DNA of 64,000 nt, from assembly GCA_963819215.1 (NCBI GenBank), contig CAWFVK010000009.1, forward strand, positions 17,267 to 81,266. The letters are read 5' to 3'. Of the stretch, positions 1 to 64,000 are shown one piece after another. The stretch comes from an uncultured Actinomycetota bacterium (GTDB lineage Bacteria; Actinomycetota; Actinomycetes; Prado026). Positions within the stretch are counted from its first letter, which is position 1. The number at the start of each line of letters is the position of its first letter. Under the pieces are notes generated by a model. The model ran no database searches. It was not told the origin of the DNA and worked only from the letters and a program-made list of their open reading frames with translations. The translations under genes were made by a program, and so were the position numbers.

Positions 1-393
1 CGCGGCCACGACTCCACCGGGCCGCGTCACGCGCGCCATCTCACGCAGGCCGGTGACGGGATCGGACATGAACTGCACGACCAGCTCCGCGATGGTGCGG
101 TCGAACTCGCCGTCGTTCCACGGCAGATCCTCGGCGCTGCCGAGCCGGACGTCGACGCCCGGCAGCAGCGCCGGCGCCTCGGCGATGAAGGGCTCGGACG
201 GGTCCACGCCTGCGACCGCGGACGCGCCGAGGCGATCGACGAGGACGGACGCCAGTGCGCCGGTGCCGCAGCCGACGTCGAGGGCGCGCTGCCCCGCCTC
301 GACCCCGGTGAGTTCGGCCAGCCGGTGCGCCAACGGTCGGCTGTAGCGGCCCATGAACTGCTCGTACGCCGAGGCGGCGACGTCGAAGGTCAT
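1..393 (-). CDS. class I SAM-dependent methyltransferase (N-terminal part; gene runs off the window start)
   Basis: Reverse translation from the ATG at 393..391 gives MTFDVAASAYEQFMGRYSRPLAHRLAELTGVEAGQRALDVGCGTGALASVLVDRLG... DVGCGTG is SAM-binding motif I. The frame is open to the window edge, so it is absent from the ORF track. Confidence 0.75.
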   Translation of the reverse strand, partial: MTFDVAASAYEQFMGRYSRPLAHRLAELTGVEAGQRALDVGCGTGALASVLVDRLGASAVAGVDPSEPFIAEAPALLPGVDVRLGSAEDLPWNDGEFDRTIAELVVQFMSDPVTGLREMARVTRPGGVVAA

Positions 394-417
394 GGGGCGA
401 CAGTAGAGCGTCGAGCG

Positions 418-2928
418 CTACACGTACTCGTGCTTCTTGAGCCAGCGCATCGAGAAGCCGCCCCACAGCGGAGGCAGGTAGAAGGTGAGCAGCCGGAAGG
501 CGATCGATGTCGAGACGGCGACCGAGCTCGGCACCCCGATGGCCTGCAGTCCTGCGATGTAGCCCGCCTCGGCGACGCCGATGCCGCCAGGCACGGGCAT
601 CAGGCCCGCGAAGAGGTTCACCAGTGTGTTGATGAGGATCAGCTGCGAGAGGTGGGCTGTGCCGCCGAAGGCGAGGAGACAGAGGCCGAGCACTCCCGCC
701 TGCAGAACCTGCGCGCCGAAGTTGCCGGTGAGCAGCTGGCCGACCTTCTTAGGCTGGCGGAACACCACCAGCTCCCCGCGCGCGGCCACGGCCTGCTCGC
801 GCAGTGCCGCCCGGGCGCGTGGGACCTCGGAGAAGATCCGCCGTCGCAGCCGCGGAACCACGAGTGCCACCACCACCGAGGCGACCAGGAGCACGATGGC
901 GAGCGCGAGGATCGAGGGCGTGGACGACGCCGTGGACGTGGTGGTGCTGGAGCTCGAGGTGATGCTCGAGGTCAGGCCGGGGAGTCCGGAGAGCACGATC
1001 AGCAGGATGAGCGTGATCTGCACCGCGAAGCCGCTGCCGCTGTCGATGATGCCGATCGACAGTGCCGCTCCTGGCTCGATGCCGAACCGCTGGAAGAAGC
1101 GGATCTCGAGGGCGAGCCTGGCCGCGGTCGCCGGCACCACGATCGCGATGAACTGGATGGCGTACTGCAGCATCAGGACCGGCCAGTAGCGCAGCTGGGT
1201 CTTGGAGGCGCCGAGCGTGGAGAACGAGTAGGCGATCTGCACCGTGGGAGTCAGCACGAGCGCGCCGATGAGCCAGCTGACCTGCGCCGTCTTGAGCTCG
1301 TCCCAGACGCTCGCGAAGTCGACCCCGGCGAGCGAGCTGAGGACGAAGTAGCCGATGAGCACGATGCCGAGCAGGACGAGCACGGAGCGGAGCGTGACTC
1401 GCCGGATCTTGTACAGCTCGGGCGGCTCGACGCCCGCGGCATCCACGGCCTTGCTGCGGAGCTCGCCAAGCTTCCAGTCGGCGGCCGAGACCGCGGCCCG
1501 TAGCCCGCGGTCGAGCACCGCCGGTTGGAGGAAGCCGAGAACTTCGGTGAGCCCAGCAGCGCCGATCACCTCGGTCGCCCCTTGCACGGCTCGCTCCGGC
1601 CCCACGAGCAGGGCGACGGTGACGAGCAGGCGCGCTCGGTCGGTCATGAGTGCGGTGTGGTCGGCGGCGACGTGCGCCGCCCCGAAGTCGGCCAGCATCA
1701 GGGCGCCGTCGTCGCCGAGCAGGACCCGTGTGCCGTCGAGGCGACCGTGCGCCACGCCGAGGCCGTGCAGGGCGACCAGGGTCTGCCAGCTGGCGCGGAC
1801 TTCTGCGTCGCTCAGCTGGCGCGGGGCCAGCTCTGCAAGCGGCGTGCCCTCCGCCTTCGTCACGAGCAGGGCGTCGCCCTCGGCCGACTTTCCCACCGTC
1901 ACGATCGGGCGGACCGGGACACCGCCTCGCTCGGCGAGCAGGGTGGCCACGGCCTCGTGCTCCACGCGCTCGAGCCTGGTCGAGCCCAGGCGGGGTGTCT
2001 CGCCCCTGTTCTGCAGCGAGGACCACGTCGAGGTGAGCACCTGGCCGTCCCAGGCGTCGCGCCCGAACACCTTGATGCCCAGCGGCCGCCCGTCGGCGCC
2101 GACCGCGGTGAACAACGCGACCCCTGGAACCTGCACGCGGGCGTCGCGCAGATCGACCACCTCGACCTCGAGATCGTCCAGCGCCAGCCGGACCTGGTCG
2201 AGGGTGGGACGTCCGCCGGGTGAGCCCAGCAGCAGGTGCGTGATGGCGGCGGCGCCGATGCCGACCCCGAGCCCGGCCACCACGCCGATGGGCAGCGCCA
2301 CCCCGAGCACGACGCTCGCGACCGCACCGAGCAGGAGGATCCAGCGACCGACGCTCCGCACGGCACCCGACAGGTGCGGCGATGCGGTGACGACGACAGC
2401 GGTGACCACAGCCGTGCGCACGGCCAGATAGACAGCGGGTGGGTGCGGGCTTGCGAAGACGCGGAACGAGGTGTTCTCCGGTGTCCCGGCGATCAGGCCG
2501 GCGACCACGGCGATGCCCAGGGCGATGCCGGCCGCGAGCAGTAGGTCCAGCGCCAGTCGCCGCCGGCCGGGGACCGCCAGGACGAGCAGCGTCAGCAGGA
2601 TCGCCCAGAGGCCCAGCACGGCATAGCCCAGGCTCCACAGCCAGTCGAGCCAGCTCGGGAGCGCGTTGGCCACCGAGACGAGCGCGTTGTCCAGGCTGGT
2701 CGGGCCGGGAGCGGCGAACGCCAGCGAGACGACCACGAGCACCGAGGCGACGAGCAGCAGGACGTCGGTGGGCCGTCTGGCTCTGGGGGCGTCCGCGGCC
2801 GAGGAGAAGACCCGGAGCACGGCCCGGCGTGCCTGTCGCTGCACCGCGCTTGCCTCGATCCCGATCGAACGGCTGTCCGTGGCGGAACCAGCGCCCGACT
2901 GCCGAGCGGTGGTTTCCTCAGCGAGCAC
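418..2928 (-). CDS. large integral membrane protein with a central kinase-like domain and a C-terminal flippase-like (MprF/UPF0104 LPG_synthase_TM-type) domain
   Basis: Uninterrupted 836-aa ORF with hydrophobic helices at both ends. The central soluble part has kinase-like strings LVTKAEGTPLAEL and HGRLDGTRVLLGDDGALMLADFG. The C-terminal GLMPVPGGIGVAEAGYIAG is typical of the UPF0104 flippase-like family. Confidence 0.8.
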   Translation of the reverse strand: MLAEETTARQSGAGSATDSRSIGIEASAVQRQARRAVLRVFSSAADAPRARRPTDVLLLVASVLVVVSLAFAAPGPTSLDNALVSVANALPSWLDWLWSLGYAVLGLWAILLTLLVLAVPGRRRLALDLLLAAGIALGIAVVAGLIAGTPENTSFRVFASPHPPAVYLAVRTAVVTAVVVTASPHLSGAVRSVGRWILLLGAVASVVLGVALPIGVVAGLGVGIGAAAITHLLLGSPGGRPTLDQVRLALDDLEVEVVDLRDARVQVPGVALFTAVGADGRPLGIKVFGRDAWDGQVLTSTWSSLQNRGETPRLGSTRLERVEHEAVATLLAERGGVPVRPIVTVGKSAEGDALLVTKAEGTPLAELAPRQLSDAEVRASWQTLVALHGLGVAHGRLDGTRVLLGDDGALMLADFGAAHVAADHTALMTDRARLLVTVALLVGPERAVQGATEVIGAAGLTEVLGFLQPAVLDRGLRAAVSAADWKLGELRSKAVDAAGVEPPELYKIRRVTLRSVLVLLGIVLIGYFVLSSLAGVDFASVWDELKTAQVSWLIGALVLTPTVQIAYSFSTLGASKTQLRYWPVLMLQYAIQFIAIVVPATAARLALEIRFFQRFGIEPGAALSIGIIDSGSGFAVQITLILLIVLSGLPGLTSSITSSSSTTTSTASSTPSILALAIVLLVASVVVALVVPRLRRRIFSEVPRARAALREQAVAARGELVVFRQPKKVGQLLTGNFGAQVLQAGVLGLCLLAFGGTAHLSQLILINTLVNLFAGLMPVPGGIGVAEAGYIAGLQAIGVPSSVAVSTSIAFRLLTFYLPPLWGGFSMRWLKKHEYV

Positions 2929-2999
2929 TCTGGCAGATCAACTTGTGGCAGACGGCCATTTGCGCCCCGGACCGAACACGGAAAATGTCATCATGACGG

Positions 3000-4409
3000 G
3001 TGACCGCGACCCCATCTGACGCCGCCGCTGCACCACCGGCCGAGCCCGCGCTGCCGCTCGATCCGCTCGCCATGATGCGCAGTCGTCCCTACCGCGTGCT
3101 GCTGATCCTCGCCGCCATCGTGGGCCTCATCGTGTCGCTGGTGTGCTGGGGTTTCCTCGAGCTCGTGCACGTGGTGCAGCAGGAGGTCTACGACAAGCTG
3201 CCCGGCCAGCTCGGCTTCAGCTCCGAGCCGTGGTGGTGGCCGCTCCCGGTCCTGCTGGTCGCCGGGCTGGTGACGGCCTTCGCGATCTACCGGCTCCCCG
3301 GCAAGGGCGGCCACGTGCCGTACCTCGGCTTCACGGCCGGCCAGCCACTCCCCAGCTACATCCCGGGCATCGCGCTCGCGGGCCTGGCCAGCCTCGGACT
3401 CGGGCTCGTGCTTGGTCCCGAGGCGCCGCTCATCGCGATCGGCACCGGCCTCGGGATCCTTGCCATCCATGTCGCGCGCAAGGACTCCCCGAACCAGGTG
3501 GTCGCTGTCGTCGCGGCGGCCGGCGCCTTCGCGGCCGTCGCCACCATCTTCGGCTCGCCGCTCATCGGCGCGGTCATCCTGATCGAGGCCGCGGGCCTCG
3601 GCGGTGCGACGCTGCCGGTGGTCCTGCTCCCGGGACTGCTCGCTGCTGGCATCGGCTCGTTGTGCTTCACCGGTGTGAACCACTGGACGGGGCTCAGCAA
3701 CAGCGACTACGCGCTGAACCCGTTCACGCTGCCCACCTTCACCACGCCGACCTTCGCCGACATCGGTTGGACATTGCTGCTCTCGGCGGTCGCCGCCGTC
3801 GCCGTCTACGCGATCATCCAGCTGGCGCGCGCGTCGGCCGCGATCGTCGATCGTGCGCCGTGGGTGTTGCTGCCCGCAGCCGGTCTGCTGATCGGCGGCT
3901 TCGCGATCGCGTTCTCCGAGATCGCGCACGAGGCCTCGAGCACGGTCCTCTTCTCCGGCCAGGACGCCTTCAGCCAGGTGTTCGCCATCGGTCCGACAGC
4001 GCCGATCTCGGTGCTGCTGTGGTTGCTGCTGTTCAAAGGGCTCGCCTGGGGCCTCTCGCTCGGGAGCTTCCGTGGCGGCCCGACCTTCCCCGCGATCTTC
4101 ATGGGCGCGGTCGGCGGGCTGCTCGCCGCGCATCTTCCCGGGTTGTCCGAGACCCCGGCGGTCGCAGTGCTGATCGGCGCCACCGTGGTGGCGATGCTCC
4201 GGCTGCCGCTCTCGTCGATCCTGCTGGCCATCTTGCTCACCTCGCACGCCGGTGCCGGGTCGGCGCCGCTGGTGATCATCGGCGTCGTGGTGGCCTACCT
4301 CGTCACGCTCGCGCTGCGGGCACGGTTCGAGCCCGCTCCCGCTCCCGCTCCGTCACCGGCCGCTGCCGCGGAGGGTGAGACGACCAGGGCTGGAGGGACA
4401 CCCGCATGA
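3000..4409 (+). CDS. ClC-family voltage-gated chloride channel / H+-Cl- antiporter
   Basis: 469-aa multi-TM ORF with a GTG start. It carries ClC signature strings GLVLGPEAPLIAIG (GxEGP-type), GSPLIGAVILIE and GGPTFPAIFMG (GxFxP). Confidence 0.9.
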   Translation: MTATPSDAAAAPPAEPALPLDPLAMMRSRPYRVLLILAAIVGLIVSLVCWGFLELVHVVQQEVYDKLPGQLGFSSEPWWWPLPVLLVAGLVTAFAIYRLPGKGGHVPYLGFTAGQPLPSYIPGIALAGLASLGLGLVLGPEAPLIAIGTGLGILAIHVARKDSPNQVVAVVAAAGAFAAVATIFGSPLIGAVILIEAAGLGGATLPVVLLPGLLAAGIGSLCFTGVNHWTGLSNSDYALNPFTLPTFTTPTFADIGWTLLLSAVAAVAVYAIIQLARASAAIVDRAPWVLLPAAGLLIGGFAIAFSEIAHEASSTVLFSGQDAFSQVFAIGPTAPISVLLWLLLFKGLAWGLSLGSFRGGPTFPAIFMGAVGGLLAAHLPGLSETPAVAVLIGATVVAMLRLPLSSILLAILLTSHAGAGSAPLVIIGVVVAYLVTLALRARFEPAPAPAPSPAAAAEGETTRAGGTPA

Positions 4410-5029
4410 GTGACGACCTCTCCCCGGCGCCCCCCGAGACCGCGCCCGGTGCCGATGCCGAGCCTCCTGCCCAGGCTGCGCCGAGTGCCGCTGCCGTCGT
4501 GAGTGGCGGGGCCGCCAGCAGACGGCAGATGGCGCTGGCGGCCGCGCGTTCCGTCGCGACCTCGGTCGTGCTCGTCACGCTCTACTACGTGCTCCCGTTC
4601 GACGGCTCCTTCAGGGACACCTGGGTCCGCCTGCTGCTTGGCCTGATCGTCCTGGTGGCGCTGATCACCTGGCAGCTCCACGCGATCATCAACTCGCGGT
4701 TCCCCGGGATCCGGGCGGTCGAGAGCCTGGCCTTCACCCTGCCGCTGTTCCTCACCGTCTTCGCCTCGACCTACTACGTGATGTCGCGCACGCAGCTCGA
4801 CAGCTTCAACTCGCACCTGACGCGCACCGACTCGCTCTACTTCACGATCACGACGTTCGCCACTGTGGGCTTCGGCGACGTGCACGCAGCGAGCCAGACC
4901 GCCAGGGTCGTGGTGATGGTCCAGATGGTCCTCGACCTCATCATCCTCGGTGCCGGTATCCGGGTGTTCTCCGGAGCGGTGCGGCGCGGGCAGGAGCGGC
5001 GCGAGACGAGCAAGGCCGTGGCGGGCTAG
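4406..5029 (+). CDS. two-TM potassium channel (ion transport 2 family)
   Basis: 207 aa. The pore helix plus selectivity filter reads YFTITTFATVGFGDV, flanked by TM helices. Its ATG overlaps the ClC stop codon (ATGA at 4406-4409). Confidence 0.85.
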   Translation: MSDDLSPAPPETAPGADAEPPAQAAPSAAAVVSGGAASRRQMALAAARSVATSVVLVTLYYVLPFDGSFRDTWVRLLLGLIVLVALITWQLHAIINSRFPGIRAVESLAFTLPLFLTVFASTYYVMSRTQLDSFNSHLTRTDSLYFTITTFATVGFGDVHAASQTARVVVMVQMVLDLIILGAGIRVFSGAVRRGQERRETSKAVAG

Positions 5030-5568
5030 TGCGTCAGCCAGAGCTTCAGGGCGATCATCACGACGCCGAAGCTCAGCGTCGCTGTCGTCGTCCAGAGCAG
5101 GTGCAGCCCCTGCACCCCGCTGCGCCTGCCGGCTGAGAACCCGGCCACGCCGAGCAGCACGGTCGTCACGATCAGGGCGACCAGCGCCGCGGTCGAGACC
5201 TCGGCTCCTGCCGCGCCGGCGATGAGCAGGGCCAGCAAAGGCAGGTACGAGGCGCTGACCAGCGGCCAGCCCTGCCGGAGCACCCGGAGGTTCTCGTCCC
5301 TGGTGAGTGCGTGGCGCTCGACCATGCGCTGGGCGAGCGCGTGGGCATAGCCCTCCGCGGCCCAGTAGACGAGCACGGTCACCAGCACCGACAGAGCCAC
5401 CGCGTGCAGCGACTCCTTCGCGGCCGCCGTGGCCAGGGTCGCACCGGCCACGACCAGCCCGTAGATGCCGGAAGCGATGGACCGCGTGCTGGTCGGAGCT
5501 TGCGGCGCCTCGACGTCAGGGGTCGGGAGGTCTTCGGCTGGGTCGGTCACCCGCACAGTCTGGCGCAC
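5026..5568 (-). CDS. hypothetical membrane protein
   Basis: 180-aa ORF with about 5 hydrophobic helices and GC3-rich codon use. No family recognised. Its stop overlaps the K+ channel stop in a shared CTAG. Confidence 0.55.
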   Translation of the reverse strand: MRQTVRVTDPAEDLPTPDVEAPQAPTSTRSIASGIYGLVVAGATLATAAAKESLHAVALSVLVTVLVYWAAEGYAHALAQRMVERHALTRDENLRVLRQGWPLVSASYLPLLALLIAGAAGAEVSTAALVALIVTTVLLGVAGFSAGRRSGVQGLHLLWTTTATLSFGVVMIALKLWLTH

Positions 5569-5660
5569 CGCCGACAGCCGGTCCGCGCGGCTCGCTCCGC
5601 TGCGGACTGACTGCGCGAACCGACCGATCCTGCTGATCTACCAGCGACCAGGCTCCAGCC

Positions 5661-7864
5661 TCAGGCGCCGGGTGACTCGATCAGCAGGCTCATGCCCTGC
5701 AAGGCGTTGAGGGCGATCCCGAAGGCGTGCAGGTTGTCGACGTCGCCGACCTGTTCACCGGTTCCGGTGTCCACCACGGCGGCGCCCGGCGGGAAGAAGT
5801 CCGAGCGCACGCTGCCGGCGACTGGCTCGTTGGCGAAGTTGAGCACGGTCGCCTGCACCCTGCCGTCGGCCAGCTCGTGGACGAGCACGAGCAGCCCCGG
5901 GTGGGAGACGTCCGGGATGTCGACCTGGCGCGCGGTGGCGATCCCGAAGGCCTTGCGGATCGCCAGGATGTTGCGCAGCCCGCTGACGAACGAGTCAGGG
6001 TCCTCGAGCTGGTCGGGGATGGATCCGTAGAGGCTGCGCCCGCGAGGCATCCCCGCCGTGGACTGCTCGGCGGAGGGGTTGAGCGCCATGAGGTCGTGGG
6101 CGCCGCGGTGGATCCAGCGGGTGTCGCCGTCGGCGAGCAGGTGGGGGATCCGGGCCGGATCGAGCGGCAGCATGCCGCTGAGGTCCCAGCCGGAGAGCGC
6201 GAACACTCCCGGCTGCAGCGCGTTGTACATGGCGAGCAGCAGGTGCGCGCGTCGGACCTGCTCGACGTCGGCCGCGGTGAGGTCGTCGAGGACGTCGCAG
6301 CCCGAGGGCAGCCGTGGCCACGCTCGCCATGGTGCAGGCGATGCCGTTCTGGGTGAACAGCAGGTTGTACGGTCCGCGCTCGCCGCTGAGGTTCTCGATG
6401 AGCTCGCGACGGATGGTCCTCGCCAGCTCGGCTCCGGTGATGTCCTCGCCGCGGAAGAGGTAGGTCGTCAGCGGCGTGCACGTCCTCGAAGTGCACGAGC
6501 TCGTAGGTGAGCTCGTCGTGGTTCTGCAACGCGTGGACGAGGGAGGCGGGGTCGATGCCCACGCGCTGGCCCTCGCGCAGAGTGAGCCGCAGGAAGTCCG
6601 TGTTCCCGGTCGCGAGGGCGTGCTGGTAGGCCGGGCGGGTGATGAAGTCGTAGGAGAGGTCAGCCCCCGCCTCGGAGGTCACCTTGATGTCGTCCATCGA
6701 GAGGTTGAGCTCCTGGAAGGTGAAGCCGCCGACCTTGCGCACCATGCTCGCGATCAGCTGGTTGGCGGCGTCCGACAGCGGGTGGCCCTCGGACCAGGCC
6801 GGCGTGCCCTCGGTGCTCTTCTCGACACCGAGGAACCCGTTGGCGTCGAGCCGCAGCCCGCCGGCGCCCAGGTCGGTGAGCGAGTGCAGGGCGTCCCCGA
6901 TGACCAGGCGCATGCCCGCGAACGACGGGTCGAGCCAGTTGATCGAGGGCTGGCCCTCCTTGAAGTAGTGGAGGTACACCCATCGGCGGTCCACGCCATC
7001 CACCCCGCGGACGACGTCGCTGGCGCTCCAGTTGGTCTCCTTCACGCCCTCGGCGAAGAAGATCACGCGCTGCAGGGCGCCGACGATGTAGCCGGCCCTG
7101 GCGAGCAGGCGCTCGGACTCCGCGCTGATGTTCGCCGAGTCCCTGCCTGGCGCGACGTCCGGCAGCAGGCCCCAGTCCGCCGGGTCGATCTCGACCATGT
7201 GGTAGATGCCGGGGTAGTCGGTGTAGCCCATCTCGGCGAGGCGGAAGTCCGCACCCTTGCCGGTGTGGCCCGGGACGATGTCGTCGATCACGGTTCCGCC
7301 GAAGGTCGCCGCGGCGCTGCAGAGCTCGCGGTACTCCTCGGCGGTCCCGAAGACCGGGTCGATCTGCGTGGTGATGCGGTCGAAGTGCCCGTCGACGGTC
7401 GGTGTCGCCCGCCAGCCCCGCAGCCCACCTGCTGACTTCACCGGTCCGGTGTGGACCGCCTCGATCCCGATGTGGCTGAAGGCCTTCCAGAGGTTCTCGT
7501 CGCCGAGCGTGGTGAGGAACGAGGTTCCCGGCGCGTTGAGCAACGAGATCGGGTACGCCGTGAACCACACCGACGCCGTCTCGACAGCCGCGCGCGGGTC
7601 GGGGCGGGCGAAGGGGTTCTGCCACATGATCCCGGTGCCGGAGAGCTGGCGCGCGATCGTCTTCGCGTACTGCAGCATGGACTGCTCGACGAGCCATGCG
7701 ACGTACGCCGGGTTCTCCGACGTCGCCGGCCCGTGCTGGCCGGAGGGTGTGACGGTGGTGCCGTTGCTCCGCTGTCGCGCGACGGCACGCAACGGCCGCG
7801 GCCTGGCAGGGAAGAACCGCTCGGCGTAGGTGTGCTCGCTGCCCGTCTGCTCCGTCTCTTCCAC
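5661..7864 (-). pseudogene. GH13 alpha-amylase-family glucosyltransferase/hydrolase (TreY/TreS-like), two frameshifts as sequenced
   Basis: The N-terminal ~460 aa (ORF 5690..7864) has GH13 features: [20 protein letters not shown] and [10 protein letters not shown]. Protein sense moves to a second frame near 6478 ([44 protein letters not shown]). It moves to a third frame near 6312 and joins ORF 5661..6230 (..[33 protein letters not shown]..). Confidence 0.8.
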
Positions 7865-7891
7865 CGCGGCATTCTGTCAGTGCAAGCTGTG

Positions 7892-8506
7892 CTAGGCGTG
7901 CACCAGCTCCTGCTCGATCCGGCGCAGCCGCGGGGACGACGACTCGAGCACGACCAGCGAGCAGGCGGTGCTGAGAGCGACCATGGCGGAGATCACGACG
8001 GGGACGTCGCCGGCGAGCAACGCATAGCTCAACCAGCAGGTCTGGGAGCCGATCTTGACGACCCACGTGGTGACCGAGACGCCGGACGGAGCGCCGGAGC
8101 GCCAGGTCCCGATCGAGTCGAAGACCTGCGGCCAGGTCGAGAGCAGACCGATCGCGAACGCGAGGTAGCCCACCTCGTGCGCCGGCATCAAGCAGGCCGC
8201 CGTGACCAGGACGGCGCCCGCCGCGGCCAGGCGCAGCCCGCGCTGGCCGGGGGAGAGCGCGCTCGGCACCAGCAGCACGATCGCCACCGCGCCGGCGACG
8301 AGCAGCACGTTCCCCGGCACCTGCGGCCAGGTCGCGGTCCGCAGGCCGTAGGTGAGCCAGGCCGTGCAGGCGAGTGCTCCCAGCGACCAGGACAGCGGGG
8401 ACACCCCGCCCAGTCGCGGGTGCCGGATCGTGCGCAGGATCTGCGGGACCACCATGCACACCCCGAGTGCCGCACCCGTGTACCCGAGCGCCGTGCCGAT
8501 CTCCAT
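7892..8506 (-). CDS. PQ-loop / SWEET-like transporter with 7 predicted TM helices (3+1+3)
   Basis: The real start is MEIGTALGY (ATG 8506..8504) inside ORF 7892..9349, giving 204 aa. There are two PQ motifs (MVVPQILRT and STWPQVFDS), each at the end of the first helix of a 3-helix bundle, with a linker helix between them. Confidence 0.75.
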   Translation of the reverse strand: MEIGTALGYTGAALGVCMVVPQILRTIRHPRLGGVSPLSWSLGALACTAWLTYGLRTATWPQVPGNVLLVAGAVAIVLLVPSALSPGQRGLRLAAAGAVLVTAACLMPAHEVGYLAFAIGLLSTWPQVFDSIGTWRSGAPSGVSVTTWVVKIGSQTCWLSYALLAGDVPVVISAMVALSTACSLVVLESSSPRLRRIEQELVHA

Positions 8507-8590
8507 CACGTCCTGCTTCCTTGCCTGCGTCGTCCGACGTCCTGGGTGGTCGCTGCGACCGCGCTGTCCCCAGCGACGGCCACGTTTGTT

Positions 8591-8604
8591 CTGTAACGAT
8601 ACAG
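8591..8604. promoter_or_regulatory. candidate LacI-type operator (imperfect palindrome CTGTAACGATACAG)
   Basis: A 14-bp near-palindrome (6 of 7 half-site matches) in an AT-rich island. It lies between the divergent PQ-loop gene (start 8506) and the LacI gene (start 8662). It resembles the TGTAAnCGnTTACA class of LacI/GalR operators. Confidence 0.45.
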
Positions 8605-8661
8605 TACGAGAAGGTCCAGGCCTGCCCTCTTTGTTCCCGGGGCCCGGACCAGGGAGGACCC

Positions 8662-9713
8662 GTGAGCAGCAGGCGGCCGACGCTGGACGATGTCGCGGCG
8701 CTCGCCGGGGTCTCCCGGATGACGGTGTCGAACGCGTACAACCGCGCCTGACCAGCTCTCGGCGTCGACCAGGCTGCGGGTGCTGGAGGCCGCGCAGTCG
8801 CTCGGGTACCCCGGGTCCGACCCGGCGGCCCGCTCGTTGCGCAGGGGGCGGGTGGGTGCCGTGGGCGTCCTGCTGACCGAGCGCCTGCCCTACGCGTTCA
8901 CCGATCCGGGTCTCGTCCAGCTGCTGCGCGGGGTGGCGACCGCGCTGTCCGACGCAGGGCAGGGACTGCTGCTCGTGCCGACGATCGAGGGCGAAGGGCC
9001 GGCGCTGGTGCGGCAGTCCCTGGTGGACGCGTTCATCCTCTGCTCCGTCCCCGCCGGTGATCCCGTCGTCGCCGCGGTCCAGGAACGCCGGCTGCCGATG
9101 GTGACCGTCGGCAGCCCCAAGCTGCGCGGGGTGCCCTTCGTCGGGATCGACAACGAGGGCGAGGGGCGGGCTGATGGCGCGGCACCTGCTCGGGCTGGGG
9201 CACACCAGGCTGGTCGCGCTGGATGCCTCCAGTGGCGAGGCGGGGGAGCCGCCGCGCCCCGGCATGCGCTCGCGGATCCTCGGCTTCGTCAAGGAGTGCG
9301 AGAAGGAGCTCGGGCCGGGCTGCGTCCAGCAGGTCGAGGCGGAGAGCAACGACCGCTTCGGCGGACGGCACTGCCATCGGTCCGGTGCTGGGCCGTCGAC
9401 GCGAGCGTCCGACCGCGGTGTTCGCCTCGACCGACGTGCTGGCGCTGGGCGTCATGGACGAGGCCGCGGCCCGCGGGCTGGCGGTCCCCGGGCAGCTCTC
9501 GGTGGCCGGGTTCGACGACATCGACGCCGCGGCCGGGCCGTGCCAGCGTTGACGACTGTGCGGCAGCGGTTGACCGAGCAGGGTCGCATCGCCACCACGC
9601 TTGCCCTCGCCCAGGTCGTGGGCGAGGCCGTCAAGGTGCCCAGGCTGGCCACGCAGCTGGTCGTCAGGGACAGCACGGGACCCGTGCCGGGCGCGGGACG
9701 TACCTCTCGATGA
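8662..9713 (+). pseudogene. LacI-family transcriptional regulator, about 4 frameshifts as sequenced
   Basis: GTG at 8662 follows AGGGAGGA. The HTH reads PTLDDVAALAGVSRMTVSNAYNR. Sense then continues in other frames: RLRVLEAAQSLGYPG..VGIDNEG (ORF 8780), MARHLLGLGHTRLVAL.. (ORF 9174), TAVFASTDVLALGVMDEAAARGLAVPGQLSVAGFDD (ORF 9223) and PALTTVRQRL..* (ORF 9174 tail). Shifts fall near 8748, 9172, 9362 and 9546. Confidence 0.85.
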
Positions 9714-10714
9714 CAGCTACCGAGGGTTCGTCGCGCGAGGTCGTCGCTCGGGCCGAGGCCGCTGCGGCTGCGCGGGCGCTTCGGTGTCGACCCCGGTTCG
9801 GTCGAGCTCGTGCGGCTGGGCGTCAACGCGGTCTTCCGTGCTGAGCATGCCGAGCACGGCACGATCTACCTTCGCCTCACGGACCCCGCGTGGCGGTCGG
9901 CTGCCGTGCTCGGTGGCGAGCTGGACTGGCTGGATGCGCTCCAAGGTCCGGTCGGCTCCGGGTGCCGCGACCGCTCGCGACGGCTCGGCGACGGCAGCCG
10001 CGTGGTCGAGGGACCGACGACGCTTGCCTGCGCTTTCACCTCGGTGGCCGGGACGGCGCCGGACGAGGTGGGGCTCGAGGGCTGGCTCGGCTCGTTCGGG
10101 CTTCGGGTCGGTGCCGCCATCGGCGAGCTGCACGCCAGCGCACCAGCGCCCGGCACCGTCCTGCGTCCCAGCCTGGACCGAGGACTTCGCGCGCATCTGT
10201 GCCGCGATCGCCATGCACGATCCGGCGCTGGGCCCCGTCGCGTCGCCGCCGTCGAGGAGGCCGCGCTGCTGCCGGCGACCCGGGTGCTGCTGCACGACGA
10301 CATCTACGCGTCGAACCTGCTGGTCGACCGCACCGACCCCGCCGCGCCGCTCGGTCTCGTGGACTTCGACCAGGCCTGCTACGGCTTCTTCGCGCTCGAG
10401 CTCGTCGGCCCCTTCTACCCGCACTTCTTCTTCCCCGGCGTCGCCCTTGCGAGGCGCAGATGCCGCGGCAGCGAAGACCTTCCTCGACGTGCTGGTCGAG
10501 GGCATCGCCAGCCCGGACGACGATGCCCGCCGACGCGTTGTCGCTGCTGCCGGTCGCCTTGCTGCTGAAGGAGGTGCAGGTGTACAGCCTGCTGTGCGCC
10601 CACCCGGCCGACTGGGCGGTCGCGCTGGGTCTGCCCGTCGACGTGCTGGCCTCGGCCATCGCGGGCATGCGGTCGCGCATCGTGGCGGGCGAGCCGGTGT
10701 GGGACCCGCGATGA
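9710..10714 (+). pseudogene. phosphotransferase-family (APH/choline-kinase fold) protein, about 5 frameshifts
   Basis: The ATG overlaps the LacI stop (ATGA). Fragments lie in three frames: VRLGVNAVFRAEHAEHGTIYLRLT, WTEDFARICAAIAMHDPALG, VLLHDDIYASNLLVDRTDPAAPLGLVDFDQACYG (the kinase HxDxxxxN...D motifs) and LLLKEVQVYSLLCAHPADWAV...WDPR*. Confidence 0.75.
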
Positions 10715-10727
10715 GCGGGCTTCCCCG

Positions 10728-11425
10728 GTGCACGCCCCGGACGAGGAGGCGCTGGAGTCTGTGCGGCTCGCGGTGTACCGAGGCTTCGCTGCGGAGGGCG
10801 TGGCACCGTCGAGCGCCGCGCTCGCAGCAGGCGCCGGGCTGGACGGGCCGTCGGTCGCCGCTGCGCTGCGGGAGCTCGCGGTGCGCCGGCACCTCGTGCT
10901 CGACGCCGCGGGGGAGATCGTGCTCGCCCATCCGTTCTCGGCGGTGCCGCTGGGCTTCTCGGTCATGGGCGAGCGCACGTTGTGGTGGGGCGGGTGCGCG
11001 TGGGACTCCTTCGCGATCCCGCACCTGGTGCCCGGGGCTGGGCGCCCGGGGCAGCAACGCCGTGCTGGTGGCCACCCGTTGCCCGGCCTGCGGTGCGAGC
11101 GCATGCCTGGGACGTCGGCACGGCCGACGCCTCCGGAGGGCGACGCAGGTCGCGCACTTCCTGGTCCCGGCCGCGCGCATGTGGGACGACGTCGTCCACA
11201 CGTGCGGCAACCAGCGCATCTTCTGTCGACGAGGGCTGCGTCGATGCCTGGCTGGCACGTACCGGTCAGGCGCAAGGGGTACGTGATGACCCTCGAGACG
11301 CTGTGGAACCTTGCGGCGCACTGGTACGAGGGCCGCCTCGAGCGTGGCTACCAGCGCGGGAACCAGCACGCGCCGCCGAGTACCTCCGCGGCGTCGGCCT
11401 GCACGGCCCGTTCTGGGGCAGCTGA
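10728..11425 (+). pseudogene. alkylmercury (organomercurial) lyase MerB-like protein, 6 or more frameshifts
   Basis: Fragments: LRELAVRRHLVLDAAGEIVLAHPFSAVPLGFSVMGERTLWWGGCAWDSFAIPHLV (a MerB-like C..D active-site context), VAHFLVPAARMWDDVVHTCGNQRIFC, DEGCVDAWLARTGQAQG, YVMTLETLWNLAAHWYEGRLERGYQR and REPARAAEYLRGVGLHGPFWGS*. They are spread over all three frames. Confidence 0.65.
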
Positions 11426-11447
11426 TCCGAACCGGGGCCGGGCGGCG

Positions 11448-12480
11448 TCAGGCCGACTTGCGGTCCACCGCCTTCGCAGCGGGTGCCGCCTTCCCAGCTG
11501 GCGTGCCGCCTTCTTCGCGGCCGCGCTCTTCTTGGCTGGCGTGCTCTTCTTGGCTGCCGAAGCCTTCTTCGCGGAGGCCTTCTTCTGAGCCGGCTGCGGA
11601 CTTGGTGGCTGTGCTCGCAGGCTTCGCCGCAGCTGCCGTCTTCTTGGCAGGGGCGGTCTTGGATGCCCCATCCCCTCTCTGGTCGGGGAGGTCTGCGGCA
11701 CTCGGCGCACGGCCCGCCTTGGCTGCGGCGACGCTGGCGCGCAGCGCCTCCATCAGGTCCAGCACCTTGCCGGTGCTCCGGCTCGTCAGCGAGGGCCTCG
11801 ACCGGCTTGCCGCCTGCCTTCGCGTTGACCATCGTCAGCAGGGCGGCGCGGTAGTCGTCGTGGTACTCGTCCGGGTCGAAGTCGCTGCTCAGGGCGTCGA
11901 CGTAGGAGCTCGCCATCGCCAGCTCCTGCGGGCGCACCGTGACATCGTCGTCGATGCCCTTCAGCGCGGGCTCTCGGATCTCGTCCGGCCACAGCATGGT
12001 CTGCAGCACCAGCACGTCACCCTGGGCGCGCAAGGTGGCCAGCCGTTCGCGCTGGCGCATGGCGATCTTCACCACGGCGACCCGGCCGGCGTCGACGAGG
12101 GTGTCACGCAGCAGCGCGTAGGGCTTGCTGTCGGCGCTCGGCTCCGCGTAGTAGGCCTTGGACAGCGCGACCGGGTCGATCTGCTCGGCCGGCACGAAGG
12201 TCAGCACCTCGATGGCGCGCACGGTCGGGATGGGCAGCGTCGCGAAGTCTTCGTCCGTCAGCATCACGGTGTCGCCGTCGGGGCGCTCGTACCCCTTGGC
12301 GATGTCGGAGTAGGGGACCTCCTCGCCGTCGATCGAGCAGACGCGCTTGTAGCGGACGCGCCCACCGTCGGCCGCGTGCACCTGGTGGAAGCTGATGTCC
12401 TTCTCCTCGGTCGCGCTGTAGAGGCGGATCGGGATCGACACCAGCCCGAACGAGATCGAGCCTTTCCAGACACTGCGCAC
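11448..12480 (-). pseudogene. ku: Ku (NHEJ DNA end-binding protein) with a lysine/alanine-rich C-terminal tail; 3 frameshifts, all in the tail
   Basis: GTG at 12480, then RSVWKGSISFGLVSIPIRLYSATEEKDISFHQVH.. is the canonical bacterial Ku core, intact to about 11775. The tail continues in other frames: VLDLMEALRASVAAAKAG.., KKASAKKASAAKKSTPAKKSAAAKKAA and ..AAKAVDRKSA*. Confidence 0.85.
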
Positions 12481-12864
12481 GACGCCTCCAACCCCTCCGT
12501 CACCCCGGCCGCTCTCGATCATTCCCCACCGCGAGGCGCCCGACACGCCGTCGGGCTGACCAGCTCTGTCGAGTGGGTGATGTCACCGTGGGCTGGTCGG
12601 TACGGGCCGGCGAGCGACCGAGGGGAGCAGGGCGACATGACAGTGGCGATGGTGGCTGAGGTGCCGGTCGAGCTCGACCATCGAGCTCTGGCTCGCTGGT
12701 GAGGTGCGCTGGCTCTGGTGCGCGGACTGCTCGGCGGAGCACCTGTTCGAGCGGCCGCCGTGCGACGACGCCCACGTTGACGGGTGCCTCGAGTGGGTCT
12801 GCACCGGCTGCGGGGCGGCCCAGCTCTGGTAGGCCGCCCCGGCGCGTGTGCGTGGGTGGGGTGT

Positions 12865-14622
12865 CTAGAGGATCGTGACGAGGCCGGTGCTGCCGTTGAC
12901 CTCGATCAGCGCTCCGTCGGGGATGCGCAGCGTGGCGTCCTGCGCGGACACCACGCACGGCACCCCGAGCTCGCGGCTGATGATCACCGCGTGCGTGATG
13001 ACTGCCCCGACGTTGACGACCACCGCGGCCGCGGGGACGAACAGCGGGGTCCAGGCAGGGTCGGTCTGCGGCGCGACCAGGATGTCCCCCGGCTCGAACA
13101 GACCGGTCTCGAACGGGTCCGTCACGATGCGCGCGATGCCGCGGGCGATGCCGGGAGCACCTGGCGTGCCCTGGATGGTGTCGCCCGTGCCGAGCAGGCT
13201 TCGCCGAGGATGCCGTGTCCGCCCGCCGGGGCCACTCGGACAGCGGCAGCGGCTCGGTGAGGAAGAAGGGCGGGTCGAGCTCGTAGAGCGCCAGGTAAGC
13301 AGGGACGCGCGCCGCGATCTCGTCCTTGAACGACTCCGGGTTCGCGACGAAGGCGTCGAGCTCGCTCTCGAGGAGCATGGTGATGTCGTGGTGGTCGGTC
13401 AGGATGCCGCGCTCGACCATCCGGTGGCCGAGCTCGAACACGGCCACCCTCATCTCGTTGGCGATCCGGATGCAGGCGGTCTTGGTGCGCTCCGCGCCAT
13501 GGCATGAAGCGAGCCGTGGACGCCGCGCCGGCGAGGAACGCTGCGCGCTCGGCGGGATCGTCGAGGCGGCCTGCGAGCTCTGCGGTCAGTGCCTCGCGCT
13601 TGGCGATGTTCTCGTGCAGGATCCGGACCGGGTCGCGTGACTCGTCGCTGCGGCGCATCTGGTCGATGAGGGCCAGCGCCATCTCGGGCCTGGTCTCCCA
13701 GCTGTCGCTGCGGAGGTCCCACTCGTTCGGTGCGCGGGAGCCGAACTCGTAGGTGAACGTCTCGAACTTCTCGACGAACTGGCGGGCGGCGTCGTCATCG
13801 CTGGCCTGCAGCGTGGCGAGGACGTCCTGGATGGGTCCCTCGAACGCCTGGGTGACGACCGCGGAGCCGGCCGCGATCCGACCGAGCTCCCACATCGCGT
13901 AGGACGGCTTCGCCGAGTCGACGTCGCCGATGCCGCTGATCAGGCTGCCGAGCTGGTCGATCTCGCCGAGCTTCATCAGCAGCGGGGCCATGGTCGTGAT
14001 CCCGACCACGCTGAAGACCGTCGCCGGGCAGTGCCACTTGTAGGAGAACGCGAGGTCGCCGGTGAGCGACGCGCGCGCGGTCGACGAGCTCCTGGTCGCT
14101 GACCGAGGCGAGGTCCGGGCGGCTCTCGCGGTCGGCCTTGGCGCGGGCCTTGGCCTCCTCGACCTCAGGGAACGTGGTCGTCGTCAGCGCCCACTCGCCC
14201 TTCGCGATCAGGCGCTGGGTGATCTCCGGGTCCTCGTCCGAGTCCCGGTGCTCCTGCGGCGGGATGTCGTCGCGGTCGCCGATCCATGCCTGGTTCCACG
14301 TCTCGACGGTCATGCCCGGCATGCGGGCGCCGATGATCGCGGTGATCGGCAGGCCGATGTAGTGGTAGCCGCCGAAGAACCCGGCGCCCTCGGGCCACTC
14401 CTCGTCGATCTCGTCCGGGCGGTGCGTGCCCTGGCAGACGGGGTCGGTGTATCCCTCGCGGCGCCCGACCTCGACGCCGAGGTGCCAGACCAGGGTCGAG
14501 TTGAGCGGGCTGGAGGGATCAGGAAGGACCTCGCCGGCGTTCGCCCGCGTGTACTGCGGATAGCGCTCGCTGAAGGGCCAGTCGCTGATGTACCGGTCGT
14601 CGGGCACCGTTGTGCTCATCAA
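12865..14622 (-). pseudogene. PEP-utilising enzyme family protein with a swivel (mobile) phosphohistidine domain, about 4 frameshifts
   Basis: N-terminal ORF 13795..14622, middle ORF 13122..14009 (..FETFTYEFGSRAPNEWDLRSDSWETRPE..), ORF 12500..13453 (..LGHRMVERGILTDHHDITMLLESELDAF..), then ORF 12865..13125. The last encodes the mobile domain GDILVAPQTDPAWTPLFVPAAAVVVNVGAVITHAVIISRELGVPCVV. Confidence 0.75.
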
Positions 14623-14810
14623 GTCTCCTAGCCCGAAGCAGCGTCAATGGTCGGCGCCACCTGCGGGGTCGACGGCGCCGTCGAGGAGTGCACTGGCGTG
14701 CGAGCGTAGGTCGACCCGAAGATGAGGTAGCAAGAGTTTCTCAACAGTCATTGGTGTTGGGACTCAGTGGTGCTGGAGCTGGTGCTCCTGCCGGCCGTCG
14801 AGGGACCGGG

Positions 14811-15364
14811 TCAGGAGGTCGTGGTCGCGCTGGCGGAGGGGGTCGCGGAGGCTGACCCTGCCGCCTTGGGTGCAGGGATCCCGACGACGAGCGCGTTCGC
14901 GCCGTCGCCTGACTTCCCGCCGAGCACCCGGACCGTCTCGCCCGTCTTGAGGTCGCTGAGGCTGCCCTTCTTGCCCGCGTCCCGGACCCGGGTGGTGGAG
15001 CTCAAGGCCCAGGTGAGCGTGTAGCCGTCGGTGCTCTTGACGGTCATCGAGCTCGAGCTCAGCGCGGTCACGGTGCCTCGCTGCGCGTCGAACGTCTGCA
15101 CGCCCTTGCGCGTCTGGACGGTGAACTCGCCGTGCAGGGCCCGCCCTTCGAGCCTGCCCAGGCGGCCGAGCGCGCGCGGCGCGCTGGCCGCCGGCCTTCG
15201 CGTGCGTGGTGCTCGGCGCCGGCGAGGCAGTGGTTGCCGTCAGGGCGGTGCTCGATCCCGACGTTCTCGCTCGCGAGCGCGACCCCGGCGAAGGTTCCGA
15301 CGGCAAGCACGCCGGCGGCGCCCCAGGCACCGACCTTGACTGCCGTGCGTCCGCTGATGCTCAT
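14811..15364 (-). pseudogene. secreted hypothetical protein, 2 or more frameshifts
   Basis: A signal-peptide-like N-terminus MSISGRTAVKVGAWGAAGVLAVGTFAGVALA (ORF 15068..15364). A conserved-looking C-terminal beta-rich part VQTFDAQRGTVTALSSSSMTVKSTDGYTLTWALSSTTRV.. (ORF 14811..15101). The connecting segment reads sensibly only in the third frame. Confidence 0.5.
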
Positions 15365-15583
15365 GCTTCCTCCGTGTGTGTGGGGACGTCGCCCGGTCGT
15401 GGGTCCGCCCGGCGTCCAGCCGTGAGCGCCACCTCTAGTGTCGGCCCCGTCAGGTCGCGCTGCGGTTCAGCGAGTGTTCGGGTCAGGTAAGGGTCCACGG
15501 AGCCCGCCCGGCTGGCGCCGGACATAGGCTCTGGGTGCTCGCGGATGCCTGCTCGCGACCGGAAGATGACCCGAGGAGAACCG

Positions 15584-15925
15584 ATGGACGACCAGCGTGC
15601 CCGTGCCTTGCTCGACGCCGAGCGTGCCCGCGTCGAAGAGCTGCTCGCGCAGGTCGCGGCCTCCTCGACCGACGACCGCACCGGCGCGGAGGAGCCCGGC
15701 GACCAGGCCGACGGCGGCCAGCGGTTGACCGCCCAGGCCACGGACGGCCTGGTCTCGGACAGCCTCAGCGAGCGTCTCGCGGCGATCGAGCGCGCTGAGG
15801 CTCGGCTGGCCGCAGGCACCTACGGGCTGTCGGTGCGTACCGGAGCACCGATCCCGGAGGCACGGCTCGAAGCCGACCCGGCCGCCGAGCTCACGGTCGA
15901 GGAGGCCGGGGCCAGCGAGGCCTGA
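15584..15925 (+). CDS. DksA/TraR-family protein (cysteine-less zinc-finger-like C-terminus)
   Basis: The ATG at 15584 is preceded by GAGGAG. MDDQRARALLDAERARVEELL... AIERAEARLAAGTYGLSVRTGAPIPEARLEADPAAELTVEE matches the actinobacterial DksA/TraR-like pattern. Confidence 0.65.
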   Translation: MDDQRARALLDAERARVEELLAQVAASSTDDRTGAEEPGDQADGGQRLTAQATDGLVSDSLSERLAAIERAEARLAAGTYGLSVRTGAPIPEARLEADPAAELTVEEAGASEA

Positions 15926-15949
15926 GCGCCCCGCTGGTCGGCCCCGTCG

Positions 15950-17171
15950 CTAGGAGCCCGCGAGCCCGTAGACGTCCACGATGCGCGGATCCGTCTGCAC
16001 CGCGAGGTAGCCATCGCCGACGCTGAGCGCGCTGGCCTGCGCGCCCAGGATGGTGGTCGAGGACTGCGCCGTTGGACGCCAGGAGCGCGTCGCCGTCCGA
16101 GGTGTAGACGACGCCGTCCGCCACCGCCAGGATCGGCGGGTTCGAGCCGGTCGACGTCGACCACAGCGCTGCACCCGTCGCCCTGGTGCGGGCGCAGATC
16201 CCTGCCGCGCAGCTGACGTAGACGTTCTGCGCGTCGACGGCCAGCGCGTGCACCGCAGCGCCGGCGATCGAGTAGCGGGTGGCCCCCGAGGCGGGGTTGA
16301 GGTCCGCGACACCAGTGGCCGAGCGCGCGTACAGGTGGTGCGCGGTCGTGGCGTCGCTGTCGCCGGCCTCGGGGATCCAGGCGCCGGACTTCTGCCAGGA
16401 CACGACGCCGGTGGCCAGCGTCGCGGCGACCAGGCTGGGGTTCGAGCTGTCGTCCAGGTTGCACTTCGGGTAGATGACCTTGCCGTCGACCACGATGGCC
16501 TTGGCGCGCTCGGTCGTCGCCGGGCACGTGGTCCTCGACCAGACGGTCGCCCCGGTGCTCAGCGCGTGCACGGCCACGTAGGGATCGCTGGAGGCGGCAC
16601 CGCCGGACTCGGCCACGACGTAGGCACCGGAGATCACCAGGTCGTCCAGCGTGCCGCCGATGGGTGCACCGGCGGAATGCCACAGCTGGGCGCCGGTGGT
16701 CGCGTTGATCGCCCACATGTACCCGTTCGGGTCGCTCTGGGAGATGCAGTCGTGCGCGCCTACGACGATGGTGTTGCCCGACTTGGCGACCGACACGTAG
16801 ATGGACGTCGACGACGTGTCGAGCGGTGCATCCCACACCTGTGCGCCGGTGCTGAGCGTGAAGGCCTTGAGGTGGTCGGAGACCACCTCGTACAACCGGC
16901 CTCCGGCGATCACCGGTGCCGACGCGATCTGACCGCCTTCGCAGATGTCGTCAGGACCGCTCGGTCGGCTCAGCACGCTGCGGAGGTACTGGAGGGAGGC
17001 GACGTTCGAGGCGGACAGGGTGGTCTCGGCGGCGTTGGCCCGCGAGTGCGCGGCGTCCGCGTCGGACTGCGCCCACGGGGTGTCGCTGGCGGCCCAGGCC
17101 GTCGCGGCGCCGAGGAGGACCAGGCTGCTGACGGCGGCGACGACGGCTGTCCTACGGGTTCGAGCTCTCAT
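15950..17171 (-). CDS. PQQ-like beta-propeller repeat protein, secreted (1 frameshift near 16060 as sequenced)
   Basis: MRARTRRTAVVAAVSSLVLLGAATAWA signal sequence. Repeated ..GG.LY/..A.TGA.LW.. propeller blades follow. The last ~35 aa (STTILGAQASALSVGDGYLAVQTDPRIVDVYGLAGS*) lie in ORF 15950..16312. Confidence 0.75.
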
Positions 17172-17343
17172 GGCGGAATGCCCCCTTTTGTCCGGTGACC
17201 GGCGGACGAAAACGTAGTGAGCGGCGAGCGCTGCCGGATCACCCGTTCGGCCTAACGGTCTGCACCTTGGGACGACATCGGCCGGCCTGGTTGCGCCGCG
17301 CGTCGGCTTGGCTGGTCGACGCGGAGCCGACACCATGATCTGC

Positions 17344-17856
17344 ATGAGCCACCAACCCGCGCCGCAGTACGAGAACCCGGCCGAGAGCAAGCTCGACCGC
17401 ATCAACCAGACCGCCTACTGGTCCGGCTCGGTCGCGACGGCGGTCGTCGCCGGTCTGGCCGCAGTGCTCGCCGTGGTCGTGCTGAACAAGGTGCTCAAGA
17501 TCGCGCTGCTCACCCCGCCGCTCAGCGACAACCTCTCGGTCGGGTACGGCTTCACGGCGTTCCTCGCCGGGCTGATCGCCGCGATCCTGCTGATCGTGCT
17601 GCTGCTGTCCACGCCGGCACCGTTGGTCTTCTTCGGCTGGATCGTCGGCCTGGTCACGGTGACTGTCGCGGCGCTGGCGTTCTCCAAGCCGGGCTCGGTC
17701 AAGACGCACTGCGCGACCGCCGGCATCTGGCTGCTGGTCGGCCTCATCATCGGGACGACGCTGATCACCATCGCCGGCCGCACGGTTCGTCCCGCCGGCA
17801 CCGTCCCGCCTCTGCCGCCGGGCGCGCGGCCGTCCGGCACGCCGCCGATGATCTGA
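17344..17856 (+). CDS. hypothetical membrane protein (about 4 TM helices)
   Basis: MSHQPAPQYENPAESKLDRINQTAYWSG.. followed by four hydrophobic helices and a Pro-rich tail. The start choice (17344 versus 17308/17335) is uncertain. Confidence 0.55.
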   Translation: MSHQPAPQYENPAESKLDRINQTAYWSGSVATAVVAGLAAVLAVVVLNKVLKIALLTPPLSDNLSVGYGFTAFLAGLIAAILLIVLLLSTPAPLVFFGWIVGLVTVTVAALAFSKPGSVKTHCATAGIWLLVGLIIGTTLITIAGRTVRPAGTVPPLPPGARPSGTPPMI

Positions 17857-17860
17857 CTGC

Positions 17861-18472
17861 TCAGAGCCGCTTCGGCGCCCGGTTCGTCACGAGCTTCTCG
17901 ACGGGGCCGGTGAGCAGCAGCAGCAGGAGTGCCCACATCCCGGCCTTCGGGTTGATCAGGGAGACGACGAACGCGATGGCGAGCAGCGTCGAGGTGACCC
18001 ACCCGACCTTGCCCGCGATGCGCTCGTCCGCGCTCTCCGACTTGAGCAGCGCCGGGTGGTAGGCGAGCCAGGTGTGGGTCAGGCTCAACGACGCCGAGCT
18101 CGCCAGCAGCGTGCCGATGTAGAGGGCGGACACGCCCCGGCTCGACGCGTTCGAGAGCAGCTCGGTCGGGAAGGGCAGGAACACGATGGTGACGAGCCAC
18201 ACCAGGGTGAGCTGCATCAGCACCCTGTCGTAGCCGATGACCGGTTCGAACATCTGGTGGTGGACCATCCAGAGGCGACCGATCACCACGAAGCTCAGGA
18301 GGAACGAGCCGAGCAGGCCCAGGTTGTTGTTCAGCAGGGTGCCGAGGCTCTCGTGGGGGAGCTCGCTCGGCAGGTCCGCCAGCGGCAGGATCAGCAGCGT
18401 CATGGCGATCGCCACCACCGCATCGGCGAACGCCGTCAGCCGGTGGAGGCCTTCCGTGGTGTGCACCGGCAC
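17861..18472 (-). CDS. TMEM175/DUF1211-family potassium channel-like membrane protein
   Basis: 203 aa. The signature first helix reads RLTAFADAVVAIAMTLLILP (the RxxxFSD-type motif), and there are six hydrophobic helices. Confidence 0.75.
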   Translation of the reverse strand: MPVHTTEGLHRLTAFADAVVAIAMTLLILPLADLPSELPHESLGTLLNNNLGLLGSFLLSFVVIGRLWMVHHQMFEPVIGYDRVLMQLTLVWLVTIVFLPFPTELLSNASSRGVSALYIGTLLASSASLSLTHTWLAYHPALLKSESADERIAGKVGWVTSTLLAIAFVVSLINPKAGMWALLLLLLTGPVEKLVTNRAPKRL

Positions 18473-18520
18473 ATTCTGCCCGAACTTCAGCCTGAACTCA
18501 TCGGGCCCACCGGTTCGCGG

Positions 18521-19456
18521 TCAGCCCCCGGGTGGCCGCTGCCCGTCCTCGCGCTCACCCCAGTCCTGGCGCTTCGCCCAGTCGGCCAGCGTCTCCATCT
18601 CGATGGGGATGCGATCGAGCACCGGCCGCATGTCGACCTCGAACGGCGTGGTCGACGCGGTGTTGTTGTAGACGTAGAAGTCCTCGATGCTCTTGGCGAA
18701 GGCCTCCCGCCACTCGAGCGGGGTCTCGTCACCGAAAGCCGAGACGAGGTACTTCCCGAACTCGGCCGGCGTGCACGGGTCGTACGCGATGGGCCGGCCG
18801 AGAGCCTCGCTGAGGGCCTTGGCGACGTCGGGGCCCTGCAGCTGCTCGGGGCCGCCGATGTTCAGCCAGGCACCCTCGAGGTCCGGTCGGTCGAGAGCGG
18901 CGATCATGAACTTCGCGACGTCATCGAGGCTGATCCAGCTCGCCTTGAGGTTGGGATTGTGCGGGTAGACGAACCGGTCCTCGTTCATGATGAACGGGCG
19001 TGCCCAGTTGGTCAGCAGGTTGTCCATGAACAGCACGGAGCCGAAGGCTGTCGCCGGAACCCCGGTGCGCCACAACGCGTTCACGCCCTCGGTGTTGCTG
19101 GCGTAGGTGTACGGGTCGCCGGCCCGGTCGGGGATCCACTCGGAGGTGTTCCAGACCATCCGCTCGACGCCGGCAGCCTTCGCGGCCCGCCCGACGCGCG
19201 AGACGAGCTCGACCCGGCGATCACGCTGCAGCATCGGCTGCTGGTAGAAGACGCCGTGCGCACCCTCGACGGCCGCCTGGATCGAGGCTTCGTCCTCGAG
19301 GTCGGCCGAGACGATCTCGACGTCGGCGAGCTCGCCCTCGCCGAGCGGCTCCGGTGTGCGCGAGACCGCGAGCGGTCGATAGCCGGCCCGCTTGAGCTGG
19401 GTCACCTGGGCGAGGCCCTGGCGCCCTCGGGCGGCGAACACGACGACGGTCTTCAT
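18521..19456 (-). CDS. NmrA-family NAD(P)-binding protein
   Basis: MKTVVVFAARGRQGLAQV.. Rossmann N-terminus (start 19456 inside ORF 18521..19489), with NmrA-like length and layout. Confidence 0.75.
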   Translation of the reverse strand: MKTVVVFAARGRQGLAQVTQLKRAGYRPLAVSRTPEPLGEGELADVEIVSADLEDEASIQAAVEGAHGVFYQQPMLQRDRRVELVSRVGRAAKAAGVERMVWNTSEWIPDRAGDPYTYASNTEGVNALWRTGVPATAFGSVLFMDNLLTNWARPFIMNEDRFVYPHNPNLKASWISLDDVAKFMIAALDRPDLEGAWLNIGGPEQLQGPDVAKALSEALGRPIAYDPCTPAEFGKYLVSAFGDETPLEWREAFAKSIEDFYVYNNTASTTPFEVDMRPVLDRIPIEMETLADWAKRQDWGEREDGQRPPGG

Positions 19457-19653
19457 TGACTCACGCCCCACTTCTGATCGGCCGCTCAAGTGCAGGAACC
19501 CTATCGGCAGTCAGCCTCCCTCGCCTGGTCCCTGTCGCGTTTGCCACGAGCCGGTCTCAAGTAAGCCCCGGGCGCGTCACCAGGTGGGCAAGAATGCGGC
19601 TGGGCAACTGCGCGTGCGGGCAACGAGACCGGAGTCGACAGGAAGGGTGCCGG

Positions 19654-20268
19654 ATGAGCAGGGTCGTGGCCACGGTGAGCCTCTCGCTCGACGGGGTGAT
19701 GCAGGCGCCCGGCCGACGGGACGAGGACACCCGCGACGGGTTCACCCTCGGCGGCTGGGGCACCGCCTACGCCGACCAGACGGTGGGTGCGGCCATGGGA
19801 GCGGGAATCGCGAAGGCCGGGGGCCTGCTGTTCGGCCGGCGCACCTTCGAGGACTTCGCAGCCGTGTGGCCGGCCCGGACCGACAACCCGTACTCCGCCG
19901 TGCTGACGAGCTTCCCGAAGTACGTCGCGTCCAGGACGTTGACCCAGACCCCGAGCTGGGCCGGGAGCACGCTGCTGCACGGGGAAGCGGAGTCCTCGGT
20001 GGCCGAGCTGAAGCAGAAGGGCCAGCAGGACCTCGTCATCCTCGGGAGCGGGGAGCTCGTGCGGTCGCTGCTGGCTGCGGGGCTCGTCGACCGGTTCGTC
20101 CTGCTGATCCATCCGATCGTGCTCGGCTCGGGGCGCCGGTTGTTCGCGGACCGTGGGCCGCAGCGTGACTTCCAGCTGGTCGACACGCTGACCAGCGACA
20201 CCGGCGTCGTGGTCGCGACCTACGACGTTCACCAGGCGACGGTCAGCCCCTCGCGGCCGGTGCTCTAG
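19654..20268 (+). CDS. dihydrofolate reductase-like (RibD C-terminal domain) family protein
   Basis: The ATG at 19654 follows GGAAGGG. MSRVVATVSLSLDGVMQAPG....GGLLFGRRTFEDFAAVWP....DLVILGSGELVRSLLAAGLVDRFVLLIHPIVLGSGRRLF is the typical RibD_C pattern. Confidence 0.8.
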   Translation: MSRVVATVSLSLDGVMQAPGRRDEDTRDGFTLGGWGTAYADQTVGAAMGAGIAKAGGLLFGRRTFEDFAAVWPARTDNPYSAVLTSFPKYVASRTLTQTPSWAGSTLLHGEAESSVAELKQKGQQDLVILGSGELVRSLLAAGLVDRFVLLIHPIVLGSGRRLFADRGPQRDFQLVDTLTSDTGVVVATYDVHQATVSPSRPVL

Positions 20269-20783
20269 CGTCTCCGTGCTCCCGGACCTGGGCGAGGCAC
20301 GACGTCGCGGCTCTCGCTGATCGGATGGCCGGCCGCGCAGTGCAGGCTGACCTCGACCTCAGCGCCGCAGTCCCGGTGGGAGAACGAGATCGGAGAGCCC
20401 TCGGGACCGACGAGGTAGCGCTCACCCCACTGCTGGAAGGCCACGAGCACCGGGTAGAGGTCCAGGCCCTTGGGGGTGAGCCGGTACTCGAGCCGGGCGC
20501 GCTGGCCGGGCTCCTGGTAGGGCTCGCGTCGCAGGATGCCGTGCTCGACCAGGCGCGCGAGCCGACCGGTCAGCACCTGCCGGGGGATCGCGGTGCGCAG
20601 CGTCAGGTCGTCGAACCGGCGGATGCCCTGGAAGACCTCGCGGAGCACGAGCATCGACCAGCGGTCGCCGATCTCGTCCAGGACGCGACCGATCGTGCAG
20701 TTGTCGGCCGACCAGTCCAGGGCGGCCGGGCGGCCGGGCGTGGTTCCGTGGTGCTCCAGCTGCGTGACAGCGGTGACGGACAT
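20265..20783 (-). CDS. HxlR-family (winged-helix) transcriptional regulator
   Basis: CTIGRVLDEIGDRWSMLVLREVFQGIRRFDDLTLRTAIPRQVLTGRLARLVEHGILRREPY is the HxlR signature. Confidence 0.85.
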   Translation of the reverse strand: MSVTAVTQLEHHGTTPGRPAALDWSADNCTIGRVLDEIGDRWSMLVLREVFQGIRRFDDLTLRTAIPRQVLTGRLARLVEHGILRREPYQEPGQRARLEYRLTPKGLDLYPVLVAFQQWGERYLVGPEGSPISFSHRDCGAEVEVSLHCAAGHPISESRDVVPRPGPGARRR

Positions 20784-20837
20784 GCCGTGAGCCTAGGTCT
20801 TCTTGACAGACTCAGCCAGCCCTTGCATGGTGGGTCG

Positions 20838-21365
20838 ATGGACGAGACGCCGGTGACCGTGGACCGCAGCCGTACCTACACCTGGCAGGACCAGGCGGAC
20901 GTGGTCGCCTCGATCGGGCGTGAGCCGGGCATCGAGATGATCCGCGCGATCGGGAACGGCGGCTTGCCGGTCCCGCCGATCGGGCAGACGCTCGGCTTCG
21001 GGCTCTTGGAGCTGGGCACGGCACCGGACGGCAGCACCACCCTCAGCGTCACGCTCGAGCCGGCCGAGCACCACACCAGCCCGCTCGGCATGGTGCACGG
21101 CGGCGTGATCGCGACGCTGCTGGACACTGCCTGCGGGTGCGCCGTCCACGCCTCGTTGCCGGCCGGCGTCGGCTACACCTCGCTGGACCTCAGCACGCGC
21201 TTCCTGCGCCCGGTCTTCGCCGGGAGCGGCACGATCCGCGCGACGGGCTGGGTGGTCTCCAGCGGGCGACGCACCGCGCTCGCCGAGGCCGAGCTCAGGG
21301 ATGAGCGGGGCCGTCTGCTCGCGCACGCGACGTCCACCTGCATGCTGTTCCCGCTCGCCGAGTAG
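20838..21365 (+). CDS. PaaI-family (hotdog fold) thioesterase
   Basis: MDETPV.. start inside ORF 20325..21365. PLGMVHGGVIATLLDTACGCAVHA and a hotdog-fold C-terminus. The gene is divergent from the HxlR gene. Confidence 0.8.
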   Translation: MDETPVTVDRSRTYTWQDQADVVASIGREPGIEMIRAIGNGGLPVPPIGQTLGFGLLELGTAPDGSTTLSVTLEPAEHHTSPLGMVHGGVIATLLDTACGCAVHASLPAGVGYTSLDLSTRFLRPVFAGSGTIRATGWVVSSGRRTALAEAELRDERGRLLAHATSTCMLFPLAE

Positions 21366-21662
21366 TCCAGGTCGGCGAGCCGACCGCCGACACGCTGTCC
21401 GCGCGCCTTCCGCAAGTGGCGCGTCGTGATGGTCACACTCGGCTCATGGGGCTGTGGGCATCGTTCGCTGTGCACCCGGTGCTCGCTGCAGCGACCCCGA
21501 AAGGCGTCGGTCGCACCAGCGGTCATCTGCTGGCGGTGACCGGTGCGGGCGTGCTCGCTCTGCTGGTGGTCGCGGCCGCCGTGGTCGGCACGGTGCAGAT
21601 CGTCCTGGCCGTGCGGTCGTCGCGGGACCTCGACCTCGCGCAGCCGGCGCCGACGGGATCGG

Positions 21663-22956
21663 TCAGCCGACCCGCGCCGCCGGATGGTCGAGCTGGTCGG
21701 CGAGGACCGCGCCGGCGGCACCGAGGACGGCCGCGTTCGGCCCGAGCGCCGAGACGGCCACCGCTACCGGTGACCAGCGGGCGGCGAGAACCCTGCGGCC
21801 GATCTCGCGCTCGACCGGCGGGGCCATCCAGGGCGCCAGCGTCGAGTAGAGGCCGCCGAGGACCACGGTCCCGACGTCGAGCAGGTTCACCACACCGGCC
21901 AGCGCCGTGCCCAGGGCGACGCCGGCGTCCTCGAGCGCCTGCAAGGCCTTCGGCCGGCCGTCCTTCGCGTGCTCGACGATGCGCTGGGCAACTGCTGGGG
22001 CGGCACCTGGCCCAGGCGTGCGGACGCCGGCGGCCCGCGCGATCGCGTCCTGCCCGGCGACAGTCTCCAGGCACCCGACGGCCCCGCAGTGGCAGCGCCG
22101 GCCGCCGGGGTCGACCAGGACGTGCCCGATCTCGCCGCCCCAGCCGTGGCTGCCGCGGAACAGCCGCCGGTCGAGCACGATGCCCGCGCCGATGCCGACC
22201 TCGCCGGAGACGTGCACGAAGCTCTGCGCGCCGCCCGCTCCGCCGGCGTAGAGCTCGCCGAGCGCCGCCAGGTTGGCCTCGTTGTCGACGGTGACCGGCA
22301 CGCCCGCGAGCGCACCCGACTGCAGCAGGGCCACGGCGTCGACGTCGGTCCAGCCGAGGTTCGGGGCGGTGCGCAGCAGGCCGTGCGGCGAGTCGACCAC
22401 GCCAGGCAGCGCGAGCGTCGCGCCGCCCAAAGGCAGCTGCTCGCTCTCCGCTGCCGCCACCGCCTCCCGGATCAACGCCTCGAGATCGGCGAAGGTCTCG
22501 GCGGGGCTACGGCCCCGCTGGTCACGGCGGACCAGTGCGCGGTGCCGAACGGCGCCGGTGAGGTCGAGCAGGCAGGCCGAGAGGTAGTCGACGTTGATCT
22601 CCAGGCCGAGGCCGGCGCCGCCGTCCGGGGCGAGCACCAGCCCGGCGGCCGGTCGACCGGCGCCGACCCGGGGCCCAGGCTCGATCTCACGGACGAGCCC
22701 GGCCTGGAGCAGCGCGTCGACCAGGCTCGAGGCCGTCGCCCTGGTCAGCCCGCTGGAGGCGGCCAGGTCGGCGCGCGACACCGGCACGGCGCGAGCGCGC
22801 CACGTAGCCCAGGGCGAGCGCGAGGTTGTGGTCACGGAGGTTGGCCTGCCGGGCAGCGGCCACCGCCGAGCCGTCTGCCGCACGCTGTCGCGGCAGGGTG
22901 CGGCCCGCACCAGAGGCGCTTGCTCCGATCGCGGTCACGGGGCTTGACACTGCCAC
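21663..22956 (-). CDS. ROK-family transcriptional repressor (XylR-like by position); 1 frameshift near 22795 as sequenced
   Basis: The N-terminal HTH part ..[16 protein letters not shown].. is in ORF 22687..22956. The rest is in ORF 21663..22910, with ROK motifs [12 protein letters not shown] and [21 protein letters not shown]. The gene is divergent from xylA. Confidence 0.8.
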
Positions 22957-23025
22957 AGCAGGCCAATAAGTTCAACCAACGAACAAATCCGTCCACATCG
23001 TTGTCGACACCGTTCAGGAGACGTC

Positions 23026-24195
23026 ATGGCGCTCGAGCCGACCCGCGAGGATCACTTCACCTTCGGCCTCTGGACGGTCGGCTGGCAGGCCCGCGACCCG
23101 TTCGGCGACGCGACCCGCGCACCGATCGACCCGGTCGAGTCCGTGCACCGGCTCTCCGACCTCGGTGCCTACGGCGTGACGTTCCACGACGACGACCTCG
23201 TGCCCTTCGGCTCCGACGCCAGCGCGCGCGAGCAGCACATCAAGCGGTTCAGGGCGGCCTTGGACGAGACCGGTCTGGTCGTCCCGATGATGACCACGAA
23301 CCTGTTCACCCACCCGGTGTTCAAGGACGGCGGGTTCACCAGCAACGATCGCTCGGTCCGGCGGTACGCGCTCCGCAAGGTGATGCGCAACCTCGACCTC
23401 GCCGCCGAGCTCGGTGCGCACACGTATGTCTTCTGGGGTGGTCGTGAGGGCACCGAGACCGACGCCGCGAAGGACGTCAGGGTCGCCCTTGACCGTTACC
23501 GCGAGGGCATCGACCTGCTCGCCCAGTACACGATCGATCGTGGCTACGGCATGCGCTTCGCCCTCGAGCCGAAGCCGAACGAGCCCCGCGGCGACATCCT
23601 GCTGCCGACGATCGGCCATGCCCTCGGGTTCATCTCCACCCTCGAGCACCACGAGATGGTCGGCCTGAACCCCGAGGTCGGCCACGAGCAGATGGCCGGG
23701 CTGAGCTTCGTCCACGGCATCGCGCAGGCGCTGTGGCAGGGCAAGCTCTTCCACATCGACCTCAACGGTCAGCACGGCCCCAAGTTCGACCAGGACCTCA
23801 CGTTCGGGCACGGCGACCTCATCAGCGCCTTCTTCCTGGTGGACCTGCTCGAGACTGCCGGCTACGACGGCCCGCGGCACTTCGACTACAAGCCGCTGCG
23901 CACCGAGGACATCAGTGGCGTCTGGGCGTCCGCCGCCGCGAACATGCGGACCTACCTCATGCTGCGCGAGCGCGCTGCCGCCTACCGGGCCGACCCCGAG
24001 GTGCAGGCGGCGATGCGCAAGGCCAAGCAGCACGAGCTCGCGATGTCGACGCTGGCCGAGGGCGAGACCTACGCCGACCTGCTCGCCGACCGCAGCGCCT
24101 TCGAGGACTTCGACGCGGACGCGGTAGGGGTGCGCGGCTACGGCTTCGGCGAGCTCGACCAGCTGGCCGTCGAGCACATCCTCGGCGCGCGCTAG
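23026..24195 (+). CDS. xylA: xylose isomerase (class I, actinobacterial type)
   Basis: Intact 389 aa: [68 protein letters not shown] lies 6 nt upstream of the ATG. Confidence 0.95.
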
Positions 24196-25486
24196 GCCTG
24201 GACGGCGGGTGGGGTGGCTGGCTCACCCAACCCGGCCGCACGCAGCAGCAGGTAGCGCTGCTCGGTCTGGCTGGTCGTCATGCCGGCGGCCCGCTGGTAC
24301 GCCAGCCGAGCAGCACCGCTGTCGCCGACCGCCTCGAGCAGGTGCCCACGGACCGCCTCGAGCCGATGGCTGCGGGTCATCCGCTCGTCGTCGTCCAGCG
24401 TCTCGAGCAGCGCGAGCGCCGCAGCCGGCCCTTCGACCTTCGCGAGCGGCGACGGCCCGGTTCAGCGTGACCACCGGGCTCGGGGCGACGGCCTCCAGCA
24501 GCTGGTAGAGCGCCAGGATCTGCGGCCAGTCGGTGTCCTCGGCGCCTGAGCGCCTCGTCGTGCAGCGCGGCGATCGCGGCCTGCACCTGGTACGGCCCGG
24601 CCGGCGCCAGTGCCGAGCGTCGCGGCGATCAGGGCCAGGCCCTCGTCGATCTGCGCGAGCTGTCCCAGAGCTCGCGTCGCTGCTCGTCCAGCGGCACCGC
24701 AGCGCCGTCCTGGCTCGTCCGCGCCGGCCGCCGGGCATCGGTGAGCAGCATCAGGGCGAGCAGTCCTGCGACCTCGGCGGCGCCGGCGACCTGTCGGCGT
24801 TCCGCCTCGGCCCGGAGCAGCCGGGTCGAGCCGGATCGCCTCCGTCGGTGAGGTCGGCGCGTTGCAGCTCCGGGCCGCCGCTGGTCGTGTAGCCCTCGTT
24901 GAAGATGAGGTAGAGCACCGCGGAGCACCACGCCGAGGCGCTGCTGGACGTCGGCGCGGCCCCGGGAGCTCGAAGCGAACCCCGGCCGCGCGCACGCTGG
25001 CCTTGGCGCGGCTGATGCGCTGGGCCATCGTCGCCTCAGGGACGAGGAAGGCGCTGGCGATCTCGGAGGTGCGCAGCCCCCCGACGGCCCGCAGCGTCAG
25101 CGCGACCTGCGACGGCGCGGACAGCGACGGGTGGCAGCACAGGAAGAGCAGCGTGAGGGTGTCGTCGACCGCGACCGCGTGCGCGCCGGCCGCAGGCTCC
25201 GACATCGCGGCCACGAGCATCTCGCGGCGCTCGCGCGCGGAGTCGCTGCGCCATCCGTCGACGAGCCGGCGGGTCGCGACGGTGCGCAGCCAGGCTGACG
25301 GGTTCGCCGGGCACGCCCGGCTGCCGGCCACTGCTCGGCCGCAGCGAGCAGGGCGTCCTGGACGGCGTCCTCGCAGGCGGCGAACTGGCCGTACCGGCGG
25401 ACGAGCCCACCGAGCACCCTCGGCGCGAGCTCGCGCAGGAGGTGCTCGGTGGTGCTGGCTCGGTCCTCGTCCGGGTTCGTCGGCAC
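24192..25486 (-). pseudogene. ECF-type sigma-70 factor with a long C-terminal (TPR-like/DUF6596-type) extension, 6 or more frameshifts
   Basis: Fragments across three frames: LLRELAPRVLGGLVRRYGQFAACEDAVQDALLAAAEQWP (region 2), ANPSAWLRTVATRRLVDGWR, LTLLFLCCHPSLSAPSQVALTLRAVGGLRTSEIASAFLVPEATMAQRISRAK (region 4), AEVAGLLALMLLTDARRPAR, YQVQAAIAALHDEA, DWPQILALYQLLEAVAPSPVVTLNRAVA and ..RLEAVRGHLLEAVGD..*. Confidence 0.8.
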
Positions 25487-25518
25487 GACGCGTCCTCGAC
25501 CCGCTGACCTAGGCGGGG

Positions 25519-25878
25519 TCAGACCTCGGGCGGCCCGTCGGCGACCTGGCGGAGCTCGACGACGCCGGAGTACTCGACGATCCGCCCGGCGATCTCCTCG
25601 ACGCGCTGCTGCGACGCGACGTCCAGCACCCAGTAGCCGACCAGGGACTCCTTCGACTCCGCGAACGGGCCGTCCGTCACCACCGGGACGCCGTCGGTGA
25701 GCGTCACGAGCCTGGCCTGGGACCCGTCGACCAGCCCGCGGGCCTCAACAAGCTCGCCGGACTCGGACAGCTCGGTGTTGAGGCTGACCATGAACTGGAT
25801 CATCTCTCGGACCCAGTCCGTGGACTTCTCCGCGAGCATCGTCTCGGCCGAGCCGAACATCATGACCATGTACTTCAC
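25519..25878 (-). CDS. YCII-related (DGPF) domain protein
   Basis: VKYMVMMFGSAETMLAEKS...VVTDGPFAESKESLVGYWVLDV.. has the DGPF motif. It lies immediately upstream of, and co-oriented with, the ECF sigma gene, a commonly seen pairing. Confidence 0.8.
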   Translation of the reverse strand: MKYMVMMFGSAETMLAEKSTDWVREMIQFMVSLNTELSESGELVEARGLVDGSQARLVTLTDGVPVVTDGPFAESKESLVGYWVLDVASQQRVEEIAGRIVEYSGVVELRQVADGPPEV

Positions 25879-26014
25879 GGTGCGCTCCTTCGCTCGTGGC
25901 ACCCGGTGCGGGCGCCTTCACCCCTGGGTCGGAGCTGCCCTCGGATTCTCGACATCCCCAGGCGCCGAGCACAAGCGAGGTCGCGCCGGGTGTGGACGAG
26001 CGTGCCACGGACTC

Positions 26015-26459
26015 TCAGGGGATCCGCGTCAGCGAGGTCACCAGGAAGGTCCGGCCGCACGGATTCACGAGCTCGGGATGGTGCTCGCCGCTCACCCGCA
26101 CGTGGTCACCTTCGCGCAGGTCGGTGGTCGTCGGACCGACCAGCGCGTAGCGCCCGCTGCCGGTGTCGAGCACCCGGCAGGTCGACCTGATGCCTTCGAC
26201 GATCACGCCCTCGACCGTCAGCTGCTGCACCGGCATCGTCGCTCCGCTCCCGCTCGAGGTCGCGCTGCTGGTCGGGCTCGCGCTGCTGGTCGTGCTGGCG
26301 CTGGTCGCGGCTGGCTGACGCCGCCGCGACCTGGCCCACGCTGTCCCCTGGCTGGCCGCAGGCCGCGAGGCCGATGAGCAACGCCACGAGCACAGCTGCG
26401 AGCGCGAGCGCCCGCGCTCTCGGCTGAGTCCTGTGGACGTCGATGATCCTCCTCGTCAT
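26015..26459 (-). CDS. putative lipoprotein (1 frameshift near 26325 as sequenced)
   Basis: MTRRIIDVHRTQPRARALALAAVLVALLIGLAACGQ has a lipobox (LAAC). A Ser/Thr-rich linker (ATSASTTSSASPTSSATSSGSG) and the domain in ORF 26015..26236 lie in the adjacent frame. Confidence 0.55.
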
Positions 26460-26644
26460 GCCGCTCCGACGCACGCTGTGCCGGACCGGTTCCGCAGCGT
26501 TCCGAACCGTCCCACCAACGGCCCAACGCCGCTACCGAACGTGATCACCACGTGACGTGGGACCTGTTGCGCACACCCACCGTCACCGTAAGACTGACCG
26601 GGCACCGAATCGGGTGGCTATTTTTCTACTGCGTTTGGAGTCTC

Positions 26645-28652
26645 ATGCAGGCATTCCTTCGACGGGGTCTTATCGCCGGTACAGCCGTAGCGGTAGGCAT
26701 CGCCGTTGCCGTCCCCCAAGCTGCGTCAGCGGCGACCCCGGCACCCCGGGCGACCATTGACTCGGCCCCCGCCTGGGCGGCACACGCGTCCGCAAGCGCG
26801 CGCGTTCCGGCGTCCCAGCGGCTGCAGCTCACGGCAGTCCTGAAGCTCGCCAACGCTGCCGGCGCCGAGGCGGCCGCCAAGGCCATCTCCGACCCCAGCA
26901 GCGCGAGCTACCGGCACTACATGACCGCTGCCCAGTGGCGTCAGGCGTTCGCGCCGACCGATGCCCAGCTCAAGACGGTCACGTCCTGGCTGACCAGCAA
27001 CGGCTTCAAGGTCGGCTCGGTCCCGGCGAACCACCGGTACGTGTCGTTCAGCGGCACGGCGGCGCAGGCCGAGGCTGCGTTCGGCACTCAGCTGTCGACG
27101 TTCACCAAGTCCGGCAAGAAGGTCATGGCGCCGACCACGAACGTCTCGATCCCGAGCAGCCTGGTCGCGACCGTGCAGGGCATCTCCGGCCTTGACACCT
27201 CGAGCCTCGCGCAGCCGATGAACACCACCGGCGCCGACGCGGCGGCCACCCCGGCCAAGGTCGCGCCGACCCCGCCCGACGGCACGCTGCCCCTGCCAGA
27301 CCCGGTCTTCAAGAATGGCACCCCCTGCTCCGCGTACTACGGCCAGAAGGCCGCGACCTCGGTCCCGCAGATCCTCAAGGACCCGCTGACCTACGCACCG
27401 TGCGGCTACAAGCCGGCCCAGATCCGCGGCGCCTACGGTCTCGACCAGTCGCAGTCGGCCGGCTACGACGGGCGCGGCGCGACCGTCGCGATCGTCGACG
27501 CCTACGCATCGCCGTACATCTTCAGCGACGCGCAGACCTACGCGGCCAAGAACGACCCCAGCCACCCGCTGCGGTCCTACCAGTTCAACCAGCTCCTGCC
27601 CGCGACCTACTCCGAGGTCGAACGAGTGCGGCGCATCGGGTTGGTACGGCGAGGAGACGCTCGACGTCGAGGCCGTGCACGCAACGGCACCGGCCGCGAA
27701 CATCCTCTACGTCGGCGGCGTCGAGCTGTGAGGACGGCGACCTCGACGCCGCGGTCAACTCGGTCGTCGACAACAGCCTCGCCCAGATCATCACCAACTC
27801 CTACGGTGACACCGGCGAGCCCAGCTCGAAGGCGGACGTCGCCGAGGAGCACCAGACGTTCCTGCAGGCGGCAGCCCAGGGCATCTCGGTGCATGTTCTC
27901 CTCCGGTGACGACGGCGACGAGATCGTCAACACCGGCACCCGCCAGGTCGACTACGAGGCGTCCGACCCGTACGTCACCGCAGTCGGGCGGCACCTCGCT
28001 CGCCATCGGCTCGTCGAACAACTACGAGTGGGAGCAGGGCTGGGGCACCGGCAAGTCGGTCCTCACCAACGGCGCCTGGGACCCGCTGAAGCCGGCCTAC
28101 ATCTACGGCGGCGGCGGCGGCACCAGCGCACTGTTCGCCGAGCCCTGGTACCAGAAGGGCGTCGTCCCGACGTCGATCTCGAACTAATTCGGCAACGGCA
28201 ACCACCGAGCGGTCCCGGACATCAGCATGGACGCTGACCCGAGCACCGGCTTCCTCGTCGGTCAGAGCCAGACCTTCCCGAACGGGTCGGTCAAGTACAG
28301 CGAGTACCGCATCGGTGGCACCAGCCTCGCCAGCCCGCTGTTCGCCGGCGTGACTGCGGTCGCCGACCAGGTGGCCGGTGGGTCGCTCGGGTTCTTGAAC
28401 CCGTCGATCTACAAGCTCAGCGGTACCGCGGCGGTCACGGACATCAACCACGGTCGCAAGGTGACCGACGGGGTCGTCCGGGTCGACTACGCCAACGGCT
28501 TCAACGCCGCTGACGGCACGATCGTCTCGCTGCGTACGCAGAACCAGACCGGCACGATCTACACGCGCGCCGGGTACGACGACGCGACGGGTGTCGGCAG
28601 TCCTGCCGGCGTCAGCTACCTCATCGGGGTGGCGTCGCTCGCGAAGAAGTAG
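26645..28652 (+). pseudogene. S53 (sedolisin/kumamolisin-type) serine peptidase with pro-domain; 4 frameshifts plus one in-frame TAA
   Basis: Signal peptide plus pro-kumamolisin activation domain (..YRHYMTAAQWRQAFAPTDAQLKTVTSWL..), clean to about 27618. Then ECGASGWYGEETLDVEAVHA, SSCEDGDLDAAVNSVVDNSLAQIITNSYG, MFSSGDDGDE, GGTSLAIGSS..GGGGGTSALF. Next comes TAA at 28185-28187, then FGNGNHRAVPDISMDADP...YRIGGTSLASPLFAG (catalytic Ser) in the same frame. Confidence 0.85.
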
Positions 28653-28703
28653 GTAGTCGAGCCTGAGCTCCGGCTCTGGCTCGGTCGCATCGGTTCAACG
28701 CAC

Positions 28704-28739
28704 GAAGGCGGGCCGTCCCCTCGGGGGCGGCCCGCCTTC
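28704..28739. terminator. GC-rich hairpin between convergent genes (candidate bidirectional terminator)
   Basis: GAAGGCGGGCCGTCCCC-TC-GGGGGCGGCCCGCCTTC has arms of about 15-17 bp. It lies between the peptidase stop (28652) and the stop of the minus-strand gene (28769). There is no clear U-tract. Confidence 0.55.
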
Positions 28740-28768
28740 GCATGCACCGGGTGGCGGCCGGCCTGCGG

Positions 28769-29563
28769 CTAGAGCAGGCCCTTGATCGTGGCTGCGTCGG
28801 CCGCGGCCTTCTTCAGCGCGGAGCCGCCGTTCGCGACCTTCGCTCGCTCGGTGTCCAGCGTCGACCGGCCCGCTGGCATGTCGGCCGGCTTGAGCGCGAG
28901 CACGGTGTCACCCACGCCGTCCAGGTCGGCGGTCGCGGCGCCCGCCTGGGCGGTGAGGTCGGCCAGGGCGGCCTCGGCCTGCGCCTTCTTCGTGGGATCG
29001 CTGATCCCGTCCACCGCCTTCTGCACCGCCGGCAGCGACGCCGTGATCTTCGCGGCGGCGGCGAGGCCGGTGTCGCTGCCCGCGGTCAGCCGGGTCTGCG
29101 GTCCGAGCAGCATGTAGACGCGGTAGCTGGTCACGACGGTCTTGCCGGCGGTGACGGCGGTCCGGCAGTCGGTGGCGGCCTGGACGGTGGCGTTGACGGA
29201 CTGCAGCCCGGGAGCATCTGCTGCGTACAGCGCGCTCAGCGTCGCCCGGTGGTCGGCCGTCACCTGGGCCCGGGACGCCAGGGTCGCGGCGAAGCCGGTG
29301 ATCGCGGTCTCCCGGTTGGAGACCGCCGTCCCGACCTTCGCCTTGACAGCCGCGAGCGCGGTAGCACTGCAGGTCTTCGTCGCGGCGGTGCTTCCGCCGC
29401 TCGCCGTGGGGGTCGGGGAGGCTGTCCCGGGTCCGGCGGCCATGGCAGGTGATGCGGCGGTGACTCCGGCGACGACCAGGGCGCCGGCAGCACCGACGAG
29501 GACGGCGCGCCGCCCGGTCCTGGACGGCAGAGGGAGTCGCTTGCTCGTTCGGTTGGCAGGCAC
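28769..29563 (-). CDS. secreted hypothetical protein (Tat/Sec-type signal)
   Basis: Intact 264 aa. The N-terminus ..SRTGRRAVLVGAAGALVVAGVTAASPAMA is followed by an Ala/Thr-rich, probably helical protein. No family recognised. Confidence 0.55.
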   Translation of the reverse strand: MPANRTSKRLPLPSRTGRRAVLVGAAGALVVAGVTAASPAMAAGPGTASPTPTASGGSTAATKTCSATALAAVKAKVGTAVSNRETAITGFAATLASRAQVTADHRATLSALYAADAPGLQSVNATVQAATDCRTAVTAGKTVVTSYRVYMLLGPQTRLTAGSDTGLAAAAKITASLPAVQKAVDGISDPTKKAQAEAALADLTAQAGAATADLDGVGDTVLALKPADMPAGRSTLDTERAKVANGGSALKKAAADAATIKGLL

Positions 29564-29745
29564 GGGTGCTCCTTCGTCGGTCGACGAGCCGGGTGTTCGT
29601 CGATGTCGTGTGCCACTACCTTCGGATCACCACGTTCGGCGCCTTCGCGTTGCCAGGTTCGGGTCAGGTAAGGCGAGGCGCGGAATGCTTTACGGTTCAA
29701 CTATGTTGTCGCGTGCGTCTGTCGACCCCCGCACCAGGAGGACCC

Positions 29746-30705
29746 ATGCCCGCCGTCACCGTCCCCGACCTGCTGACACTGCCGCGCATCACACGGCCTG
29801 ACAGCACGGTGCTCGCCGACCGTCCGGTGCTCGCGGTCACGACAGCACCGAGCGGCTTCGAGGGCGAGGGCTTCCCGGTCAAGCGCGCCTTCGCCGGGGT
29901 GGACAAGGCTGCCCTCGACCCGTTCATCCACATGGACCAGATGGGTGCCGTCGAGTACGCGCCGGGCGAGCCGAAGGGCACGCCGTGGCACCCGCACCGC
30001 GGCTTCGAGACCGTCACGTACATGATCGACGGGATCATGGAGCACCAGGACTCCACCGGCGGCGGCGGTGTGATCCAGGACGGCGCCACGCAGTGGATGA
30101 CCGCCGGCAGCGGCATCCTGCACATCGAGACCCCGCCCGAGCACCTCGTGGTCTCCGGCGGGCTCTTCCACGGGATCCAGCTGTGGGTGAACCTCCCGGC
30201 CGCCCAGAAGTGGGTGCACCCGAAGTACCAGGACATCACCGCGGCCAAGGTCAGCCTGCTCACCTCGGACGACGGCGGCGCGCTGGTGCGGGTGATCGCC
30301 GGTGAGCTCGCCGGGCACCCCGGTCCTGGCGTGACCGCGACCCCGATCTCGCTGATCCACGCGACCGTCAGCCCCGGCGCCCAGCTCGTGCTGCCGTGGC
30401 GGCCGGACTTCAACGCGCTGGTCTACGTCCTGTCCGGGCGCGGGTCGGTGGGCGCCGAACGCCGCCCGATCACCGGAGGCCAGCTCGCCGTGCTCGGTGC
30501 CGGTGACCTGCTGACGCTGACCGCGGGCGACGCCCAGGACAGCCACACCCCCGCTCTTGACGTCCTGGTGCTGGGTGGCCAGCCGATCCGGGAGCCCGTC
30601 ATGCAGTACGGCCCGTTCGTGATGAACACCAAGGCCGAGCTGGTCCAGGCGTTCGAGGACTTCCAGGCCGGTCGGATGGGGACCATCCCGGCAGGCAAGG
30701 GCTGA
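29746..30705 (+). CDS. pirin-family protein
   Basis: The ATG at 29746 follows AGGAGG. FPVKRAFAG..PFIHMDQMG..TPWHPHRGFETVTYMIDG..MTAGSGILHIE is the bicupin pirin signature. Confidence 0.9.
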   Translation: MPAVTVPDLLTLPRITRPDSTVLADRPVLAVTTAPSGFEGEGFPVKRAFAGVDKAALDPFIHMDQMGAVEYAPGEPKGTPWHPHRGFETVTYMIDGIMEHQDSTGGGGVIQDGATQWMTAGSGILHIETPPEHLVVSGGLFHGIQLWVNLPAAQKWVHPKYQDITAAKVSLLTSDDGGALVRVIAGELAGHPGPGVTATPISLIHATVSPGAQLVLPWRPDFNALVYVLSGRGSVGAERRPITGGQLAVLGAGDLLTLTAGDAQDSHTPALDVLVLGGQPIREPVMQYGPFVMNTKAELVQAFEDFQAGRMGTIPAGKG

Positions 30706-30706
30706 G

Positions 30707-31195
30707 TCAGACCGAGTTGTTGTCGTGCCGTAGGTAGAAGTCAGCACGCTCGGCGTCGGTCATCGCAGCCAGCCGAGCGCCCTCGGCGAGCGTCTCGAAG
30801 TACGCCTCCCGCGGCGCTCCTGGAGTGAACAGCAGCAGCATCTGCGCGGGTTCACCCGACTCGTTGCGGAAGCCGTGCAGCCCGCCGGGCGGCACGTGCA
30901 TGAAGTCACCGGGCGCGGCGTCGATCCAGCCGTTCCCGTCGAAAAGCCGCAACCGCCCTGACAGCACGAAGAACGACTCGGACATGGTGCGGTGGAAGTG
31001 CGCGCCAGGGCCGGTTACCGCCGTCCCGAAGGTCCAGCGGAAGAGCCCGAACTGACCGTCGGTCTCGCCGGTGGTCGCGAGGTACTCGACGGTGTTGCCA
31101 CTGGGGTAGCGCACCTGGGGCTCACCGCCGCCCGGCACGACCCGAGCCGTCGCCTCGCCGAGTGTGCCGTGGTAGATCGGGGGAGGGTAGGACAC
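30707..31195 (-). CDS. cupin domain protein
   Basis: Intact 162 aa. GPGAHFHRTMSESFFVLSGRLRLFDG....GDFMHVPPGGLHGF carries the cupin motifs. Confidence 0.75.
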   Translation of the reverse strand: MSYPPPIYHGTLGEATARVVPGGGEPQVRYPSGNTVEYLATTGETDGQFGLFRWTFGTAVTGPGAHFHRTMSESFFVLSGRLRLFDGNGWIDAAPGDFMHVPPGGLHGFRNESGEPAQMLLLFTPGAPREAYFETLAEGARLAAMTDAERADFYLRHDNNSV

Positions 31196-31205
31196 GGTGC
31201 CTCCG

Positions 31206-31517
31206 TCAGCTGCTGGGCGGGGCGCCGAGGCCGCCGACGACGGTGACCTCGCGACCGAAGAACTCGTTGGTGAGCATGGGCATCGCCCTGCCGATGGCCT
31301 CCTTGGCGGCCGGCAGCTGGAGCGAGTCGTCGTGCTGCTGCTTGCTCGGCCAGGTCTCGCTCACCCATACGACGTCGGCGTCCTGCGCGTCCGTGCAGAC
31401 GACGTACGAGAGGCAGCCGGCGGCCGGGACGGCCTGCGCCGCCTCGAGGAGGATCGCGACGACCTCGTCACGACGTCCGGGCTGGGCCTTCATCGAGCCG
31501 ATGTAGCCGTAGGTCAT
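31206..31517 (-). CDS. antibiotic-biosynthesis-monooxygenase (ABM) family protein / putative quinol monooxygenase
   Basis: 103 aa: YIGSMKAQPGRRDEVVAILLEAA....VVWVSETWPSKQQHDDSL. GGAGGGAGG lies upstream of the ATG. Confidence 0.75.
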   Translation of the reverse strand: MTYGYIGSMKAQPGRRDEVVAILLEAAQAVPAAGCLSYVVCTDAQDADVVWVSETWPSKQQHDDSLQLPAAKEAIGRAMPMLTNEFFGREVTVVGGLGAPPSS

Positions 31518-31530
31518 TCGGCCTCCCTCC

Positions 31531-31570
31531 GGTCAGGAAACACTTCGGTCAGGAAACACTTCGGTTAGGA
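31531..31570. repeat. tandem 16-bp direct repeat (2 perfect copies plus 1 degenerate copy) just upstream of the ABM gene RBS
   Basis: GGTCAGGAAACACTTC occurs at 31531-31546 and 31547-31562, then GGTTAGGAACGTTGCG. The site is relatively AT-rich for this sequence. Confidence 0.85.
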
Positions 31571-31676
31571 ACGTTGCGGATGGGCAGCCGCCGCACGAGG
31601 GAAACCTGCGCCATTGGACCCCTGCAGGCTTGGAGCCCGCAGCGGGGACCACCCTGCCACCTCGCACCGACGCGAA

Positions 31677-31706
31677 GAAGGACCCGACCTCTCGGTCGGG
31701 TCCTTC
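31677..31706 (-). terminator. perfect 13-bp-stem hairpin downstream of the PadR gene
   Basis: GAAGGACCCGACC-TCTC-GGTCGGGTCCTTC lies 20 nt after the PadR stop (31727). On the minus strand it is followed by TTCTTCG. Confidence 0.65.
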
Positions 31707-31726
31707 CGCGCAACGCGCCGGTGCTG

Positions 31727-32761
31727 CTACTGCGCCTCGGGCGAGTCGGGTGCTCCGGGGGCCGCCGCCTCCGGGTCCTCGGCGAGGATCCGGTACAGCC
31801 CCCGCCGGGTCTCGGCCAGCAGCGCAGCTGCTGCCTGGACCTGCATGGGGGTCGCTGCCTGGTCGACCTGCACGACTGCGGCCGCCACCCCGAGCATCAG
31901 GTCGCGGAGCTGGACCGAGCGGTCGTCGACGCCACTGGCGACGTCGTCCCACGGGGCCTGGAGCTCGTCCTCGTGCTCGGCCACGTACGCCTGTCCGGCC
32001 TCGGTGAGCGTGAAGACCTTGCGGCCGGTCTCGCGATCCGCTGCGACCAGGCCTTCGTCGGCCAGTCGCTTGAGCGTGGGGTAGATCGAGCCGGGGCTGG
32101 GACGCCAGACCCCACCGCTGCGTTCTGCCAGCTCCTGGATGATCTCGTAGCCGTGGCGTGGCTGCTCGGCGAGCAACGCGAGGACACCGGCGCGGATGTC
32201 GCCGCGCGCCGCCTTCGCGCCGAAGCCCGGGCCGCCGAAAGCAGGCCCGAAGCCAGGGCCGCCGAACCCGCCAAAACCGGGTCCGCCGAAGCCGCCGAAA
32301 CTTGGTCCGCCGAAGCCGTCGGGGCCGCCAGGACCTCGACGACCGCGCCGACCACCTCGGCGGCCGTCCGATCGGCCGTCCGATCGGCCCTCGTGGTCGT
32401 GACGGCCGCGACCCTCACGGCCTTCGCCGCGTCCCCCACCGCGTCCGCCGGAGCGGCCCTCACGAGGGTCTGCGGCGGAGCCTGAGCTCGTCGAGTCGCT
32501 GGTGGCGTCGCCGTCGTTCGGGGACATCGCAAGGTGCCCCGCGCCGCGGTGGTGACGCTGGCGCCCGTCCGGTCGACGCATGCCGCGCCGCCTCGTCCGG
32601 GTTCGGTCGTTGACGTCCATGACGTCGTCGGCCTCGGCGGACAAGCCGGGCCGGTTGCCCTCGCGGGTGGCGAGGTAGTGCATGAAGCCGTACTGGGCGA
32701 ACGGGCTCGAGCGGAAGACGTCCGCGAACCCTTCGCCACCGAGTGGGTAGCTGGTGCTCAT
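31727..32761 (-). CDS. PadR-family transcriptional regulator with a long Gly/Arg/Phe-rich low-complexity N-terminal region
   Basis: The C-terminal ~170 aa has the PadR wHTH RGDIRAGVLALLAEQPRHGYEIIQELAERSGGVWRPSPGSIYPTLKRLADEGLV. Upstream in the same frame are (GFGGP)n and GRSDGRSDGRR repeats. The start at 32761 (MSTSYPLGG, RBS AAAGAGG) is plausible but not certain. Confidence 0.75.
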   Translation of the reverse strand: MSTSYPLGGEGFADVFRSSPFAQYGFMHYLATREGNRPGLSAEADDVMDVNDRTRTRRRGMRRPDGRQRHHRGAGHLAMSPNDGDATSDSTSSGSAADPREGRSGGRGGGRGEGREGRGRHDHEGRSDGRSDGRRGGRRGRRGPGGPDGFGGPSFGGFGGPGFGGFGGPGFGPAFGGPGFGAKAARGDIRAGVLALLAEQPRHGYEIIQELAERSGGVWRPSPGSIYPTLKRLADEGLVAADRETGRKVFTLTEAGQAYVAEHEDELQAPWDDVASGVDDRSVQLRDLMLGVAAAVVQVDQAATPMQVQAAAALLAETRRGLYRILAEDPEAAAPGAPDSPEAQ

Positions 32762-32885
32762 GAGGAGTGCCTCTTTCGTGTCGGGGAGCCGCGCCGTTCG
32801 CGGCCACCGCTTCGTTGATCCGGAGCGTCCGTGTCGAGCTCTCGCTCGGCTGGATGTCTGCTCACGTTCTATCAACGTAGGATCA

Positions 32886-32910
32886 CGATATATCGCGACT
32901 GCACACGTGT
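32886..32910. promoter_or_regulatory. two short perfect palindromes in the AT-richest spot upstream of the PadR gene (candidate promoter/operator)
   Basis: CGATATATCG (32886-32895) and ACACGTGT (32903-32910) lie about 125-150 nt upstream of the proposed PadR start. No experimental motif is known to me for this regulator. Confidence 0.3.
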
Positions 32911-32970
32911 CAACCTCGAAGTGAGAGAGAGCTGGAAGCCAGCCGCGACACGACGAGACCGGTTGCCGGC

Positions 32971-33009
32971 GAGACGGTCAGGCGAGACGGTCAGGCGGGA
33001 TGGTCAGGC
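32971..33009. repeat. tandem 13-bp repeat x3 spanning the stop codon of the CGNR gene
   Basis: GAGACGGTCAGGC, GAGACGGTCAGGC, GGGATGGTCAGGC. Each copy contains TCA (TGA on the minus strand). The copy at 33004-33006 is the actual stop. Confidence 0.9.
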
Positions 33010-33630
33010 GGTGGTCGCGCGGCGAGCGGTTCGGACCGCCGCAGCGTGCCGACGGACCTTGGTCCGGTTGCCGCACCAGGCCATCGAGCACCAGCGCCGC
33101 CTGCCGTGGACGTTCTCGAAGAGCCACCCGCAGTCCGGCATGGGACAGGCCGAGACCTTGTCGGCCAGCGGATCGGTCACGAGGTCCCCGGCTGCCCGGG
33201 CGACGGCGAGCAGCGGGAGGTCCAGTGCGCGGTCAGGTCGCAGCTCCCAGCGGGCCGGCGCAGCGCCGTCGGCGCGTTCGAGACGCTCGGCCAGCCGGGC
33301 GAGCTCCGCCTCGGCAGCGACCGCACGCAAGGACGAGCCACGGTCGTGCTCGACCAGCACGGCGTACAGCGAGCCGCGGAGCTCGATGGTGCGGTGGACG
33401 AGCTCGGCGGCCAGCCGTGGACGGCGATCACCCAGCCGCAACGAGCGCTCGGCCGCAGCCGCGTCGATCAGCCCGTTGACCTCGGCCCACCGTGTCAGGT
33501 GCTCGTAGCTGGCGAGGTACTCCTTGGGCCGCGGCGCCCCCCAGCCGGCTCGCGTGTTGCACAGCTCGATCCCGGGGTGGCCGCCCAGCGACAACGGCAG
33601 CCGGACCCCTTCGACCAACCTGGACGCCAT
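33004..33630 (-). CDS. CGNR zinc-finger (ABATE-domain) protein
   Basis: Intact 208 aa. The C-terminal CPMPDCGWLFENVHGRRRWCSMAWCGNRTKVRRH is the CGNR zinc-finger signature. Confidence 0.85.
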   Translation of the reverse strand: MASRLVEGVRLPLSLGGHPGIELCNTRAGWGAPRPKEYLASYEHLTRWAEVNGLIDAAAAERSLRLGDRRPRLAAELVHRTIELRGSLYAVLVEHDRGSSLRAVAAEAELARLAERLERADGAAPARWELRPDRALDLPLLAVARAAGDLVTDPLADKVSACPMPDCGWLFENVHGRRRWCSMAWCGNRTKVRRHAAAVRTARRATTA

Positions 33631-33712
33631 GACACCCCTAACCTGTTAGCCTCGCGCGACAGGTTAGCCGACAGATCGAGCCGGTGGTCCAGCCGTCAGG
33701 TCGGGAGGTCGC

Positions 33713-36700
33713 GTGCGCGCCGTTCCCTGGCTGGTCTGGGCCCGTTTCCGGCACCGGCCCGGTAGCTGGTTGGTGGTCATCCTCGGAGTGGCCGTCGCGG
33801 TCGCGATGCCCGTGCTGGCGGCGGCGTCGGCCGTGGTGGTGTCGGCAGCAGCGCTGGCTCATGGGGTGGCCGAGCTGCCCGCGGGTCAGCGCAGCCTCAT
33901 CGTCTCCTACCCCGGCGTGAGCATCCTGCCGTCCGAGCTGGACCCGATGGATCAGCACGTCGCGCACTCGCTCGCCCAGCTGAGCTCGGGACCCCTCACC
34001 CGGCAGGTCCTCTTCCGCCGGCTGGCCGACGGGCACGGCGGCACCTACTTCCTGGGCGCGGCCGACGACCTCGCCCAGCACGTCCGCCTGGAGTCGGGTC
34101 GGCTGCCGGCCTCGTGCACGCCGACGCGCTGCGAGGTCCTCGACGTCGGGCCTGGCGCTGCTCCGCGGCTCGACCCCTCGCTCGGTCTCGTCGTCGTCGG
34201 GACGGGGATCCGCACCGATCCGCTGCTGCTGACGGGCACCTTCGACCCCGGGCACGATGCTCCGTTGCTGCTGGCCGACGGGGTCCAGAAGGTGGCGGCA
34301 CTGGACTCGCTGGACCAGTTCCAGCGGTCGTACGGCTGGGCGGCGCCGCTGGACCTCGACCGGGTCCAGGCGTTGGGCGTCGACGACTACCTCGCACGCA
34401 GCGCGGCTGTGTCGGCCGAGCTCGGTGCGTGGAAGGCCGGTCTGGTCCTGACGGCCCCCGACGACGTGATCCGCTCCGAGCAGGCACGCGCCCAGCTGTC
34501 CTCGCGCCGGTTCGCCCTGCTCGCGGGCTCGGCGATCGCGCTGCTGCTGGGCTTCGCCGTCATCGCGGCGGTGGGTCGGCGGCGCGACCACGGCCAGCTC
34601 GTCGACCTGATGAGACAACGCGGCGCGACCCGTCGCACGGTCCTCACCCTGACAGCGGTCGAGGCCGTGGTGCCGGTCCTGCTCGCGACGGTTCTGGGGT
34701 TGCTCGTGGGCTGGGTCGCCGCGCTGGTCGTCGGGGCGCGAGCCGGCCTGCCCGCAGCGAGCACCGCGGCCGACGCGCTGGGTCGGGCACTCCCGCAGGT
34801 GCTGGTGTCGGCGCTGCTCGCGGCGATCGTCGTCGCCCTCACGCTCGGCTGGTCGGATCGGATCGCCCAGCGCGCCGCGTGGCGGGTGGTCGATGCCGTG
34901 ATCGTGGTGGCGCTCGTCATGGCGGTCCTCGCGGCGAGCCGAGGCGCGGTGTCCGCAGGGGAGCTCGGGACCGGCTCCGACCCGCTGCTCCTGACCCTGC
35001 CGGTCCTCGCTGTCCTCGCCGGCGGCCTGCTGGCGGGCCGGATCTGGCCGTGGCTCGCCCGGACCGCCGAGCGCGCCGTACCAGCCCGCCGGCTCGGTGC
35101 TCGGATCGCCCTGCTCGGCGGCCTCAGGCATCCCTTGCGGCCGGTGGCCACGGTCGCCTTCGTCGCAGCCGCCACTGCCCTGGTGGTCTTCTCCGGCGCG
35201 TACCGGTCGACCCTCGCGCAAGGCGCTGCCGACCAGGCCGCCTTCCAGGTGCCGCTCGACGCGCGCGTGGTCACCGGCTCGACGCTCCAGCGGCCGCTCG
35301 ACGTGGCGGAGCCGGCTGCGTACGCCGGGCTCGCCCCCGGTGTCACCGTGCACGGCGTCGTCCGGAGCGCGGCGGCCGTCCAGGTCTCCGCCGCGCAGGC
35401 CGAGCCGGTCGAGCTGGTCGGGGTCGACCCGGCCGCGCTCACGTCCGCGCCCAGCTGGGACCACGACGCAGGCGGGAGCGCGGCAGCCGCCAGGGACGCG
35501 ATCACGACCGCGAACCGCACGCTCGCGGGGATCACGGTGCCCGCAGGGACGCGTCGCCTCGCGTTCGCGGCGACGGGGGACGTGGAGCAGGTGCAGCTGG
35601 TGGCGTGGATGCGGCTCGCCGACGGCCGCGACGTCGGGACGTCGCTGGCGCTCACGGCCGGCCCGGCGGCCGGCGCGGAGTTCGTGGGAGCAGTCCCGGC
35701 GGCTGGGGCAGCCGGTGGCACCTTGTTCTCGTTCACCATGGCGGAGTCGGTGTCCTACGCGACGCACCACCAGCACGCCATCGGCGAGGGCAACGTCGAC
35801 GTCGCCCTGCTGGCTGGCTCCGTGGTGCTCTCGCTGCCGTCGTTCGACGGCGCACCTGCGGCAGCGACCTCGCCGCCTGGCTGGACCGGGTGGGGCTCGA
35901 CCGGCGCCAACGTGAGCCTCGTTCCCGCGAGCTCGGGCCAGCAGCTCACGGTCGCCTACCGGTTCAGCGGAGCCCTGGTCGTCGTGCGGGCCGGAGCATC
36001 GGTGCCTGAGCTCCCGATCCCGGCGCTGGTCGACCCGGCGACGGCCGCGCTCGCCCAGGGCGCGACCCTCGAGGCCGGCACTCCCGGCAGCGCGCCGATC
36101 ACGCTGGCGGTCGCGGGAGTGCTGCCGCGCTTCCCGACCAGCGGGGCGAGCTTCGCCGTGGTCGACGGGGCAGCCCTGGCCAACGCGCTCGACGCCCGTG
36201 ACCCGGGCACCGGCGGCGTGAGCGAGCTCTGGATCGCGGCACCGCCCGCGTCGGTGGCTGCGCTGGATGCGGCGCTCGCGGCGCCGCCCTACGACCAGCT
36301 GACCGTCACGACGAGGGCCGCCGTCGAGGCGCAGCTCCGCAGCGATCCGCTCGCCCGTGGTGCGGTCGCGCTGCTCGCGGGCTCCGCCGCGCTCGGGCTG
36401 GTGGTCGCGCTGCTCGCGCTCGTCCTGCTGGTCCTGTCGGAGCGTCGTGACTCCGCCGCCGAGCTGTACGCGTGGGAGAGCGACGGCGTCGCGCCGGCCA
36501 CGCTGCGGGTCTCGCTCTTCGTGCGGGCGCTGTCCGTCGTGCTGGTGGCCGTGCCGATGGGCCTGCTGACGGGGATCCTGCTGTCCCGCGCCACCACGAG
36601 CCTGGTCACGGTGACCGCGGTGGGCACCACGCCGCAACCGCCGCTGGTGCTCTCGGTCGGTCCTGGCTGGATCGGGGCGCTGCTGGGCATGGGCTTGCTG

Positions 36701-36784
36701 GTGGCGGTCGTGTCGGTCGCGTTGCTGGCGTTCTCGGCCCTGCGTGAGCCGCTGCCTCGCCGTCCGGAGGTGACGGCCCGATGA
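33713..36784 (+). CDS. very large FtsX-like ABC transporter permease (two FtsX modules with large extracytoplasmic regions)
   Basis: Intact 1023-aa ORF with a GTG after GGGAGG. TM helix clusters sit around aa 1-40, 270-450 and 880-1010, separated by long soluble regions. The stop overlaps the ATG of the ATPase gene (ATGA). Confidence 0.75.
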   Translation: MRAVPWLVWARFRHRPGSWLVVILGVAVAVAMPVLAAASAVVVSAAALAHGVAELPAGQRSLIVSYPGVSILPSELDPMDQHVAHSLAQLSSGPLTRQVLFRRLADGHGGTYFLGAADDLAQHVRLESGRLPASCTPTRCEVLDVGPGAAPRLDPSLGLVVVGTGIRTDPLLLTGTFDPGHDAPLLLADGVQKVAALDSLDQFQRSYGWAAPLDLDRVQALGVDDYLARSAAVSAELGAWKAGLVLTAPDDVIRSEQARAQLSSRRFALLAGSAIALLLGFAVIAAVGRRRDHGQLVDLMRQRGATRRTVLTLTAVEAVVPVLLATVLGLLVGWVAALVVGARAGLPAASTAADALGRALPQVLVSALLAAIVVALTLGWSDRIAQRAAWRVVDAVIVVALVMAVLAASRGAVSAGELGTGSDPLLLTLPVLAVLAGGLLAGRIWPWLARTAERAVPARRLGARIALLGGLRHPLRPVATVAFVAAATALVVFSGAYRSTLAQGAADQAAFQVPLDARVVTGSTLQRPLDVAEPAAYAGLAPGVTVHGVVRSAAAVQVSAAQAEPVELVGVDPAALTSAPSWDHDAGGSAAAARDAITTANRTLAGITVPAGTRRLAFAATGDVEQVQLVAWMRLADGRDVGTSLALTAGPAAGAEFVGAVPAAGAAGGTLFSFTMAESVSYATHHQHAIGEGNVDVALLAGSVVLSLPSFDGAPAAATSPPGWTGWGSTGANVSLVPASSGQQLTVAYRFSGALVVVRAGASVPELPIPALVDPATAALAQGATLEAGTPGSAPITLAVAGVLPRFPTSGASFAVVDGAALANALDARDPGTGGVSELWIAAPPASVAALDAALAAPPYDQLTVTTRAAVEAQLRSDPLARGAVALLAGSAALGLVVALLALVLLVLSERRDSAAELYAWESDGVAPATLRVSLFVRALSVVLVAVPMGLLTGILLSRATTSLVTVTAVGTTPQPPLVLSVGPGWIGALLGMGLLVAVVSVALLAFSALREPLPRRPEVTAR

Positions 36785-38380
36785 GGGTCGAGGAGGCGGC
36801 GGAGCTCGAGGTGGCCGTCCGTGCCCGCGACCTCTTCTGCCTCTACCCCACGCCGCGCGGGCAAGTCGCTGCCCTGCGCGGGCTCACGCTGGAGGTCGCC
36901 GCCGGCGAGCGCGTCGTCGTCCACGGGCCCAACGGCTCCGGCAAGACGACGTTGCTGCGGGTGCTCGCGGGGGAGCAGGCGGTGGGCGCCGGCTCGGTGC
37001 AGGTAGCTGGGGTCGACCTCGTCGGTGCGGACGACGCCACCCGCACCGAGCTCCGCGCGCGCCGGCTCGGCTTCGTCGACCAGCACCATGGCCGCACCCT
37101 GCGTGCTGAGCTCTCGGTGCGCGACAACGTCGGCCTGCAGCTGCGCCTGGCGGGGACCTCTGCCAGCCGGGCCCGGGCCAGGGCGGCGGAGGTGCTGGAG
37201 TCGTTGGGCCTGGAGCGCCTCGCCGGGCGCGCTCCGAGCACGCTGTCGGGTGGGGAGTCGCAGCGCGTCGCGGTCTGTGCCGCCTTGGTCCACCGGCCGC
37301 TGCTGGTGCTTGCCGACGAGCCGACCGGCGAGCTCGACCGCGAGTCGGCCGACGCCGTCTACGACCTCCTGGTGACGGCGACGGCGTCGACCGGTGCCGC
37401 CCTGCTGCTGGTCAGCCACGACACGTCGGCCACCCGGATCGCCGACCGTGTCGTGCGCATCAGGGACGGCCGGCTGAGCGAGCAGTGGACGCCCGGCGAC
37501 GGCGACGGCGACGGCGACGGTGGGTGCTGTCCGCGAGACGCTGGTGGTCGACGACCGCGGCTGGGTCCGGCTGCCCGAGCCGTTGCGTCGCAGCCTCGCC
37601 ATCGGCGACGGGGTGCAGGCCGCGGCGGTCGGGCAGCACCTCGAGCTGACCCCGGACGGTGCACCACCGCAGGCCCAACCGCCGGCCGTGGTTCCGCTCG
37701 AGGCTCCGCTGGTCGACGGCTCGGCCGCGCCGACCGACCTCGCCGCCTCGGTGGTCGCTGCGATGCGGGACGTGACGGTGAACCGCGGTGGCAGGGAAGT
37801 GCTGCACGGGCTCGGGCTGGAGCTGCGGGCCGGCGGGCTCACGGTCGTGCGCGGGCCGAGCGGCTCGGGCAAGTCGACGTTGCTGCGCATCCTCGTCGGG
37901 CTGGAGCGTCCCGACCGCGGGAGCGTGCTGCTTGCCGGGGTCGAGCTGAGCACGCTGAACCGCGCCGGGCTCGCCGACCTGCGCCGGCGGACCGTCGCGG
38001 TGTCCGGGCAGTCCGGCAGCCTGGTCGAGGCGCTGGACGTCGCCGACAACCTGCACCTGGCCAGGGACGCGCGCGGCCTGGACCGTGACGAGCCGCTGGT
38101 GGAGGCGTGGCTGGCTGCTCTCGGGCTCGCGGCGCTGCGGCACCGTCCGGCGCGGGTGCTGTCCGGCGGTGAGCGGCAGCGGCTGGCGGTGGCCAGGACG
38201 CTGGCGGTGCGGCCGCGGCTGGCGGTGCTGGACGAGCCGACCTCGCAGCAGGACGAGGCGAACGCGGAGCGGCTGGTCGCGGTGCTGGTGGCCGCCGCCG
38301 CCCGTGGGGTCGCGGTCGTGGCCGCCACGCACGACCCGCTGCTGGTCTCTGCTGCCGACAGCGTGGTGACCCTGGCCTGA
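36781..38380 (+). CDS. ABC transporter ATP-binding protein with two ATPase domains (1 frameshift near 37518 as sequenced)
   Basis: Domain 1: GPNGSGKTTLLR (Walker A), LSGGESQRV, LLVLADEPTGELD. Domain 2 (ORF 37520..38380): GPSGSGKSTLLR, LSGGERQRLAV, LAVLDEPTSQQD. The first frame has no stop before 38088, and sense switches frame right after (GGCGAC)x4. Confidence 0.8.
37495..37518 (+). repeat. (GGCGAC)x4 hexanucleotide repeat encoding (Gly-Asp)4 at the inter-domain junction
   Basis: Read directly: ggcgac ggcgac ggcgac ggcgac, followed by ggtgggtgc, where the frame change occurs. Confidence 0.9.
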
Positions 38381-38503
38381 GACGACCTATGCTGGCCGGA
38401 GCGCTCCTGACCCACCGTTCAGTAGCGCGGCTGGCGACAGCGGTCGCCGGCTGGTGCGCACCCGTTCGGACGAGGTCGTCCGACAGCAGAGCAGGAGGTT
38501 CCC

Positions 38504-38992
38504 GTGGCCAGCGCAGGCACGGCCCAGCACCCTGCCCTCCAGTCGTGGTCGGCAGCGGCGGCCCAGCCGGTGATCGATGCGCACGCGCACCTCCGCGGGC
38601 CGCTGCTGCCGGTGCTGCACGCGCTCCAGGAGACCTTCGGGTACATCGACCCGGCGGCCGTGCCACTCGTCGCCAAGACCCTGAATCTCTCGCGGGCGGA
38701 CGTCCACGGCGTCATCACGTTCTACAAGGACTTCCGCAGCGCTCCGCCTGGCGCGCGCACGGTCGCCGTCTGTCGTGGCGAGGCCTGCCAGTCGATGGGC
38801 GCCCACGAGCTTGCCGAGCACGCCTGCCGCAGCCTCGGCGTCGACTTCGGTGAGACGACCGCCGACGGTGCGGTGAGCCTCGACCAGGTGTTCTGCCTCG
38901 GCAACTGCGCGCTGTCGCCGGCGGTGCTCGTGGACGGCAGGCTCGTCGGCCGGGTCGACGCCGACCGCTTCGACCAGCTGGTGCGCCCATGA
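38504..38992 (+). CDS. fdsG: NAD-dependent formate dehydrogenase gamma subunit (NuoE-like 2Fe-2S protein)
   Basis: Intact 162 aa with a GTG after GCAGGAGG. LLPVLHALQETFGYID.., VAVCRGEACQSMG, VFCLGNCALSPA carry the NuoE-type cysteine ligands. Confidence 0.85.
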   Translation: MASAGTAQHPALQSWSAAAAQPVIDAHAHLRGPLLPVLHALQETFGYIDPAAVPLVAKTLNLSRADVHGVITFYKDFRSAPPGARTVAVCRGEACQSMGAHELAEHACRSLGVDFGETTADGAVSLDQVFCLGNCALSPAVLVDGRLVGRVDADRFDQLVRP

Positions 38993-40620
38993 GCCGGGTC
39001 CGGGTCTTCGTGCCCTGCGACTCCGCGGCCAGGTCCGTCGGGGCCGACGACGTCGCGGTCGCGGTGCTCGCCGAGGCCGCCGCTCGCGGTCTGGACGTCG
39101 AGCTGGTGCGCAACGGGTCCCGTGGCATGTTCTGGCTCGAGCCGCTGGTGGAGGTCGAGACCTGGCCGGGCGCGTCGCCTTCGGTCCGGTCGGCTCGGAC
39201 GACGTCGCCGGCCTGTTCGACGCAGGATTCCTCGGTTCAGGATCGCTCGGGCCGGATCGCCGGATGCAGGTCGGCCGGATGCAGGTCGGCCGGATGCTGG
39301 TCAGGTCGCCGATCACCCGCTCGCGCTGGGGCTGACCGAGGACCTCCCGTGGCTGGCGCGCCAGGACCGCCTCACCTTCGCTCGGGTCGGCGTGATCGAT
39401 CCGCTCTCGCCGAGCGACTTCGAGGCGCACGGAGGACTGGCCGGCCTGCGCGCAGCGCTGGCGCTCGCCGCCCGAGCGATCGTCGAGAGGGTGACCGAGT
39501 CCGGGCCTTCGCGGCCGTGGCGGGCGCCGGGTTCCCGACCGGCATCAAGTGGAGGACCGTCGCCGAGGCGCCGGCGACGCCGAAGTTCGTCTGCTGCAAC
39601 GCCGACGAGGGCGACAGCGGCACCTTCGCCGACCGCATGCTGATGGAGGGCGACCCGTTCACCCTGATCGAGGGCATGATCATCGCCGCGATCGCGGTCG
39701 GGGCGACCGAGGGCTTCGTCTACATCCGCTCGGAGTACCCCGACGCGGTGGCGACGATGCGCCGGGCGATCGCCGTCGGCCTACGAGCAGGGCTGGCTCG
39801 GCGCGAGCGTCGCTGGGCAGCGCGCACCGTTTCGACCTCGACGTCCGGGTCGGCGCCGGCGCCTACATCTGCGGGGAGGAGACCGCGATGCTGGAGAGCC
39901 TCGAGGGCAAGCGCGGGATGGTGCGGGCCGAAGCCGCCGCTGCCGGCGCTCGAAGGGCCTGTTCGGGCGGCCGACCGTCGTCAACAACCTGCTCGTCGCT
40001 GGCGCAGCGTGCCGACGATGCTCGCCGACGGCGGCGCGGAGTTCTACCGCGACTTCGGCGTCGGACGCTCCCGCGGCACCCAGGTGTTCCAGCTCGCCGG
40101 CAACGTCAAGCACGGCGGCATCGTCGAGACTGCCTTCGGCATCACGCTGGGCGAGCTGGTCGACGACTTCGGTGGTGGCACCGCCTCGGCCGGCCGGTGC
40201 GTGCGGTGCAGGTCGGCGGCCCGCTGGGCGCGTACGTCCCGGCCGAGAGCTTCGACCTGCCGATGGACTACGAGGCGTTCGCGGCGCCGGCGCCATGGTC
40301 GGGCCACGGCGGCATCGTCGTGTTCGACGACACCGTCGACATGGGCGCGCAGGCGAGGTTCGCGATGGAGTTCTGCGCCGAGGAGTCGTGCGGCAAGTGC
40401 ACGCCGTGCCGGGTCGGGGCCGACCGCGGCGTCGAGGTCATCGACAAGATCCTCGTCGGGGTCGACGCTGGGGAGAACGCCGAGAACCTGGTGCTCCTGC
40501 AGGACCTCTGCGAGCTCATGACCGACGGCTCGCTGTGCGCGATGGGTGGCCTGACGCCGATGCCTGTCCTCAGCGTGCTCAAGCACTTCCCGGAAGATCT
40601 CCGAGAGGAGCCGGCGATGA
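38989..40620 (+). pseudogene. fdsB: NAD-dependent formate dehydrogenase beta subunit (NuoF-like), about 14 frame changes
   Basis: Fragments in rotating frames: MSRVRVFVPCDSAA..GMFWLEPLVEVET, GRVAFGPVGSDDVAGLFDAGFL, HPLALGLTEDLPWLARQDRLTFARVG, GAGFPTGIKWRTV..VCCNADEGDSGTFADRMLMEGDP (FMN/NAD motifs), VRVGAGAYICGEETAMLESLEGKRG, KPPLPALEG, GLFGRPTVVNNLL, ESCGKCTPCRVG, GSLCAMGG. Confidence 0.85.
39251..39304 (+). repeat. 15-bp tandem repeat (about 3.5 copies) inside fdsB encoding PDAGR-PDAGR-PDAGQ
   Basis: CCGGATGCAGGTCGG at 39260-39274 and 39275-39289, a variant CCGGATGCTGGTCAG at 39290-39304, and a truncated copy GCCGGATCG at 39251-39259. Confidence 0.9.
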
Positions 40621-43457
40621 GCCTGCGCAAGCCCGTGGATCTGGGGACCCCGCTCGTCCCGGGTGCCGCCACCGTCCAGGTGGTCGGTCGACGGACTGCC
40701 GGTCGACCGTGCCGCCAGGGACCTCGATCATGCGGGCCGCGGCCATCGCCGGCGTGGACATCCCGAAGCTGTGCGCCACGGACTCCCTGGAGGCCTTCGG
40801 CTCGTGCCGGCTGTGCCTGGTCGAGGTCGACGGCCGCAAGGGCACCCCAGCCTCCTGCACGACCCCGTGCGCGCCGCGGCATGACCGTGACCACCCAGAC
40901 GCCGCGACTGGAGAAGCTGCGGCGCGGCGTGATGGAGCTCTACATCTCCGACCACCCGCTCGACTGCCTGACCTGCCCCGCGAACGGCGACTGCGAGCTG
41001 CAGGACATGGCCGGCGTGGTGGGGCTCCGCGACGTCCGCTACGGCTACGACGGGCGAGAACCACCTCGACGGCGCGAACGACGACAGTCCAACCCGTACT
41101 TCAGCTTCGACGACAGCAAGTGCATCGCCTGCTCGCGCTGCGTGCGCGCCTGCGACGAGGTGCAGGGGACCTTCGCGCTCACGATCGCCGGCCGTGGCTT
41201 CGACTCACGGGTGTCGGCGAGCGCGGGCGAACCTCTTCATGGAGTCCGAGTGCGTCTCGTGCGGCGCCTGCGTGCAGGCGTGCCCGACGTCGACGCTCCA
41301 GGAGAAGACGGTCATCGAGCTCGGGGTCCCGACCAGGACGGTCGCGACCACCTGTGCCTACTGCGGCGTCGGCTGCTCGTTCAACGCCGAGATGCGCGGC
41401 GACCAGGTCGTGCGGATGGTGCCCGACAAGTCCGGCGGCGCCAACGAGGGCCACAGCTGCGTCAAGGGCCGGTTCGCCTGGGGCTACGCGACCCACAAGG
41501 ACCGCCAGCTCGAGCCGATGGTCCGCGGCGTCGATCGACGAGCCGTGGCGGGTGGTGTCCTGGGAGGAGGCGATCAGCTACGCGGCCGAGCGCTTCCTCG
41601 AGCATCCAGGCGGAGCACGGCGTCGGCGCGATCGGCGGGATCACCTCCTCGCGCTGCACCAACGAGGAGGTCTTCGTCGGTGCAGAAGATGATCCGCGCG
41701 GCGTTCGGCAACAACAACGTCGACACCTGCGCGCGGGTCTGCCACTCCCCGACCGGCTACGGCCTCAAGCAGACGTTCGGCACCTCGGCGGGCACCCAGG
41801 ACTTCGCCTCGGTCGCCGAGGCCGACGTGATCGTGGTCATCGGCGCCAACCCGACCGACGGCCACCCGGTGTTCGCCTCCCGGATGAAGCGCCGGCTGCG
41901 CGAGGGTGCCGAGCTGGTCGTCGTCGACCCGCGCCGGATCGACATGGTGCGCACGCCGCACATCGAGGCCGAGCACCACCTGCAGCTGCGCCCGGGCACC
42001 AACGTCGCGATCGTCAACGCGCTGGCGCACGTCGTGGTGACCGAGGGGCTCGTCGACCGGGCGTTCGTCGCGGAGCGCTGCGAGGCCGACGAGCTTCGCG
42101 CAGTGGGAGGCGTTCATCGCCGCGACGGAGAACAGCCCGGAGGCGGTCGAGGCAGATCACCGGCGTGCCGGCCGCGGACATCCGGGCCGCGGCTCGGCTG
42201 CTACGCGTCCGCCCGCAACGCCGCGATCTACTACGGCCTCGGCGTCACCGAGCACAGCCAGGGCTCGACGATGGTCATGGGCATGGCGAACCTCGCGATG
42301 GCGACCGGCAACATCGGCCGCGACGGCGTAGGCGTCAACCCGCTGCGCGGTCAGAACAACGTGCAGGGCTCGTGCGACATGGGCTCCTTCCCGCACGAGC
42401 TCCCCGGCTACCGGCACGTCAGCGACGACACCGCTCGGCACGTCTTCGAGGACCTCTGGGGGACGCCCCTGGACGCCAACCCCGGCCTGCGGATCCCCAA
42501 CATGTTCGAGGCCGCGATCGCCGGCACCTACCGCGCGATGTTCGTCCAGGGCGAGGACATCGCGCAGTCCGACCCCAACGTCGACGCACGTGAAGGCGGC
42601 GCTGGGCTCGCTCGACCTGCTCGTCGTGCAGGACCTCTTCCTCAACGAGACGGCCAAGTTCGCCCACGTCTTCCTGCCGGGCACCTCGTTCCTGGAGAAG
42701 GACGGCACGTTCACCAACGCCGAGCGCCGGATCAACCGGGTGCGGCCGGTGATGGCGCCCAAGACGGGCAAGCAGGAGTGGCAGGTCGCCTGCGAGCTCG
42801 CCACCGCCATGGGCTACCCGATGGACTACGCGAACGGCGCCGAGATCATGGCGGAGATCGCGGCCACCACGCCGACCTTCGCCGGTGTCTCGTTCGCCCG
42901 GCTCGACGAGCTCGGCAGCATCCAGTGGCCGTGCAACGCGGACGCTCCGGACGGCACCCCGATCATGCACGTCGACGGCTTCGTGCGAGGCAAGGGGCAC
43001 TTCGTCGACACGCCCTTCGTCCCGACCGAGGAGCGCACCAGCCGCCGGTTCCCGCTGGTGCTGACCACCGGCCGGATCCTCAGCCAGTACAACGTGGGCG
43101 CGCAGACGCGGCGCACGGCCAACGTCGCGCTGGCACGGTGAGGACGTCCTCGAGATCCACCCCCATGACGCCGAGGAGCGCGGGATCACCGAGGGCTGCT
43201 CCGTCGCGATCACCAGCCGGGTCGGCGAGACGGTGCTGCGCGCGAAGATCGCCGACCGGATGCCGCAGGGTGTGGTCTACACGACGTTCCACTACCCGAG
43301 CAGCGGCGCGAACGTCATCACCACGGACTACTCCGACTGGGCGACGAACTGCCCGGAGTACAAGGTGACGGCGGTGCAGGTGTCGCCCACCGTGCGGGCG
43401 CCGGTCACGGACGCCGAGAACGAGGCCGAGCACCAGCCGGTGGCCAGCTTCCAGTGA
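40617..43457 (+). pseudogene. fdsA: NAD-dependent formate dehydrogenase alpha (molybdopterin) subunit, about 14 frame changes
   Basis: Fragments: GVDIPKLCATDSLEAFGSCRLCLVEVDG (2Fe-2S), YISDHPLDCLTCPANGDCELQD, CIACSRCVRACDEVQG, ESECVSCGACVQACPT, TTCAYCGVGCSF, NNVDTCARVCHSPTG (Cys, not Sec, at the Mo ligand position), GQNNVQGSCDMG, ..TTFHYPSSGANVITTDYSDWATNCPEYKVTAVQV..*. Confidence 0.9.
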
Positions 43458-43714
43458 GCGGTTCCCACACCGCCGGCTCGCAGTCGGGGCAGGACCAGCT
43501 CGTGGCTGACCTGGTGCGGATGGCGAACCAGATCGCCCGTAACTTCGGAGCGCTTCCGCCGGACCGGGTGCCGGTCGCGATCGCGAAGCACCTGAACGAC
43601 TTCTGGGCCCCGTCGATGCGGCTGGCGCTCGCCGAGCGGGTCCGTCAGGGCGGCGAGGGGCTGGAGGGCTCGGTCGTCGCCGCCGCTGGGCTGCTCCAGC
43701 TGCCGGCGTGCTGA
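43454..43714 (+). CDS. fdsD: formate dehydrogenase delta subunit (FdsD)
   Basis: Intact 86 aa. LVRMANQIARNF..VAIAKHLNDFWAPSMR is the FdsD-family pattern. Its GTG overlaps the fdsA stop (GTGA). Confidence 0.8.
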   Translation: MSGSHTAGSQSGQDQLVADLVRMANQIARNFGALPPDRVPVAIAKHLNDFWAPSMRLALAERVRQGGEGLEGSVVAAAGLLQLPAC

Positions 43715-43889
43715 GATGGGTGGGAGCGTGCGGCACGATGGGGGTGTGCTCGGCCCGGCTTCGGCTCTAGGATCATCCTGACTGAACGGTCAGTCACATC
43801 CTGCGAGGTCCCTGCTTGCCGGCCGCTGCCCGTCGTTCGTCTCATGTCCGCCCCGCCCGCCCTTGTCCGCTCGTTCGGAAGGACCACCG

Positions 43890-44741
43890 ATGACTGCCCA
43901 GATCCTCGACGGCAAGGCCACGGCCGCCGCGATCCGCTCCGAGCTCACCGTCCGCGTCGCCGCGCTGCTCGAGCGAGGGGTGCGCGCGGGGCTGGGCACG
44001 GTGCTGGTCGGTGCTGATCCGGGATCGGCGGCCTACGTCGCGGGCAAGCACCGGGACTGCGCGGAGGTCGGGGTCGCCTCGGTCCGGGTGGATCTGCCCG
44101 AGACTGCCTCGCAGGCCGACGTCGAGGCCGCGGTGGCCGACCTCAACGCCGACCCGGCCTGCACCGGGTACATCGTCCAGCTCCCGCTGCCCCGCGGGCT
44201 GGACGCCAACCGGGTGCTCGGCCTGATGGATCCTGCGAAGGACGCCGACGGGCTGCACCCGACCAACCTCGGCAAGCTCGTGCTCGGCGAGGAGGCCCCG
44301 CTGCCCTGCACCCCGCGCGGCATCGTCGAGCTGCTGCGGCGGTACGGCGTGGAGATCAACGGCGCTGAGGTCTGCATCGTCGGTCGCGGCGTGACCGTCG
44401 GTCGTCCGCTCGGGCTGCTCCTCACCCGACGCTCGGAGAACGCGACGGTCACGCTGTGCCACACCGGGACCAAGGACCTCGCGTCCCACGTCCGCTCGGC
44501 CGACATCGTCGTGGCCGCGGCTGGCGTGCCCTCGCTGATCAAGGCCGACATGCTCAAGCCGGGCGCGGCGGTGCTGGACGTCGGAATCACCCGGACCGAG
44601 GCCGGGCTGGCTGGCGACGTCGACCCAGCCTGCCGCGAGGTCGCCGGCTTCCTTGCTCCCATGCCGGGCGGGGTCGGCCCCATGACGCGCGCGATGCTCC
44701 TGACCAATGTCGTGGAGGCCGCTGAGCGCCTGGCTGGCTGA
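43890..44741 (+). CDS. folD: bifunctional methylenetetrahydrofolate dehydrogenase / methenyl-THF cyclohydrolase
   Basis: The ATG at 43890 follows [23 protein letters not shown].., [57 protein letters not shown]. Confidence 0.95.
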
Positions 44742-44773
44742 CCGCCTGGCTGGCTGAGCGCCTGGCCGGCTGA
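44726..44773 (+). repeat. tandem 16-bp repeat x3 starting on the folD stop codon
   Basis: GCGCCTGGCTGGCTGA (44726-44741, ending in the folD TGA), CCGCCTGGCTGGCTGA (44742-44757) and GCGCCTGGCCGGCTGA (44758-44773). Confidence 0.9.
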
Positions 44774-44874
44774 GCGATGGTGCGTCGCTGGCTGCGACAG
44801 CGTGAACACCTCGTCGCCGGCTGAGGTCAGGAATATGCTCGCGCCACCATCCCCTCAGGCCAGGGCGGACCGAC

Positions 44875-45708
44875 GTGAGTCAACCGATAGTGACCGCACC
44901 GCCGAGTCGTGCTGGCCGGGTGCCGCTGGTGCTGGGCATCGTGTTCATCGTCCTGGGCGTGCTCGGCGGAATCGGTTCGGTGGTCGGTCTGGTGTCGGCG
45001 GCGGTCAAGGCCAGCGACGCCCTGACCTCGTCGGTCTACTCGACGCCGATGGACCAGCAGCTCCAGCTCACCCCTGGCAGCTACCTCGTGTACGAGCGCG
45101 TCGACGCCCCGCTCGACGGCGGCAGCTTCCAGGGCACGCTCACCTCGTCCGACGTGAGCGTGACAGGGCCGGACGGCAGCGCACTGGCGGTGAGCGACCC
45201 GACGCTGTTGGAGTACGTCAAGCGTGGGGGTGTCAGGTACGACTCGGCGGCCGCGTTCGAGGTCCCCACCGCCGGCACGTACGACGTCAAGATCAGTGGC
45301 GACCAGGCGACCCACGTCATCGTGGGGCACCGGATCGCGTCCATCGTCACCCAGGCGGGCCCGTGGGTGGGTGGCGTGGCGCTGTTCGCGCTGCTCTTCG
45401 TCGCGGGCGTGATCCTGCTGATCGTCGGGCTGGTCAAGCGGTCGCGGGCGCGCAAGGCGCAGCAGGTCGTGCCGGGGTTCGGCGAGGTGCCGGGCTACGC
45501 GACGGTCGGCTACTCCACGCCTGAGCCCGTCTCGCCGGGCTATGGCTCGCCGGGCTATAGCTCGCCCGGGCAGGGAGCTGCGCAACCAGCTACCGCCCAG
45601 CCGCCGGTACCGCCCGCGCTCCCGCCGCCGGGCTGGTACCCGGACCCGGCTCGGCCTGGCGGGCTGCAGTACTGGGACGGCCAGCGATGGACGGGCTACA
45701 CGAACTAG
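44875..45708 (+). CDS. DUF2510-domain membrane protein
   Basis: Intact 277 aa with two TM helices flanking a soluble domain. A Pro/Gly/Tyr-rich segment and the C-terminal PPGWYPDPARPGGLQYWDGQRWTGYT (DUF2510 signature) follow. Confidence 0.75.
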   Translation: MSQPIVTAPPSRAGRVPLVLGIVFIVLGVLGGIGSVVGLVSAAVKASDALTSSVYSTPMDQQLQLTPGSYLVYERVDAPLDGGSFQGTLTSSDVSVTGPDGSALAVSDPTLLEYVKRGGVRYDSAAAFEVPTAGTYDVKISGDQATHVIVGHRIASIVTQAGPWVGGVALFALLFVAGVILLIVGLVKRSRARKAQQVVPGFGEVPGYATVGYSTPEPVSPGYGSPGYSSPGQGAAQPATAQPPVPPALPPPGWYPDPARPGGLQYWDGQRWTGYTN

Positions 45709-45717
45709 GCGCAGGGC

Positions 45718-46593
45718 CTACTTGAACACGACCGTGCGGTTGCCGTTCAGCAGGACACGAGACTCGGTGTGCCACTTGACCGCGCGCGCCAGGGCGAGGC
45801 ACTCGACGTCGCGTCCGGCCGCGACCAGCATGTCGGCGTCGAACGTGTGGTCGATCCGGGCGATCTCCTGCTCGATGATCGGGCCCTCGTCGAGGTCGCC
45901 GGTGACGTAGTGGGCCGTAGCGCCGATGAGCTTGACGCCCCGGGCATAGGCCTGGTGGTACGGCTTGGCGCCCTTGAAGCTCGGCAGCGCCGAGTGGTGG
46001 ATGTTGATCGCGCGGCCCTCGAGCTGCTTGCAGAGGTCGTTCGAGAGCACCTGCATGTACCGCGCGAGCACCACGAGGTCGATGTCCAGCGAGTTGACGA
46101 GCTCCATGAGCTGCGCCTCGGCCTCGGGCTTGGTGTCTGGGGTGACCGGCACGTGGTGGAAGGGGATCCCGTGCGCCGCGGCCAGGGGCTCGAAGTCACG
46201 GTGGTTCGACACGATCGCGGCGATCTCGACGTTGAGGCTGCCGACGCTGTACCGGAAGAGGAGGTCGTTCAGGCAGTGTCCGTACTTGGACACCATGATG
46301 AGGACCCGCCACTTGTCGTCCGCGAGCCACAGATCCCAGTCCATGGAGAAGGTCTCGCCCACCGGCCCGAAGTCGCGCTGCAGCTGCTCCAAGCGGCTCG
46401 GGGCCGACGGCTCGCTGCTCGTGAAGTGGACCCGCATGAAGAATCGGCCGGAGTCCCGGTCACCGAACTGCTGGCTCTGGATGATCGTGCACCCGTGCTG
46501 GACCAGGAAGCCCGATACGGCGAAGACGATGCCGGGCTTGTCCACGCAGGACAGCGTGAGCACGTACTCGGGGGGGTTGTCGGCTGGCGTCAT
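45718..46593 (-). CDS. purU: formyltetrahydrofolate deformylase
   Basis: Intact 291 aa. An ACT domain (LTLSCVDKPGIVFAVSGFL) is followed by a formyl-transferase domain (ISNH-type VSNHRD, LVVLARYMQVLS, INIHHSALPSFKGAKPY). Confidence 0.92.
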   Translation of the reverse strand: MTPADNPPEYVLTLSCVDKPGIVFAVSGFLVQHGCTIIQSQQFGDRDSGRFFMRVHFTSSEPSAPSRLEQLQRDFGPVGETFSMDWDLWLADDKWRVLIMVSKYGHCLNDLLFRYSVGSLNVEIAAIVSNHRDFEPLAAAHGIPFHHVPVTPDTKPEAEAQLMELVNSLDIDLVVLARYMQVLSNDLCKQLEGRAINIHHSALPSFKGAKPYHQAYARGVKLIGATAHYVTGDLDEGPIIEQEIARIDHTFDADMLVAAGRDVECLALARAVKWHTESRVLLNGNRTVVFK

Positions 46594-46674
46594 GCTGCGA
46601 CGGGTCCTTTGAACGACGGTTCAGGGTCTGCCAGAGCGTACCTGAGTCGCGAGTCAGTAGCCATGGTCGGCCGG

Positions 46675-47646
46675 CTACGAGCCGACCGCCGCCAAGCGGC
46701 GGAACCCCTCGTCGAGATCGACCGCGGGCGTCCAGCGCAGGACCTCCCGGGTCTCCCGCTGGTCGAACCAGTGCGCGGTAGCCAGCTGCTCCGCCAGGAA
46801 CCGCGTCATGGGCGGATCATCGGAACGCCGCAGCACGGCCCAGGCTGCTTCAGCGACAGCTCCGGCGGCCTGGGCGGCCCGGAACGGCAGGCGCAGCGTC
46901 GGATCGGGAGCGCCCACCGCAGCGCAGATGCTGCTGACCAGCTCCGCCACCGTCCGGGGCTGGCCGTTCGACACGACGAAGGCCCGTCCGTGGGCCGGCC
47001 CGTCGGGCGTCGCGCGATCGAGGGCGGCGACTATGGCGTCGGCCGCGTTGTCGACGTAGGTCGTGTCGATCAGTGCCGCGCCCTGGTCGATCAGCGCCAG
47101 CCGTCCGGAGCGCGCTCGTTCGGCGATCCGGCCAACCAGCTGGGTGTCGCCCGGGCCCCAGACGAGGTGCGGCCGGACGGCCACCACCGCGAGCCCCGGG
47201 CTGTCCGCCGCCAGCGCGATGAGCTCCGCCTGTGCCTTGCTGCGTGCGTAGTGCCCACGGGCGGCTGCCGGATCTGCCGGCGCGGCTCCGACCCCCACGA
47301 GGGACCGCCCGGCGTGCCCGACCGACGGCGAGGACACCTGCACGAACCGGCCGACGCCCGCTGCCCGGGCGGCCGCGAGCGCGTTGGCGGTGCCAGCGAC
47401 GTTGACGGCAGCGAAGTCGCGCCACGGTCCGGTGACGGCGACCTTCGCCGCCAGGTGGACCACCGCATCCGTCCCCGCCGCGGCCGCATGGAGCGCGTCG
47501 AGGTCGGTGACGGAACCGCGAACCTCCTGCCACGGCCCGCTCGACGCGCCGCGCTGGAACACCGTGACCTCGTCCCCGCGGTCAGCGAGGGACCGGGCGA
47601 CGGCGCGGCCGAGCATCCCGCTCGCCCCGGTGACCAGGACGCGCAC
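46675..47646 (-). CDS. oleD: OleD: NAD(P)H-dependent 2-alkyl-3-ketoalkanoate reductase (3-beta-HSD/epimerase family)
   Basis: The GTG at 47646 lies 1 nt after the oleBC stop. VRVLVTGASGMLG Rossmann motif and YARSK catalytic Tyr-x3-Lys. It is the last gene of the oleA-oleBC-oleD arrangement. Confidence 0.8.
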   Translation of the reverse strand: MRVLVTGASGMLGRAVARSLADRGDEVTVFQRGASSGPWQEVRGSVTDLDALHAAAAGTDAVVHLAAKVAVTGPWRDFAAVNVAGTANALAAARAAGVGRFVQVSSPSVGHAGRSLVGVGAAPADPAAARGHYARSKAQAELIALAADSPGLAVVAVRPHLVWGPGDTQLVGRIAERARSGRLALIDQGAALIDTTYVDNAADAIVAALDRATPDGPAHGRAFVVSNGQPRTVAELVSSICAAVGAPDPTLRLPFRAAQAAGAVAEAAWAVLRRSDDPPMTRFLAEQLATAHWFDQRETREVLRWTPAVDLDEGFRRLAAVGS

Positions 47647-47647
47647 G

Positions 47648-50449
47648 TCAGCCCCGACGGATGGGCGAATGACGGATGGGCGACCGGCGAAGGGGTGACC
47701 GGAGCCTGCGTGACCGACGCGCGAGCGAACCCGCGCGACCACCGGACAGCACGACACCGGCCCAGGCTGCGACGGCAGTGCGGTCGATCTTGGAGTTGTG
47801 GCGGATGTCGACCGGAAGGGCCGGCACGACGAGCACCGCAGCCACCTCGACGCCGGCCGCGGCCCTGACCGCTGCGGAGGTCGCGGGATCGGCCAAGCCC
47901 GACGCCGGCCGACGATCAGTCGACTCGAGGACCACCACGACGGCGACGGCCTGCGTCCCCACCGGACCGACCCCGACGACGGCAGCCTGCCGGATGCGAC
48001 CCAGGGCCTCGACGCGTTGTTCGACACCGACCGGGGTGAGCACCCCGTGCGGGGTGGTGATGACGTGCTGCAGCCGGCCTTCGACCCACAGCCGTCCGGC
48101 GTCGTCGAGATGGCCGACGTCTCCGGTGCGGTGCCACCCGCGATCGCTGCCGCTTGCCGGGAAGGCGGTGCTGGCCGAGCCGGCGGTGCTGGCCTGCTGG
48201 GTGATCCACAGCCGGTCGTAGCGGTCCTTCACGTGCGCCGCCCGGACGCAGATCTCGCCAGTCAGCCACGGCTTGTCGACGAGCTCGGGCTCTGCTCTGC
48301 CGTGCGGGTCCAACGGGCTGATGGCGAGCTCGACTCCGTCGACGGGGTGGCCGACGCAGACCCCCTCGCCGGTCCCAGCGCGCAGGATCTCGTCGAGGTC
48401 GATGTCCGTGACGGGCAGCGCCTCGGTCATGCCGTAGGGCGTGTGCAGGCTCGCGTTCGGCATCAGGGCCCGCACGCGTTGCAGCAGCGTGACGGGCACG
48501 GGTGCGCCGGCGGACAGCAGCAGGCGTACGCCGCCCAGGGCGCGGTGCTGGCGCGGGTTGAGCCGCTCGGCGGTCGCCACCACGTTGACCAGGGCAGCGG
48601 GCGAGGAGAAGACCAGCGTGGCGTCCACGGCGTCGACCGCGTCGGCGAGGGCGGTGGCCTGCAGGGTGGCCGGTGCCGTGACGTCCATGTCCGGGACGGC
48701 CGAGGTGATGCCGAGGGCGGGGCCGTAGAGGGCGAACGGAGCGAAAGCGGCGACGAGGCGGTCGTCAGGCCCGATGGAGTAGGTGCGGCGGAGCGCGTCG
48801 CGCTGGGCCTCGAGCTGTTCGTGGCGGTACACGACGCCCTTGGGCGGCCCCGTCGCGCCAGAGGTGAAGAGGATGGCTGCCTCGTCGCTGGCCTGCGGGG
48901 GGTCGGGTAGCTGCTGGGTGCCAGGGCTGGCGAGGGCCTCCCGGGCGATGACCCGGCCGGGCCAGCGGAGCACCCGAGCGGCGGCCAGCGCACGCGGGAT
49001 GCCGATGAGATGCTGCGGCCCAGCCCCGCGCAGCGCTCGGGTCAGGCCCTGCACGCCGAGACCGGCGTCGGCCAGCACGATCACGGCGCCGATGCGCCAG
49101 CAGGCGTAGACCAGCGTCGCGAGCTCCGGCCCCGGCGGCACCAGCAGCGCAACCCGGTCGCCAGGGCTGACACCGTGCGCGGTGAGCCCGGCGGCGACGG
49201 CGTGCACGCGTTGGCCGAGCTCGGTGAAGCTGATCGACACGGGAGCCGACCCTGCCTTGCCGAGCTGGACGATGGCGGGGCGGTCGCCGCCTGCCGCATC
49301 GGTGGCTCGGGACTCGAGCTCAGCCCACAGCGGGACGCGCGGACCAGCGGTCGACCCGGCGGCCGACCCGGCGGTCGACTCGGCGGTCGACTCGGCGGTC
49401 GACTGTGCAGTCGACTCTGGGGACAGCGCGGGGACCGACGTCCGATGCGGCCCAGACAGCGACTGGATGAAGGCGGTGACGGGGCTGGCGATGTCGCGGT
49501 CCTCGGCCAGCAGGTGGCCGGCGCCCTCGAACCGGTGGACCTGCGCATGGGGGAGCCTCGCGACCAGGTCTCGCAGGTAGCGGTCGGAGAAGACCGGGTC
49601 CCGTGGACCCCACAGGAGCAGCACCGGGATCTCCGCGAGGTCCGCGAGCCCGGCGGCGATCGCCTCGAGCGTGGCGGCGGAAGGGTGGTCGGGGCGCAGC
49701 GGGATGTCTTCGACGAACGCACCGATCGCGGCCCGGCGGGCGGCAGACCGGTAGGGCGCGCGGTACCCGGCCCGGACCTCGCGGACCGGTCGTGGGTGGC
49801 CGAGGCCGAGGGTGCCGTCAAGGAACGTGGTCGTCGTGACGCAGGTGGCCGTCAGGACGCCTGGGGTTCGCGCGAGGGCGATGAGGGCCGGGACTGGCGA
49901 GCCGGGCGGCTGGCTGACGGCCGTGTTGGTGAGCACCACCCCGACGAGCTGGTCGCGGTGCGCGAGCGCCCAACCCAGCGAGATCGGGCCGCCCCAGTCG
50001 TGGGCGAGCGTCACCACGGGTCCGTCGATGCCCAGAGCGTCGGTCAACGCGCCGAGGTCGGAGACGCGCTCGGCCAGCCGACGGGGAGCCGCCGTGCGCT
50101 CCGAGAAGCCCATCCCGAGATGGTCGACCGCCACGACGCGCCAGCCGGCAGGTGCCTGCGCGAGCATGTCTCGCCAGAGGTAGGACCAGGTGGGGTTCCC
50201 GTGCACGCAGAGCAGCGTGCCGACCGGAGCGTCGGGGCTGGCGGCGCCCGGCTCGCCTGGGTCGTCGGGGCTGGCAGCGCCCGGCCTCGAAGCGTGGGTG
50301 TCCAGGACGTGCCAGGTCCGGGGGTTGCCCGCGGCGTCCTCGGTGGTGACCAAGCGCGACCAGGCGGGGTCGAGGCCCGGCAGACCTGCGGGTGGCAGCT
50401 GGGCCGGTGCAGTCCGGTCCTGGGCGGGCGGGGGCGTGCCCTTCCTCAC
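47648..50449 (-). CDS. oleBC: OleB-OleC fusion: alpha/beta-hydrolase (beta-lactone decarboxylase) plus AMP-dependent synthetase (beta-lactone synthetase)
   Basis: The GTG at 50449 overlaps the oleA stop (GTGA). N-terminal domain: LCVHGNPTWSYLWRDM and LAHDWGG (haloalkane-dehalogenase-like, Asp nucleophile). Repeat linker: STAQSTAESTAESTAGSAAGSTAG. C-terminal domain: ILFTSGATGPPKG (AMP-binding), HRTGDVG. About 933 aa, uninterrupted. The upstream part of ORF 47648..51490 is out-of-frame overlap with oleA. Confidence 0.85.
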   Translation of the reverse strand: MRKGTPPPAQDRTAPAQLPPAGLPGLDPAWSRLVTTEDAAGNPRTWHVLDTHASRPGAASPDDPGEPGAASPDAPVGTLLCVHGNPTWSYLWRDMLAQAPAGWRVVAVDHLGMGFSERTAAPRRLAERVSDLGALTDALGIDGPVVTLAHDWGGPISLGWALAHRDQLVGVVLTNTAVSQPPGSPVPALIALARTPGVLTATCVTTTTFLDGTLGLGHPRPVREVRAGYRAPYRSAARRAAIGAFVEDIPLRPDHPSAATLEAIAAGLADLAEIPVLLLWGPRDPVFSDRYLRDLVARLPHAQVHRFEGAGHLLAEDRDIASPVTAFIQSLSGPHRTSVPALSPESTAQSTAESTAESTAGSAAGSTAGPRVPLWAELESRATDAAGGDRPAIVQLGKAGSAPVSISFTELGQRVHAVAAGLTAHGVSPGDRVALLVPPGPELATLVYACWRIGAVIVLADAGLGVQGLTRALRGAGPQHLIGIPRALAAARVLRWPGRVIAREALASPGTQQLPDPPQASDEAAILFTSGATGPPKGVVYRHEQLEAQRDALRRTYSIGPDDRLVAAFAPFALYGPALGITSAVPDMDVTAPATLQATALADAVDAVDATLVFSSPAALVNVVATAERLNPRQHRALGGVRLLLSAGAPVPVTLLQRVRALMPNASLHTPYGMTEALPVTDIDLDEILRAGTGEGVCVGHPVDGVELAISPLDPHGRAEPELVDKPWLTGEICVRAAHVKDRYDRLWITQQASTAGSASTAFPASGSDRGWHRTGDVGHLDDAGRLWVEGRLQHVITTPHGVLTPVGVEQRVEALGRIRQAAVVGVGPVGTQAVAVVVVLESTDRRPASGLADPATSAAVRAAAGVEVAAVLVVPALPVDIRHNSKIDRTAVAAWAGVVLSGGRAGSLARRSRRLRSPLRRSPIRHSPIRRG
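47656..47685 (-). repeat. 15-bp tandem repeat x2 at the extreme 3' end of oleBC (SPIRH-SPIRR)
   Basis: GACGGATGGGCGAAT and GACGGATGGGCGACC on the plus strand, preceded by a degenerate third copy (encoding SPLRR). Confidence 0.8.
49348..49419 (-). repeat. 12-bp tandem repeat x6 encoding the (S-T-A-E/G/Q) linker between the OleB and OleC domains
   Basis: Plus strand: GCGGTCGACCCG, GCGGCCGACCCG, GCGGTCGACTCG, GCGGTCGACTCG, GCGGTCGACTGT, GCAGTCGACTCT. Confidence 0.9.
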
Positions 50450-51468
50450 CAGAGGATCTCGCTGAAGGCGGTGTTCAGGCCCGAGCCGATGCCCATGCAG
50501 AGCACCCGGTCGCCGGGGTTCAGCACCTCGACCTGGTGCGCGAGCGTCAGCGGGACCGAGGCCGGGCCGATGTTGCCGAGCAGCGGGAAGGTGAGCGGCA
50601 CGCGGTCGGTGTCGATGCCGAGCTTGGCGCACAGCGCGCTGGTGTGCACCGAGGAGACCTGGTGGAGGACGTAGCAGTCCATGTCGGACCAGTCGTGCTC
50701 GGGCTTCGCGGCGAGCCAGGCGGCCTCGGCGAGCGCCAGGCCGGCGTCGAGCAGGCCCTTGGTGTCGGTCCGCATGTGCTCGAGGTCGCCGACGCACAGC
50801 TGGTTGTGCTCGGTACCGGAACGCGCGACGCCGCCGAGCAGGCGGTGCGCCCCCGGGTGCTGGTCGGCGGGGCCGAGGACCATCGCTGCGGCGCCCGAGC
50901 CGAGGGTCAGCGTCGCGAACTCGGCGAAGAGGTCCTCGACGGTCGTGTCGGGCCCGGAGAGCCGGCGGATCGTGGCCTGCTGGGTGGCTCGGCTGTCCTC
51001 GCCATCCACGATCAGGGCGTACTCGATGTGGCCGGCGTCGATCATCGTGCCGGCCAGGTGCATGGCGTTCACGAAGCCGAGGCAGGCGTTCGCGAGGTCG
51101 AAGTTGAGACAGGAGGTCGGCAGCCCGAGGCTGTGGTGAACCTCGACGGCCGCCGACGGCTCGAGGTGCGCTCGGCAGACGGAGCTGTTGATCATGAGGC
51201 CGAACCGGTCGGGATCGATGCCGGACTCGGCGATGGCCTTCGCGCCGGCCATCGCGGCGGCCTCGGCGAAGGTGACGTCTTCCGGCCACCAGCGGCGCTC
51301 GTGGATACCGGCCAGTCCCTGCAGCAGCCCTGGCCGGAGACCGAGCCTGGTGAGGGTCTCGACGAGCTGGTCGTCGAAGTCGGCCGACGTGACGACCTGG
51401 GGCCCTTCCACCGAGGACACCGCGAGGATGGCCGTGTTGGAGTGGCTGTATGTCGAGTTGCCGTTCAT
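50446..51468 (-). CDS. oleA: OleA: thiolase-fold (FabH-like) acyl-CoA condensing enzyme
   Basis: Intact 340 aa. NFDLANACLGFVNAM (active-site Cys), HQVSSVH and GNIGPASVP (His/Asn of the FabH-type triad). It is the first gene of the ole arrangement. Confidence 0.85.
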   Translation of the reverse strand: MNGNSTYSHSNTAILAVSSVEGPQVVTSADFDDQLVETLTRLGLRPGLLQGLAGIHERRWWPEDVTFAEAAAMAGAKAIAESGIDPDRFGLMINSSVCRAHLEPSAAVEVHHSLGLPTSCLNFDLANACLGFVNAMHLAGTMIDAGHIEYALIVDGEDSRATQQATIRRLSGPDTTVEDLFAEFATLTLGSGAAAMVLGPADQHPGAHRLLGGVARSGTEHNQLCVGDLEHMRTDTKGLLDAGLALAEAAWLAAKPEHDWSDMDCYVLHQVSSVHTSALCAKLGIDTDRVPLTFPLLGNIGPASVPLTLAHQVEVLNPGDRVLCMGIGSGLNTAFSEILW

Positions 51469-51569
51469 GCCCGTCCCTTCGAACGATCAACGGGGCATGC
51501 TCGACACCGTCGACCTGCGAGGGTCCACTTTCTCATGAACCGGCCCCGCGGACGGACCGCGGCGCCCCG

Positions 51570-52277
51570 CTACTGCTTCGCGCTGCCCTCCAGCCAGCGC
51601 GCCCGAACCAGCTCGACCATCTCCGGGGCGGCCCCGAGCGGGGCGGCGACGCGGATGGCCCCCGCCGCCCGCGCCTGCTCGCTGATGCGCTGGGCCAGCG
51701 TCCCCGGCGCGATCAGGTAGGGAGCGACGGTGGCGAAAGGATCTTCGGTGACGGCGAGCGCGACCGCCTCGTCGAGCGGCCGCCCGCTCCCCGACAAGAA
51801 CCCGGTGGAGACCGGTCCGGGCCGTCGTTCGGCCAGGTACCCGGCCACCAGCTCGACCTGCGCCACAGCGTCTGGGTCGGACGAGCCTGCCGCTGCCAGG
51901 ACCACTGGCGCCAGCGGGGCCGTGCCAGCCTCGTCGAGCCGGCGGATCATCGCCTCGGCGAGCAGGACGTCGGGGCCGAGCGGCTCGGAGATCTGCACGT
52001 TGCGGACGCCCTGCAGCATGCCCGGCACATCGACCCTGGCGTGGAACCCCGCCGTGAGGAGCAGCGGGACCACGACCACGGGTGAGCGACGACCGGCGGC
52101 GCCACGCTGCCTGGCTGCCGCGACGGCTCCGACGAGGTCGGGCTGGTGGTGGTCGAGCCAGCCGATGACGGTGTCACCCTTGCGCCCCACGGCGTCGCAG
52201 AGAGCCTGGATCGCCGGGCGGTGGGCCGGGTGCGGGCTGCCATGGGCGGCGAGGACCAGCGGCGGGAGGGCAGTCAC
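51570..52277 (-). CDS. cbiX: sirohydrochlorin ferrochelatase (CbiX/SirB type)
   Basis: Intact 235 aa. VLAAHGS...VVVPLLLTAGFH in both halves (duplicated CbiX fold). It lies downstream of sirA-cysH, as in mycobacterial sirA-cysH-che1. Confidence 0.8.
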   Translation of the reverse strand: MTALPPLVLAAHGSPHPAHRPAIQALCDAVGRKGDTVIGWLDHHQPDLVGAVAAARQRGAAGRRSPVVVVPLLLTAGFHARVDVPGMLQGVRNVQISEPLGPDVLLAEAMIRRLDEAGTAPLAPVVLAAAGSSDPDAVAQVELVAGYLAERRPGPVSTGFLSGSGRPLDEAVALAVTEDPFATVAPYLIAPGTLAQRISEQARAAGAIRVAAPLGAAPEMVELVRARWLEGSAKQ

Positions 52278-52332
52278 GACGTGAACGCTGTCACGAGTTG
52301 AACCCGGTCACGAACGGAACGCCGGCACGCGG

Positions 52333-53071
52333 CTAGCGGTGCAGGCCGCACTCGGTCTTGGCGAACCCGGCCCAGCGACCAGAGCGGGGGTCCTCGCCGG
52401 GGGCGACCGGGCGGGTGCACGGGGCGCAGCCGATCGAGGCGTAGCCGAACTCACGCAGCGGGTTGTAGCGAAGGCCGTGCTCGAGGACGTAGGCGTCGAC
52501 CTGATCCTGCGTCCAGGTCGCGATGGGGTTGATCTTGACCTTGCCGCGGGCGCCGTCCCAGGCGACGACCGGGGTCGCGGCCCTGGTGCTCGCCTCGTCG
52601 CGGCGGACCCCGCTGATCCAGGCGTCATACGGCGCGAGCGCGCGGTGCAGCGGCTCGACCTTGCGCATCGCGCAGCACGCGTCGGGGTCGCGGTCGTGCA
52701 GCTGGGAGCCGTAGACGGCGTCCTGCTCCTCGACGCTGAGCTCGGGCCGGATGTCGATGACGTTCGCGTTGAGCCGCTCTGCCACCGAGCGCCGGAAGTC
52801 GAGGGTCTCCGGGAAGTGGTACCCGGTGTCGAGGAACACGACGTCGATGCCCGGGACTGCGGTGGAGGCGAGATGCAGCGACGACCTCGTCGGCCATCGA
52901 CGACGTCACGACGAGCCGCGGGCCGAAGGTGCGGCCGGCCCACGCGAGGGTCTCGCGGGGGTCGGCGTCCTCGAAGGCGCGGCTGGCCGCAGCGACCAGC
53001 TCACGGGTCGGTGCGGTGGCATAACGCGCAGCGGTCGGCGCGAGCGGCACGGCCTGCTCGAGCAGCGTCAC
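52333..53071 (-). CDS. cysH: phosphoadenosine/adenosine phosphosulfate reductase (1 frameshift near 52860 as sequenced)
   Basis: The N-terminal 70 aa (VTLLEQAV..LAWAGRTFGPRLVVTSSMADEVV) sit in the frame of ORF 52625..54808. The rest is ORF 52333..52839 (FLDTGYHFPETL.., C-terminal ECGLH). The GTG overlaps the sirA stop. Confidence 0.85.
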
Positions 53072-54808
53072 TTCAGCACCTCCTCGTCTGCGCGGACCGC
53101 CCACTGGGCGAACGTCTCGCCCTCGGACCGGCCCTCGTCGAACTGGTGGACCACACGCTCCACATAGTCGGGCAGGTCGGTCGCGGCGACGCGCAGGCCG
53201 CGGACCGTCCGACCGAACCCGGCCTCCTGGCCCAGCCGACCACCTAGATGAACCTGGAACCCCTCGGTGTCGCCGCCCATTCCATCGGGCACGAGGACGC
53301 CCTTGAGCCCGATGTCGGCGACCTGGATCCGGGCGCAGGAGTTGGGGCAGCCGTTGACGTGGATGGTCAGCGGCTCGGCGAAGGTCGGCAGGCGATCCTC
53401 GAGCGCGGCGACCAGCGTGCCGGCGTTGCCCTTCGTCTCGGTGATCGCGAGCTTGCAGTACTCGATGCCCGTGCACGCCATGGCGCCCCGGCGGAAGGTG
53501 CTCGGGGCGACCTGCAGACCCACGCCGTCGAGGGCCGCGGTCACGGCGTCGACCTGGTCCGCCGCGACGTCGAGCACGACGATGCTCTGCTCGACGGTCA
53601 GGCGGAGCTGGTCCGAGCCAGCTAGCTCCATCGCGTCGGCGAGGGTGCTGAGCGACGTGCCGGACAGCCGTCCGACGGTCGGCTTGGCGCCGATGGAGAA
53701 GCGGCCGTCCTTCTGCGGGTGCACGCCGATGTGGTCGCGACGGCCACGGGGCGGGTCGGCCGGCGGCGGGCCCGTCGCGCAGCGGGCGCTTGAGGTACTC
53801 GGTCTCCAGCACCTCGCGGAACCGGGCAGCGCCCCAGTCCGCCACCAGGAACTTCAGGCGCGCCTTGGTGCGCAGCCGGCGGTAGCCGTAGTCGCGGAAG
53901 ATGCTGACCACCCCGGCCCAGACCTCGGGGATCTCGTCCAGCGAGACGAAGGCGCCGAGCCGCTGAGCAAGGTGCGGGTTGGTGGACAGCCCGCCGCCGA
54001 CCCAGACGTCGAAGCCGGGGCCGTGCTCCGGGTGGCGCACGCCGACGAACGAGAGGTCGTTGACCTCGTGCGCGACGTCCTGGTGCGGTGAGCCGCTGAT
54101 CGCCGTCTTGAACTTGCGGGGGAGGTTGGAGAACTCCGGGTTGCCGACGTGCCGGCGCACGACCTCCGCGATGGCGGGGGTGCCGTCGACGATCTCGTCG
54201 ACCGCGACACCGGCGACGGGCGAGCCGAGGATGACGCGCGGGGTGTCGCCGCAGGCCTCGGCGGTGCTCAGCCCGACCGCCTCGAGCCGCCGCCAGATCT
54301 CCGGGACGTCCTCGACCCGGATCCAGTGCAGCTGGATGTTCTGCCGGTCGGTCACGTCGGCGGTGTCACGGGCGAAGTCGCGGGAGATGCCGGCGATCAC
54401 CCGGACCTGCTCAGTCGTCAGCGCGCCGCCGTCGATGCGGATCCGCAGCATGAAGAAGGGTGCGTCCAGCTTCTCCGGCTCGATCGTGGCGGTACGGCCG
54501 CCGTCGATTCCCTCGGCACGCTGTGTGTAGAGCCCCCACCAGCGCATCCGGCCACGGAGGTCGGACGGATCGATCGAGGCGAACCCGCGGTGGGCGTAGA
54601 TGTTCTCGATCCGGGCGCGGACGTTCAGCCCGTCGTCGTCCTTCTTCATCCGCTCGTTCACGTTGAGGGGCTCGTGGAAGCCGAGCGCCCACTGGCCCTC
54701 GCCGCGTGGCTTGCCGCCACCGCGCGTGCGCGGCGGCTTCCCGCCCGCGACAGGTGCGGCGGGCGGCTGGGACGGAGGAGAGGCGGCGGGCGTTGCAGGG
54801 GTGGTCAT
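53068..54808 (-). CDS. sirA: ferredoxin-dependent sulfite reductase (NirA/SirA type) (1 frameshift near 53760 as sequenced)
   Basis: N-terminal 350 aa: MRWWGLYTQR, FFMLRIRIDGG, RQNIQLHWI, TAEACGDTPR. The C-terminal part in ORF 53068..53724 has the siroheme/4Fe-4S cysteines ACTGIEYCKLA and VNGCPNSCAR. Confidence 0.88.
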
Positions 54809-55101
54809 CGAGCGTCCTTCGTGAGGGAGGACGTGGAACGGGCTCGGGTCCGTGGCGGCGCGACTTCGCGCCCCGGAGGCCGGGAGCGTCCACGCCCGGC
54901 GGAGGTGCTGCGGGCGTCGGTCAGGTGACCGAGGGCTGGAGGCCGGCCAGTCGGCAACCCATGCAGCTGACCCTCATGAGGTCGACGTGACGACGCTCGA
55001 TCAGCAGCGGGGACGCGGGCAGCATGCTCAGAGTCTCGCAGATCCGTCCACGGACCGGTACGAGGGTCCGGATGGCGGACGCAGTTCTGGGCGTCGCCGC
55101 C

Positions 55102-55524
55102 TCAGGCTGGGGCGAGGTAGACCTTCCTCAGGGTCTGGTGGACTCGCCAGGTCGTCCGTGCGCCGGCAGCGAGCAGCCCGACGGTGCCAGGACTCAGCTC
55201 GAGACGGGGACCGCCCTCGACCTCGACGGTGGCGCGGCCGCTCAGCACGACGAACACCTCGTCGGCCTCCACGTCGGTCGACGTTCCCACCGTGTGCTCC
55301 CAGACGCCGACCTCCCACGCGGCACCGGTGGATCCGCCGCCGGGGCCTGCGGTCAGCTGGCGCGATGCCGTCTCGGGCGTTCCGGCGAGCACCTGAGCGG
55401 CGTCCAGGGGGCTCGGGTCGAGCGCCAGGCCCAGGGCGTCGAAGGCAGCGCAGCGCTGGGCTGCGCTGGGTTCGTTGGGTTCTGCGCTGGCGTCGCTGGG
55501 TTCGACGGATGGGGTGGAGGGCAT
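55102..55524 (-). CDS. cupin domain protein (DUF861/EutQ-like)
   Basis: Intact 140 aa. The C-terminal VGVWEHTVGTSTDVEADEVFVVLSGRATVEVEGG..LELSPGTVGLLAAGARTTWRVHQTLRKVY is a single cupin barrel. Confidence 0.65.
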   Translation of the reverse strand: MPSTPSVEPSDASAEPNEPSAAQRCAAFDALGLALDPSPLDAAQVLAGTPETASRQLTAGPGGGSTGAAWEVGVWEHTVGTSTDVEADEVFVVLSGRATVEVEGGPRLELSPGTVGLLAAGARTTWRVHQTLRKVYLAPA

Positions 55525-55655
55525 GGGCGGACCTTAACGGGAGCCGCCGGCGGCCTCAGCCAGACGCCTCGCGGCGGTGAATGACATCGATGGGATTTGC
55601 CCCCTACGATGGGGCAGGCGGCCCGGGAGGGGAAGCCTGGGCCGCTCTAGACGCT

Positions 55656-55712
55656 GCACGACGCACAGGCTCTACGAAGCACAGGCCGCACGACGCACAG
55701 GCCGCACGCAGC
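55656..55712. repeat. direct repeats with 16-bp period upstream of the DUF3263 gene
   Basis: GCACAGGC recurs at 55663, 55679 and 55695. The 15-mer GCACGACGCACAGGC occurs twice, at 55656 and 55688 (a 32-bp duplication). Confidence 0.75.
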
Positions 55713-55752
55713 CGGCTCCAGCCGGTTGGTGGACAGGAAGGAGCTGAGACCA

Positions 55753-56058
55753 GTGGATCCCGCCAACGCGGCCGGTTCGCTCAGCTCGGCAGCACTGTCC
55801 GGCCAGGACGGCCTCAGCGAGCGCGACCACGCGATCCTCGCGTTCGAGCGCCAGTGGTGGAAGTACGCCGGAGCCAAGGAGCAGGCCGTCCGCGACCTGT
55901 TCGACATGTCGGCCACGCGGTACTACCAGGTGCTGAACGCGCTCATCGACCGCCCGGAGGCCCTGGCCAGCGACCCGATGCTGGTCAAGCGACTGCGCCG
56001 GCTGCGGGCCTCGCGGCAGCGCGCTCGCTCGGCGCGTCGCCTCGGCTTCGACGCCTGA
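55753..56058 (+). CDS. DUF3263 domain protein
   Basis: LSERDHAILAFERQWWKYAGAKEQAVRDLFDMSATRYYQVLNALIDRPEALASDPMLVKRLRR is the DUF3263 pattern. I prefer the GTG at 55753 (AGGAAGGAG 8 nt upstream) over the ORF-track start at 55726. Confidence 0.75.
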   Translation: MDPANAAGSLSSAALSGQDGLSERDHAILAFERQWWKYAGAKEQAVRDLFDMSATRYYQVLNALIDRPEALASDPMLVKRLRRLRASRQRARSARRLGFDA

Positions 56059-56071
56059 TCCGCCCGCCTCC

Positions 56072-56744
56072 ATGTCCGAGGTAGGTCCGACCGGCGGGAC
56101 CGGTCCATCATCCGTGCCGCCACCCGGCCAGCCCCGCGGCGCGCATCGCGCTCGGCGTGGACTGCCGGCCCGGCTGATCCTGCCGATCCTGCTGGGGTTC
56201 TTCGTGGTGTGCCTGTCCGCCGTCGCGGTGATCGGCTGGCTGAACAAGCCCAGCGACCACGCGGCTCCCGTGGTCAGCCCGACGGCCAGCCCCAGCCAGT
56301 CCGGCTCCGCCTCGGACACCCCGAGCAACAGCCCGACGCCGTCGGAGATCGAGACCACCCCGACGCCGACGGCGAGCCCGACGACGCCGACCCCGTCGAA
56401 GCCGCCGACCGCGCCACCCACGACGCCACCAACGACGCCACCAACGACCCCGCCGCCCACGCCGCCGCCGGTCGTGTATGCCCCCGCCGTCGTGCTCAAC
56501 CAGACCAGCATCCACGGCCTGGCGCTGACCGTGGCGAACCGGCTCCGACAGGAAGGCTGGACCATCACCGGCGTCGGGCAACTGGCGCGGGTCGGTGCCC
56601 AGCACCACGGTCTACTACCCGGCCGGCATGGAGGCCGCCGCCCGGTCGCTGGCCGCCGCGCTGGGGACCGATCGCATCAAGCCGGTGCTCGCCCACATGC
56701 TGCCGGGCCGGCTCTCGGTCATCCTCACCAGCAACCCGTTCTAG
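56072..56744 (+). CDS. LytR C-terminal (LytR_C) domain membrane protein with a Pro/Thr-rich linker (1 frameshift near 56578 as sequenced)
   Basis: TM anchor, then (TTPP)n linker with a 12-bp repeat at 56420-56455. VVLNQTSIHGLALTVANRLRQEGWTITGVG then continues in the next frame: NWRGSVPSTTVYYPAGMEAAARSLAAALG...LSVILTSNPF*. Confidence 0.75.
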
Positions 56745-56757
56745 GCGCTGGCTAGGA

Positions 56758-57550
56758 ATGGGCGCGCTTCTCGACTCCGTCCTGGCGGCGATGGACGCTG
56801 ATCCATCGCACGCGCTCGTGGTCGTCGACTTCGACGGCACCCTCGCCCCGCTGGTCGCTGATCCGCTCGCCGCCGCCCCCTTGCCGGGCGCGATCGAAGC
56901 GCTCGTCGACCTCGCCGGGCGGATCGGGCAGGTGGCGGTGCTGACGGGTCGCCAGGCCGAGGTGGCGGTCCGGCTGGGAGGGCTGGAGCGCGTTCCTCGG
57001 CTCGTGGTGCTCGGGCTGTACGGCGCCGAACGGTGGGACGCCGAGACCGCGGTGCTGCGGTCCGCCGAGGTACCCGCCGGGATGGCCGGGCGCCCGCGCA
57101 GAGGTGGAGGCGCTGGTCGCCGAAGCACCGGCGGGGGTGGGGCTCGAGGACAAAGGCTCGTCGATCGCGGTGCACACCCGGCGCACGGCGCACCCGGACG
57201 CGACGCTCGCCGCCCTCATCCCCTCGCTGCAGCGCATCGCGGCGGACCACGATCTCCTCGCCGAGCCGGGGAAGCTGATCCTGGAGATCCGGGGCCGGGG
57301 CATGGACAAGGGCATCGCGCTGCGGGAGCTCGTCCGGGCCACGGGTTCCGCGGCGGTGCTCTACGCCGGCGACGACCTCGGCGACCTGCCGGCCTTCGCC
57401 GCGGTCAAGCAGCTGCGCGCGGACGGCCTGCCCGCCGTCGGCGTCGCGGTGGCCTCCGAGGGTGCCGATGCGGCGGTTGCGCAGGCGGCGGACGAGACCG
57501 TCTCGGGTCCGCCGGCCTTGCTCGAGGTGCTGCGGCGCATCCGGGCCTAG
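56758..57550 (+). CDS. otsB: trehalose-6-phosphate phosphatase (1 frameshift near 57090 as sequenced)
   Basis: HAD motif I VVVDFDGTLAP. The second part is in ORF 57104..57550 (GLEDKGSSIAVHTRR, ILEIRGRGMDKGIAL, LYAGDDLGDLPAF). Confidence 0.85.
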
Positions 57551-59091
57551 CTCCTGCTGCACTGGTTGAGCGAGCAGCGCCAGCTGGTTCTGGAGCCACA
57601 GGGCCGGTGGCAGCGCGGTGGCCCGGGGAGCGAGACGTTCGGCCCGTGCAAGCCGCTCCGCCGGCGTCCATCGAGAGCGCCGTGTGCAGGGCTTCTGCGG
57701 TCTCGCCGACGTCGTACGGGTTGATGACGAGCGCATCGGCACCGAGCTCGTCGGCGGCGCCGGCCTCACGGCTCAGCACCAGCACGCAGCCCTGCGCGCT
57801 CAGCACCGGGCCTTCCTTGGCGACCAGGTTCATCCCGTCACGCACCGGGTTGACCACCAGCACGTCGGCCAGCTGGAAGGCAGCCAGCGACCTCGGGTAG
57901 TCGTCGTCGACGTCCAGCAGCACGGGCTGCCAGCCCACGTCCCCGAACTCGTCGTTGATCTCGGCAGCCAGCCGCTGCACGGCAGCCGTGTACTCGCGGT
58001 AGACGGGGAGGTCGTGCCGGCTCGGGTAGGCGAACGCGACGTGCATGACGCGGCGGTGCCAGCGTGGCTGCGGCCGCAGCAGCTCGCGGTAGGCCTCCAG
58101 CCCGCGCGACGATGTTCTTCGAGAGCTCCGTGCGGTCGATGCGCAGGATCATCTGCCGGCCGGCCAGCGCCTCGCGCAGGTCTGCGAGCCGGGTGGCGAC
58201 GTCGGGCTGGCTCGCGCGCTGCCGCAGACCGGAACCGTCGACCCCGAGCGGGTGCACGTCGACCGCAGTGGTGCGGCCCCGATGGGTGACGGCCCAGCGG
58301 CGCCACCGGCGCACCACCGGCCGTACCAGCGGCTGTCGCGTCGGGCCCCGCGTCCGCGGCCTGCTGGATGTCGGCCCCGAGGACGTCGGCGCAGCAGTGC
58401 ACGAAGGCCTCGGCCCAGCGCGGTGACAGGAAACCTGCTCGATCGGCACCGAGGATGCCCTCGAGCACGGCCACCCCGACTTGCTCGGGCAGCAGCGCGA
58501 AGTACTCCGGGGGCGCCCAGGGCGTATGCGAGAAGTGCGCGATCCGCAGGTCCGGCCGGAGCTCGCGGAGCTGTCCGGGGTCAGCGTCAGGTGGTAGTCC
58601 TGCACGAGCACCCGCGCGCCTGGCGCCGCCTCGGCCGCCAGCGCCTGGGCGAAGCACTGGTTGTACTCGACGTAGGAGGCCCAGTCCCGCGTGAAGCGGC
58701 TGGAGAAGACGGGCTCGACCGGGGTGTTGAACAGCATGTGGTGCACGAACCACAAGGTCGAGTTGGCCACCGAGCTGTAGGCCCTGCTGAAGGTGCCGGC
58801 GTCGATGTCGAGCATGCGGACGACCGTCTCGGAGTCCGTGCCGCTGTCCTCCGGCGGGACCGGCAACCGGCCGTCCACCGTCGACCGCAGGGCCCGTCGA
58901 TCGGCATCGGAGAGCGCGGCGCACACCCACACGGCACTGCCCGCCGCCGACAGGCCGGAGACCAGCCCGCCGCCGCCACGCCTGGCCACCAGCTCGCCCG
59001 TGTCGGTCACCACGTACGACAGGGGCCCACGGTTCGAGGCGAGCACGACCGGCGCCGTGCCGGCGAGCGAGGCGGGGGTGCGTGCGTCCAC
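57547..59091 (-). pseudogene. otsA: alpha,alpha-trehalose-phosphate synthase (GT20), about 6 frame changes
   Basis: VVLASNRGPLSY.., GGLVSGL, STLWFVHHMLF, VLVQDYHLTL; then LRELRPDLRIAHFSHTPWAPPEYF; GVDG..LREALAGRQMILRIDRTELSKNIV; HVAFAYPSRHDLPVYREY..VNPVRDGMNLVAKEGP.. The fragments rotate through all frames. The proposed stop shares CTAG with the otsB stop. Confidence 0.85.
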
Positions 59092-59100
59092 GAGCCCACC

Positions 59101-60103
59101 CTAGGCGGCGGGTTGAAGGCTCAGCTGGCGCGGGCCGTGCGGTACTCGCCTGGTCTCGCATCGGTGGGCGCTCCACCAGCTCGACGTCGGTCGTCGTCGG
59201 GAGGAACGACGTGGCGTCGTCCCCACGCGCGAACTGGGTCAGGGTCGGGTTCACCGGCGCGCGGCTGCTGATGCGGCCTGCGCGCTCGAGCCTGGCCTGC
59301 GCCACCTGCAGGATCTCGCTGGCCATCAGCCCGAGACGAAGGTCGTCCTGGTGACGGTGGTGCCGCACCCCGAGGTCGACCTGGGCGATGGCATCCAGCC
59401 CGCGCAGCTCCAGCGTGTCGACCAGGATCGCGAGCTCGACGCCGTACCCCGTAGGGAACCAGAGCTGCTCCAGCAACGAACGCCGCGCCGCGTACTCGCC
59501 GGCGAGCGGCTGGACGACGCCAGCGAGCTCGGGCCAGTACAGGTTCAGCAGCGGCCGGGCCACGAGCTCGGTCACCCGTCCGCCGCCTGCAGGGAGAAGC
59601 GTCGCCCCGTCGCTCAGCGGCCGGTCGTAGACGGCCTTCACGAGCTCGACTGCTGGATCGGCGAGCAGCGGCCCGAGCAGGCCGAGGACGTAGGACGAGG
59701 AGAAGTGGCGAAGGTCCGCGTCGACGAAGACGAGCAGGTCCCCGGTGGTCGCGGCGAGCGCGCGCCACAGCACCTCACCCTTGCCGGCGACCGCGGGGAT
59801 CCGGGGCAGGATCTCGTTGCGGTGCACCACCTGCGCGCCGGCCGCCTCGGCCCGGCGTGCGGTGGCGTCGCTCGAGCCCGAGTCGACCACCACGAGCTCG
59901 TCGACCACCGGCCAGCGTCCACCGACCAGGTCGGCCTGCACCGCGGCGACGATGGCTCCGACCGTGTCCTGCTCGTCGAGCGCCGGGAGGACGACCGAGA
60001 CGGTGCAGCCCTGCGCCTGCTTGGCTGCCAGCACGTCGTCGCGGGACCACCGGTCCGCTGAGCTGAGCCGGCGATCGAGCCACCGCTGCACGTCAGGTCG
60101 CAC
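59101..60103 (-). CDS. gpgS: glucosyl-3-phosphoglycerate synthase (GT81); 3' end unresolved (probably 1 frameshift near 59110-59150)
   Basis: TVSVVLPALDEQDTVG, LVVVDSGSSD, GKGEVLWR, LVFVDADL, GGGRVTELVARPLL, PLAGEYAA, GYGVELAILVD, QVDLGVRHHRHQ, ..VERPPM. The GTG at 60103 after GAGAGGGGA is preferred over the low-GC3 extension to 60235. In-frame reading runs into otsA without a stop, and a +1-type shift would give the TAG at 59101. Confidence 0.8.
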
Positions 60104-60230
60104 GGTGGTCCCCTCTCGGCCCTCGCGCCCGTCACCGTCTCGCCAGCCGGACAGCTGGTCTCGCGTGATGGCGGGGTTCGGTACAGTTTCCGTCACGTTC
60201 GCCGTAGCGGCGAGCCACAACTTCATATCG

Positions 60231-60338
60231 CTCATCCAGAGGGGCAGAGGGAACGGCCCGTTGAAGCCCCGGCAACCAGAGCGCAGATGCTCCAGGTGCC
60301 AACTCCGTCCTGCCGAGGATTTCGGCGGGGAAGATGAG
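60231..60338 (+). promoter_or_regulatory. SAM-I (S-box) riboswitch
   Basis: CTCATCCAGAGGGGCAGAGGGAACGGCCCGTTGAAGCCCCGGCAACC...CCAGGTGCCAACTCC...GAAGATGAG matches the S-box core (AUC.AGAG.GG..GAGGGA..GGCCC..UGAA.CC.GGCAACC ... GGUGC.AA.UCC ... GAUGAG). The P1 3' strand GATGAG runs into the SD GAGGAGAGG, 8 nt before the ATG at 60352. Confidence 0.85.
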
Positions 60339-60351
60339 GAGAGGATTCATC

Positions 60352-61690
60352 ATGACCACCGTCACCTCTGTGACAGACAGCTCTGTGACACCCAGCGCGG
60401 TGACACCCAGCTCGGTGACACCACCCGGCCAGCCCCTCGGTCGTCGCCGATTCGAATGCCCGGCCCTACGGCCCCGCGACGGCGCTGGTCTGTCGCGAGT
60501 GTGGTGAGCGGTACGCCCTCGGTGCGCGGTACGCCTGCGACGAGTGCTTCGGGCCCCTCGAGGTCGGCTACGACTTCGGCACCGTCACCCGCGAGCAGAT
60601 CGAGCAGGGTCCCGCCTCCATCTGGCGGTACGCACCGCTCCTGCCGGTCGCCGCGGATCCGAGCGCCCGCCCCGTCGACCTCCAGCCCGGGTGGACCCGG
60701 CTCCACCGCGCGGACAACCTCGCCGCAGCGCTCGGCATGCGCTCCCTGTACGTCAAGGACGACAGCGGCAACCCCACGCACTCGTTCAAGGACCGCGTGG
60801 TCGCCGTCGCGGTGACCGCCGCTCACACCCTCGGGCTCGGCACCATCGCCTGCGCGTCGACCGGCAACCTCGCCGGTGCGGTGGCGGCGGCAGCGGCCAG
60901 GGCGGGGCTGCGCTCCGTGGTGCTCATCCCCGACGACCTCGAGGACGGCAAGACGCTGAACGCCGCGGTCTACGGCGGCTCGCTGGTCGCGGTGCAGGGC
61001 AACTATGACGACGTCAACCGGCTCTGCAGCGAGGTCGCGTTCGACCACCCCGAGTGGGGCTTCGTGAACGTCACGCTCCGCCCGTTCTACGCCGAGGGAT
61101 CGAAGACGGTCGGGTTCGAGATCGCCGAGCAGCTCGGCTGGCGCCTGCCGCAACAGGTCGTCGCCCCGATCGCCTCTGGCTCGCTGCTGACCAAGGTGGA
61201 CAAGGCCTGGCGCGAGCTCGCCGCCCTCGGCCTCGTCGAGACCACGCCGTACCGGGTGTTCGGTGCGCAGGCCACCGGCTGCTCGCCGGTGTCACGAGCG
61301 TTCGCCGACGGGCAGGACGTCGTCCGACCCGTGAAGCCGGACACGATCGCCAAGTCGCTGGCCATCGGCAACCCCGCGGACGGCCCCTACGCGCTCGACG
61401 TCGTGCGGCGGACCGGCGGTGCGATCGCCGACGTCTCGGACACCGAGGTCGTCGAGGGCATCCGGCTGCTCGCCGAGACCGAGGGGATCTTCGCGGAGAC
61501 CGCGGGCGGCGTGACCGTCGCAGTCCTGCGCAAGCTGCTCGCCGAGGGCACCCTCGACCCGGACGCCGAGACGGTGATCCTCAACACCGGTGACGGCCTC
61601 AAGACCCTGGATGCCATCGCCGACGTCGTCGGCCCGACCGTCACCATCCGTCCGTCCCTGGACGCATTCCGAGAGGCTGGCCTGGCGTGA
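60352..61690 (+). CDS. threonine-synthase-like PLP enzyme with N-terminal zinc ribbon (MetM-like; 1 frameshift near 60430-60460 as sequenced)
   Basis: The ATG at 60352 opens a short frame carrying 4 pentapeptide repeats. The main frame has no start codon before 60737 but encodes PYGPATALVCRECGERYALGARYACDECFGPLEV (Cys4 ribbon), KDDSGNPTHSFKDRV (PLP lysine), ACASTGNLAG, NTGDGLK. Confidence 0.8.
60367..60426 (+). repeat. 15-bp tandem repeat x4 at codons 6-25 of the ThrC-like gene (SVTDS-SVTPS-AVTPS-SVTPP)
   Basis: TCTGTGACAGACAGC, TCTGTGACACCCAGC, GCGGTGACACCCAGC, TCGGTGACACCACCC. Each copy carries GTGACA, which puts TGA stops in the adjacent frame. Confidence 0.9.
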
Positions 61691-61962
61691 GCGTCACCGT
61701 CCGAGTCCCCACCATCCTGCGCCAGTACACCGGCGGCGCCTCCGAGGTCAGCGTCGAGGGCGGCACCCTCGCCGAGGTCGTGACGGCGCTCGAGGCGGCG
61801 CACCCTGGCATCGGCCCGCGCGTGCTCGACGACGACGGCAAGCTGCGCCGCTTCGTCAACGTGTACGTCGGGGACGAGGACGTCCGCTTCGCCGAGGGCC
61901 TGGCGACGGCGACGCCGGCCGGGTCCACCGTCTCGGTGATTCCGGCCGTCGCTGGCGGCTAG
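61687..61962 (+). CDS. MoaD/ThiS-family sulfur-carrier protein ending in Gly-Gly (MetO/CysO-like)
   Basis: Intact 91 aa. The ubiquitin-like pattern reads VTVRVPTILRQYTGGASEVSV.G.TLAEVVTAL......VNVYVGDEDVR........GSTVSVIPAVAGG*. Its GTG overlaps the upstream stop (GTGA). Confidence 0.85.
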   Translation: MSVTVRVPTILRQYTGGASEVSVEGGTLAEVVTALEAAHPGIGPRVLDDDGKLRRFVNVYVGDEDVRFAEGLATATPAGSTVSVIPAVAGG

Positions 61963-62007
61963 CCGCTACTACGCTGGGACCCGGTGGGACGCGACGAAGG
62001 AGTACGG

Positions 62008-62208
62008 ATGGCGCAGGGCACCGTGAAGTGGTTCAACGCGGACAAGGGCTACGGCTTCATCGGGTCCGACGAAGGCCCTGACGTGTTCGTCCACTACAGC
62101 GCCATCGAGGGCAGCGGCCACAAGTCGCTCGACGAGGGCGACCGCGTCGAGTTCGAGGTCTCGCAGGGCCAGCGCGGTCCGCAGGCCGACGGCGTGCGCA
62201 AGCTCTAG
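62008..62208 (+). CDS. cspA: cold-shock protein (CspA family)
   Basis: [18 protein letters not shown] (RNP1) and DVFVHYSAI (RNP2). The ATG at 62008 follows GAAGGAG. Confidence 0.92.
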
Positions 62209-62223
62209 CGGCGCGCTCGACGG

Positions 62224-62250
62224 CTTGCACTCACAGGGGTCGAGTGCTAA
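62224..62250 (+). promoter_or_regulatory. CIRCE element (HrcA operator), copy 1
   Basis: CTTGCACTC-N9-GAGTGCTAA versus the consensus TTAGCACTC-N9-GAGTGCTAA. Confidence 0.85.
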
Positions 62251-62258
62251 TCATTGAG

Positions 62259-62285
62259 TTAGCACTCCCCTAGGGCGAGTGACAG
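62259..62285 (+). promoter_or_regulatory. CIRCE element (HrcA operator), copy 2 (right arm degenerate)
   Basis: TTAGCACTC-N9-GAGTGACAG, 8 nt after copy 1 and 125 nt upstream of the groEL ATG. Confidence 0.7.
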
Positions 62286-62313
62286 CAGTACCTGACCGAG
62301 ATCGTGGAGATGA

Positions 62314-64000
<1,687 letters not shown>

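Follow-up and report, generated by a model that had tools for sequence, protein, structure and literature searches.

Clustered single-base frame changes in 64 kb of actinomycetotal DNA: probable consensus errors, with a candidate origin in collapsed strain alleles

Introduction

Why should some 20 genes of one bacterium be broken by single-base frame changes? This question is raised by a high-GC, 64-kb stretch of DNA from an uncultured Actinomycetota bacterium, analysed here over its full length and referred to as the window, in which about 60–90 indels interrupt these genes. In the original prediction, made from the sequence, about 80 frame changes had been described as strongly clustered and overwhelmingly of the single-extra-base type, and they were ascribed to local consensus errors, such as low-coverage stretches, rather than to old pseudogenes.

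Results

Number and distribution of frame switches

Frame switches were called across the 64-kb window with a codon-usage Viterbi trace, which avoids stops by its design. The trace yielded 77 same-strand switches over the whole window and about 60 visible ones at a conservative setting; at least three further switches are hidden at 11.03–11.3 kb, and several '−1' switches resolve into two close insertions. The predicted number of about 80 is thus correct in its order of magnitude but not as an exact figure.

Five hot stretches, with the limits given in Table 1, contain 51 switches in 13.7 kb (3.7/kb) versus 26 in the other 50.3 kb (0.52/kb; binomial p = 4e-17), which confirms the strong clustering. 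Most of the non-hot switches that were inspected proved to be ordinary gene borders, the remainder being isolated shifts, and in the stretches described as clean (16.1–22.8, 28.2–37.5 and 43.2–52.8 kb) gene borders only were found.

The clusters had also been proposed to ignore gene borders, and this agrees with the breakpoints observed. The S53 peptidase gene is read in one frame over 26820–27619 (800 nt clean), followed by shifts at 27619, 27727, 27891 and 27985, that is, four within 370 nt; in fdsB, the first error at 39162 lies 173 nt past the ATG at 38989; and four of the verified indels lie between genes (14631, 14713, 14724 and 26013). The errors track position and not gene function, crossing gene borders and affecting non-coding DNA as well. 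The TAA within the peptidase domain was the only in-frame stop found, in keeping with the single stop of the prediction, in a trace that avoids stops and is therefore not exhaustive on this point.

Table 1. Hot stretches, verified indels and phase-derived frame switches in the window (positions from its first nucleotide)
Feature	Position	Strand	Detail and basis
Hot stretch 1	8700–15400		Switches in LacI-like, APH-like, MerB-like, Ku, PEP-utiliser-like and small exported-protein genes, plus intergenic indels; Viterbi; Logan L027 from 14452 on
Hot stretch 2	24200–25400		ECF sigma factor (Sigma70_r2/r4 + DUF6596), ~7 switches; Viterbi, Pfam; Logan L025 25008–26066
Hot stretch 3	27600–28200		S53 (sedolisin-type) peptidase gene, last third; four '+1' switches and in-frame stop; Viterbi, Pfam
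Hot stretch 4	39100–43200		fdsB and fdsA (NAD-dependent formate dehydrogenase beta and alpha subunits), ~22 switches; Viterbi; Logan L026 37862–39641, L028 43089–44068
Hot stretch 5	57500–58600		otsA (Glyco_transf_20), 3 switches; Viterbi, Pfam
Two '+1' switches, GH13-like gene	6295–6471	−	Phase only; Logan L055 stops at 6129, short of both
Extra G, intergenic	14631	+	Absent in Logan L027
Extra G, intergenic	14713	+	Absent in Logan L027
Extra G, intergenic	14724	+	Absent in Logan L027
Extra C, small gene	15171	+	Intact 183-aa ORF in Logan; adjoins third codon position (CGC/CGG)
Extra G, same small gene	15260	+	GTG/GTC; 15171 and 15260 show as one '−1' switch
Extra C, PQQ-repeat gene, isolated	16058	+	Intact 406-aa ORF in Logan; CTC/CTG
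Isolated '+1' switch, ROK regulator gene near 5' end	22789	−	Phase; MarR_2 match rises from 23.5 to 30.1 bits once stitched
Two extra G, 6 nt apart, ECF sigma gene	25309–25315	+	GGG/GGC and GTG/GTC on coding strand; show as one '−1' switch
Missing base (C of CTCCTC), intergenic	26013–26014	+	Logan comparison
In-frame stop TAA within S53 peptidase domain, end of hot stretch 3	28185–28187	+	
Isolated '+1' switch between two ABC ATPase domains, at GDGDGDGD-coding hexanucleotide repeat	37518	+	Phase only
Missing G, fdsB	39162–39163	+	Logan comparison
Missing A (CCA third position), fdsB	39253–39254	+	Logan comparison
Two extra C, 15 nt apart, fdsB	39506–39521	+	GGG/GGC twice; in 190-bp patch with 12 substitutions versus Logan
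Extra G, fdsA near 3' end	43127	+	GTC/GTG; Logan comparison
Extra base, cysH	52877	−	Window GC[T][G] versus GCG in JGI relative; Pfam on stitched protein
Extra base, sulfite reductase gene	53764	−	Window GC[C][G]CCG versus GCC CCG in JGI relative
Isolated '+1' switches, LytR_C gene (56593) and otsB (57087)	56593–57087	+	Phase; Pfam continuous across both

Protein sense across the junctions

Stitching of the translations across the junctions gave single, essentially full-length Pfam matches over several of them. Matches were obtained to Molybdopterin (3–352 of 353), Glyco_transf_20 (40–440 of 473), Peripla_BP_3 (1–167 of 167), DUF6596 (7–100 of 102), PAPS_reduct (3–175 of 175) and Trehalose_PPase (2–219 of 235).

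Comparison with independent contigs

Of the window, 18.3 kb could be aligned, at 98.7–100% identity, with eight contigs assembled by Logan from run ERR11523676. Frame-restoring reads had been named beforehand as the evidence against pseudogenisation, and these read-derived contigs do restore the frames: 10 coding indels account for all seven traced switches in the covered DNA, and the corresponding Logan ORFs are unbroken. Of the 14 indels relative to Logan, 12 lie in hot DNA and four are intergenic; 12 fall in 1,996 covered hot bases and two in 16,323 non-hot bases (p = 2e-10). Zero indels relative to the window were found in L055 (6.1 kb) and L057 (1.2 kb). In a JGI contig from a relative (L056), both cysH (253 aa) and the sir gene are intact. 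Logan contigs often end within or at the edges of hot stretches (14452, 25008, 39641 and 43089), and a Logan protein search for 8.7–11 kb retrieved none.

Because the ERR11523676 contigs are devoid of the extra bases and encode intact genes, the frame changes are, on this sequence comparison, almost certainly mistakes of the assembled consensus and not part of the organism's DNA. The fds, ots, cysH/sir, S53 peptidase, sigma-factor and other disrupted genes should be treated as intact. The Logan contigs thus support local consensus errors over old pseudogenes, with a refinement of the low-coverage wording, since the codon-position pattern described below indicates that the errors are not random noise.

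Direction of the shifts

In the hot stretches, 34 '+1' and 17 '−1' switches were traced (p = 0.02), and at the base level the window has 11 extra and three missing bases in comparison with the Logan contigs. The bias towards insertions is therefore present (about 2:1 for visible switches, 11:3 for bases), 'overwhelmingly' being somewhat overstated; many '−1' switches were seen in fdsB and the ECF sigma gene, those of fdsB including two genuine missing bases (39162 and 39253). The claimed '+1' bias was recovered in full for the peptidase (4/4) and the GH13-like gene (2/2), and for fdsA it persists with a traced figure of about 10–12 of 13 in place of about 12 of 14.

Nine isolated insertions had been listed. 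One extra base was verified in each of the PQQ, cysH and sirA genes, and a '+1' shift was supported by phase in the ABC, LytR_C, otsB and ROK genes; the event in the lipoprotein gene was not located, and the traced switch at 32299 appears to stem from a wrong call of coding sequence ahead of a PadR-like gene. In the ThrC-like gene, the coding signal is present from 60420 and there is no in-frame start before 60737.

Sequence context of the extra bases

All ten base-resolved coding insertions (eight verified by Logan, two supported by JGI) adjoin a third codon position, and in 10/10 it could replace the adjacent third-position base without changing the amino acid (null 0.36; p = 4e-5), the two bases being putative alleles. 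In fdsA, nine of nine further '+1' switches are repaired best at the boundary between codon positions 3 and 1, where two different bases abut, as judged by a reference-guided placement that landed 1 nt off for one control (43127). The codon-position sample is small, comprising these 10 base-resolved and nine reference-guided events.

With respect to run-length error, a same-base neighbour was found for only two of 11 insertions and one of three deletions, and none of these sites lies in a run of four or more. With 2/11 insertions extending a same-base run, the classic homopolymer error type (ONT R9, 454, Ion Torrent, HiFi) was rejected.

Substitutions and a second haplotype

The window and the Logan contigs differ by 48 substitutions over the covered DNA (0–1.3% per contig), so the contigs do not represent the identical haplotype; a second haplotype really exists. 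Of the 29 coding substitutions, 18 are synonymous, compared with a null of 6.9 ± 2.2. Because the substitutions are so strongly biased, the genes are judged to be under purifying selection, a state that cannot be reconciled with a large number of true frameshifts. Substitution density amounts to 11.5/kb in hot DNA (23 substitutions) versus 1.5/kb elsewhere, a 7.5-fold difference, and the last 190 bp of L026, with 12 substitutions, form a patch of ~6% divergence. Substitution-rich stretches free of indels were also found, namely L054 (seven substitutions, zero indels in 1.1 kb) and L058 (five and zero in 2.3 kb).

Discussion

The synonymous third-position pattern suggests that strain polymorphism was collapsed and that thin coverage is not the only cause. 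We propose that the window stems from a long-read metagenome assembly, as suggested by the 472-kb contig, its Flye-style relatives and the error pattern, and that reads from two or more co-occurring strains may have been collapsed into one consensus. Where these strains differ, usually by a synonymous G/C at a third codon position and with neither allele clearly dominant, a consensus model in which deletions are cheaper than substitutions could have written both alleles in tandem during polishing, each read then being accounted for by one deletion. The outcome would be one surplus base, in most cases G or C, outside homopolymers, and such bases would cluster in kb-scale patches of strain divergence or balance regardless of gene borders. 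Because SNP density by itself is no predictor of indels (L054, L058), this mechanism would require something further, for instance balanced alleles or a low depth. Given an artefact, we hold this stacking of alleles to be moderately probable; as a compromise between this and the near-certainty of an artefact, we rate the main reading as a whole as very likely.

A simpler artefact would be a very low depth or an unpolished draft, leaving random single-molecule errors unrelated to strain polymorphism. Such errors would fit the kb-scale patchiness, the insertion bias and the independence of homopolymers, and thin coverage would account for the Logan contig ends at or in hot stretches and for the failure to retrieve a protein fragment from 8.7–11 kb; the SNP-rich yet indel-free L054 and L058 likewise speak for it. 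Random errors should, however, be indifferent to codon position, yet synonymous third-position alternatives were found in ten of ten cases and the same boundary in all nine fdsA events, and the 7.5-fold excess of substitutions in hot stretches, mostly synonymous, represents real variation. We regard this explanation as rather unlikely, an estimate that does not sum with that for the main reading, since low depth is itself an artefact reading.

Real indels would imply that the window belongs to a decaying or locally hypermutated strain and the Logan contigs to an intact sister strain from the same sample, and the 48 substitutions do attest a second strain. In pseudogene-rich reductive genomes such as that of Mycobacterium leprae, many genes are interrupted by frameshifts; true pseudogenes also accumulate stops and non-synonymous changes, arise one gene at a time and are seen in every read. 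The window is alike in its frameshifted genes but shows none of these other traits, and true pseudogenes or genome decay were rejected on the one stop found, the synonymous-biased substitutions and the full-length Pfam matches after stitching. Further, with up to ~13 shifts per gene, one in-frame stop was found in the window; the clusters span gene borders and take in intergenic DNA; and there is no reason for true insertions to adjoin third positions as synonymous alternatives. Hot DNA contains 12 indels versus 23 substitutions, whereas substitutions usually prevail among true mutations in bacteria (PMC12424758). Real indels are hence very improbable. Slightly more remote still is the version in which the insertions are real in one strain. 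In a Ku-encoding lineage, a patch-wise, insertion-prone process such as error-prone repair synthesis would then have added a single G/C every 100–250 bp to tracts of kb scale, too recently for stops or non-synonymous decay to have followed.

Expression despite the shifts, through programmed ribosomal frameshifting, transcriptional slippage or RNA editing, would suit the undamaged appearance of the translated fragments and the shared direction of most shifts, but is extremely unlikely, as the difference exists at the DNA level and near-identical DNA of the same run is without the bases, the 14 verified sites, viewed in 21-nt contexts, showed no slippery heptamer or A/T run, relatives have the genes intact in a single frame (L056), and indels also occur in intergenic DNA.

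A consensus artefact has known counterparts. Nanopore- or PacBio-only assemblies and MAG consensus sequences (Sereika et al. 2022, PMC9262707; corrected by frameshift tools such as proovframe) are alike in their single-base indels, after which sense continues in another frame, and in genes that are otherwise healthy and whose frames are restored by independent data. Classic errors of these platforms concern homopolymer run length; the window differs in that few insertions touch a same-base run, in the excess of insertions over deletions, and in kb-scale patches that are not genome-wide. Strain-collapse polishing errors (metaFlye case in the myloasm preprint, PMC12424758; the strain-separation tool Strainberry, PMC8302730) are alike in co-occurring haplotypes and, on indirect support, in errors where haplotypes differ. 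There, strain heterogeneity in collapsed assemblies is described in general terms only, as lowering consensus quality, and a signature of tandem third-position SNP alleles was not found described in this literature.

The biological importance of the frame changes is low, and their relevance lies in data hygiene. If alleles have indeed been stacked, single extra G/C bases at codon 3|1 boundaries, occurring in patches, would serve as an inexpensive sign, readable without a reference, of polishing errors due to strain collapse in high-GC long-read MAGs, and strain-aware polishing would be favoured over mere added depth. Chimeric or 'fused' ORF products, both the window's own and similar ones from relatives, already form singleton clusters in public protein collections.

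Distribution of Frame Switches

The window has a GC content of 71% and carries genes of actinobacterial type, among them a lysyl-PG synthase-like gene, a CLC channel, a ROK regulator, an FtsX-type permease with two ABC ATPase domains, the fdsGBAD formate dehydrogenase genes, purU, oleA, oleBC and oleD, cysH with a sulfite reductase, otsA, otsB, gpgS, and a ThrC-like PLP enzyme. Reading frames were followed with codon log-odds trained on 14 clean ORFs in a Viterbi trace of seven states (six frames plus non-coding), in which stops were forbidden. The trace stayed in one frame over long distances at 16-24, 28.2-38.4 and 43.9-52.3 kb and switched densely within a strand at 8.7-11.0, 12.9-15.3, 24.2-25.5, 27.6-28.2, 39.0-43.1 and 57.6-58.6 kb, reproducing the alternation of clean and clustered stretches described in the original prediction. 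At the baseline penalty, 51 switches were found in the 13.7 kb of hot stretches (8.7-15.4, 24.2-25.4, 27.6-28.2, 39.1-43.2 and 57.5-58.6 kb) versus 26 in the other 50.3 kb (binomial p = 4e-17), and most of those examined among the 26 were ordinary same-strand gene borders.

The total number of switches varies with the method. About 60 were visible at a conservative setting, at least three more are hidden at 11.03-11.3 kb (frames +2, +0, +1, +2), which the trace called non-coding, and several '-1' switches (one base missing or two extra) are two separate insertions each; the figure of about 80 frame changes proposed originally is therefore plausible. The claimed prevalence of single extra bases proved to be real, with 34 '+1' versus 17 '-1' switches in the hot stretches (p = 0.02), but weaker than 'overwhelmingly'. 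Nine '+1' switches follow each other in fdsA from 41226 to 43132, and the shifts in the peptidase (4/4) and in GH13 (2/2) are, as previously reported, all of the extra-base type; many '-1' switches occur in fdsB and the sigma-factor gene. The single in-frame stop that had been noticed was located as a TAA at 28185-28187, within the peptidase domain. Bounding of the shift sites by stop codons was dropped, since a GC content of 71% leaves wrong frames free of stops for as many as 1,000 codons and stops localise nothing.

Translations stitched along the trace look like normal proteins and gave single, essentially full-length Pfam matches spanning several junctions, namely Molybdopterin (profile positions 3-352 of 353), Glyco_transf_20 (40-440 of 473), Peripla_BP_3 (1-167 of 167), DUF6596 (7-100 of 102), Complex1_51K (10-142 of 150), PAPS_reduct (3-175 of 175), Trehalose_PPase (2-219 of 235) and LytR_C (6-68 of 86). 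We conclude that the frame changes are really in the record, at the places where they had been described.

Comparison with Independent Contigs

Exact look-ups placed the clean window proteins in NCBI and ENA, all on one 472,089-bp contig, and several of the small ones also in Logan, a collection in which the public reads of each sequencing run are assembled into contigs separately. A search with the clean FtsX permease among GTDB species representatives and JGI metagenomes yielded no relative above 57-61% amino acid identity over more than 200 residues, which is unusable for calling single bases. Small intact genes shared by the window and Logan led to eight contigs, all from run ERR11523676 and 98.7-100% identical to the window (Table). 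A query with the 734-aa LacI/APH/MerB translation from 8.7-11 kb found no Logan fragment for that stretch, matching only distant LacI proteins.

Features, alignments and frame switches in window coordinates
Feature	Position	Strand	Details
Logan contig L055	17-6129		0 indels; 2 substitutions
Logan contig L027	14452-18184		6 extra bases in window; 9 substitutions
Logan contig L025	25008-26066		2 extra, 1 missing in window; 3 substitutions
Logan contig L054	28436-29577		0 indels; 7 substitutions
Logan contig L058	32989-35257		0 indels; 5 substitutions
Logan contig L026	37862-39641		2 extra, 2 missing in window; 19 substitutions
Logan contig L028	43089-44068		1 extra base in window; 3 substitutions
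Logan contig L057	54629-55871		0 indels; 0 substitutions
Frame switch	15191		indels 15171 and 15260
Frame switch	16055		indel 16058
Frame switch	25329		indels 25309 and 25315
Frame switch	39158		indel 39162
Frame switch	39300		indel 39253
Frame switch	39497		indels 39506 and 39521
Frame switch	43132		indel 43127
Ku (NHEJ) gene	11586-12486	minus	'+1' switch at 11773
PadR-like regulator	31758-32299	minus	
ABC ATPase switch	37480-37530		'+1', isolated
fdsB end / fdsA start	40195-40700		
ole cluster	46679-51471	minus	
oleD-like ORF	46679-47718	minus	NAD-dependent epimerase/dehydratase
oleBC-like ORF	47719-50450	minus	2.7 kb
oleA	50446-51468	minus	
CspA-family protein	62008-62208		66 aa

Over 18.3 kb of comparison, 11 bases are extra in the window and 3 are missing from it. 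Of these 14 indels, 12 lie in hot stretches, of which 1,996 bases are covered (6.0/kb), and 2 lie in the 16,323 covered bases elsewhere (0.12/kb; p = 2e-10). Every traced frame switch within Logan-covered DNA is accounted for by these indels. The Logan counterparts are single open frames, comprising a 183-aa protein, a 406-aa PQQ-repeat protein, the sigma-factor N-terminus, the fdsB N-terminus and the fdsA C-terminus; independently assembled reads thus restore the frames, the outcome that the original prediction had named as refuting pseudogenisation. Four of the indels are intergenic (14631, 14713, 14724 and 26013), in agreement with the earlier remark that the clusters ignore gene borders and implying an error process that is blind to genes. 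On a JGI contig of about 83% DNA identity (L056), cysH (253 aa) is intact and adjoins the sulfite reductase gene, and comparison with this contig resolved the isolated events in these two genes as one extra base each, at 52877 and 53764.

Strain Variation and Selection

The 48 substitutions between the window and the Logan contigs revealed that the haplotypes are not identical. Among the 29 coding substitutions, 18 are synonymous, compared with 6.9 ± 2.2 when the same base changes were placed at random coding positions; 18 was reached in none of 5,000 simulations. This excess implies that the substitutions are true differences between strains that have passed through purifying selection, and the genes are, as judged from the substitution pattern, functional in the population. 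Ten indels that destroy the reading frame lie in the same DNA of the window. With about half as many indels as substitutions, the hot stretches do not match the outcome of real mutation and selection, and a real patch-wise insertion process operating in one strain is highly improbable.

Substitutions are 7.5 times denser in the hot stretches (11.5 vs 1.5 per kb). Twelve, mostly synonymous, fall within the final 190 bp of L026 (window 39450-39641, L026 1590-1781), corresponding to about 6% divergence, and two insertions sit in the same 190 bp; the first 1.2 kb of this contig diverge from the window by about 0.2%. The patch, at the point where the Logan contig stops, resembles a haplotype segment that has diverged locally and may have recombined. 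G<->C transversions make up 13 of the 29 coding substitutions, versus 11 transitions. Natural polymorphism as a whole does not usually show such a pattern, but third positions locked to G or C should; part of these changes may also be consensus artefacts.

Sequence Context of the Inserted Bases

Homopolymer miscounting was rejected as the source of the extra bases, because only 2 of the 11 insertions touch an identical neighbour; the inserted base is G or C in all 11. All eight Logan-verified coding insertions directly adjoin a third codon position, the extra base being a synonymous alternative of the base there (GGG/GGC, GTG/GTC, CGC/CGG, CTC/CTG, GTC/GTG), and both JGI-supported insertions follow the same pattern (GC[T][G] and GC[C][G], both Ala). 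For a random G or C placed next to the other strong base this is expected in 36% of cases, so that 10/10 corresponds to p ~4e-5.

In fdsA, each base around the '+1' switches was deleted in turn and the repaired peptide was scored against 20 homologues. All nine further switches were best repaired at the boundary between codon positions 3 and 1, with two different bases side by side (GC, TC, C-GG, G|C, C-GG, G|C, AG, GC and C|G), as determined by a scan that is cruder than the Logan alignment and placed the known site 43127 1 nt off. Among the switches read locally, only that between the two ABC ATPase domains lies in repetitive sequence, a GACGGC hexanucleotide repeat coding GDGDGDGD.

Proposed Origin of the Extra Bases

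The codon-position bias suggests that polymorphism is involved, as only polymorphism 'knows' codon position. We infer from the sequence context that the extra bases may be stacked alleles: where two co-occurring strains differ at a site, the consensus step would write both alleles in tandem, an outcome that a likelihood model would prefer if deletions were cheaper than substitutions and neither allele was dominant. Writing both alleles at a polymorphic site would explain the insertion bias, the G/C identity of the insertions (given the share of G/C swaps among the coding substitutions), their non-homopolymer context, their patchiness and their indifference to gene borders. Allele stacking alone leaves SNP-bearing but indel-free stretches, such as 28.4-29.6 kb, unexplained, and something in addition would be needed, for example balanced alleles or low depth. 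The three bases missing from the window resemble consensus deletions of the ordinary kind.

The frame changes, confirmed in substance as an observation, are not biological, and their original reading as local consensus errors is supported and sharpened. Frameshift-causing indels are well documented in nanopore-only and other single-molecule consensus sequences; a depth of about 40-fold is recommended for near-finished genomes (PMC9262707), and one large long-read MAG catalogue was built with Flye and a single Medaka round without short reads (PMC12313526). These circumstances, together with the Flye-style relatives and the error pattern, suggest that the window stems from a long-read metagenome assembly.

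The fds loci of relatives in public data are damaged in the same way as that of the window. In an ENA contig with a Flye-style name (L024; ERZ25039524 contig_17882, the source of homologue P0004), fdsA is split into ORFs of 925, 297 and 98 aa and a fused fdsB-fdsA ORF is present, so that this contig looks frameshifted, too. The closest FdsA/FdsB homologues in a collection of 5.8 billion proteins (P0001-P0020) are singleton clusters of odd length, 775-1286 aa, that mix Complex1_51K (NuoF) and Molybdopterin domains as 'fusions'. Their use as individual frame references was dropped after frameshift-aware alignments against different homologues disagreed outside the common core, and they served only collectively, in the fdsA repair scan. 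Frameshifted long-read assemblies seem to put chimeric products into public protein sets.

Further Sites

In the window itself, the traced frame contains no stop between fdsB and fdsA, and frame +2 is open from 39495 to 42593; this continuity reflects either a true lineage fusion or hidden indels at about 40600-40720, where the reference alignments disagree. For the ThrC-like PLP enzyme, coding signal and homology begin at 60420 and no in-frame ATG, GTG or TTG precedes 60737, which implies a true start upstream in another frame and would add one more indel near 60400-60450.

The Ku gene, located within the first hot stretch, encodes a full Ku beta-barrel domain, and its switch lies ahead of a Lys/Ala-rich C-terminal tail. 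A frameshift at 32299 was rejected: the segment 32300-32472 upstream of the PadR-like gene, although traced as coding, is off-frame-like, Ala/Val/Arg-rich sequence. At its N-terminus, the PadR-like regulator itself has an unusual tract of (F)GGFGGPG repeats. All ORFs of the ole hydrocarbon-biosynthesis cluster are free of frame switches, with an overlap of about 70 nt between the oleBC and oleD-like ORFs. The CspA-family cold-shock protein clusters at 90% with a named JGI/IMG protein and is the only checked window protein with a named outside partner at that level.

What the first reader, a model, noticed from the sequence alone, without database searches (positions are those of the whole stretch)
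46675..51468. Complete three-gene olefin (head-to-head hydrocarbon) cluster oleA-oleBC-oleD
The cluster has three parts. The first is a FabH-like thiolase with the active-site Cys (oleA). The second is a fusion of a haloalkane-dehalogenase-like hydrolase and an AMP-dependent synthetase (oleBC, about 933 aa). The third is a short-chain reductase (oleD). They are tightly packed: a GTGA overlap joins oleA to oleBC, and oleD starts 1 nt after the oleBC stop. This matches the actinobacterial ole architecture described for Micrococcus luteus and relatives, which makes long-chain alkenes through a beta-lactone intermediate. All 4.8 kb are free of frame changes, in contrast with neighbouring regions.
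Basis: partly seen in the sequence, partly recalled or inferred. Interest (0 to 1): 0.6.

Follow-up and report, generated by a model that had tools for sequence, protein, structure and literature searches.

The report
Ordinary actinobacterial olefin gene cluster
This is an intact three-gene oleA-oleBC-oleD cluster, the known pathway that joins two fatty acids into a long-chain alkene, found in an uncultured high-GC actinobacterium; the call is sound but the cluster is ordinary.

Summary
On the minus strand lie oleA (51468-50446, 340 aa), oleBC (50449-47648, 933 aa, GTGA overlap with the oleA stop) and oleD (47646-46675, 323 aa, starting 1 nt after the oleBC stop).

The interpretation also holds.
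- OleA scores 296 bits against Xanthomonas campestris OleA structures and about 76 bits against E. coli FabH. It keeps Glu117, Cys143, His285 and Asn315 of that enzyme. In a tree it falls in the OleA clade (support 100/99), away from FabH.
- A separate fabH lies on another contig of the same genome.
- The OleB domain keeps the five catalytic residues of subfamily III haloalkane dehalogenases, so the end product should be an alkene and not a beta-lactone.
- OleC and OleD keep their core motifs and hit the olefin-specific NCBIfam models best, though below those models' cut-offs.
- The same gene order with fused B-C recurs in nearly all 80 related loci, and OleA is present in all 12 genomes of this family.

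The "frameshift-free" contrast with neighbouring genes is real but statistically weak. One local oddity is a ~77-nt insertion at the oleBC/oleD junction, which adds a 25-residue tail. This is a new member of a known kind and of low interest.

The parts
50446..51468 (-). oleA: OleA thiolase (340 aa, ATG start). It performs the head-to-head, non-decarboxylative Claisen condensation of two fatty acyl-CoAs.
   Evidence: NF006720 scores 434.8 bits against a cut-off of 285. X. campestris OleA 3ROW scores 296 bits against about 76 for E. coli FabH. E103, C129, H269 and N299 correspond to Xc Glu117, Cys143, His285 and Asn315, and the pattern EPxx[AS]x(14,18)DxxNACL matches at residue 103. It sits in the OleA clade with 100/99 support.
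47648..50449 (-). oleBC: one 933-aa ORF (GTG start inside the GTGA overlap with the oleA stop) that fuses OleB and OleC.
   Evidence: Translation and junction. Pfam finds Abhydrolase_1 at residues 78-198 and AMP-binding at 386-741. It aligns in one frame with nine fused homologues at 60-68% identity.
49445..50449 (-). OleB domain (about residues 1-335): subfamily III haloalkane-dehalogenase-like beta-lactone decarboxylase.
   Evidence: Haloalkane dehalogenase models and structures match at E 1e-25 to 1e-32. The pentad N85, D151-W152, D284 and H312 has the same spacing as DhmeA N63/D129-W130/D258/H286 (PMC10503415). All five positions are invariant.
49347..49417 (-). Low-complexity linker between the OleB and OleC domains: 5.9 copies of a 12-nt unit encoding STAE/STAG.
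   Evidence: Tandem Repeats Finder. The homologues have unrelated linkers of variable length at this point (columns 345-390).
47726..49333 (-). OleC domain (about residues 373-908): ATP-dependent beta-lactone synthetase of the adenylate-forming superfamily.
   Evidence: OlefBLtnSynXan matches at E 1.9e-94 over positions 35-541 of 544, and PRK09274 at 380 bits. The motifs TSGATGPPKG (529-538), YGMTE (672), TGD (775-777) and SKIDR (886) are present.
47651..47725 (-). Lineage-specific 25-codon Arg/Ser/Pro-rich tail of OleBC, created by a ~77-nt insertion at the oleBC/oleD junction. It contains a 15-nt tandem duplication (47656-47685).
   Evidence: Relatives end at ...GGRAGRP* with a 4-nt overlap onto oleD. 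The repeat is shown. The insertion occurs only once in the genome.
46675..47646 (-). oleD: OleD, an NAD(P)H-dependent 2-alkyl-3-oxoalkanoate reductase (323 aa, GTG start).
   Evidence: oxyalk_red_OleD matches at E 8.2e-100 over positions 2-326 of 329. Pfam finds Epimerase and 3Beta_HSD. GASGMLG (7-13) and Y133xxxK137 are present.
51469..51569 (-). 101-nt spacer between the cbiX stop and the oleA start, with a GAAGGGA Shine-Dalgarno-like motif 5 nt before the ATG. It is the probable site of the cluster's own promoter.
   Evidence: Sequence read. No sigma-70 consensus promoter or intrinsic terminator was found, so the promoter is inferred only.

Best explanation
The region is a functional-looking oleA-oleBC-oleD operon for head-to-head long-chain olefin synthesis, in an uncultured high-GC member of the Actinomycetes.

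The mechanism below is inferred from the characterised Xanthomonas and Micrococcus systems.
1. OleA acylates Cys129 with one fatty acyl-CoA. Glu103 of the partner subunit deprotonates the alpha-carbon of a second acyl-CoA. A non-decarboxylative Claisen condensation then gives a 2-alkyl-3-oxoalkanoic acid.
2. OleD reduces it with NAD(P)H to the 2-alkyl-3-hydroxy acid.
3. The OleC half of OleBC adenylates the carboxylate and closes a cis-beta-lactone.
4. The tethered OleB half opens the lactone through Asp151, with His312 and Asp284 as base and acid, and releases CO2 and a cis-alkene that stays in the membrane.

Shown here: gene structure, family placement, retention of every catalytic residue, conserved synteny, and a separate fabH in the same genome. 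Inferred: the activity itself, the chain lengths of the product (set by the cell's acyl-CoA pool and OleA specificity), and expression.
For: - Exact ORFs and junctions and a continuous coding phase in each gene.
- OleA: NF006720 scores 434.8 bits against a cut-off of 285. It scores 296 bits to X. campestris OleA structures and 44% identity, against about 76 bits to E. coli FabH. Glu117, Cys143, His285 and Asn315 equivalents and the published OleA pattern are present (PMC7158056, PMC8180931).
- In a maximum-likelihood tree the window's OleA sits in a 45-row clade with Xc OleA (100/99, stem 2.7 changes per site), apart from E. coli FabH and nine actinobacterial FabH proteins.
- The genome has its own fabH on contig C2 (230 + 119 bits on TIGR00747), while OleA scores only 64 bits on that model.
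- The OleB catalytic pentad is intact (PMC10503415).
- OleC and OleD each rank an olefin-specific NCBIfam model among their best hits.
- Homologues of OleBC are named olefin beta-lactone synthetase by JGI.
- The order oleA-oleB-oleC-oleD, with B and C in one frame, holds in nearly all of 80 related loci.
- All 12 genomes of the family carry OleA above the cut-off, against 16 of 301 across the phylum.
Against:
- OleC (317 bits against 900; PRK09274 380 against 478) and OleD (334 against 580) fall below the curated cut-offs of the olefin-specific NCBIfam models, which were built on Xanthomonas and Shewanella types.
- OleBC carries an unusual 25-residue tail and lacks about 26 residues of a variable loop that most homologues have.
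- The assembly has many frame errors elsewhere, so small undetected errors here cannot be excluded.
Confidence: 0.88

Rival explanations
1. The cluster makes a beta-lactone natural product (lipstatin or nocardiolactone type) and not an alkene. OleA, OleD and OleC build the lactone, and it is not decarboxylated.
For: OleA, OleC and OleD homologues are shared between the two pathways (PMC7064751). The OleC and OleD scores are below the olefin equivalog cut-offs.
Against: Beta-lactone clusters are defined by the absence of oleB (PMC7064751). Here an OleB domain is fused to OleC with all five catalytic residues of subfamily III haloalkane dehalogenases intact and invariant among homologues. No tailoring genes flank the cluster: the neighbours are purU and cbiX-cysH-sirA.
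Confidence: 0.04
2. The genes are present but the pathway is impaired or silent in this organism. Possible causes are the 25-residue tail and the loss of translational coupling at the oleBC/oleD junction, or undetected assembly or real lesions.
For: The junction differs from every same-family relative examined, which all have a 4-nt overlap. The tail shows no codon bias (and my count of about 0.73 GC3). The genome has many frame disruptions.
Against: All three ORFs are full length with every catalytic residue. The tail lies after the last conserved residue of OleC. Spacers of 58-124 nt occur naturally in Acidimicrobiia relatives.
Confidence: 0.07
3. The thiolase is an ordinary FabH/KAS III that starts fatty-acid synthesis, and the neighbouring genes are unrelated lipid enzymes.
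For: Pfam sees only generic ACP_syn_III domains. NF006720 is itself named 3-oxoacyl-ACP synthase III.
Against: It scores 64 bits on the fabH model TIGR00747, and a true fabH lies elsewhere in the genome. The tree separates it from FabH with 100/99 support. The OleA-specific Glu is present. Linkage to oleBC and oleD is invariant. None of the 14 control genomes has NF006720 above its cut-off, whereas fabH exceeds its own cut-off in 8 of them.
Confidence: 0.01

Closest known systems
Three-gene ole cluster of Micrococcus luteus and other Micrococcales (oleA, oleBC fusion, oleD)
   Same: Same gene order and the same OleB-OleC fusion in one polypeptide. The genes are tightly coupled and the host phylum is the same. 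The expected chemistry is long-chain alkenes from two acyl-CoAs (PMC7158056, PMC7064751; the M. luteus genetics of Beller et al. 2010 are cited from my own knowledge).
   Different: The host is an uncultured lineage whose relatives are labelled Actinomycetes or Candidatus Nanopelagicales, not Micrococcales. The linker is a 12-nt repeat. A ~77-nt insertion at the oleBC/oleD junction adds a 25-residue tail. No M. luteus sequence could be fetched here, so no identity figure is given.
Xanthomonas campestris OleABCD (biochemical and structural reference; OleA structures 3ROW, 4KU5, 5VXF)
   Same: OleA is 44% identical, with Glu117, Cys143, His285 and Asn315 conserved. OleC and OleD each match the Xanthomonas-type NCBIfam model among their top hits. 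OleB belongs to the same haloalkane dehalogenase subfamily III, with the same pentad (PMC10503415).
   Different: Xanthomonas has four separate genes with OleB and OleC unfused. The window's OleC and OleD score below the equivalog cut-offs of the Xanthomonas-type models.
oleACD-type beta-lactone clusters (lipstatin lst genes, nocardiolactone)
   Same: They share homologous OleA, OleC and OleD enzymes and the same first three reactions (PMC7064751).
   Different: Those clusters lack OleB and stop at the beta-lactone. The window has an intact OleB domain.

Membership tests
OleA (head-to-head condensing thiolase) | Closer to characterised OleA than to FabH/KAS III, by score and by phylogeny | tested here: met
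   296 bits to Xc OleA against about 76 to E. coli FabH. NF006720 scores 434.8 against a cut-off of 285. It lies in a clade with Xc OleA at 100/99 support, with FabH outside.
OleA (head-to-head condensing thiolase) | Cys-His-Asn triad plus the OleA-specific Glu117 base | tested here: met
   C129, H269, N299 and E103 align to Xc C143, H285, N315 and E117. Residue roles are taken from PMC8180931 and the papers it cites.
OleA (head-to-head condensing thiolase) | Published search pattern EPxx[AS]x(14,18)DxxNACL, with oleBCD within 5 kb (Surger et al. 2020) | tested here: met
   The pattern matches at residues 103-130, and oleBC and oleD are directly adjacent. The criterion is from PMC7158056.
OleA (head-to-head condensing thiolase) | Condenses two long-chain acyl-CoAs without decarboxylation | not testable with these tools
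   This needs an enzyme assay.
OleB (beta-lactone decarboxylase, haloalkane dehalogenase subfamily III) | Alpha/beta-hydrolase fold with the subfamily III pentad Asn, Asp-Trp, Asp, His | tested here: met
   N85, D151-W152, D284 and H312 have spacings of 66/133/28, against 66/129/28 in DhmeA (PMC10503415). All are invariant. Dehalogenase models and structures match at E 1e-25 to 1e-32.
OleC (olefin beta-lactone synthetase) | Scores above the curated cut-off of an OleC equivalog model | tested here: not met
   OlefBLtnSynXan scores 317 against 900, OlefBLtnSynShew 274 against 850, and PRK09274 380 against 478. These three are the top hits and cover nearly the full model, so the shortfall reflects divergence from the proteobacterial types.
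OleC (olefin beta-lactone synthetase) | Core motifs of adenylate-forming enzymes and genomic linkage to oleA and oleD | tested here: met
   TSGATGPPKG, YGMTE, TGD and K887 are present. Linkage holds in nearly all related loci.
OleD (2-alkyl-3-oxoalkanoate reductase) | Scores above the curated cut-off of the OleD equivalog model | tested here: not met
   oxyalk_red_OleD scores 334 against 580. It is still the best hit by 220 bits over the next unrelated family (HpnA, 111 bits).
OleD (2-alkyl-3-oxoalkanoate reductase) | Extended short-chain dehydrogenase with a GxxGxxG nucleotide site and a YxxxK catalytic pair | tested here: met
   GASGMLG at 7-13 and Y133ARSK137. Pfam finds Epimerase and 3Beta_HSD.
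Actinobacterial three-gene ole operon | Order oleA, fused oleBC, oleD on one strand, tightly spaced | tested here: met
   The same layout occurs in relatives.
Actinobacterial three-gene ole operon | Produces long-chain alkenes in vivo | not testable with these tools

The most novel reading that the evidence does not exclude
Head-to-head olefin synthesis may be a universal, vertically kept trait of this whole uncultured actinobacterial family: 12 of 12 genomes carry OleA, against about 5% of genomes across the phylum. It may also be common in other uncultured Actinomycetota such as Acidimicrobiia and lineages labelled Nanopelagicales. That is well beyond the Micrococcales, to which the 2020 literature confined it among Gram-positives. 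If so, membrane alkenes would be a widespread and overlooked lipid class, and a possible biomarker source, in soil and freshwater actinobacteria. A bolder side reading is that the stop-free ~77-nt insertion at the oleBC/oleD junction is a step toward an OleB-C-D triple fusion, or hides one behind an assembly error (my estimate: about 3%).
Probability: 0.6. Interest if true: 0.3.

Novelty: new member of a known kind. Interest (0 to 1): 0.15.

Why it matters
The find adds one more lineage to a well-understood pathway. The genes predict that an uncultured family of high-GC soil or freshwater actinobacteria puts long-chain alkenes in its membrane. The survey made here shows the fused oleBC cluster is much more widely spread among uncultured Actinomycetota than the Micrococcales-centred literature states (PMC7158056, PMC7064751). 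That matters slightly for interpreting environmental alkene biomarkers and for sourcing OleA variants with new chain-length specificity. It opens no new mechanistic question. This scan has already met the same cluster in at least 18 genomes.

Tried and rejected
- **Hidden or compensated frameshifts in the cluster:** rejected. OleBC aligns in one frame with homologues throughout. This includes the stretch 47820-48059, where the frame plot is ambiguous because it is Val/Ala-rich.
- **HMM frame switch at 47779:** rejected as a frameshift. It is the bias-free tail.
- **Junction insertion as a dispersed repeat or mobile element:** rejected. There is only one copy in the genome.
- **Homopolymer density as the reason the cluster escaped frame errors:** rejected. 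The cluster has as many runs of 5 or more (1.5 per kb) as the window average (1.0 per kb), and more than the heavily disrupted fds region (0.4 per kb).
- **Promoter and terminator scan:** nothing found.
- **Literature search for ole genes in Nanopelagicales or Acidimicrobiia:** no paper joins these terms.
- **Triple OleB-C-D fusions among 67 related junctions and the 120 best homologues:** none seen.
- **First attempt at the synteny script:** failed on a missing file and was rerun.

Full report
**Observation.**
- oleA runs 51468..50446 (ATG, 340 aa).
- oleBC runs 50449..47648 (GTG, 933 aa). Its GTG overlaps the oleA TGA as GTGA.
- oleD runs 47646..46675 (GTG, 323 aa). It begins one base after the oleBC TGA.

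In DNA this GC-rich, long open frames arise by chance (49 ORFs of 80 aa or more in 10 kb), so the frames were checked by composition. A frame plot shows one continuous minus-strand coding phase per gene, with third-position GC of 0.85-1.00.

**Family assignment.**
- *OleA.* It has FabH-type Pfam domains. It passes the NCBIfam equivalog NF006720 at 434.8 bits against a cut-off of 285, and gets only 93 bits on the fabH model. Against solved structures, the twelve best hits are all X. campestris OleA (296 bits, E 4e-87). The next hits, true FabH enzymes, reach about 76 bits.
- *OleBC.* It combines an alpha/beta-hydrolase at residues 78-330, matching haloalkane dehalogenases at E about 1e-25 to 1e-32, with an AMP-binding domain. 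The three best NCBIfam hits of that domain are PRK09274 and the two olefin beta-lactone synthetase models.
- *OleD.* Its best hit is the 2-alkyl-3-oxoalkanoate reductase model (E 8e-100), 220 bits ahead of the next unrelated family.
- *Caveat.* The OleC and OleD scores are below those models' high curated cut-offs. By NCBI's own rule they would not be auto-named, and I record that as not met.

**Catalytic residues.**
- *OleA.* E103, C129, H269 and N299 align with Glu117, Cys143, His285 and Asn315 of the X. campestris enzyme (roles from PMC8180931 and the papers it cites). The OleA search pattern of Surger et al. (PMC7158056) matches at residue 103.
- *OleB.* The domain has N85, D151-W152, D284 and H312. 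This is the pentad of subfamily III haloalkane dehalogenases, the subfamily to which XcOleB belongs, with almost the same spacing as in DhmeA (PMC10503415). All five positions are invariant among ten fused homologues.
- *OleC.* It keeps the P-loop TSGATGPPKG, YGMTE, TGD and the C-terminal Lys887.
- *OleD.* It keeps GASGMLG and Y133xxxK137.

I built a maximum-likelihood tree of 57 sequences. It included:
- the window's OleA;
- X. campestris OleA, taken from the alignment;
- E. coli K-12 FabH;
- high-scoring homologues from related genomes;
- ten low-scoring FabH-like genes from the same class.

The window's protein lies in a 45-row clade with X. campestris OleA, supported 100/99 on a stem of 2.7 changes per site. 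E. coli FabH and nine actinobacterial FabH proteins form a separate group. One divergent thiolase from G013, entered twice as L023 and L111, sits outside both groups. The genome also has its own fabH on contig C2. It is broken into two pieces by a frame change, and the pieces score 230 and 119 bits on TIGR00747. OleA is therefore an additional enzyme and not the housekeeping one.

**Relatives and distribution.**
- The OleBC fusion has thousands of homologues. The nearest outside this genome is only 63% identical, and many are named olefin beta-lactone synthetase by JGI.
- A scan of species-representative genomes returned 80 loci. Most are metagenome-assembled genomes labelled Actinomycetes, Candidatus Nanopelagicales, Acidimicrobiia or Ilumatobacteraceae, plus cultured Ilumatobacter and Microlunatus.
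- In nearly every locus with enough flank the order is oleA, oleB, oleC, oleD, with B and C in one frame.
- All 12 genomes of the window's family have OleA above the cut-off, as do 8 of 29 other families sampled in the class. Across the phylum the figure is 16 of 301 genomes.
- Scores are bimodal: at least 295 bits even for two partial hits and 402-464 bits for full-length ones, against 146 bits or fewer for the rest.
- The 2020 literature places Gram-positive ole clusters, and the oleBC fusion, essentially in the Micrococcales (PMC7158056, PMC7064751). No paper in the library links ole genes to these other lineages. The wider spread is a modest extension of what is published.
- Earlier agents of this scan reached the same conclusion for Acidimicrobiia and other genomes.

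**Mechanism.** By homology to the characterised systems (PMC7158056, PMC7064751):
1. OleA condenses two acyl-CoAs to a 2-alkyl-3-oxo acid.
2. OleD reduces it.
3. OleC forms the beta-lactone using ATP.
4. The fused OleB domain decarboxylates it to a cis-alkene.

The intact OleB domain argues against the main rival, a beta-lactone end product, because those clusters lack oleB (PMC7064751). The flanking genes are purU downstream and cbiX-cysH-sirA upstream, so no tailoring enzymes are present.

**The "no frame changes" claim.** It is true. The neighbours are indeed disrupted: sirA is split near 53737 and cysH near 52879. A crude seven-state frame HMM finds about 32 unexplained same-strand frame switches in the other 59 kb, of which eleven are in the fds region. 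That average rate predicts about 2.6 switches in 4.8 kb, so P(0) is about 0.07. The switches are also clustered, so the contrast carries little weight.

Homopolymer density does not explain the pattern. The ole cluster has more runs of 5 or more than the fds region. Several relatives, including two of the closest, come from MAG sets with megabase contigs, and this genome is only 68% complete by marker genes despite having 19 contigs. I think assembly error is the likelier cause.

**One local oddity.**
- In 33 of 67 relatives, including every same-family genome examined, OleBC ends at ...GGRAGRP* and its stop overlaps the oleD start by 4 nt.
- The window has 79 nt between the last conserved OleC codon and the oleD start, the second-largest gap in the set.
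- No frame has a stop codon inside the inserted stretch, so the insertion is read through as a 25-residue Arg/Ser/Pro-rich tail.
- It contains a 15-nt tandem duplication (47656-47685), shows no codon bias, and is unique in the genome.
- It lies after all conserved OleC residues and probably does little harm, but it removes the usual translational coupling.

**Verdict.** This is a new member of a known kind, and its interest is low.

Noticed in passing
window 47651-47725 (repeat at 47656-47685): A ~77-nt insertion at the oleBC/oleD junction contains a 15-nt tandem duplication just before the stop codon. Relatives have a 4-nt overlap here. Earlier notes report short tandem repeats on the folD and CGNR stop codons, so this is a third case of a short tandem repeat at a gene's 3' end in this window.
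   Followed up: partly
own genome G000:C2:134043-135000 (minus strand): The housekeeping fabH is split into two frames at about 134680 (model positions 3-109 and 109-321). This is another frame disruption in an essential gene, which favours assembly error over gene decay.
   Followed up: partly
window 52879 and 53737: cysH and sirA each change frame once with no stop codon nearby. After the sirA shift, the out-of-frame reading stays open for a further 1.1 kb (the ATG-started ORF in that frame spans 52625-54808).
   Followed up: partly
window 38983-43131 and the whole window: A crude frame HMM finds about 33 same-strand frame switches without a nearby stop in 64 kb, eleven of them in the fds operon. 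Homopolymer density is lowest there (0.4 runs of 5 or more per kb), so simple homopolymer miscalls do not explain the clustering.
   Followed up: partly
window 49347-49417: 5.9 copies of a 12-nt unit encode the STAE/STAG linker between the OleB and OleC domains. Homologues have unrelated linkers of variable length.
   Followed up: partly
window about 50231-50290 (OleBC residues about 54-73): A near-duplicated PGAASPD segment forms an N-terminal insertion that is absent from all nine aligned homologues.
   Followed up: no
window about 48900 (OleBC residues 499-512): OleC lacks about 26 residues of a variable loop that most homologues have between RVIA and LPxxP. One homologue (P0063) is also shortened there.
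   Followed up: no
loci L065, L077, L082, L084, L036: Records titled Bifidobacterium breve, Rubrivirga sp. or Actinomyces sp. carry ole clusters that group by sequence with clusters from uncultured Actinomycetota. These MAG labels are probably wrong.
   Followed up: no
window 51540-51570: A GC-rich palindrome (CCGCGG tccgt CCGCGG) lies directly after the cbiX stop, with no T-run. It may be a terminator-like hairpin that separates cbiX from oleA.
   Followed up: no

Follow-up and report, generated by a model that had tools for sequence, protein, structure and literature searches.

We find that the locus described here, from an uncultured high-GC actinobacterium, is very probably a metM–metO operon under the control of a SAM-I riboswitch. 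The operon couples a paralogue of threonine synthase (ThrC) to a small Gly-Gly sulfur-carrier protein. The system is already known, and the locus is an ordinary actinobacterial copy of it. Throughout, the window refers to the whole 64 kb stretch of DNA that was analysed.

A SAM-I aptamer directly upstream of metM

A sequence-only reading of the window had placed an S-box aptamer ahead of the operon and had proposed an Rfam scan of the region. That scan returned RF00162 (SAM-I) at 60229-60340 on the forward strand with 83.2 bits (E 3.8e-18), against a gathering score of 44.4 bits. The match spans model positions 1-108 of 108, and the segment passes the curated gathering threshold across the full four-helix SAM-I model; it is the sole Rfam match in the whole 64 kb. 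The elements of the leader are as follows.

60229-60340, forward strand: SAM-I (S-box) riboswitch aptamer (Rfam RF00162)
60231-60236 (CUCAUC) paired with 60333-60338 (GAUGAG), forward strand: P1 helix of the SAM-I aptamer
60336-60345, forward strand: Shine-Dalgarno-like purine tract GAGGAGAGGA, from direct sequence reading

The purine tract GAGGAGAGGA takes in the final 3 nt of the 3′ strand of P1 (60336-60338), which is the overlap between P1 and the Shine-Dalgarno (SD) sequence that had been described from the letters. The metM start codon, ATG 60352, lies 13 nt past the end of P1. This spacing leaves no space for a terminator, and a search of 60000-62300 detected no terminator-like site, in agreement with the earlier statement that a terminator stem is absent.

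The position of the aptamer in the 5′ leader of the metM orthologue is kept among relatives. A SAM-I aptamer was found at the same position in all 11 related loci scanned with Rfam and, by motif search, in 78 of 82 sequences. In 75 sequences P1 and the start codon are 9-22 nt apart, and purine tracts equivalent to GAGGAGAGGA come directly after P1 in the homologues. The order riboswitch–enzyme–carrier is likewise kept in nearly all of the related actinobacterial loci compared, Streptomyces included, and the window shares with its closest relative (L081) the wider arrangement gpgS / riboswitch-metM-metO-csp-groEL.

The enzyme and its adjoining sulfur carrier

Downstream of the aptamer are two overlapping genes.

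60419-61690, forward strand: body of metM, encoding a ThrC-family fold-type II PLP enzyme (Pfam, TIGR00260)
61687-61962, forward strand: metO, encoding a 91-aa ThiS/MoaD/CysO-type sulfur-carrier protein (Pfam ThiS PF02597, 47.9 bits)

The metM product contains a PALP domain (Pfam PF00291, 228 bits), an N-terminal zinc ribbon CRECG…CDEC (CxxC-x12-CxxC, 60491-60547) and the PLP lysine motif SFKDR (60782-60796, lysine codon 60788-60790). The sequence-only reading had described a zinc-ribbon threonine-synthase homologue; the family and the zinc ribbon stand, as shown by PF00291, TIGR00260 and the CxxC pairs, but the gene is not one ORF, as discussed below.

Because of this family membership we considered whether the enzyme is merely the organism's threonine synthase and the small ORF an unrelated MoaD or ThiS. 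The product scores 273.6 bits against TIGR00260, the thrC equivalog, which is above the cut-off of 167.1 and explains the database name "threonine synthase"; all of its relatives carry that name in databases, and the nearest solved structures are ThrCs. Its identity to four solved ThrCs is nevertheless only 35-39%, whereas those enzymes share 57-63% among themselves, across phyla, and they align only from query residue ~64, leaving the N-terminal zinc-ribbon region without a counterpart. Identity to riboswitch-linked orthologues in Streptomyces, Herbidospora, Longivirga and Frankia is ~70-75% (71% to S. abikoensis L079), and the closest relative (P0001) is 91% identical; for Streptomyces, orthology was assessed against species other than S. 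albulus. The enzyme thus does not cluster with characterised ThrCs, the point on which the sequence-only reading had proposed a phylogenetic check, and this separation is one of pairwise identities rather than of a full tree, with loci L065, L029 and L007, translated in the wrong frame, left out. Nearly all relatives, moreover, have a SAM riboswitch ahead of the gene rather than a threonine-related signal, and in 71 of 81 loci a Gly-Gly carrier is adjacent. MetM is also often misannotated as threonine synthase according to the literature (bioRxiv 10.1101/2024.10.14.618325). We consider a housekeeping role as threonine synthase very unlikely and, from these sequence comparisons, assign the enzyme as a ThrC paralogue of the Streptomyces metM clade, distinct from housekeeping ThrC.

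The metM stop codon (TGA 61688-61690) overlaps the GTG start of metO by 4 nt in the sequence GTGA (61687-61690), and the metO product ends in AVAGG, with Gly-Gly codons at 61954-61959 and TAG directly after. The coupling by GTGA and the GG-ending MoaD/ThiS-like carrier had both been read correctly from the letters. Among solved structures, MetO is nearest to CysO of M. tuberculosis (3DWG chain C, E 1.8e-27). Among the 71 adjacent homologues from the 81 loci, the C-terminus is AGG* in 54 and GGC* in 13. The parts of the window that were scanned (Pfam over ~5.7-60 kb, the operon directly, and a six-frame motif scan) gave no ThiF/MoeZ, rhodanese or JAB/Mec domain, which, for ThiF/MoeZ, accords with the earlier remark that the carrier-activating enzyme is not in the window.

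A predicted route to homocysteine

In S. albulus, MetM and MetO make homocysteine from O-phosphohomoserine, as Hasebe et al. 2024 (AEM 90:e01247-24) is summarised in bioRxiv 10.1101/2024.10.14.618325, where the pathway members are MetM, MetO, MoeZ and Mec. The S. albulus metM gene is preceded by a SAM riboswitch, and methionine auxotrophy follows when metM is lost (PMC12172450). Going by that summary, this is the streptomycete route to which the sequence-only reading had pointed. Its proposal that the pair makes a methionine precursor is supported by the riboswitch-linked Streptomyces orthologues, their identical gene order and the published MetM/MetO route, and the elements of its interpretation that could be checked were all borne out.

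By homology and from the literature, we infer the following chemistry. MetM, with its N-terminal zinc ribbon, would take O-phosphohomoserine and carry out a PLP-dependent gamma-replacement in which the nucleophile would be the C-terminal thiocarboxylate of MetO, yielding homocysteine. Charging of MetO would fall to a MoeZ-type adenylyltransferase/sulfurtransferase, and a Mec-type JAMM hydrolase would, if required, process or release it; the genes for both enzymes presumably lie outside the window. Family membership alone does not fix the reaction, since a Microcystis homologue with 51.6% identity to S. albulus MetM and no riboswitch was reported to act as a threonine synthase/deaminase (PMC12172450).

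A frame break near the start of metM

In the assembled sequence, translation that begins at the metM start codon would not reach the catalytic domain. The features involved are listed here.

60352-60507, forward strand: reading frame from the metM start codon ATG 60352, 51 codons, ending at TGA 60505-60507 (translation)
60366-60422, forward strand: 15-nt tandem repeat, 3.8 copies (Tandem Repeats Finder, period 15, 88% matches)
60419-60466, forward strand: frame-change zone with C runs at 60424 (CCC), 60433 (CCCC), 60459 and 60464 (single-base deletion test)

ATG 60352 aligns with a TTG that is in frame in L081, the closest relative, and a conserved ACCGT comes next. Only the stretch of its frame up to ~60420-60466 is real N-terminus; the zinc ribbon and the PLP domain lie in the +1 frame relative to it, which is open only from 60419. 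The gene is therefore not an intact ORF, and reading it from start to stop needs a +1 frame change between 60419 and 60466. Deletion of any one base in this zone restores a 445-aa ORF that reads …SNARPYGPATALVCRECG…. No ATG, GTG or TTG occurs in the catalytic frame before 60737, and as a result the public gene call on the contig (P0056) is a truncated 317-aa protein. The 15-nt repeat encodes SVTDS/SVTPS/AVTPS/SVTPP within a low-complexity N-terminal extension, and the N-termini of relatives are likewise Ser/Thr/Pro-rich and variable in length. The sequence-only reading had overlooked the frame break.

We conclude that this one-base break in a low-complexity N-terminal region is most likely an assembly indel and not biology, because the neighbouring otsA and otsB are also frameshifted, with one junction at a G4 run. 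otsA falls into four colinear pieces (frames -2/-1/-2/-3) with junctions at about 58576, 58300 and 58105, the junction in question being at GGGG 58576-58579, and otsB is split in two; other otsA/otsB frame junctions fall near short C/G runs. In further genes of the window a single Pfam domain runs on across a frame change. The pieces of frameshifted genes each retain the high third-position GC of coding sequence; a strict whole-ORF filter on third-position GC passed over many genes on account of their frame breaks, and best segments were scored in its place. Many genes of the window appear to be broken by indel errors.

It could instead be that the frameshift is genuine, so that metM is a pseudogene, the operon a decaying remnant, and homocysteine or methionine is obtained by another route or by uptake. 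The break is present in the sequence as given, the catalytic frame offers no other canonical start before 60737, and our searches gave no independent assembly that contradicts the extra base: in looking for a second assembly of the same organism, exact look-ups of truncated MetM and of MetO had no match, a metagenome scan with a 24-mer had none, and one with a 20-mer gave 16 chance matches, none homologous. Such decay is hard to reconcile with the remainder of metM, which shares 91% identity with an intact orthologue, is free of additional stops and shows strong coding-type third-position GC, or with the intact riboswitch and metO. The frameshifts in adjacent, conserved otsA and otsB are typical of assembly consensus errors rather than of selective decay of one gene, and we regard a pseudogene as improbable.

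Programmed +1 frameshifting at UGG-UGA 60502-60507 was rejected, as the first zinc-ribbon CxxC would be skipped. An alternative start in the catalytic frame is unlikely; upstream of the zinc ribbon there is only CTG 60485 or ACG, and no clear SD-like purine tract precedes them. A far-fetched reading is that the extra base in 60419-60466, just past the 15-nt repeat, is real and is either decoded by programmed +1 frameshifting or serves as a slippage-prone on/off switch for homocysteine synthesis. In both cases a second layer of control would sit atop the riboswitch.

Mode of control by the riboswitch

From the geometry of the leader, we infer that control is exerted on translation, by occlusion of the SD sequence. 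When SAM is abundant it would bind the aptamer and lock P1. With an SD tract that begins within the 3′ strand of P1 or immediately past it, and a start codon 13 nt off, the folded aptamer most likely hinders 30S loading, and translation would be switched off. Two further elements of the leader may bear on this model.

60221-60224, forward strand: CUUC tract, candidate anti-Shine-Dalgarno, in a predicted P1 extension pairing with GAGG 60341-60344
60346-60351, forward strand: UUCAUC tract, which can pair with the P1 3′ strand GAUGAG 60333-60338

The CUUC/GAGG pairing is predicted in the minimum-free-energy fold of 60215-60400, which is identical with or without P1 enforced, and this extension of P1 may strengthen the block in the window sequence; among homologues the 5′ flanks are not consistently complementary. 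Pairing of UUCAUC with GAUGAG is predicted in the unconstrained fold of 60200-60420, where it forms an alternative hairpin whose loop contains the SD. Most homologues have a pyrimidine tract, mostly CCUC, in the place of UUCAUC.

Sequestration of the SD was modelled by folding 75 homologues with P1 enforced or with its 5′ strand blocked. Across these sequences there was no systematic difference in mean unpaired probability with P1 enforced compared to blocked, either for the SD region (0.44 vs 0.46) or for the AUG (0.52 vs 0.53). The lack of a consistent change in SD accessibility would fit a riboswitch that acts mainly on transcription, for example by Rho-dependent termination in the C-rich, untranslated start of metM, or on mRNA stability, and the first 90 nt of the ORF have the composition that Rho prefers (C 0.42, G 0.25). 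An intrinsic terminator is absent, however, and the SD adjoins P1 in all homologues, which is the usual layout of a translational switch; Rho action would itself result from a translational block. A mainly transcriptional or stability-based mechanism is accordingly the less probable account, and translational control by SD occlusion is the one we favor.

Significance

With this locus, an uncultured actinobacterium supplies one more case of the O-phosphohomoserine/thiocarboxylate route to homocysteine, itself described only recently, together with SAM-riboswitch control, and the comparison shows that the riboswitch–metM–metO layout is kept widely and uniformly across Actinomycetota. The practical value is in annotation, given the database name "threonine synthase" and a gene called as a truncated 317-aa protein. 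The locus opens no new question.

Comparison with known systems

The closest known system is MetM/MetO of S. albulus, which has the same parts in the same order: a SAM riboswitch, then a ThrC-like PLP enzyme, then a small Gly-Gly carrier. Equivalents in other Streptomyces have 67-71% identity and the same gene order, and it is through these species that the comparison with S. albulus was made. The window differs in that its host is an uncultured, non-Streptomyces actinobacterium, its N-terminal extension has a private 15-nt tandem repeat and metM is frameshifted as assembled. Window MetO ends directly in GG, in contrast to 13 relatives, several of them Streptomyces, with a GGC end that needs trimming.

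The cysteine pathway of M. tuberculosis (CysM/CysO/Mec/MoeZ) is similar in that its PLP enzyme, also of fold type II, uses an O-phospho-amino acid together with a protein thiocarboxylate, and its CysO is, among solved structures, nearest to the window carrier (3DWG_C, E 1.8e-27). The window enzyme belongs to the ThrC branch and not to the CysK/CysM branch, its substrate and product would be O-phosphohomoserine and homocysteine, and its locus is predicted to be SAM-controlled, with no mec or moeZ alongside. Housekeeping ThrCs (M. tuberculosis 2D1F, T. thermophilus 1UIM) share the fold, the PLP-lysine motif and probably the substrate O-phosphohomoserine; they differ in sequence (35-39% identity), and the window adds the N-terminal zinc ribbon, the SAM riboswitch and the linked sulfur carrier. 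Lastly, the aptamer belongs to the same family, RF00162, over the full model, as the SAM-I S-box leaders of Bacillota. Those leaders have terminator/antiterminator platforms, whereas the window has no terminator and its platform consists of the SD and ~13 nt, as in translational switches.

A SAM-I aptamer stands directly ahead of metM and metO

The Rfam scan of the whole window returned a single match, a full-length SAM-I aptamer (model positions 1-108 of 108) scoring 83.2 bits (E 3.8e-18) against a gathering score of 44.4 bits. The features of the operon and its downstream neighbourhood are:

60229-60340, forward strand: SAM-I (S-box) aptamer, RF00162 (Rfam)
60366-60422: 15-nt tandem repeat, 3.8 copies, encoding SVTDS/SVTPS/AVTPS/SVTPP
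60491-60547, forward strand: zinc ribbon CxxC-x12-CxxC of metM (sequence motif)
60782-60796, forward strand: lysine motif SFKDR of metM (sequence motif)
62008-62208: cold-shock gene
62225-62250: CIRCE-like inverted repeat TTGCACTC-N9-GAGTGCTAA, between the cold-shock gene and groEL
62259-62285: CIRCE-like inverted repeat TTAGCACTC-N9-GAGTGACAG, likewise between these genes
from ~62314: groEL

The two CIRCE-like repeats are candidate operators of the HrcA type. Helix P1 of the aptamer pairs CUCAUC (60231-60236) with GAUGAG (60333-60338), and the ATG at 60352 sits 13 nt 3′ of it. The purine tract GAGGAGAGGA (60336-60345) starts within the 3′ strand of P1, so that this strand overlaps the Shine-Dalgarno (SD), and no terminator-like hairpin was detected between 60000 and 62300. 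The sequence-only reading had described this layout correctly: an aptamer directly in front of the operon, an SD overlapped by P1 and no terminator. A -10-like hexamer, TACAGT (60182-60187), is common to the window and L081, the locus of the closest relative. An ACAAC(U) motif, in the region 60215-60228 and in the 5′ flanks of many loci, is kept 8-14 nt 5′ of P1 in many, not all, relatives.

The metM product is a ThrC-family PLP enzyme (Pfam PALP, 228 bits; TIGR00260, 273.6 bits with a cut-off of 167.1 bits). metO encodes a 91-aa ThiS-family protein (47.9 bits) that ends in AVAGG, and its GTG start overlaps the metM TGA stop in GTGA (61687-61690). The zinc-ribbon threonine-synthase homologue, the MoaD/ThiS-like protein ending in GG and their GTGA coupling were thus all recovered. 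The best solved relative of the carrier is M. tuberculosis CysO (3DWG_C, E 1.8e-27), followed by a ThiS/MoaD-family protein (PDB entry 4N6E).

The metM reading frame is broken in the assembly

As assembled, metM consists of two reading frames and not one. The claim of an enzyme gene ahead of the carrier stands as to domains and coupling, but it had overlooked a frame break at 60419-60466. The frame of ATG 60352 runs for 51 codons to a TGA at 60505-60507. The +1 frame, which encodes the zinc ribbon and catalytic domain, opens no earlier than 60419 and lacks an ATG, GTG or TTG 5′ of 60737. Because of this break, the public gene call from the same contig (P0056) is a 317-aa fragment; the relatives are intact at 416-480 aa. 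In a DNA alignment to L081 (protein P0001, from a JGI metagenome, 91% identical), ATG 60352 falls on an in-frame TTG followed by conserved ACCGT, an alignment that marks 60352 as the homologous start and calls for a +1 shift before …YGPATALVCRECG. A single-base deletion anywhere in 60419-60466 restores a 445-aa protein, and the interval holds C runs at 60424, 60433 (CCCC), 60459 and 60464. The 15-nt repeat sits in a low-complexity N-terminal extension of MetM and is absent from L081; the N-termini of relatives are also Ser/Thr/Pro-rich and variable in length.

Similar breaks occur elsewhere in the window:

57405-59091, reverse strand: otsA, four colinear frameshifted pieces (alignment of proteins from syntenic loci; Pfam)
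56782-57547, forward strand: otsB, two frameshifted pieces, broken between 57063 and 57137
57830-60235, reverse strand: gpgS-like glycosyltransferase ORF, 801 codons without a stop, extending into otsA territory
~8750-9546, 12868-14610, 26807-28649, 39499-40685 and 41674-43454: segments with frame changes or possible frame changes

The otsA pieces lie in frames -2, -1, -2 and -3, with junctions at a GGGG run (58576-58579, exact), ~58293-58355 and ~58103-58108, and the Glyco_transf_20 and Trehalose_PPase domains are scattered over separate otsA and otsB pieces. One Pfam domain runs across the frame change both in a LacI-type regulator (~8750-9546) and in a formate dehydrogenase alpha subunit (~41674-43454). 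Further breaks may separate neighbouring same-strand segments that read in differing frames in a PEP-utilising enzyme, a kumamolisin-like protease and a NuoF-like subunit; should these changes be frameshifts, the window would hold about 10 or more. Because homology covers only ~59138-60115 of the gpgS-like ORF, another indel has probably removed its stop, and its listed ATG at 60235, which overlaps the riboswitch, is unlikely to be the true start.

The otsA and otsB frameshifts point to an assembly with frequent indel errors. Look-ups and metagenome scans found no second assembly of the source organism. Since neighbouring genes are similarly broken, and all frameshifted pieces retain coding-type high third-position GC and high identity to relatives, the metM break is most likely an assembly error. 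The pattern looks like consensus error rather than decay, and we consider it improbable, at roughly one chance in ten, that metM is a genuine pseudogene.

SAM most likely acts at translation initiation

The spacing between P1 and the start codon leaves no room for a terminator, and the SD abuts P1; the layout therefore makes control at translation initiation most likely. Two predicted folds of the leader are close in energy. With P1 formed (-65.4 kcal/mol), the helix is extended by UC:GA and by CUUC (60221-60224) with GAGG (60341-60344), and the SD is covered; with the P1 5′ strand blocked (-63.2 kcal/mol), GAUGAG pairs with UUCAUC (60346-60351) and the SD lies in a loop. Homologues retain pyrimidines, in most cases CCUC, at the UUCAUC position. 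Modelled SD accessibility in 75 homologues showed no difference between P1 states (0.44 vs 0.46), and 5′-flank pairing of the CUUC:GAGG type is not consistently conserved among them, so we infer the translational mechanism from layout. Steric occlusion by the folded aptamer may account for the control, as may a secondary Rho effect on the start of the ORF, which is C-rich. Control at translation initiation is the reading that we prefer.

The arrangement is conserved across Actinomycetota

We collected 80 related loci from one-genome-per-species collections, spanning Streptomyces, Nonomuraea, Herbidospora, Catenulispora, Frankia, Longivirga and many uncultured Actinomycetota. A SAM-I aptamer lies immediately 5′ of the metM orthologue in all 11 loci scanned with Rfam (four from Streptomyces) and was found by motif search in 78 of 82 sequences; P1 is 9-22 nt from the start codon (75 sequences). 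Of 81 loci, 71 have a MetO homologue after the enzyme gene; its C-terminus is AGG in 54 and GGC in 13 (L023, L024, L037, L039, L043, L052, L056, L058, L065, L073, L075, L076 and L077). The GGC-ended proteins would have to be trimmed at the C-terminus, consistent with what has been reported for the hydrolase Mec; the window MetO ends directly in Gly-Gly and so should need none. A few other MetO relatives bear longer C-terminal tails.

Among the 10 loci that lack an adjacent MetO, some are truncated at contig ends, two come from Frankia and a few from Nanopelagicales-type genomes. Riboswitch and metM are kept in L007, L012, L020, L022 and L059 (the two Frankia and some Nanopelagicales-type MAGs), and no metO was found in their downstream sequence (~0.5 kb only for the two Frankia). 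Their carrier gene would have to lie at another site or serve a second pathway as well.

Proposed reaction and comparison with known systems

By homology, MetM would act on O-phosphohomoserine as ThrC does, forming a PLP-bound intermediate, and would then add to it the thiocarboxylate sulfur carried at the MetO C-terminus, rather than water, to give homocysteine. Pfam scans of predicted coding segments at ~5.7-33.7 and ~36.7-60 kb found no ThiF, rhodanese, JAB, MetX/MetY or ThrB-type domains, and a motif search for an activating enzyme in all six frames of the entire window gave spurious matches only, in agreement with the claim that this enzyme is not in the window. Upstream of metM, by 5-8 kb, lies a sulfate-assimilation cluster, with another gene just beyond it:

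~52336-55560, reverse strand: sulfite/nitrite reductase (NIR_SIR), PAPS/APS reductase (PAPS_reduct) and CbiX-type chelatase
~55795-56022, opposite strand: DUF3263 gene

By pairwise identity, MetM is 70-75% identical to riboswitch-linked orthologues from S. abikoensis, Herbidospora, Longivirga and Frankia, the Streptomyces orthologues being from species other than S. albulus. Its identity to four solved ThrCs, from M. tuberculosis, T. thermophilus, A. aeolicus and B. subtilis, is only 35-39%; these four are 57-63% identical to one another. The alignment of the solved ThrCs begins only near MetM residue 64, and they thus lack any counterpart of its N-terminal zinc-ribbon region. In the GapMind 2026 preprint (bioRxiv 10.1101/2024.10.14.618325), which also outlines the S. 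albulus route described below, the enzyme "is often misannotated" as threonine synthase.

The streptomycete route invoked in the sequence-only reading, in which a ThrC homologue and a thiocarboxylated carrier act together, matches that of Streptomyces albulus. Hasebe et al. (2024, AEM 90:e01247-24) reported that in this organism MetM, which is homologous to ThrC, uses MetO-thiocarboxylate to convert O-phosphohomoserine to homocysteine; MoeZ serves as the sulfur ligase and Mec as the hydrolase. A SAM riboswitch lies upstream of S. albulus metM, and MetM prevents methionine auxotrophy there (PMC12172450). Gene order, the 70-75% orthologue identity and the S. albulus system together support the proposal that the SAM-controlled pair makes a methionine precursor. 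The literature description is exactly the system of the window operon. We conclude that this operon is a routine new member of a system known since 2024 and conserved across Actinomycetota, its only unusual point being the frame break in metM.
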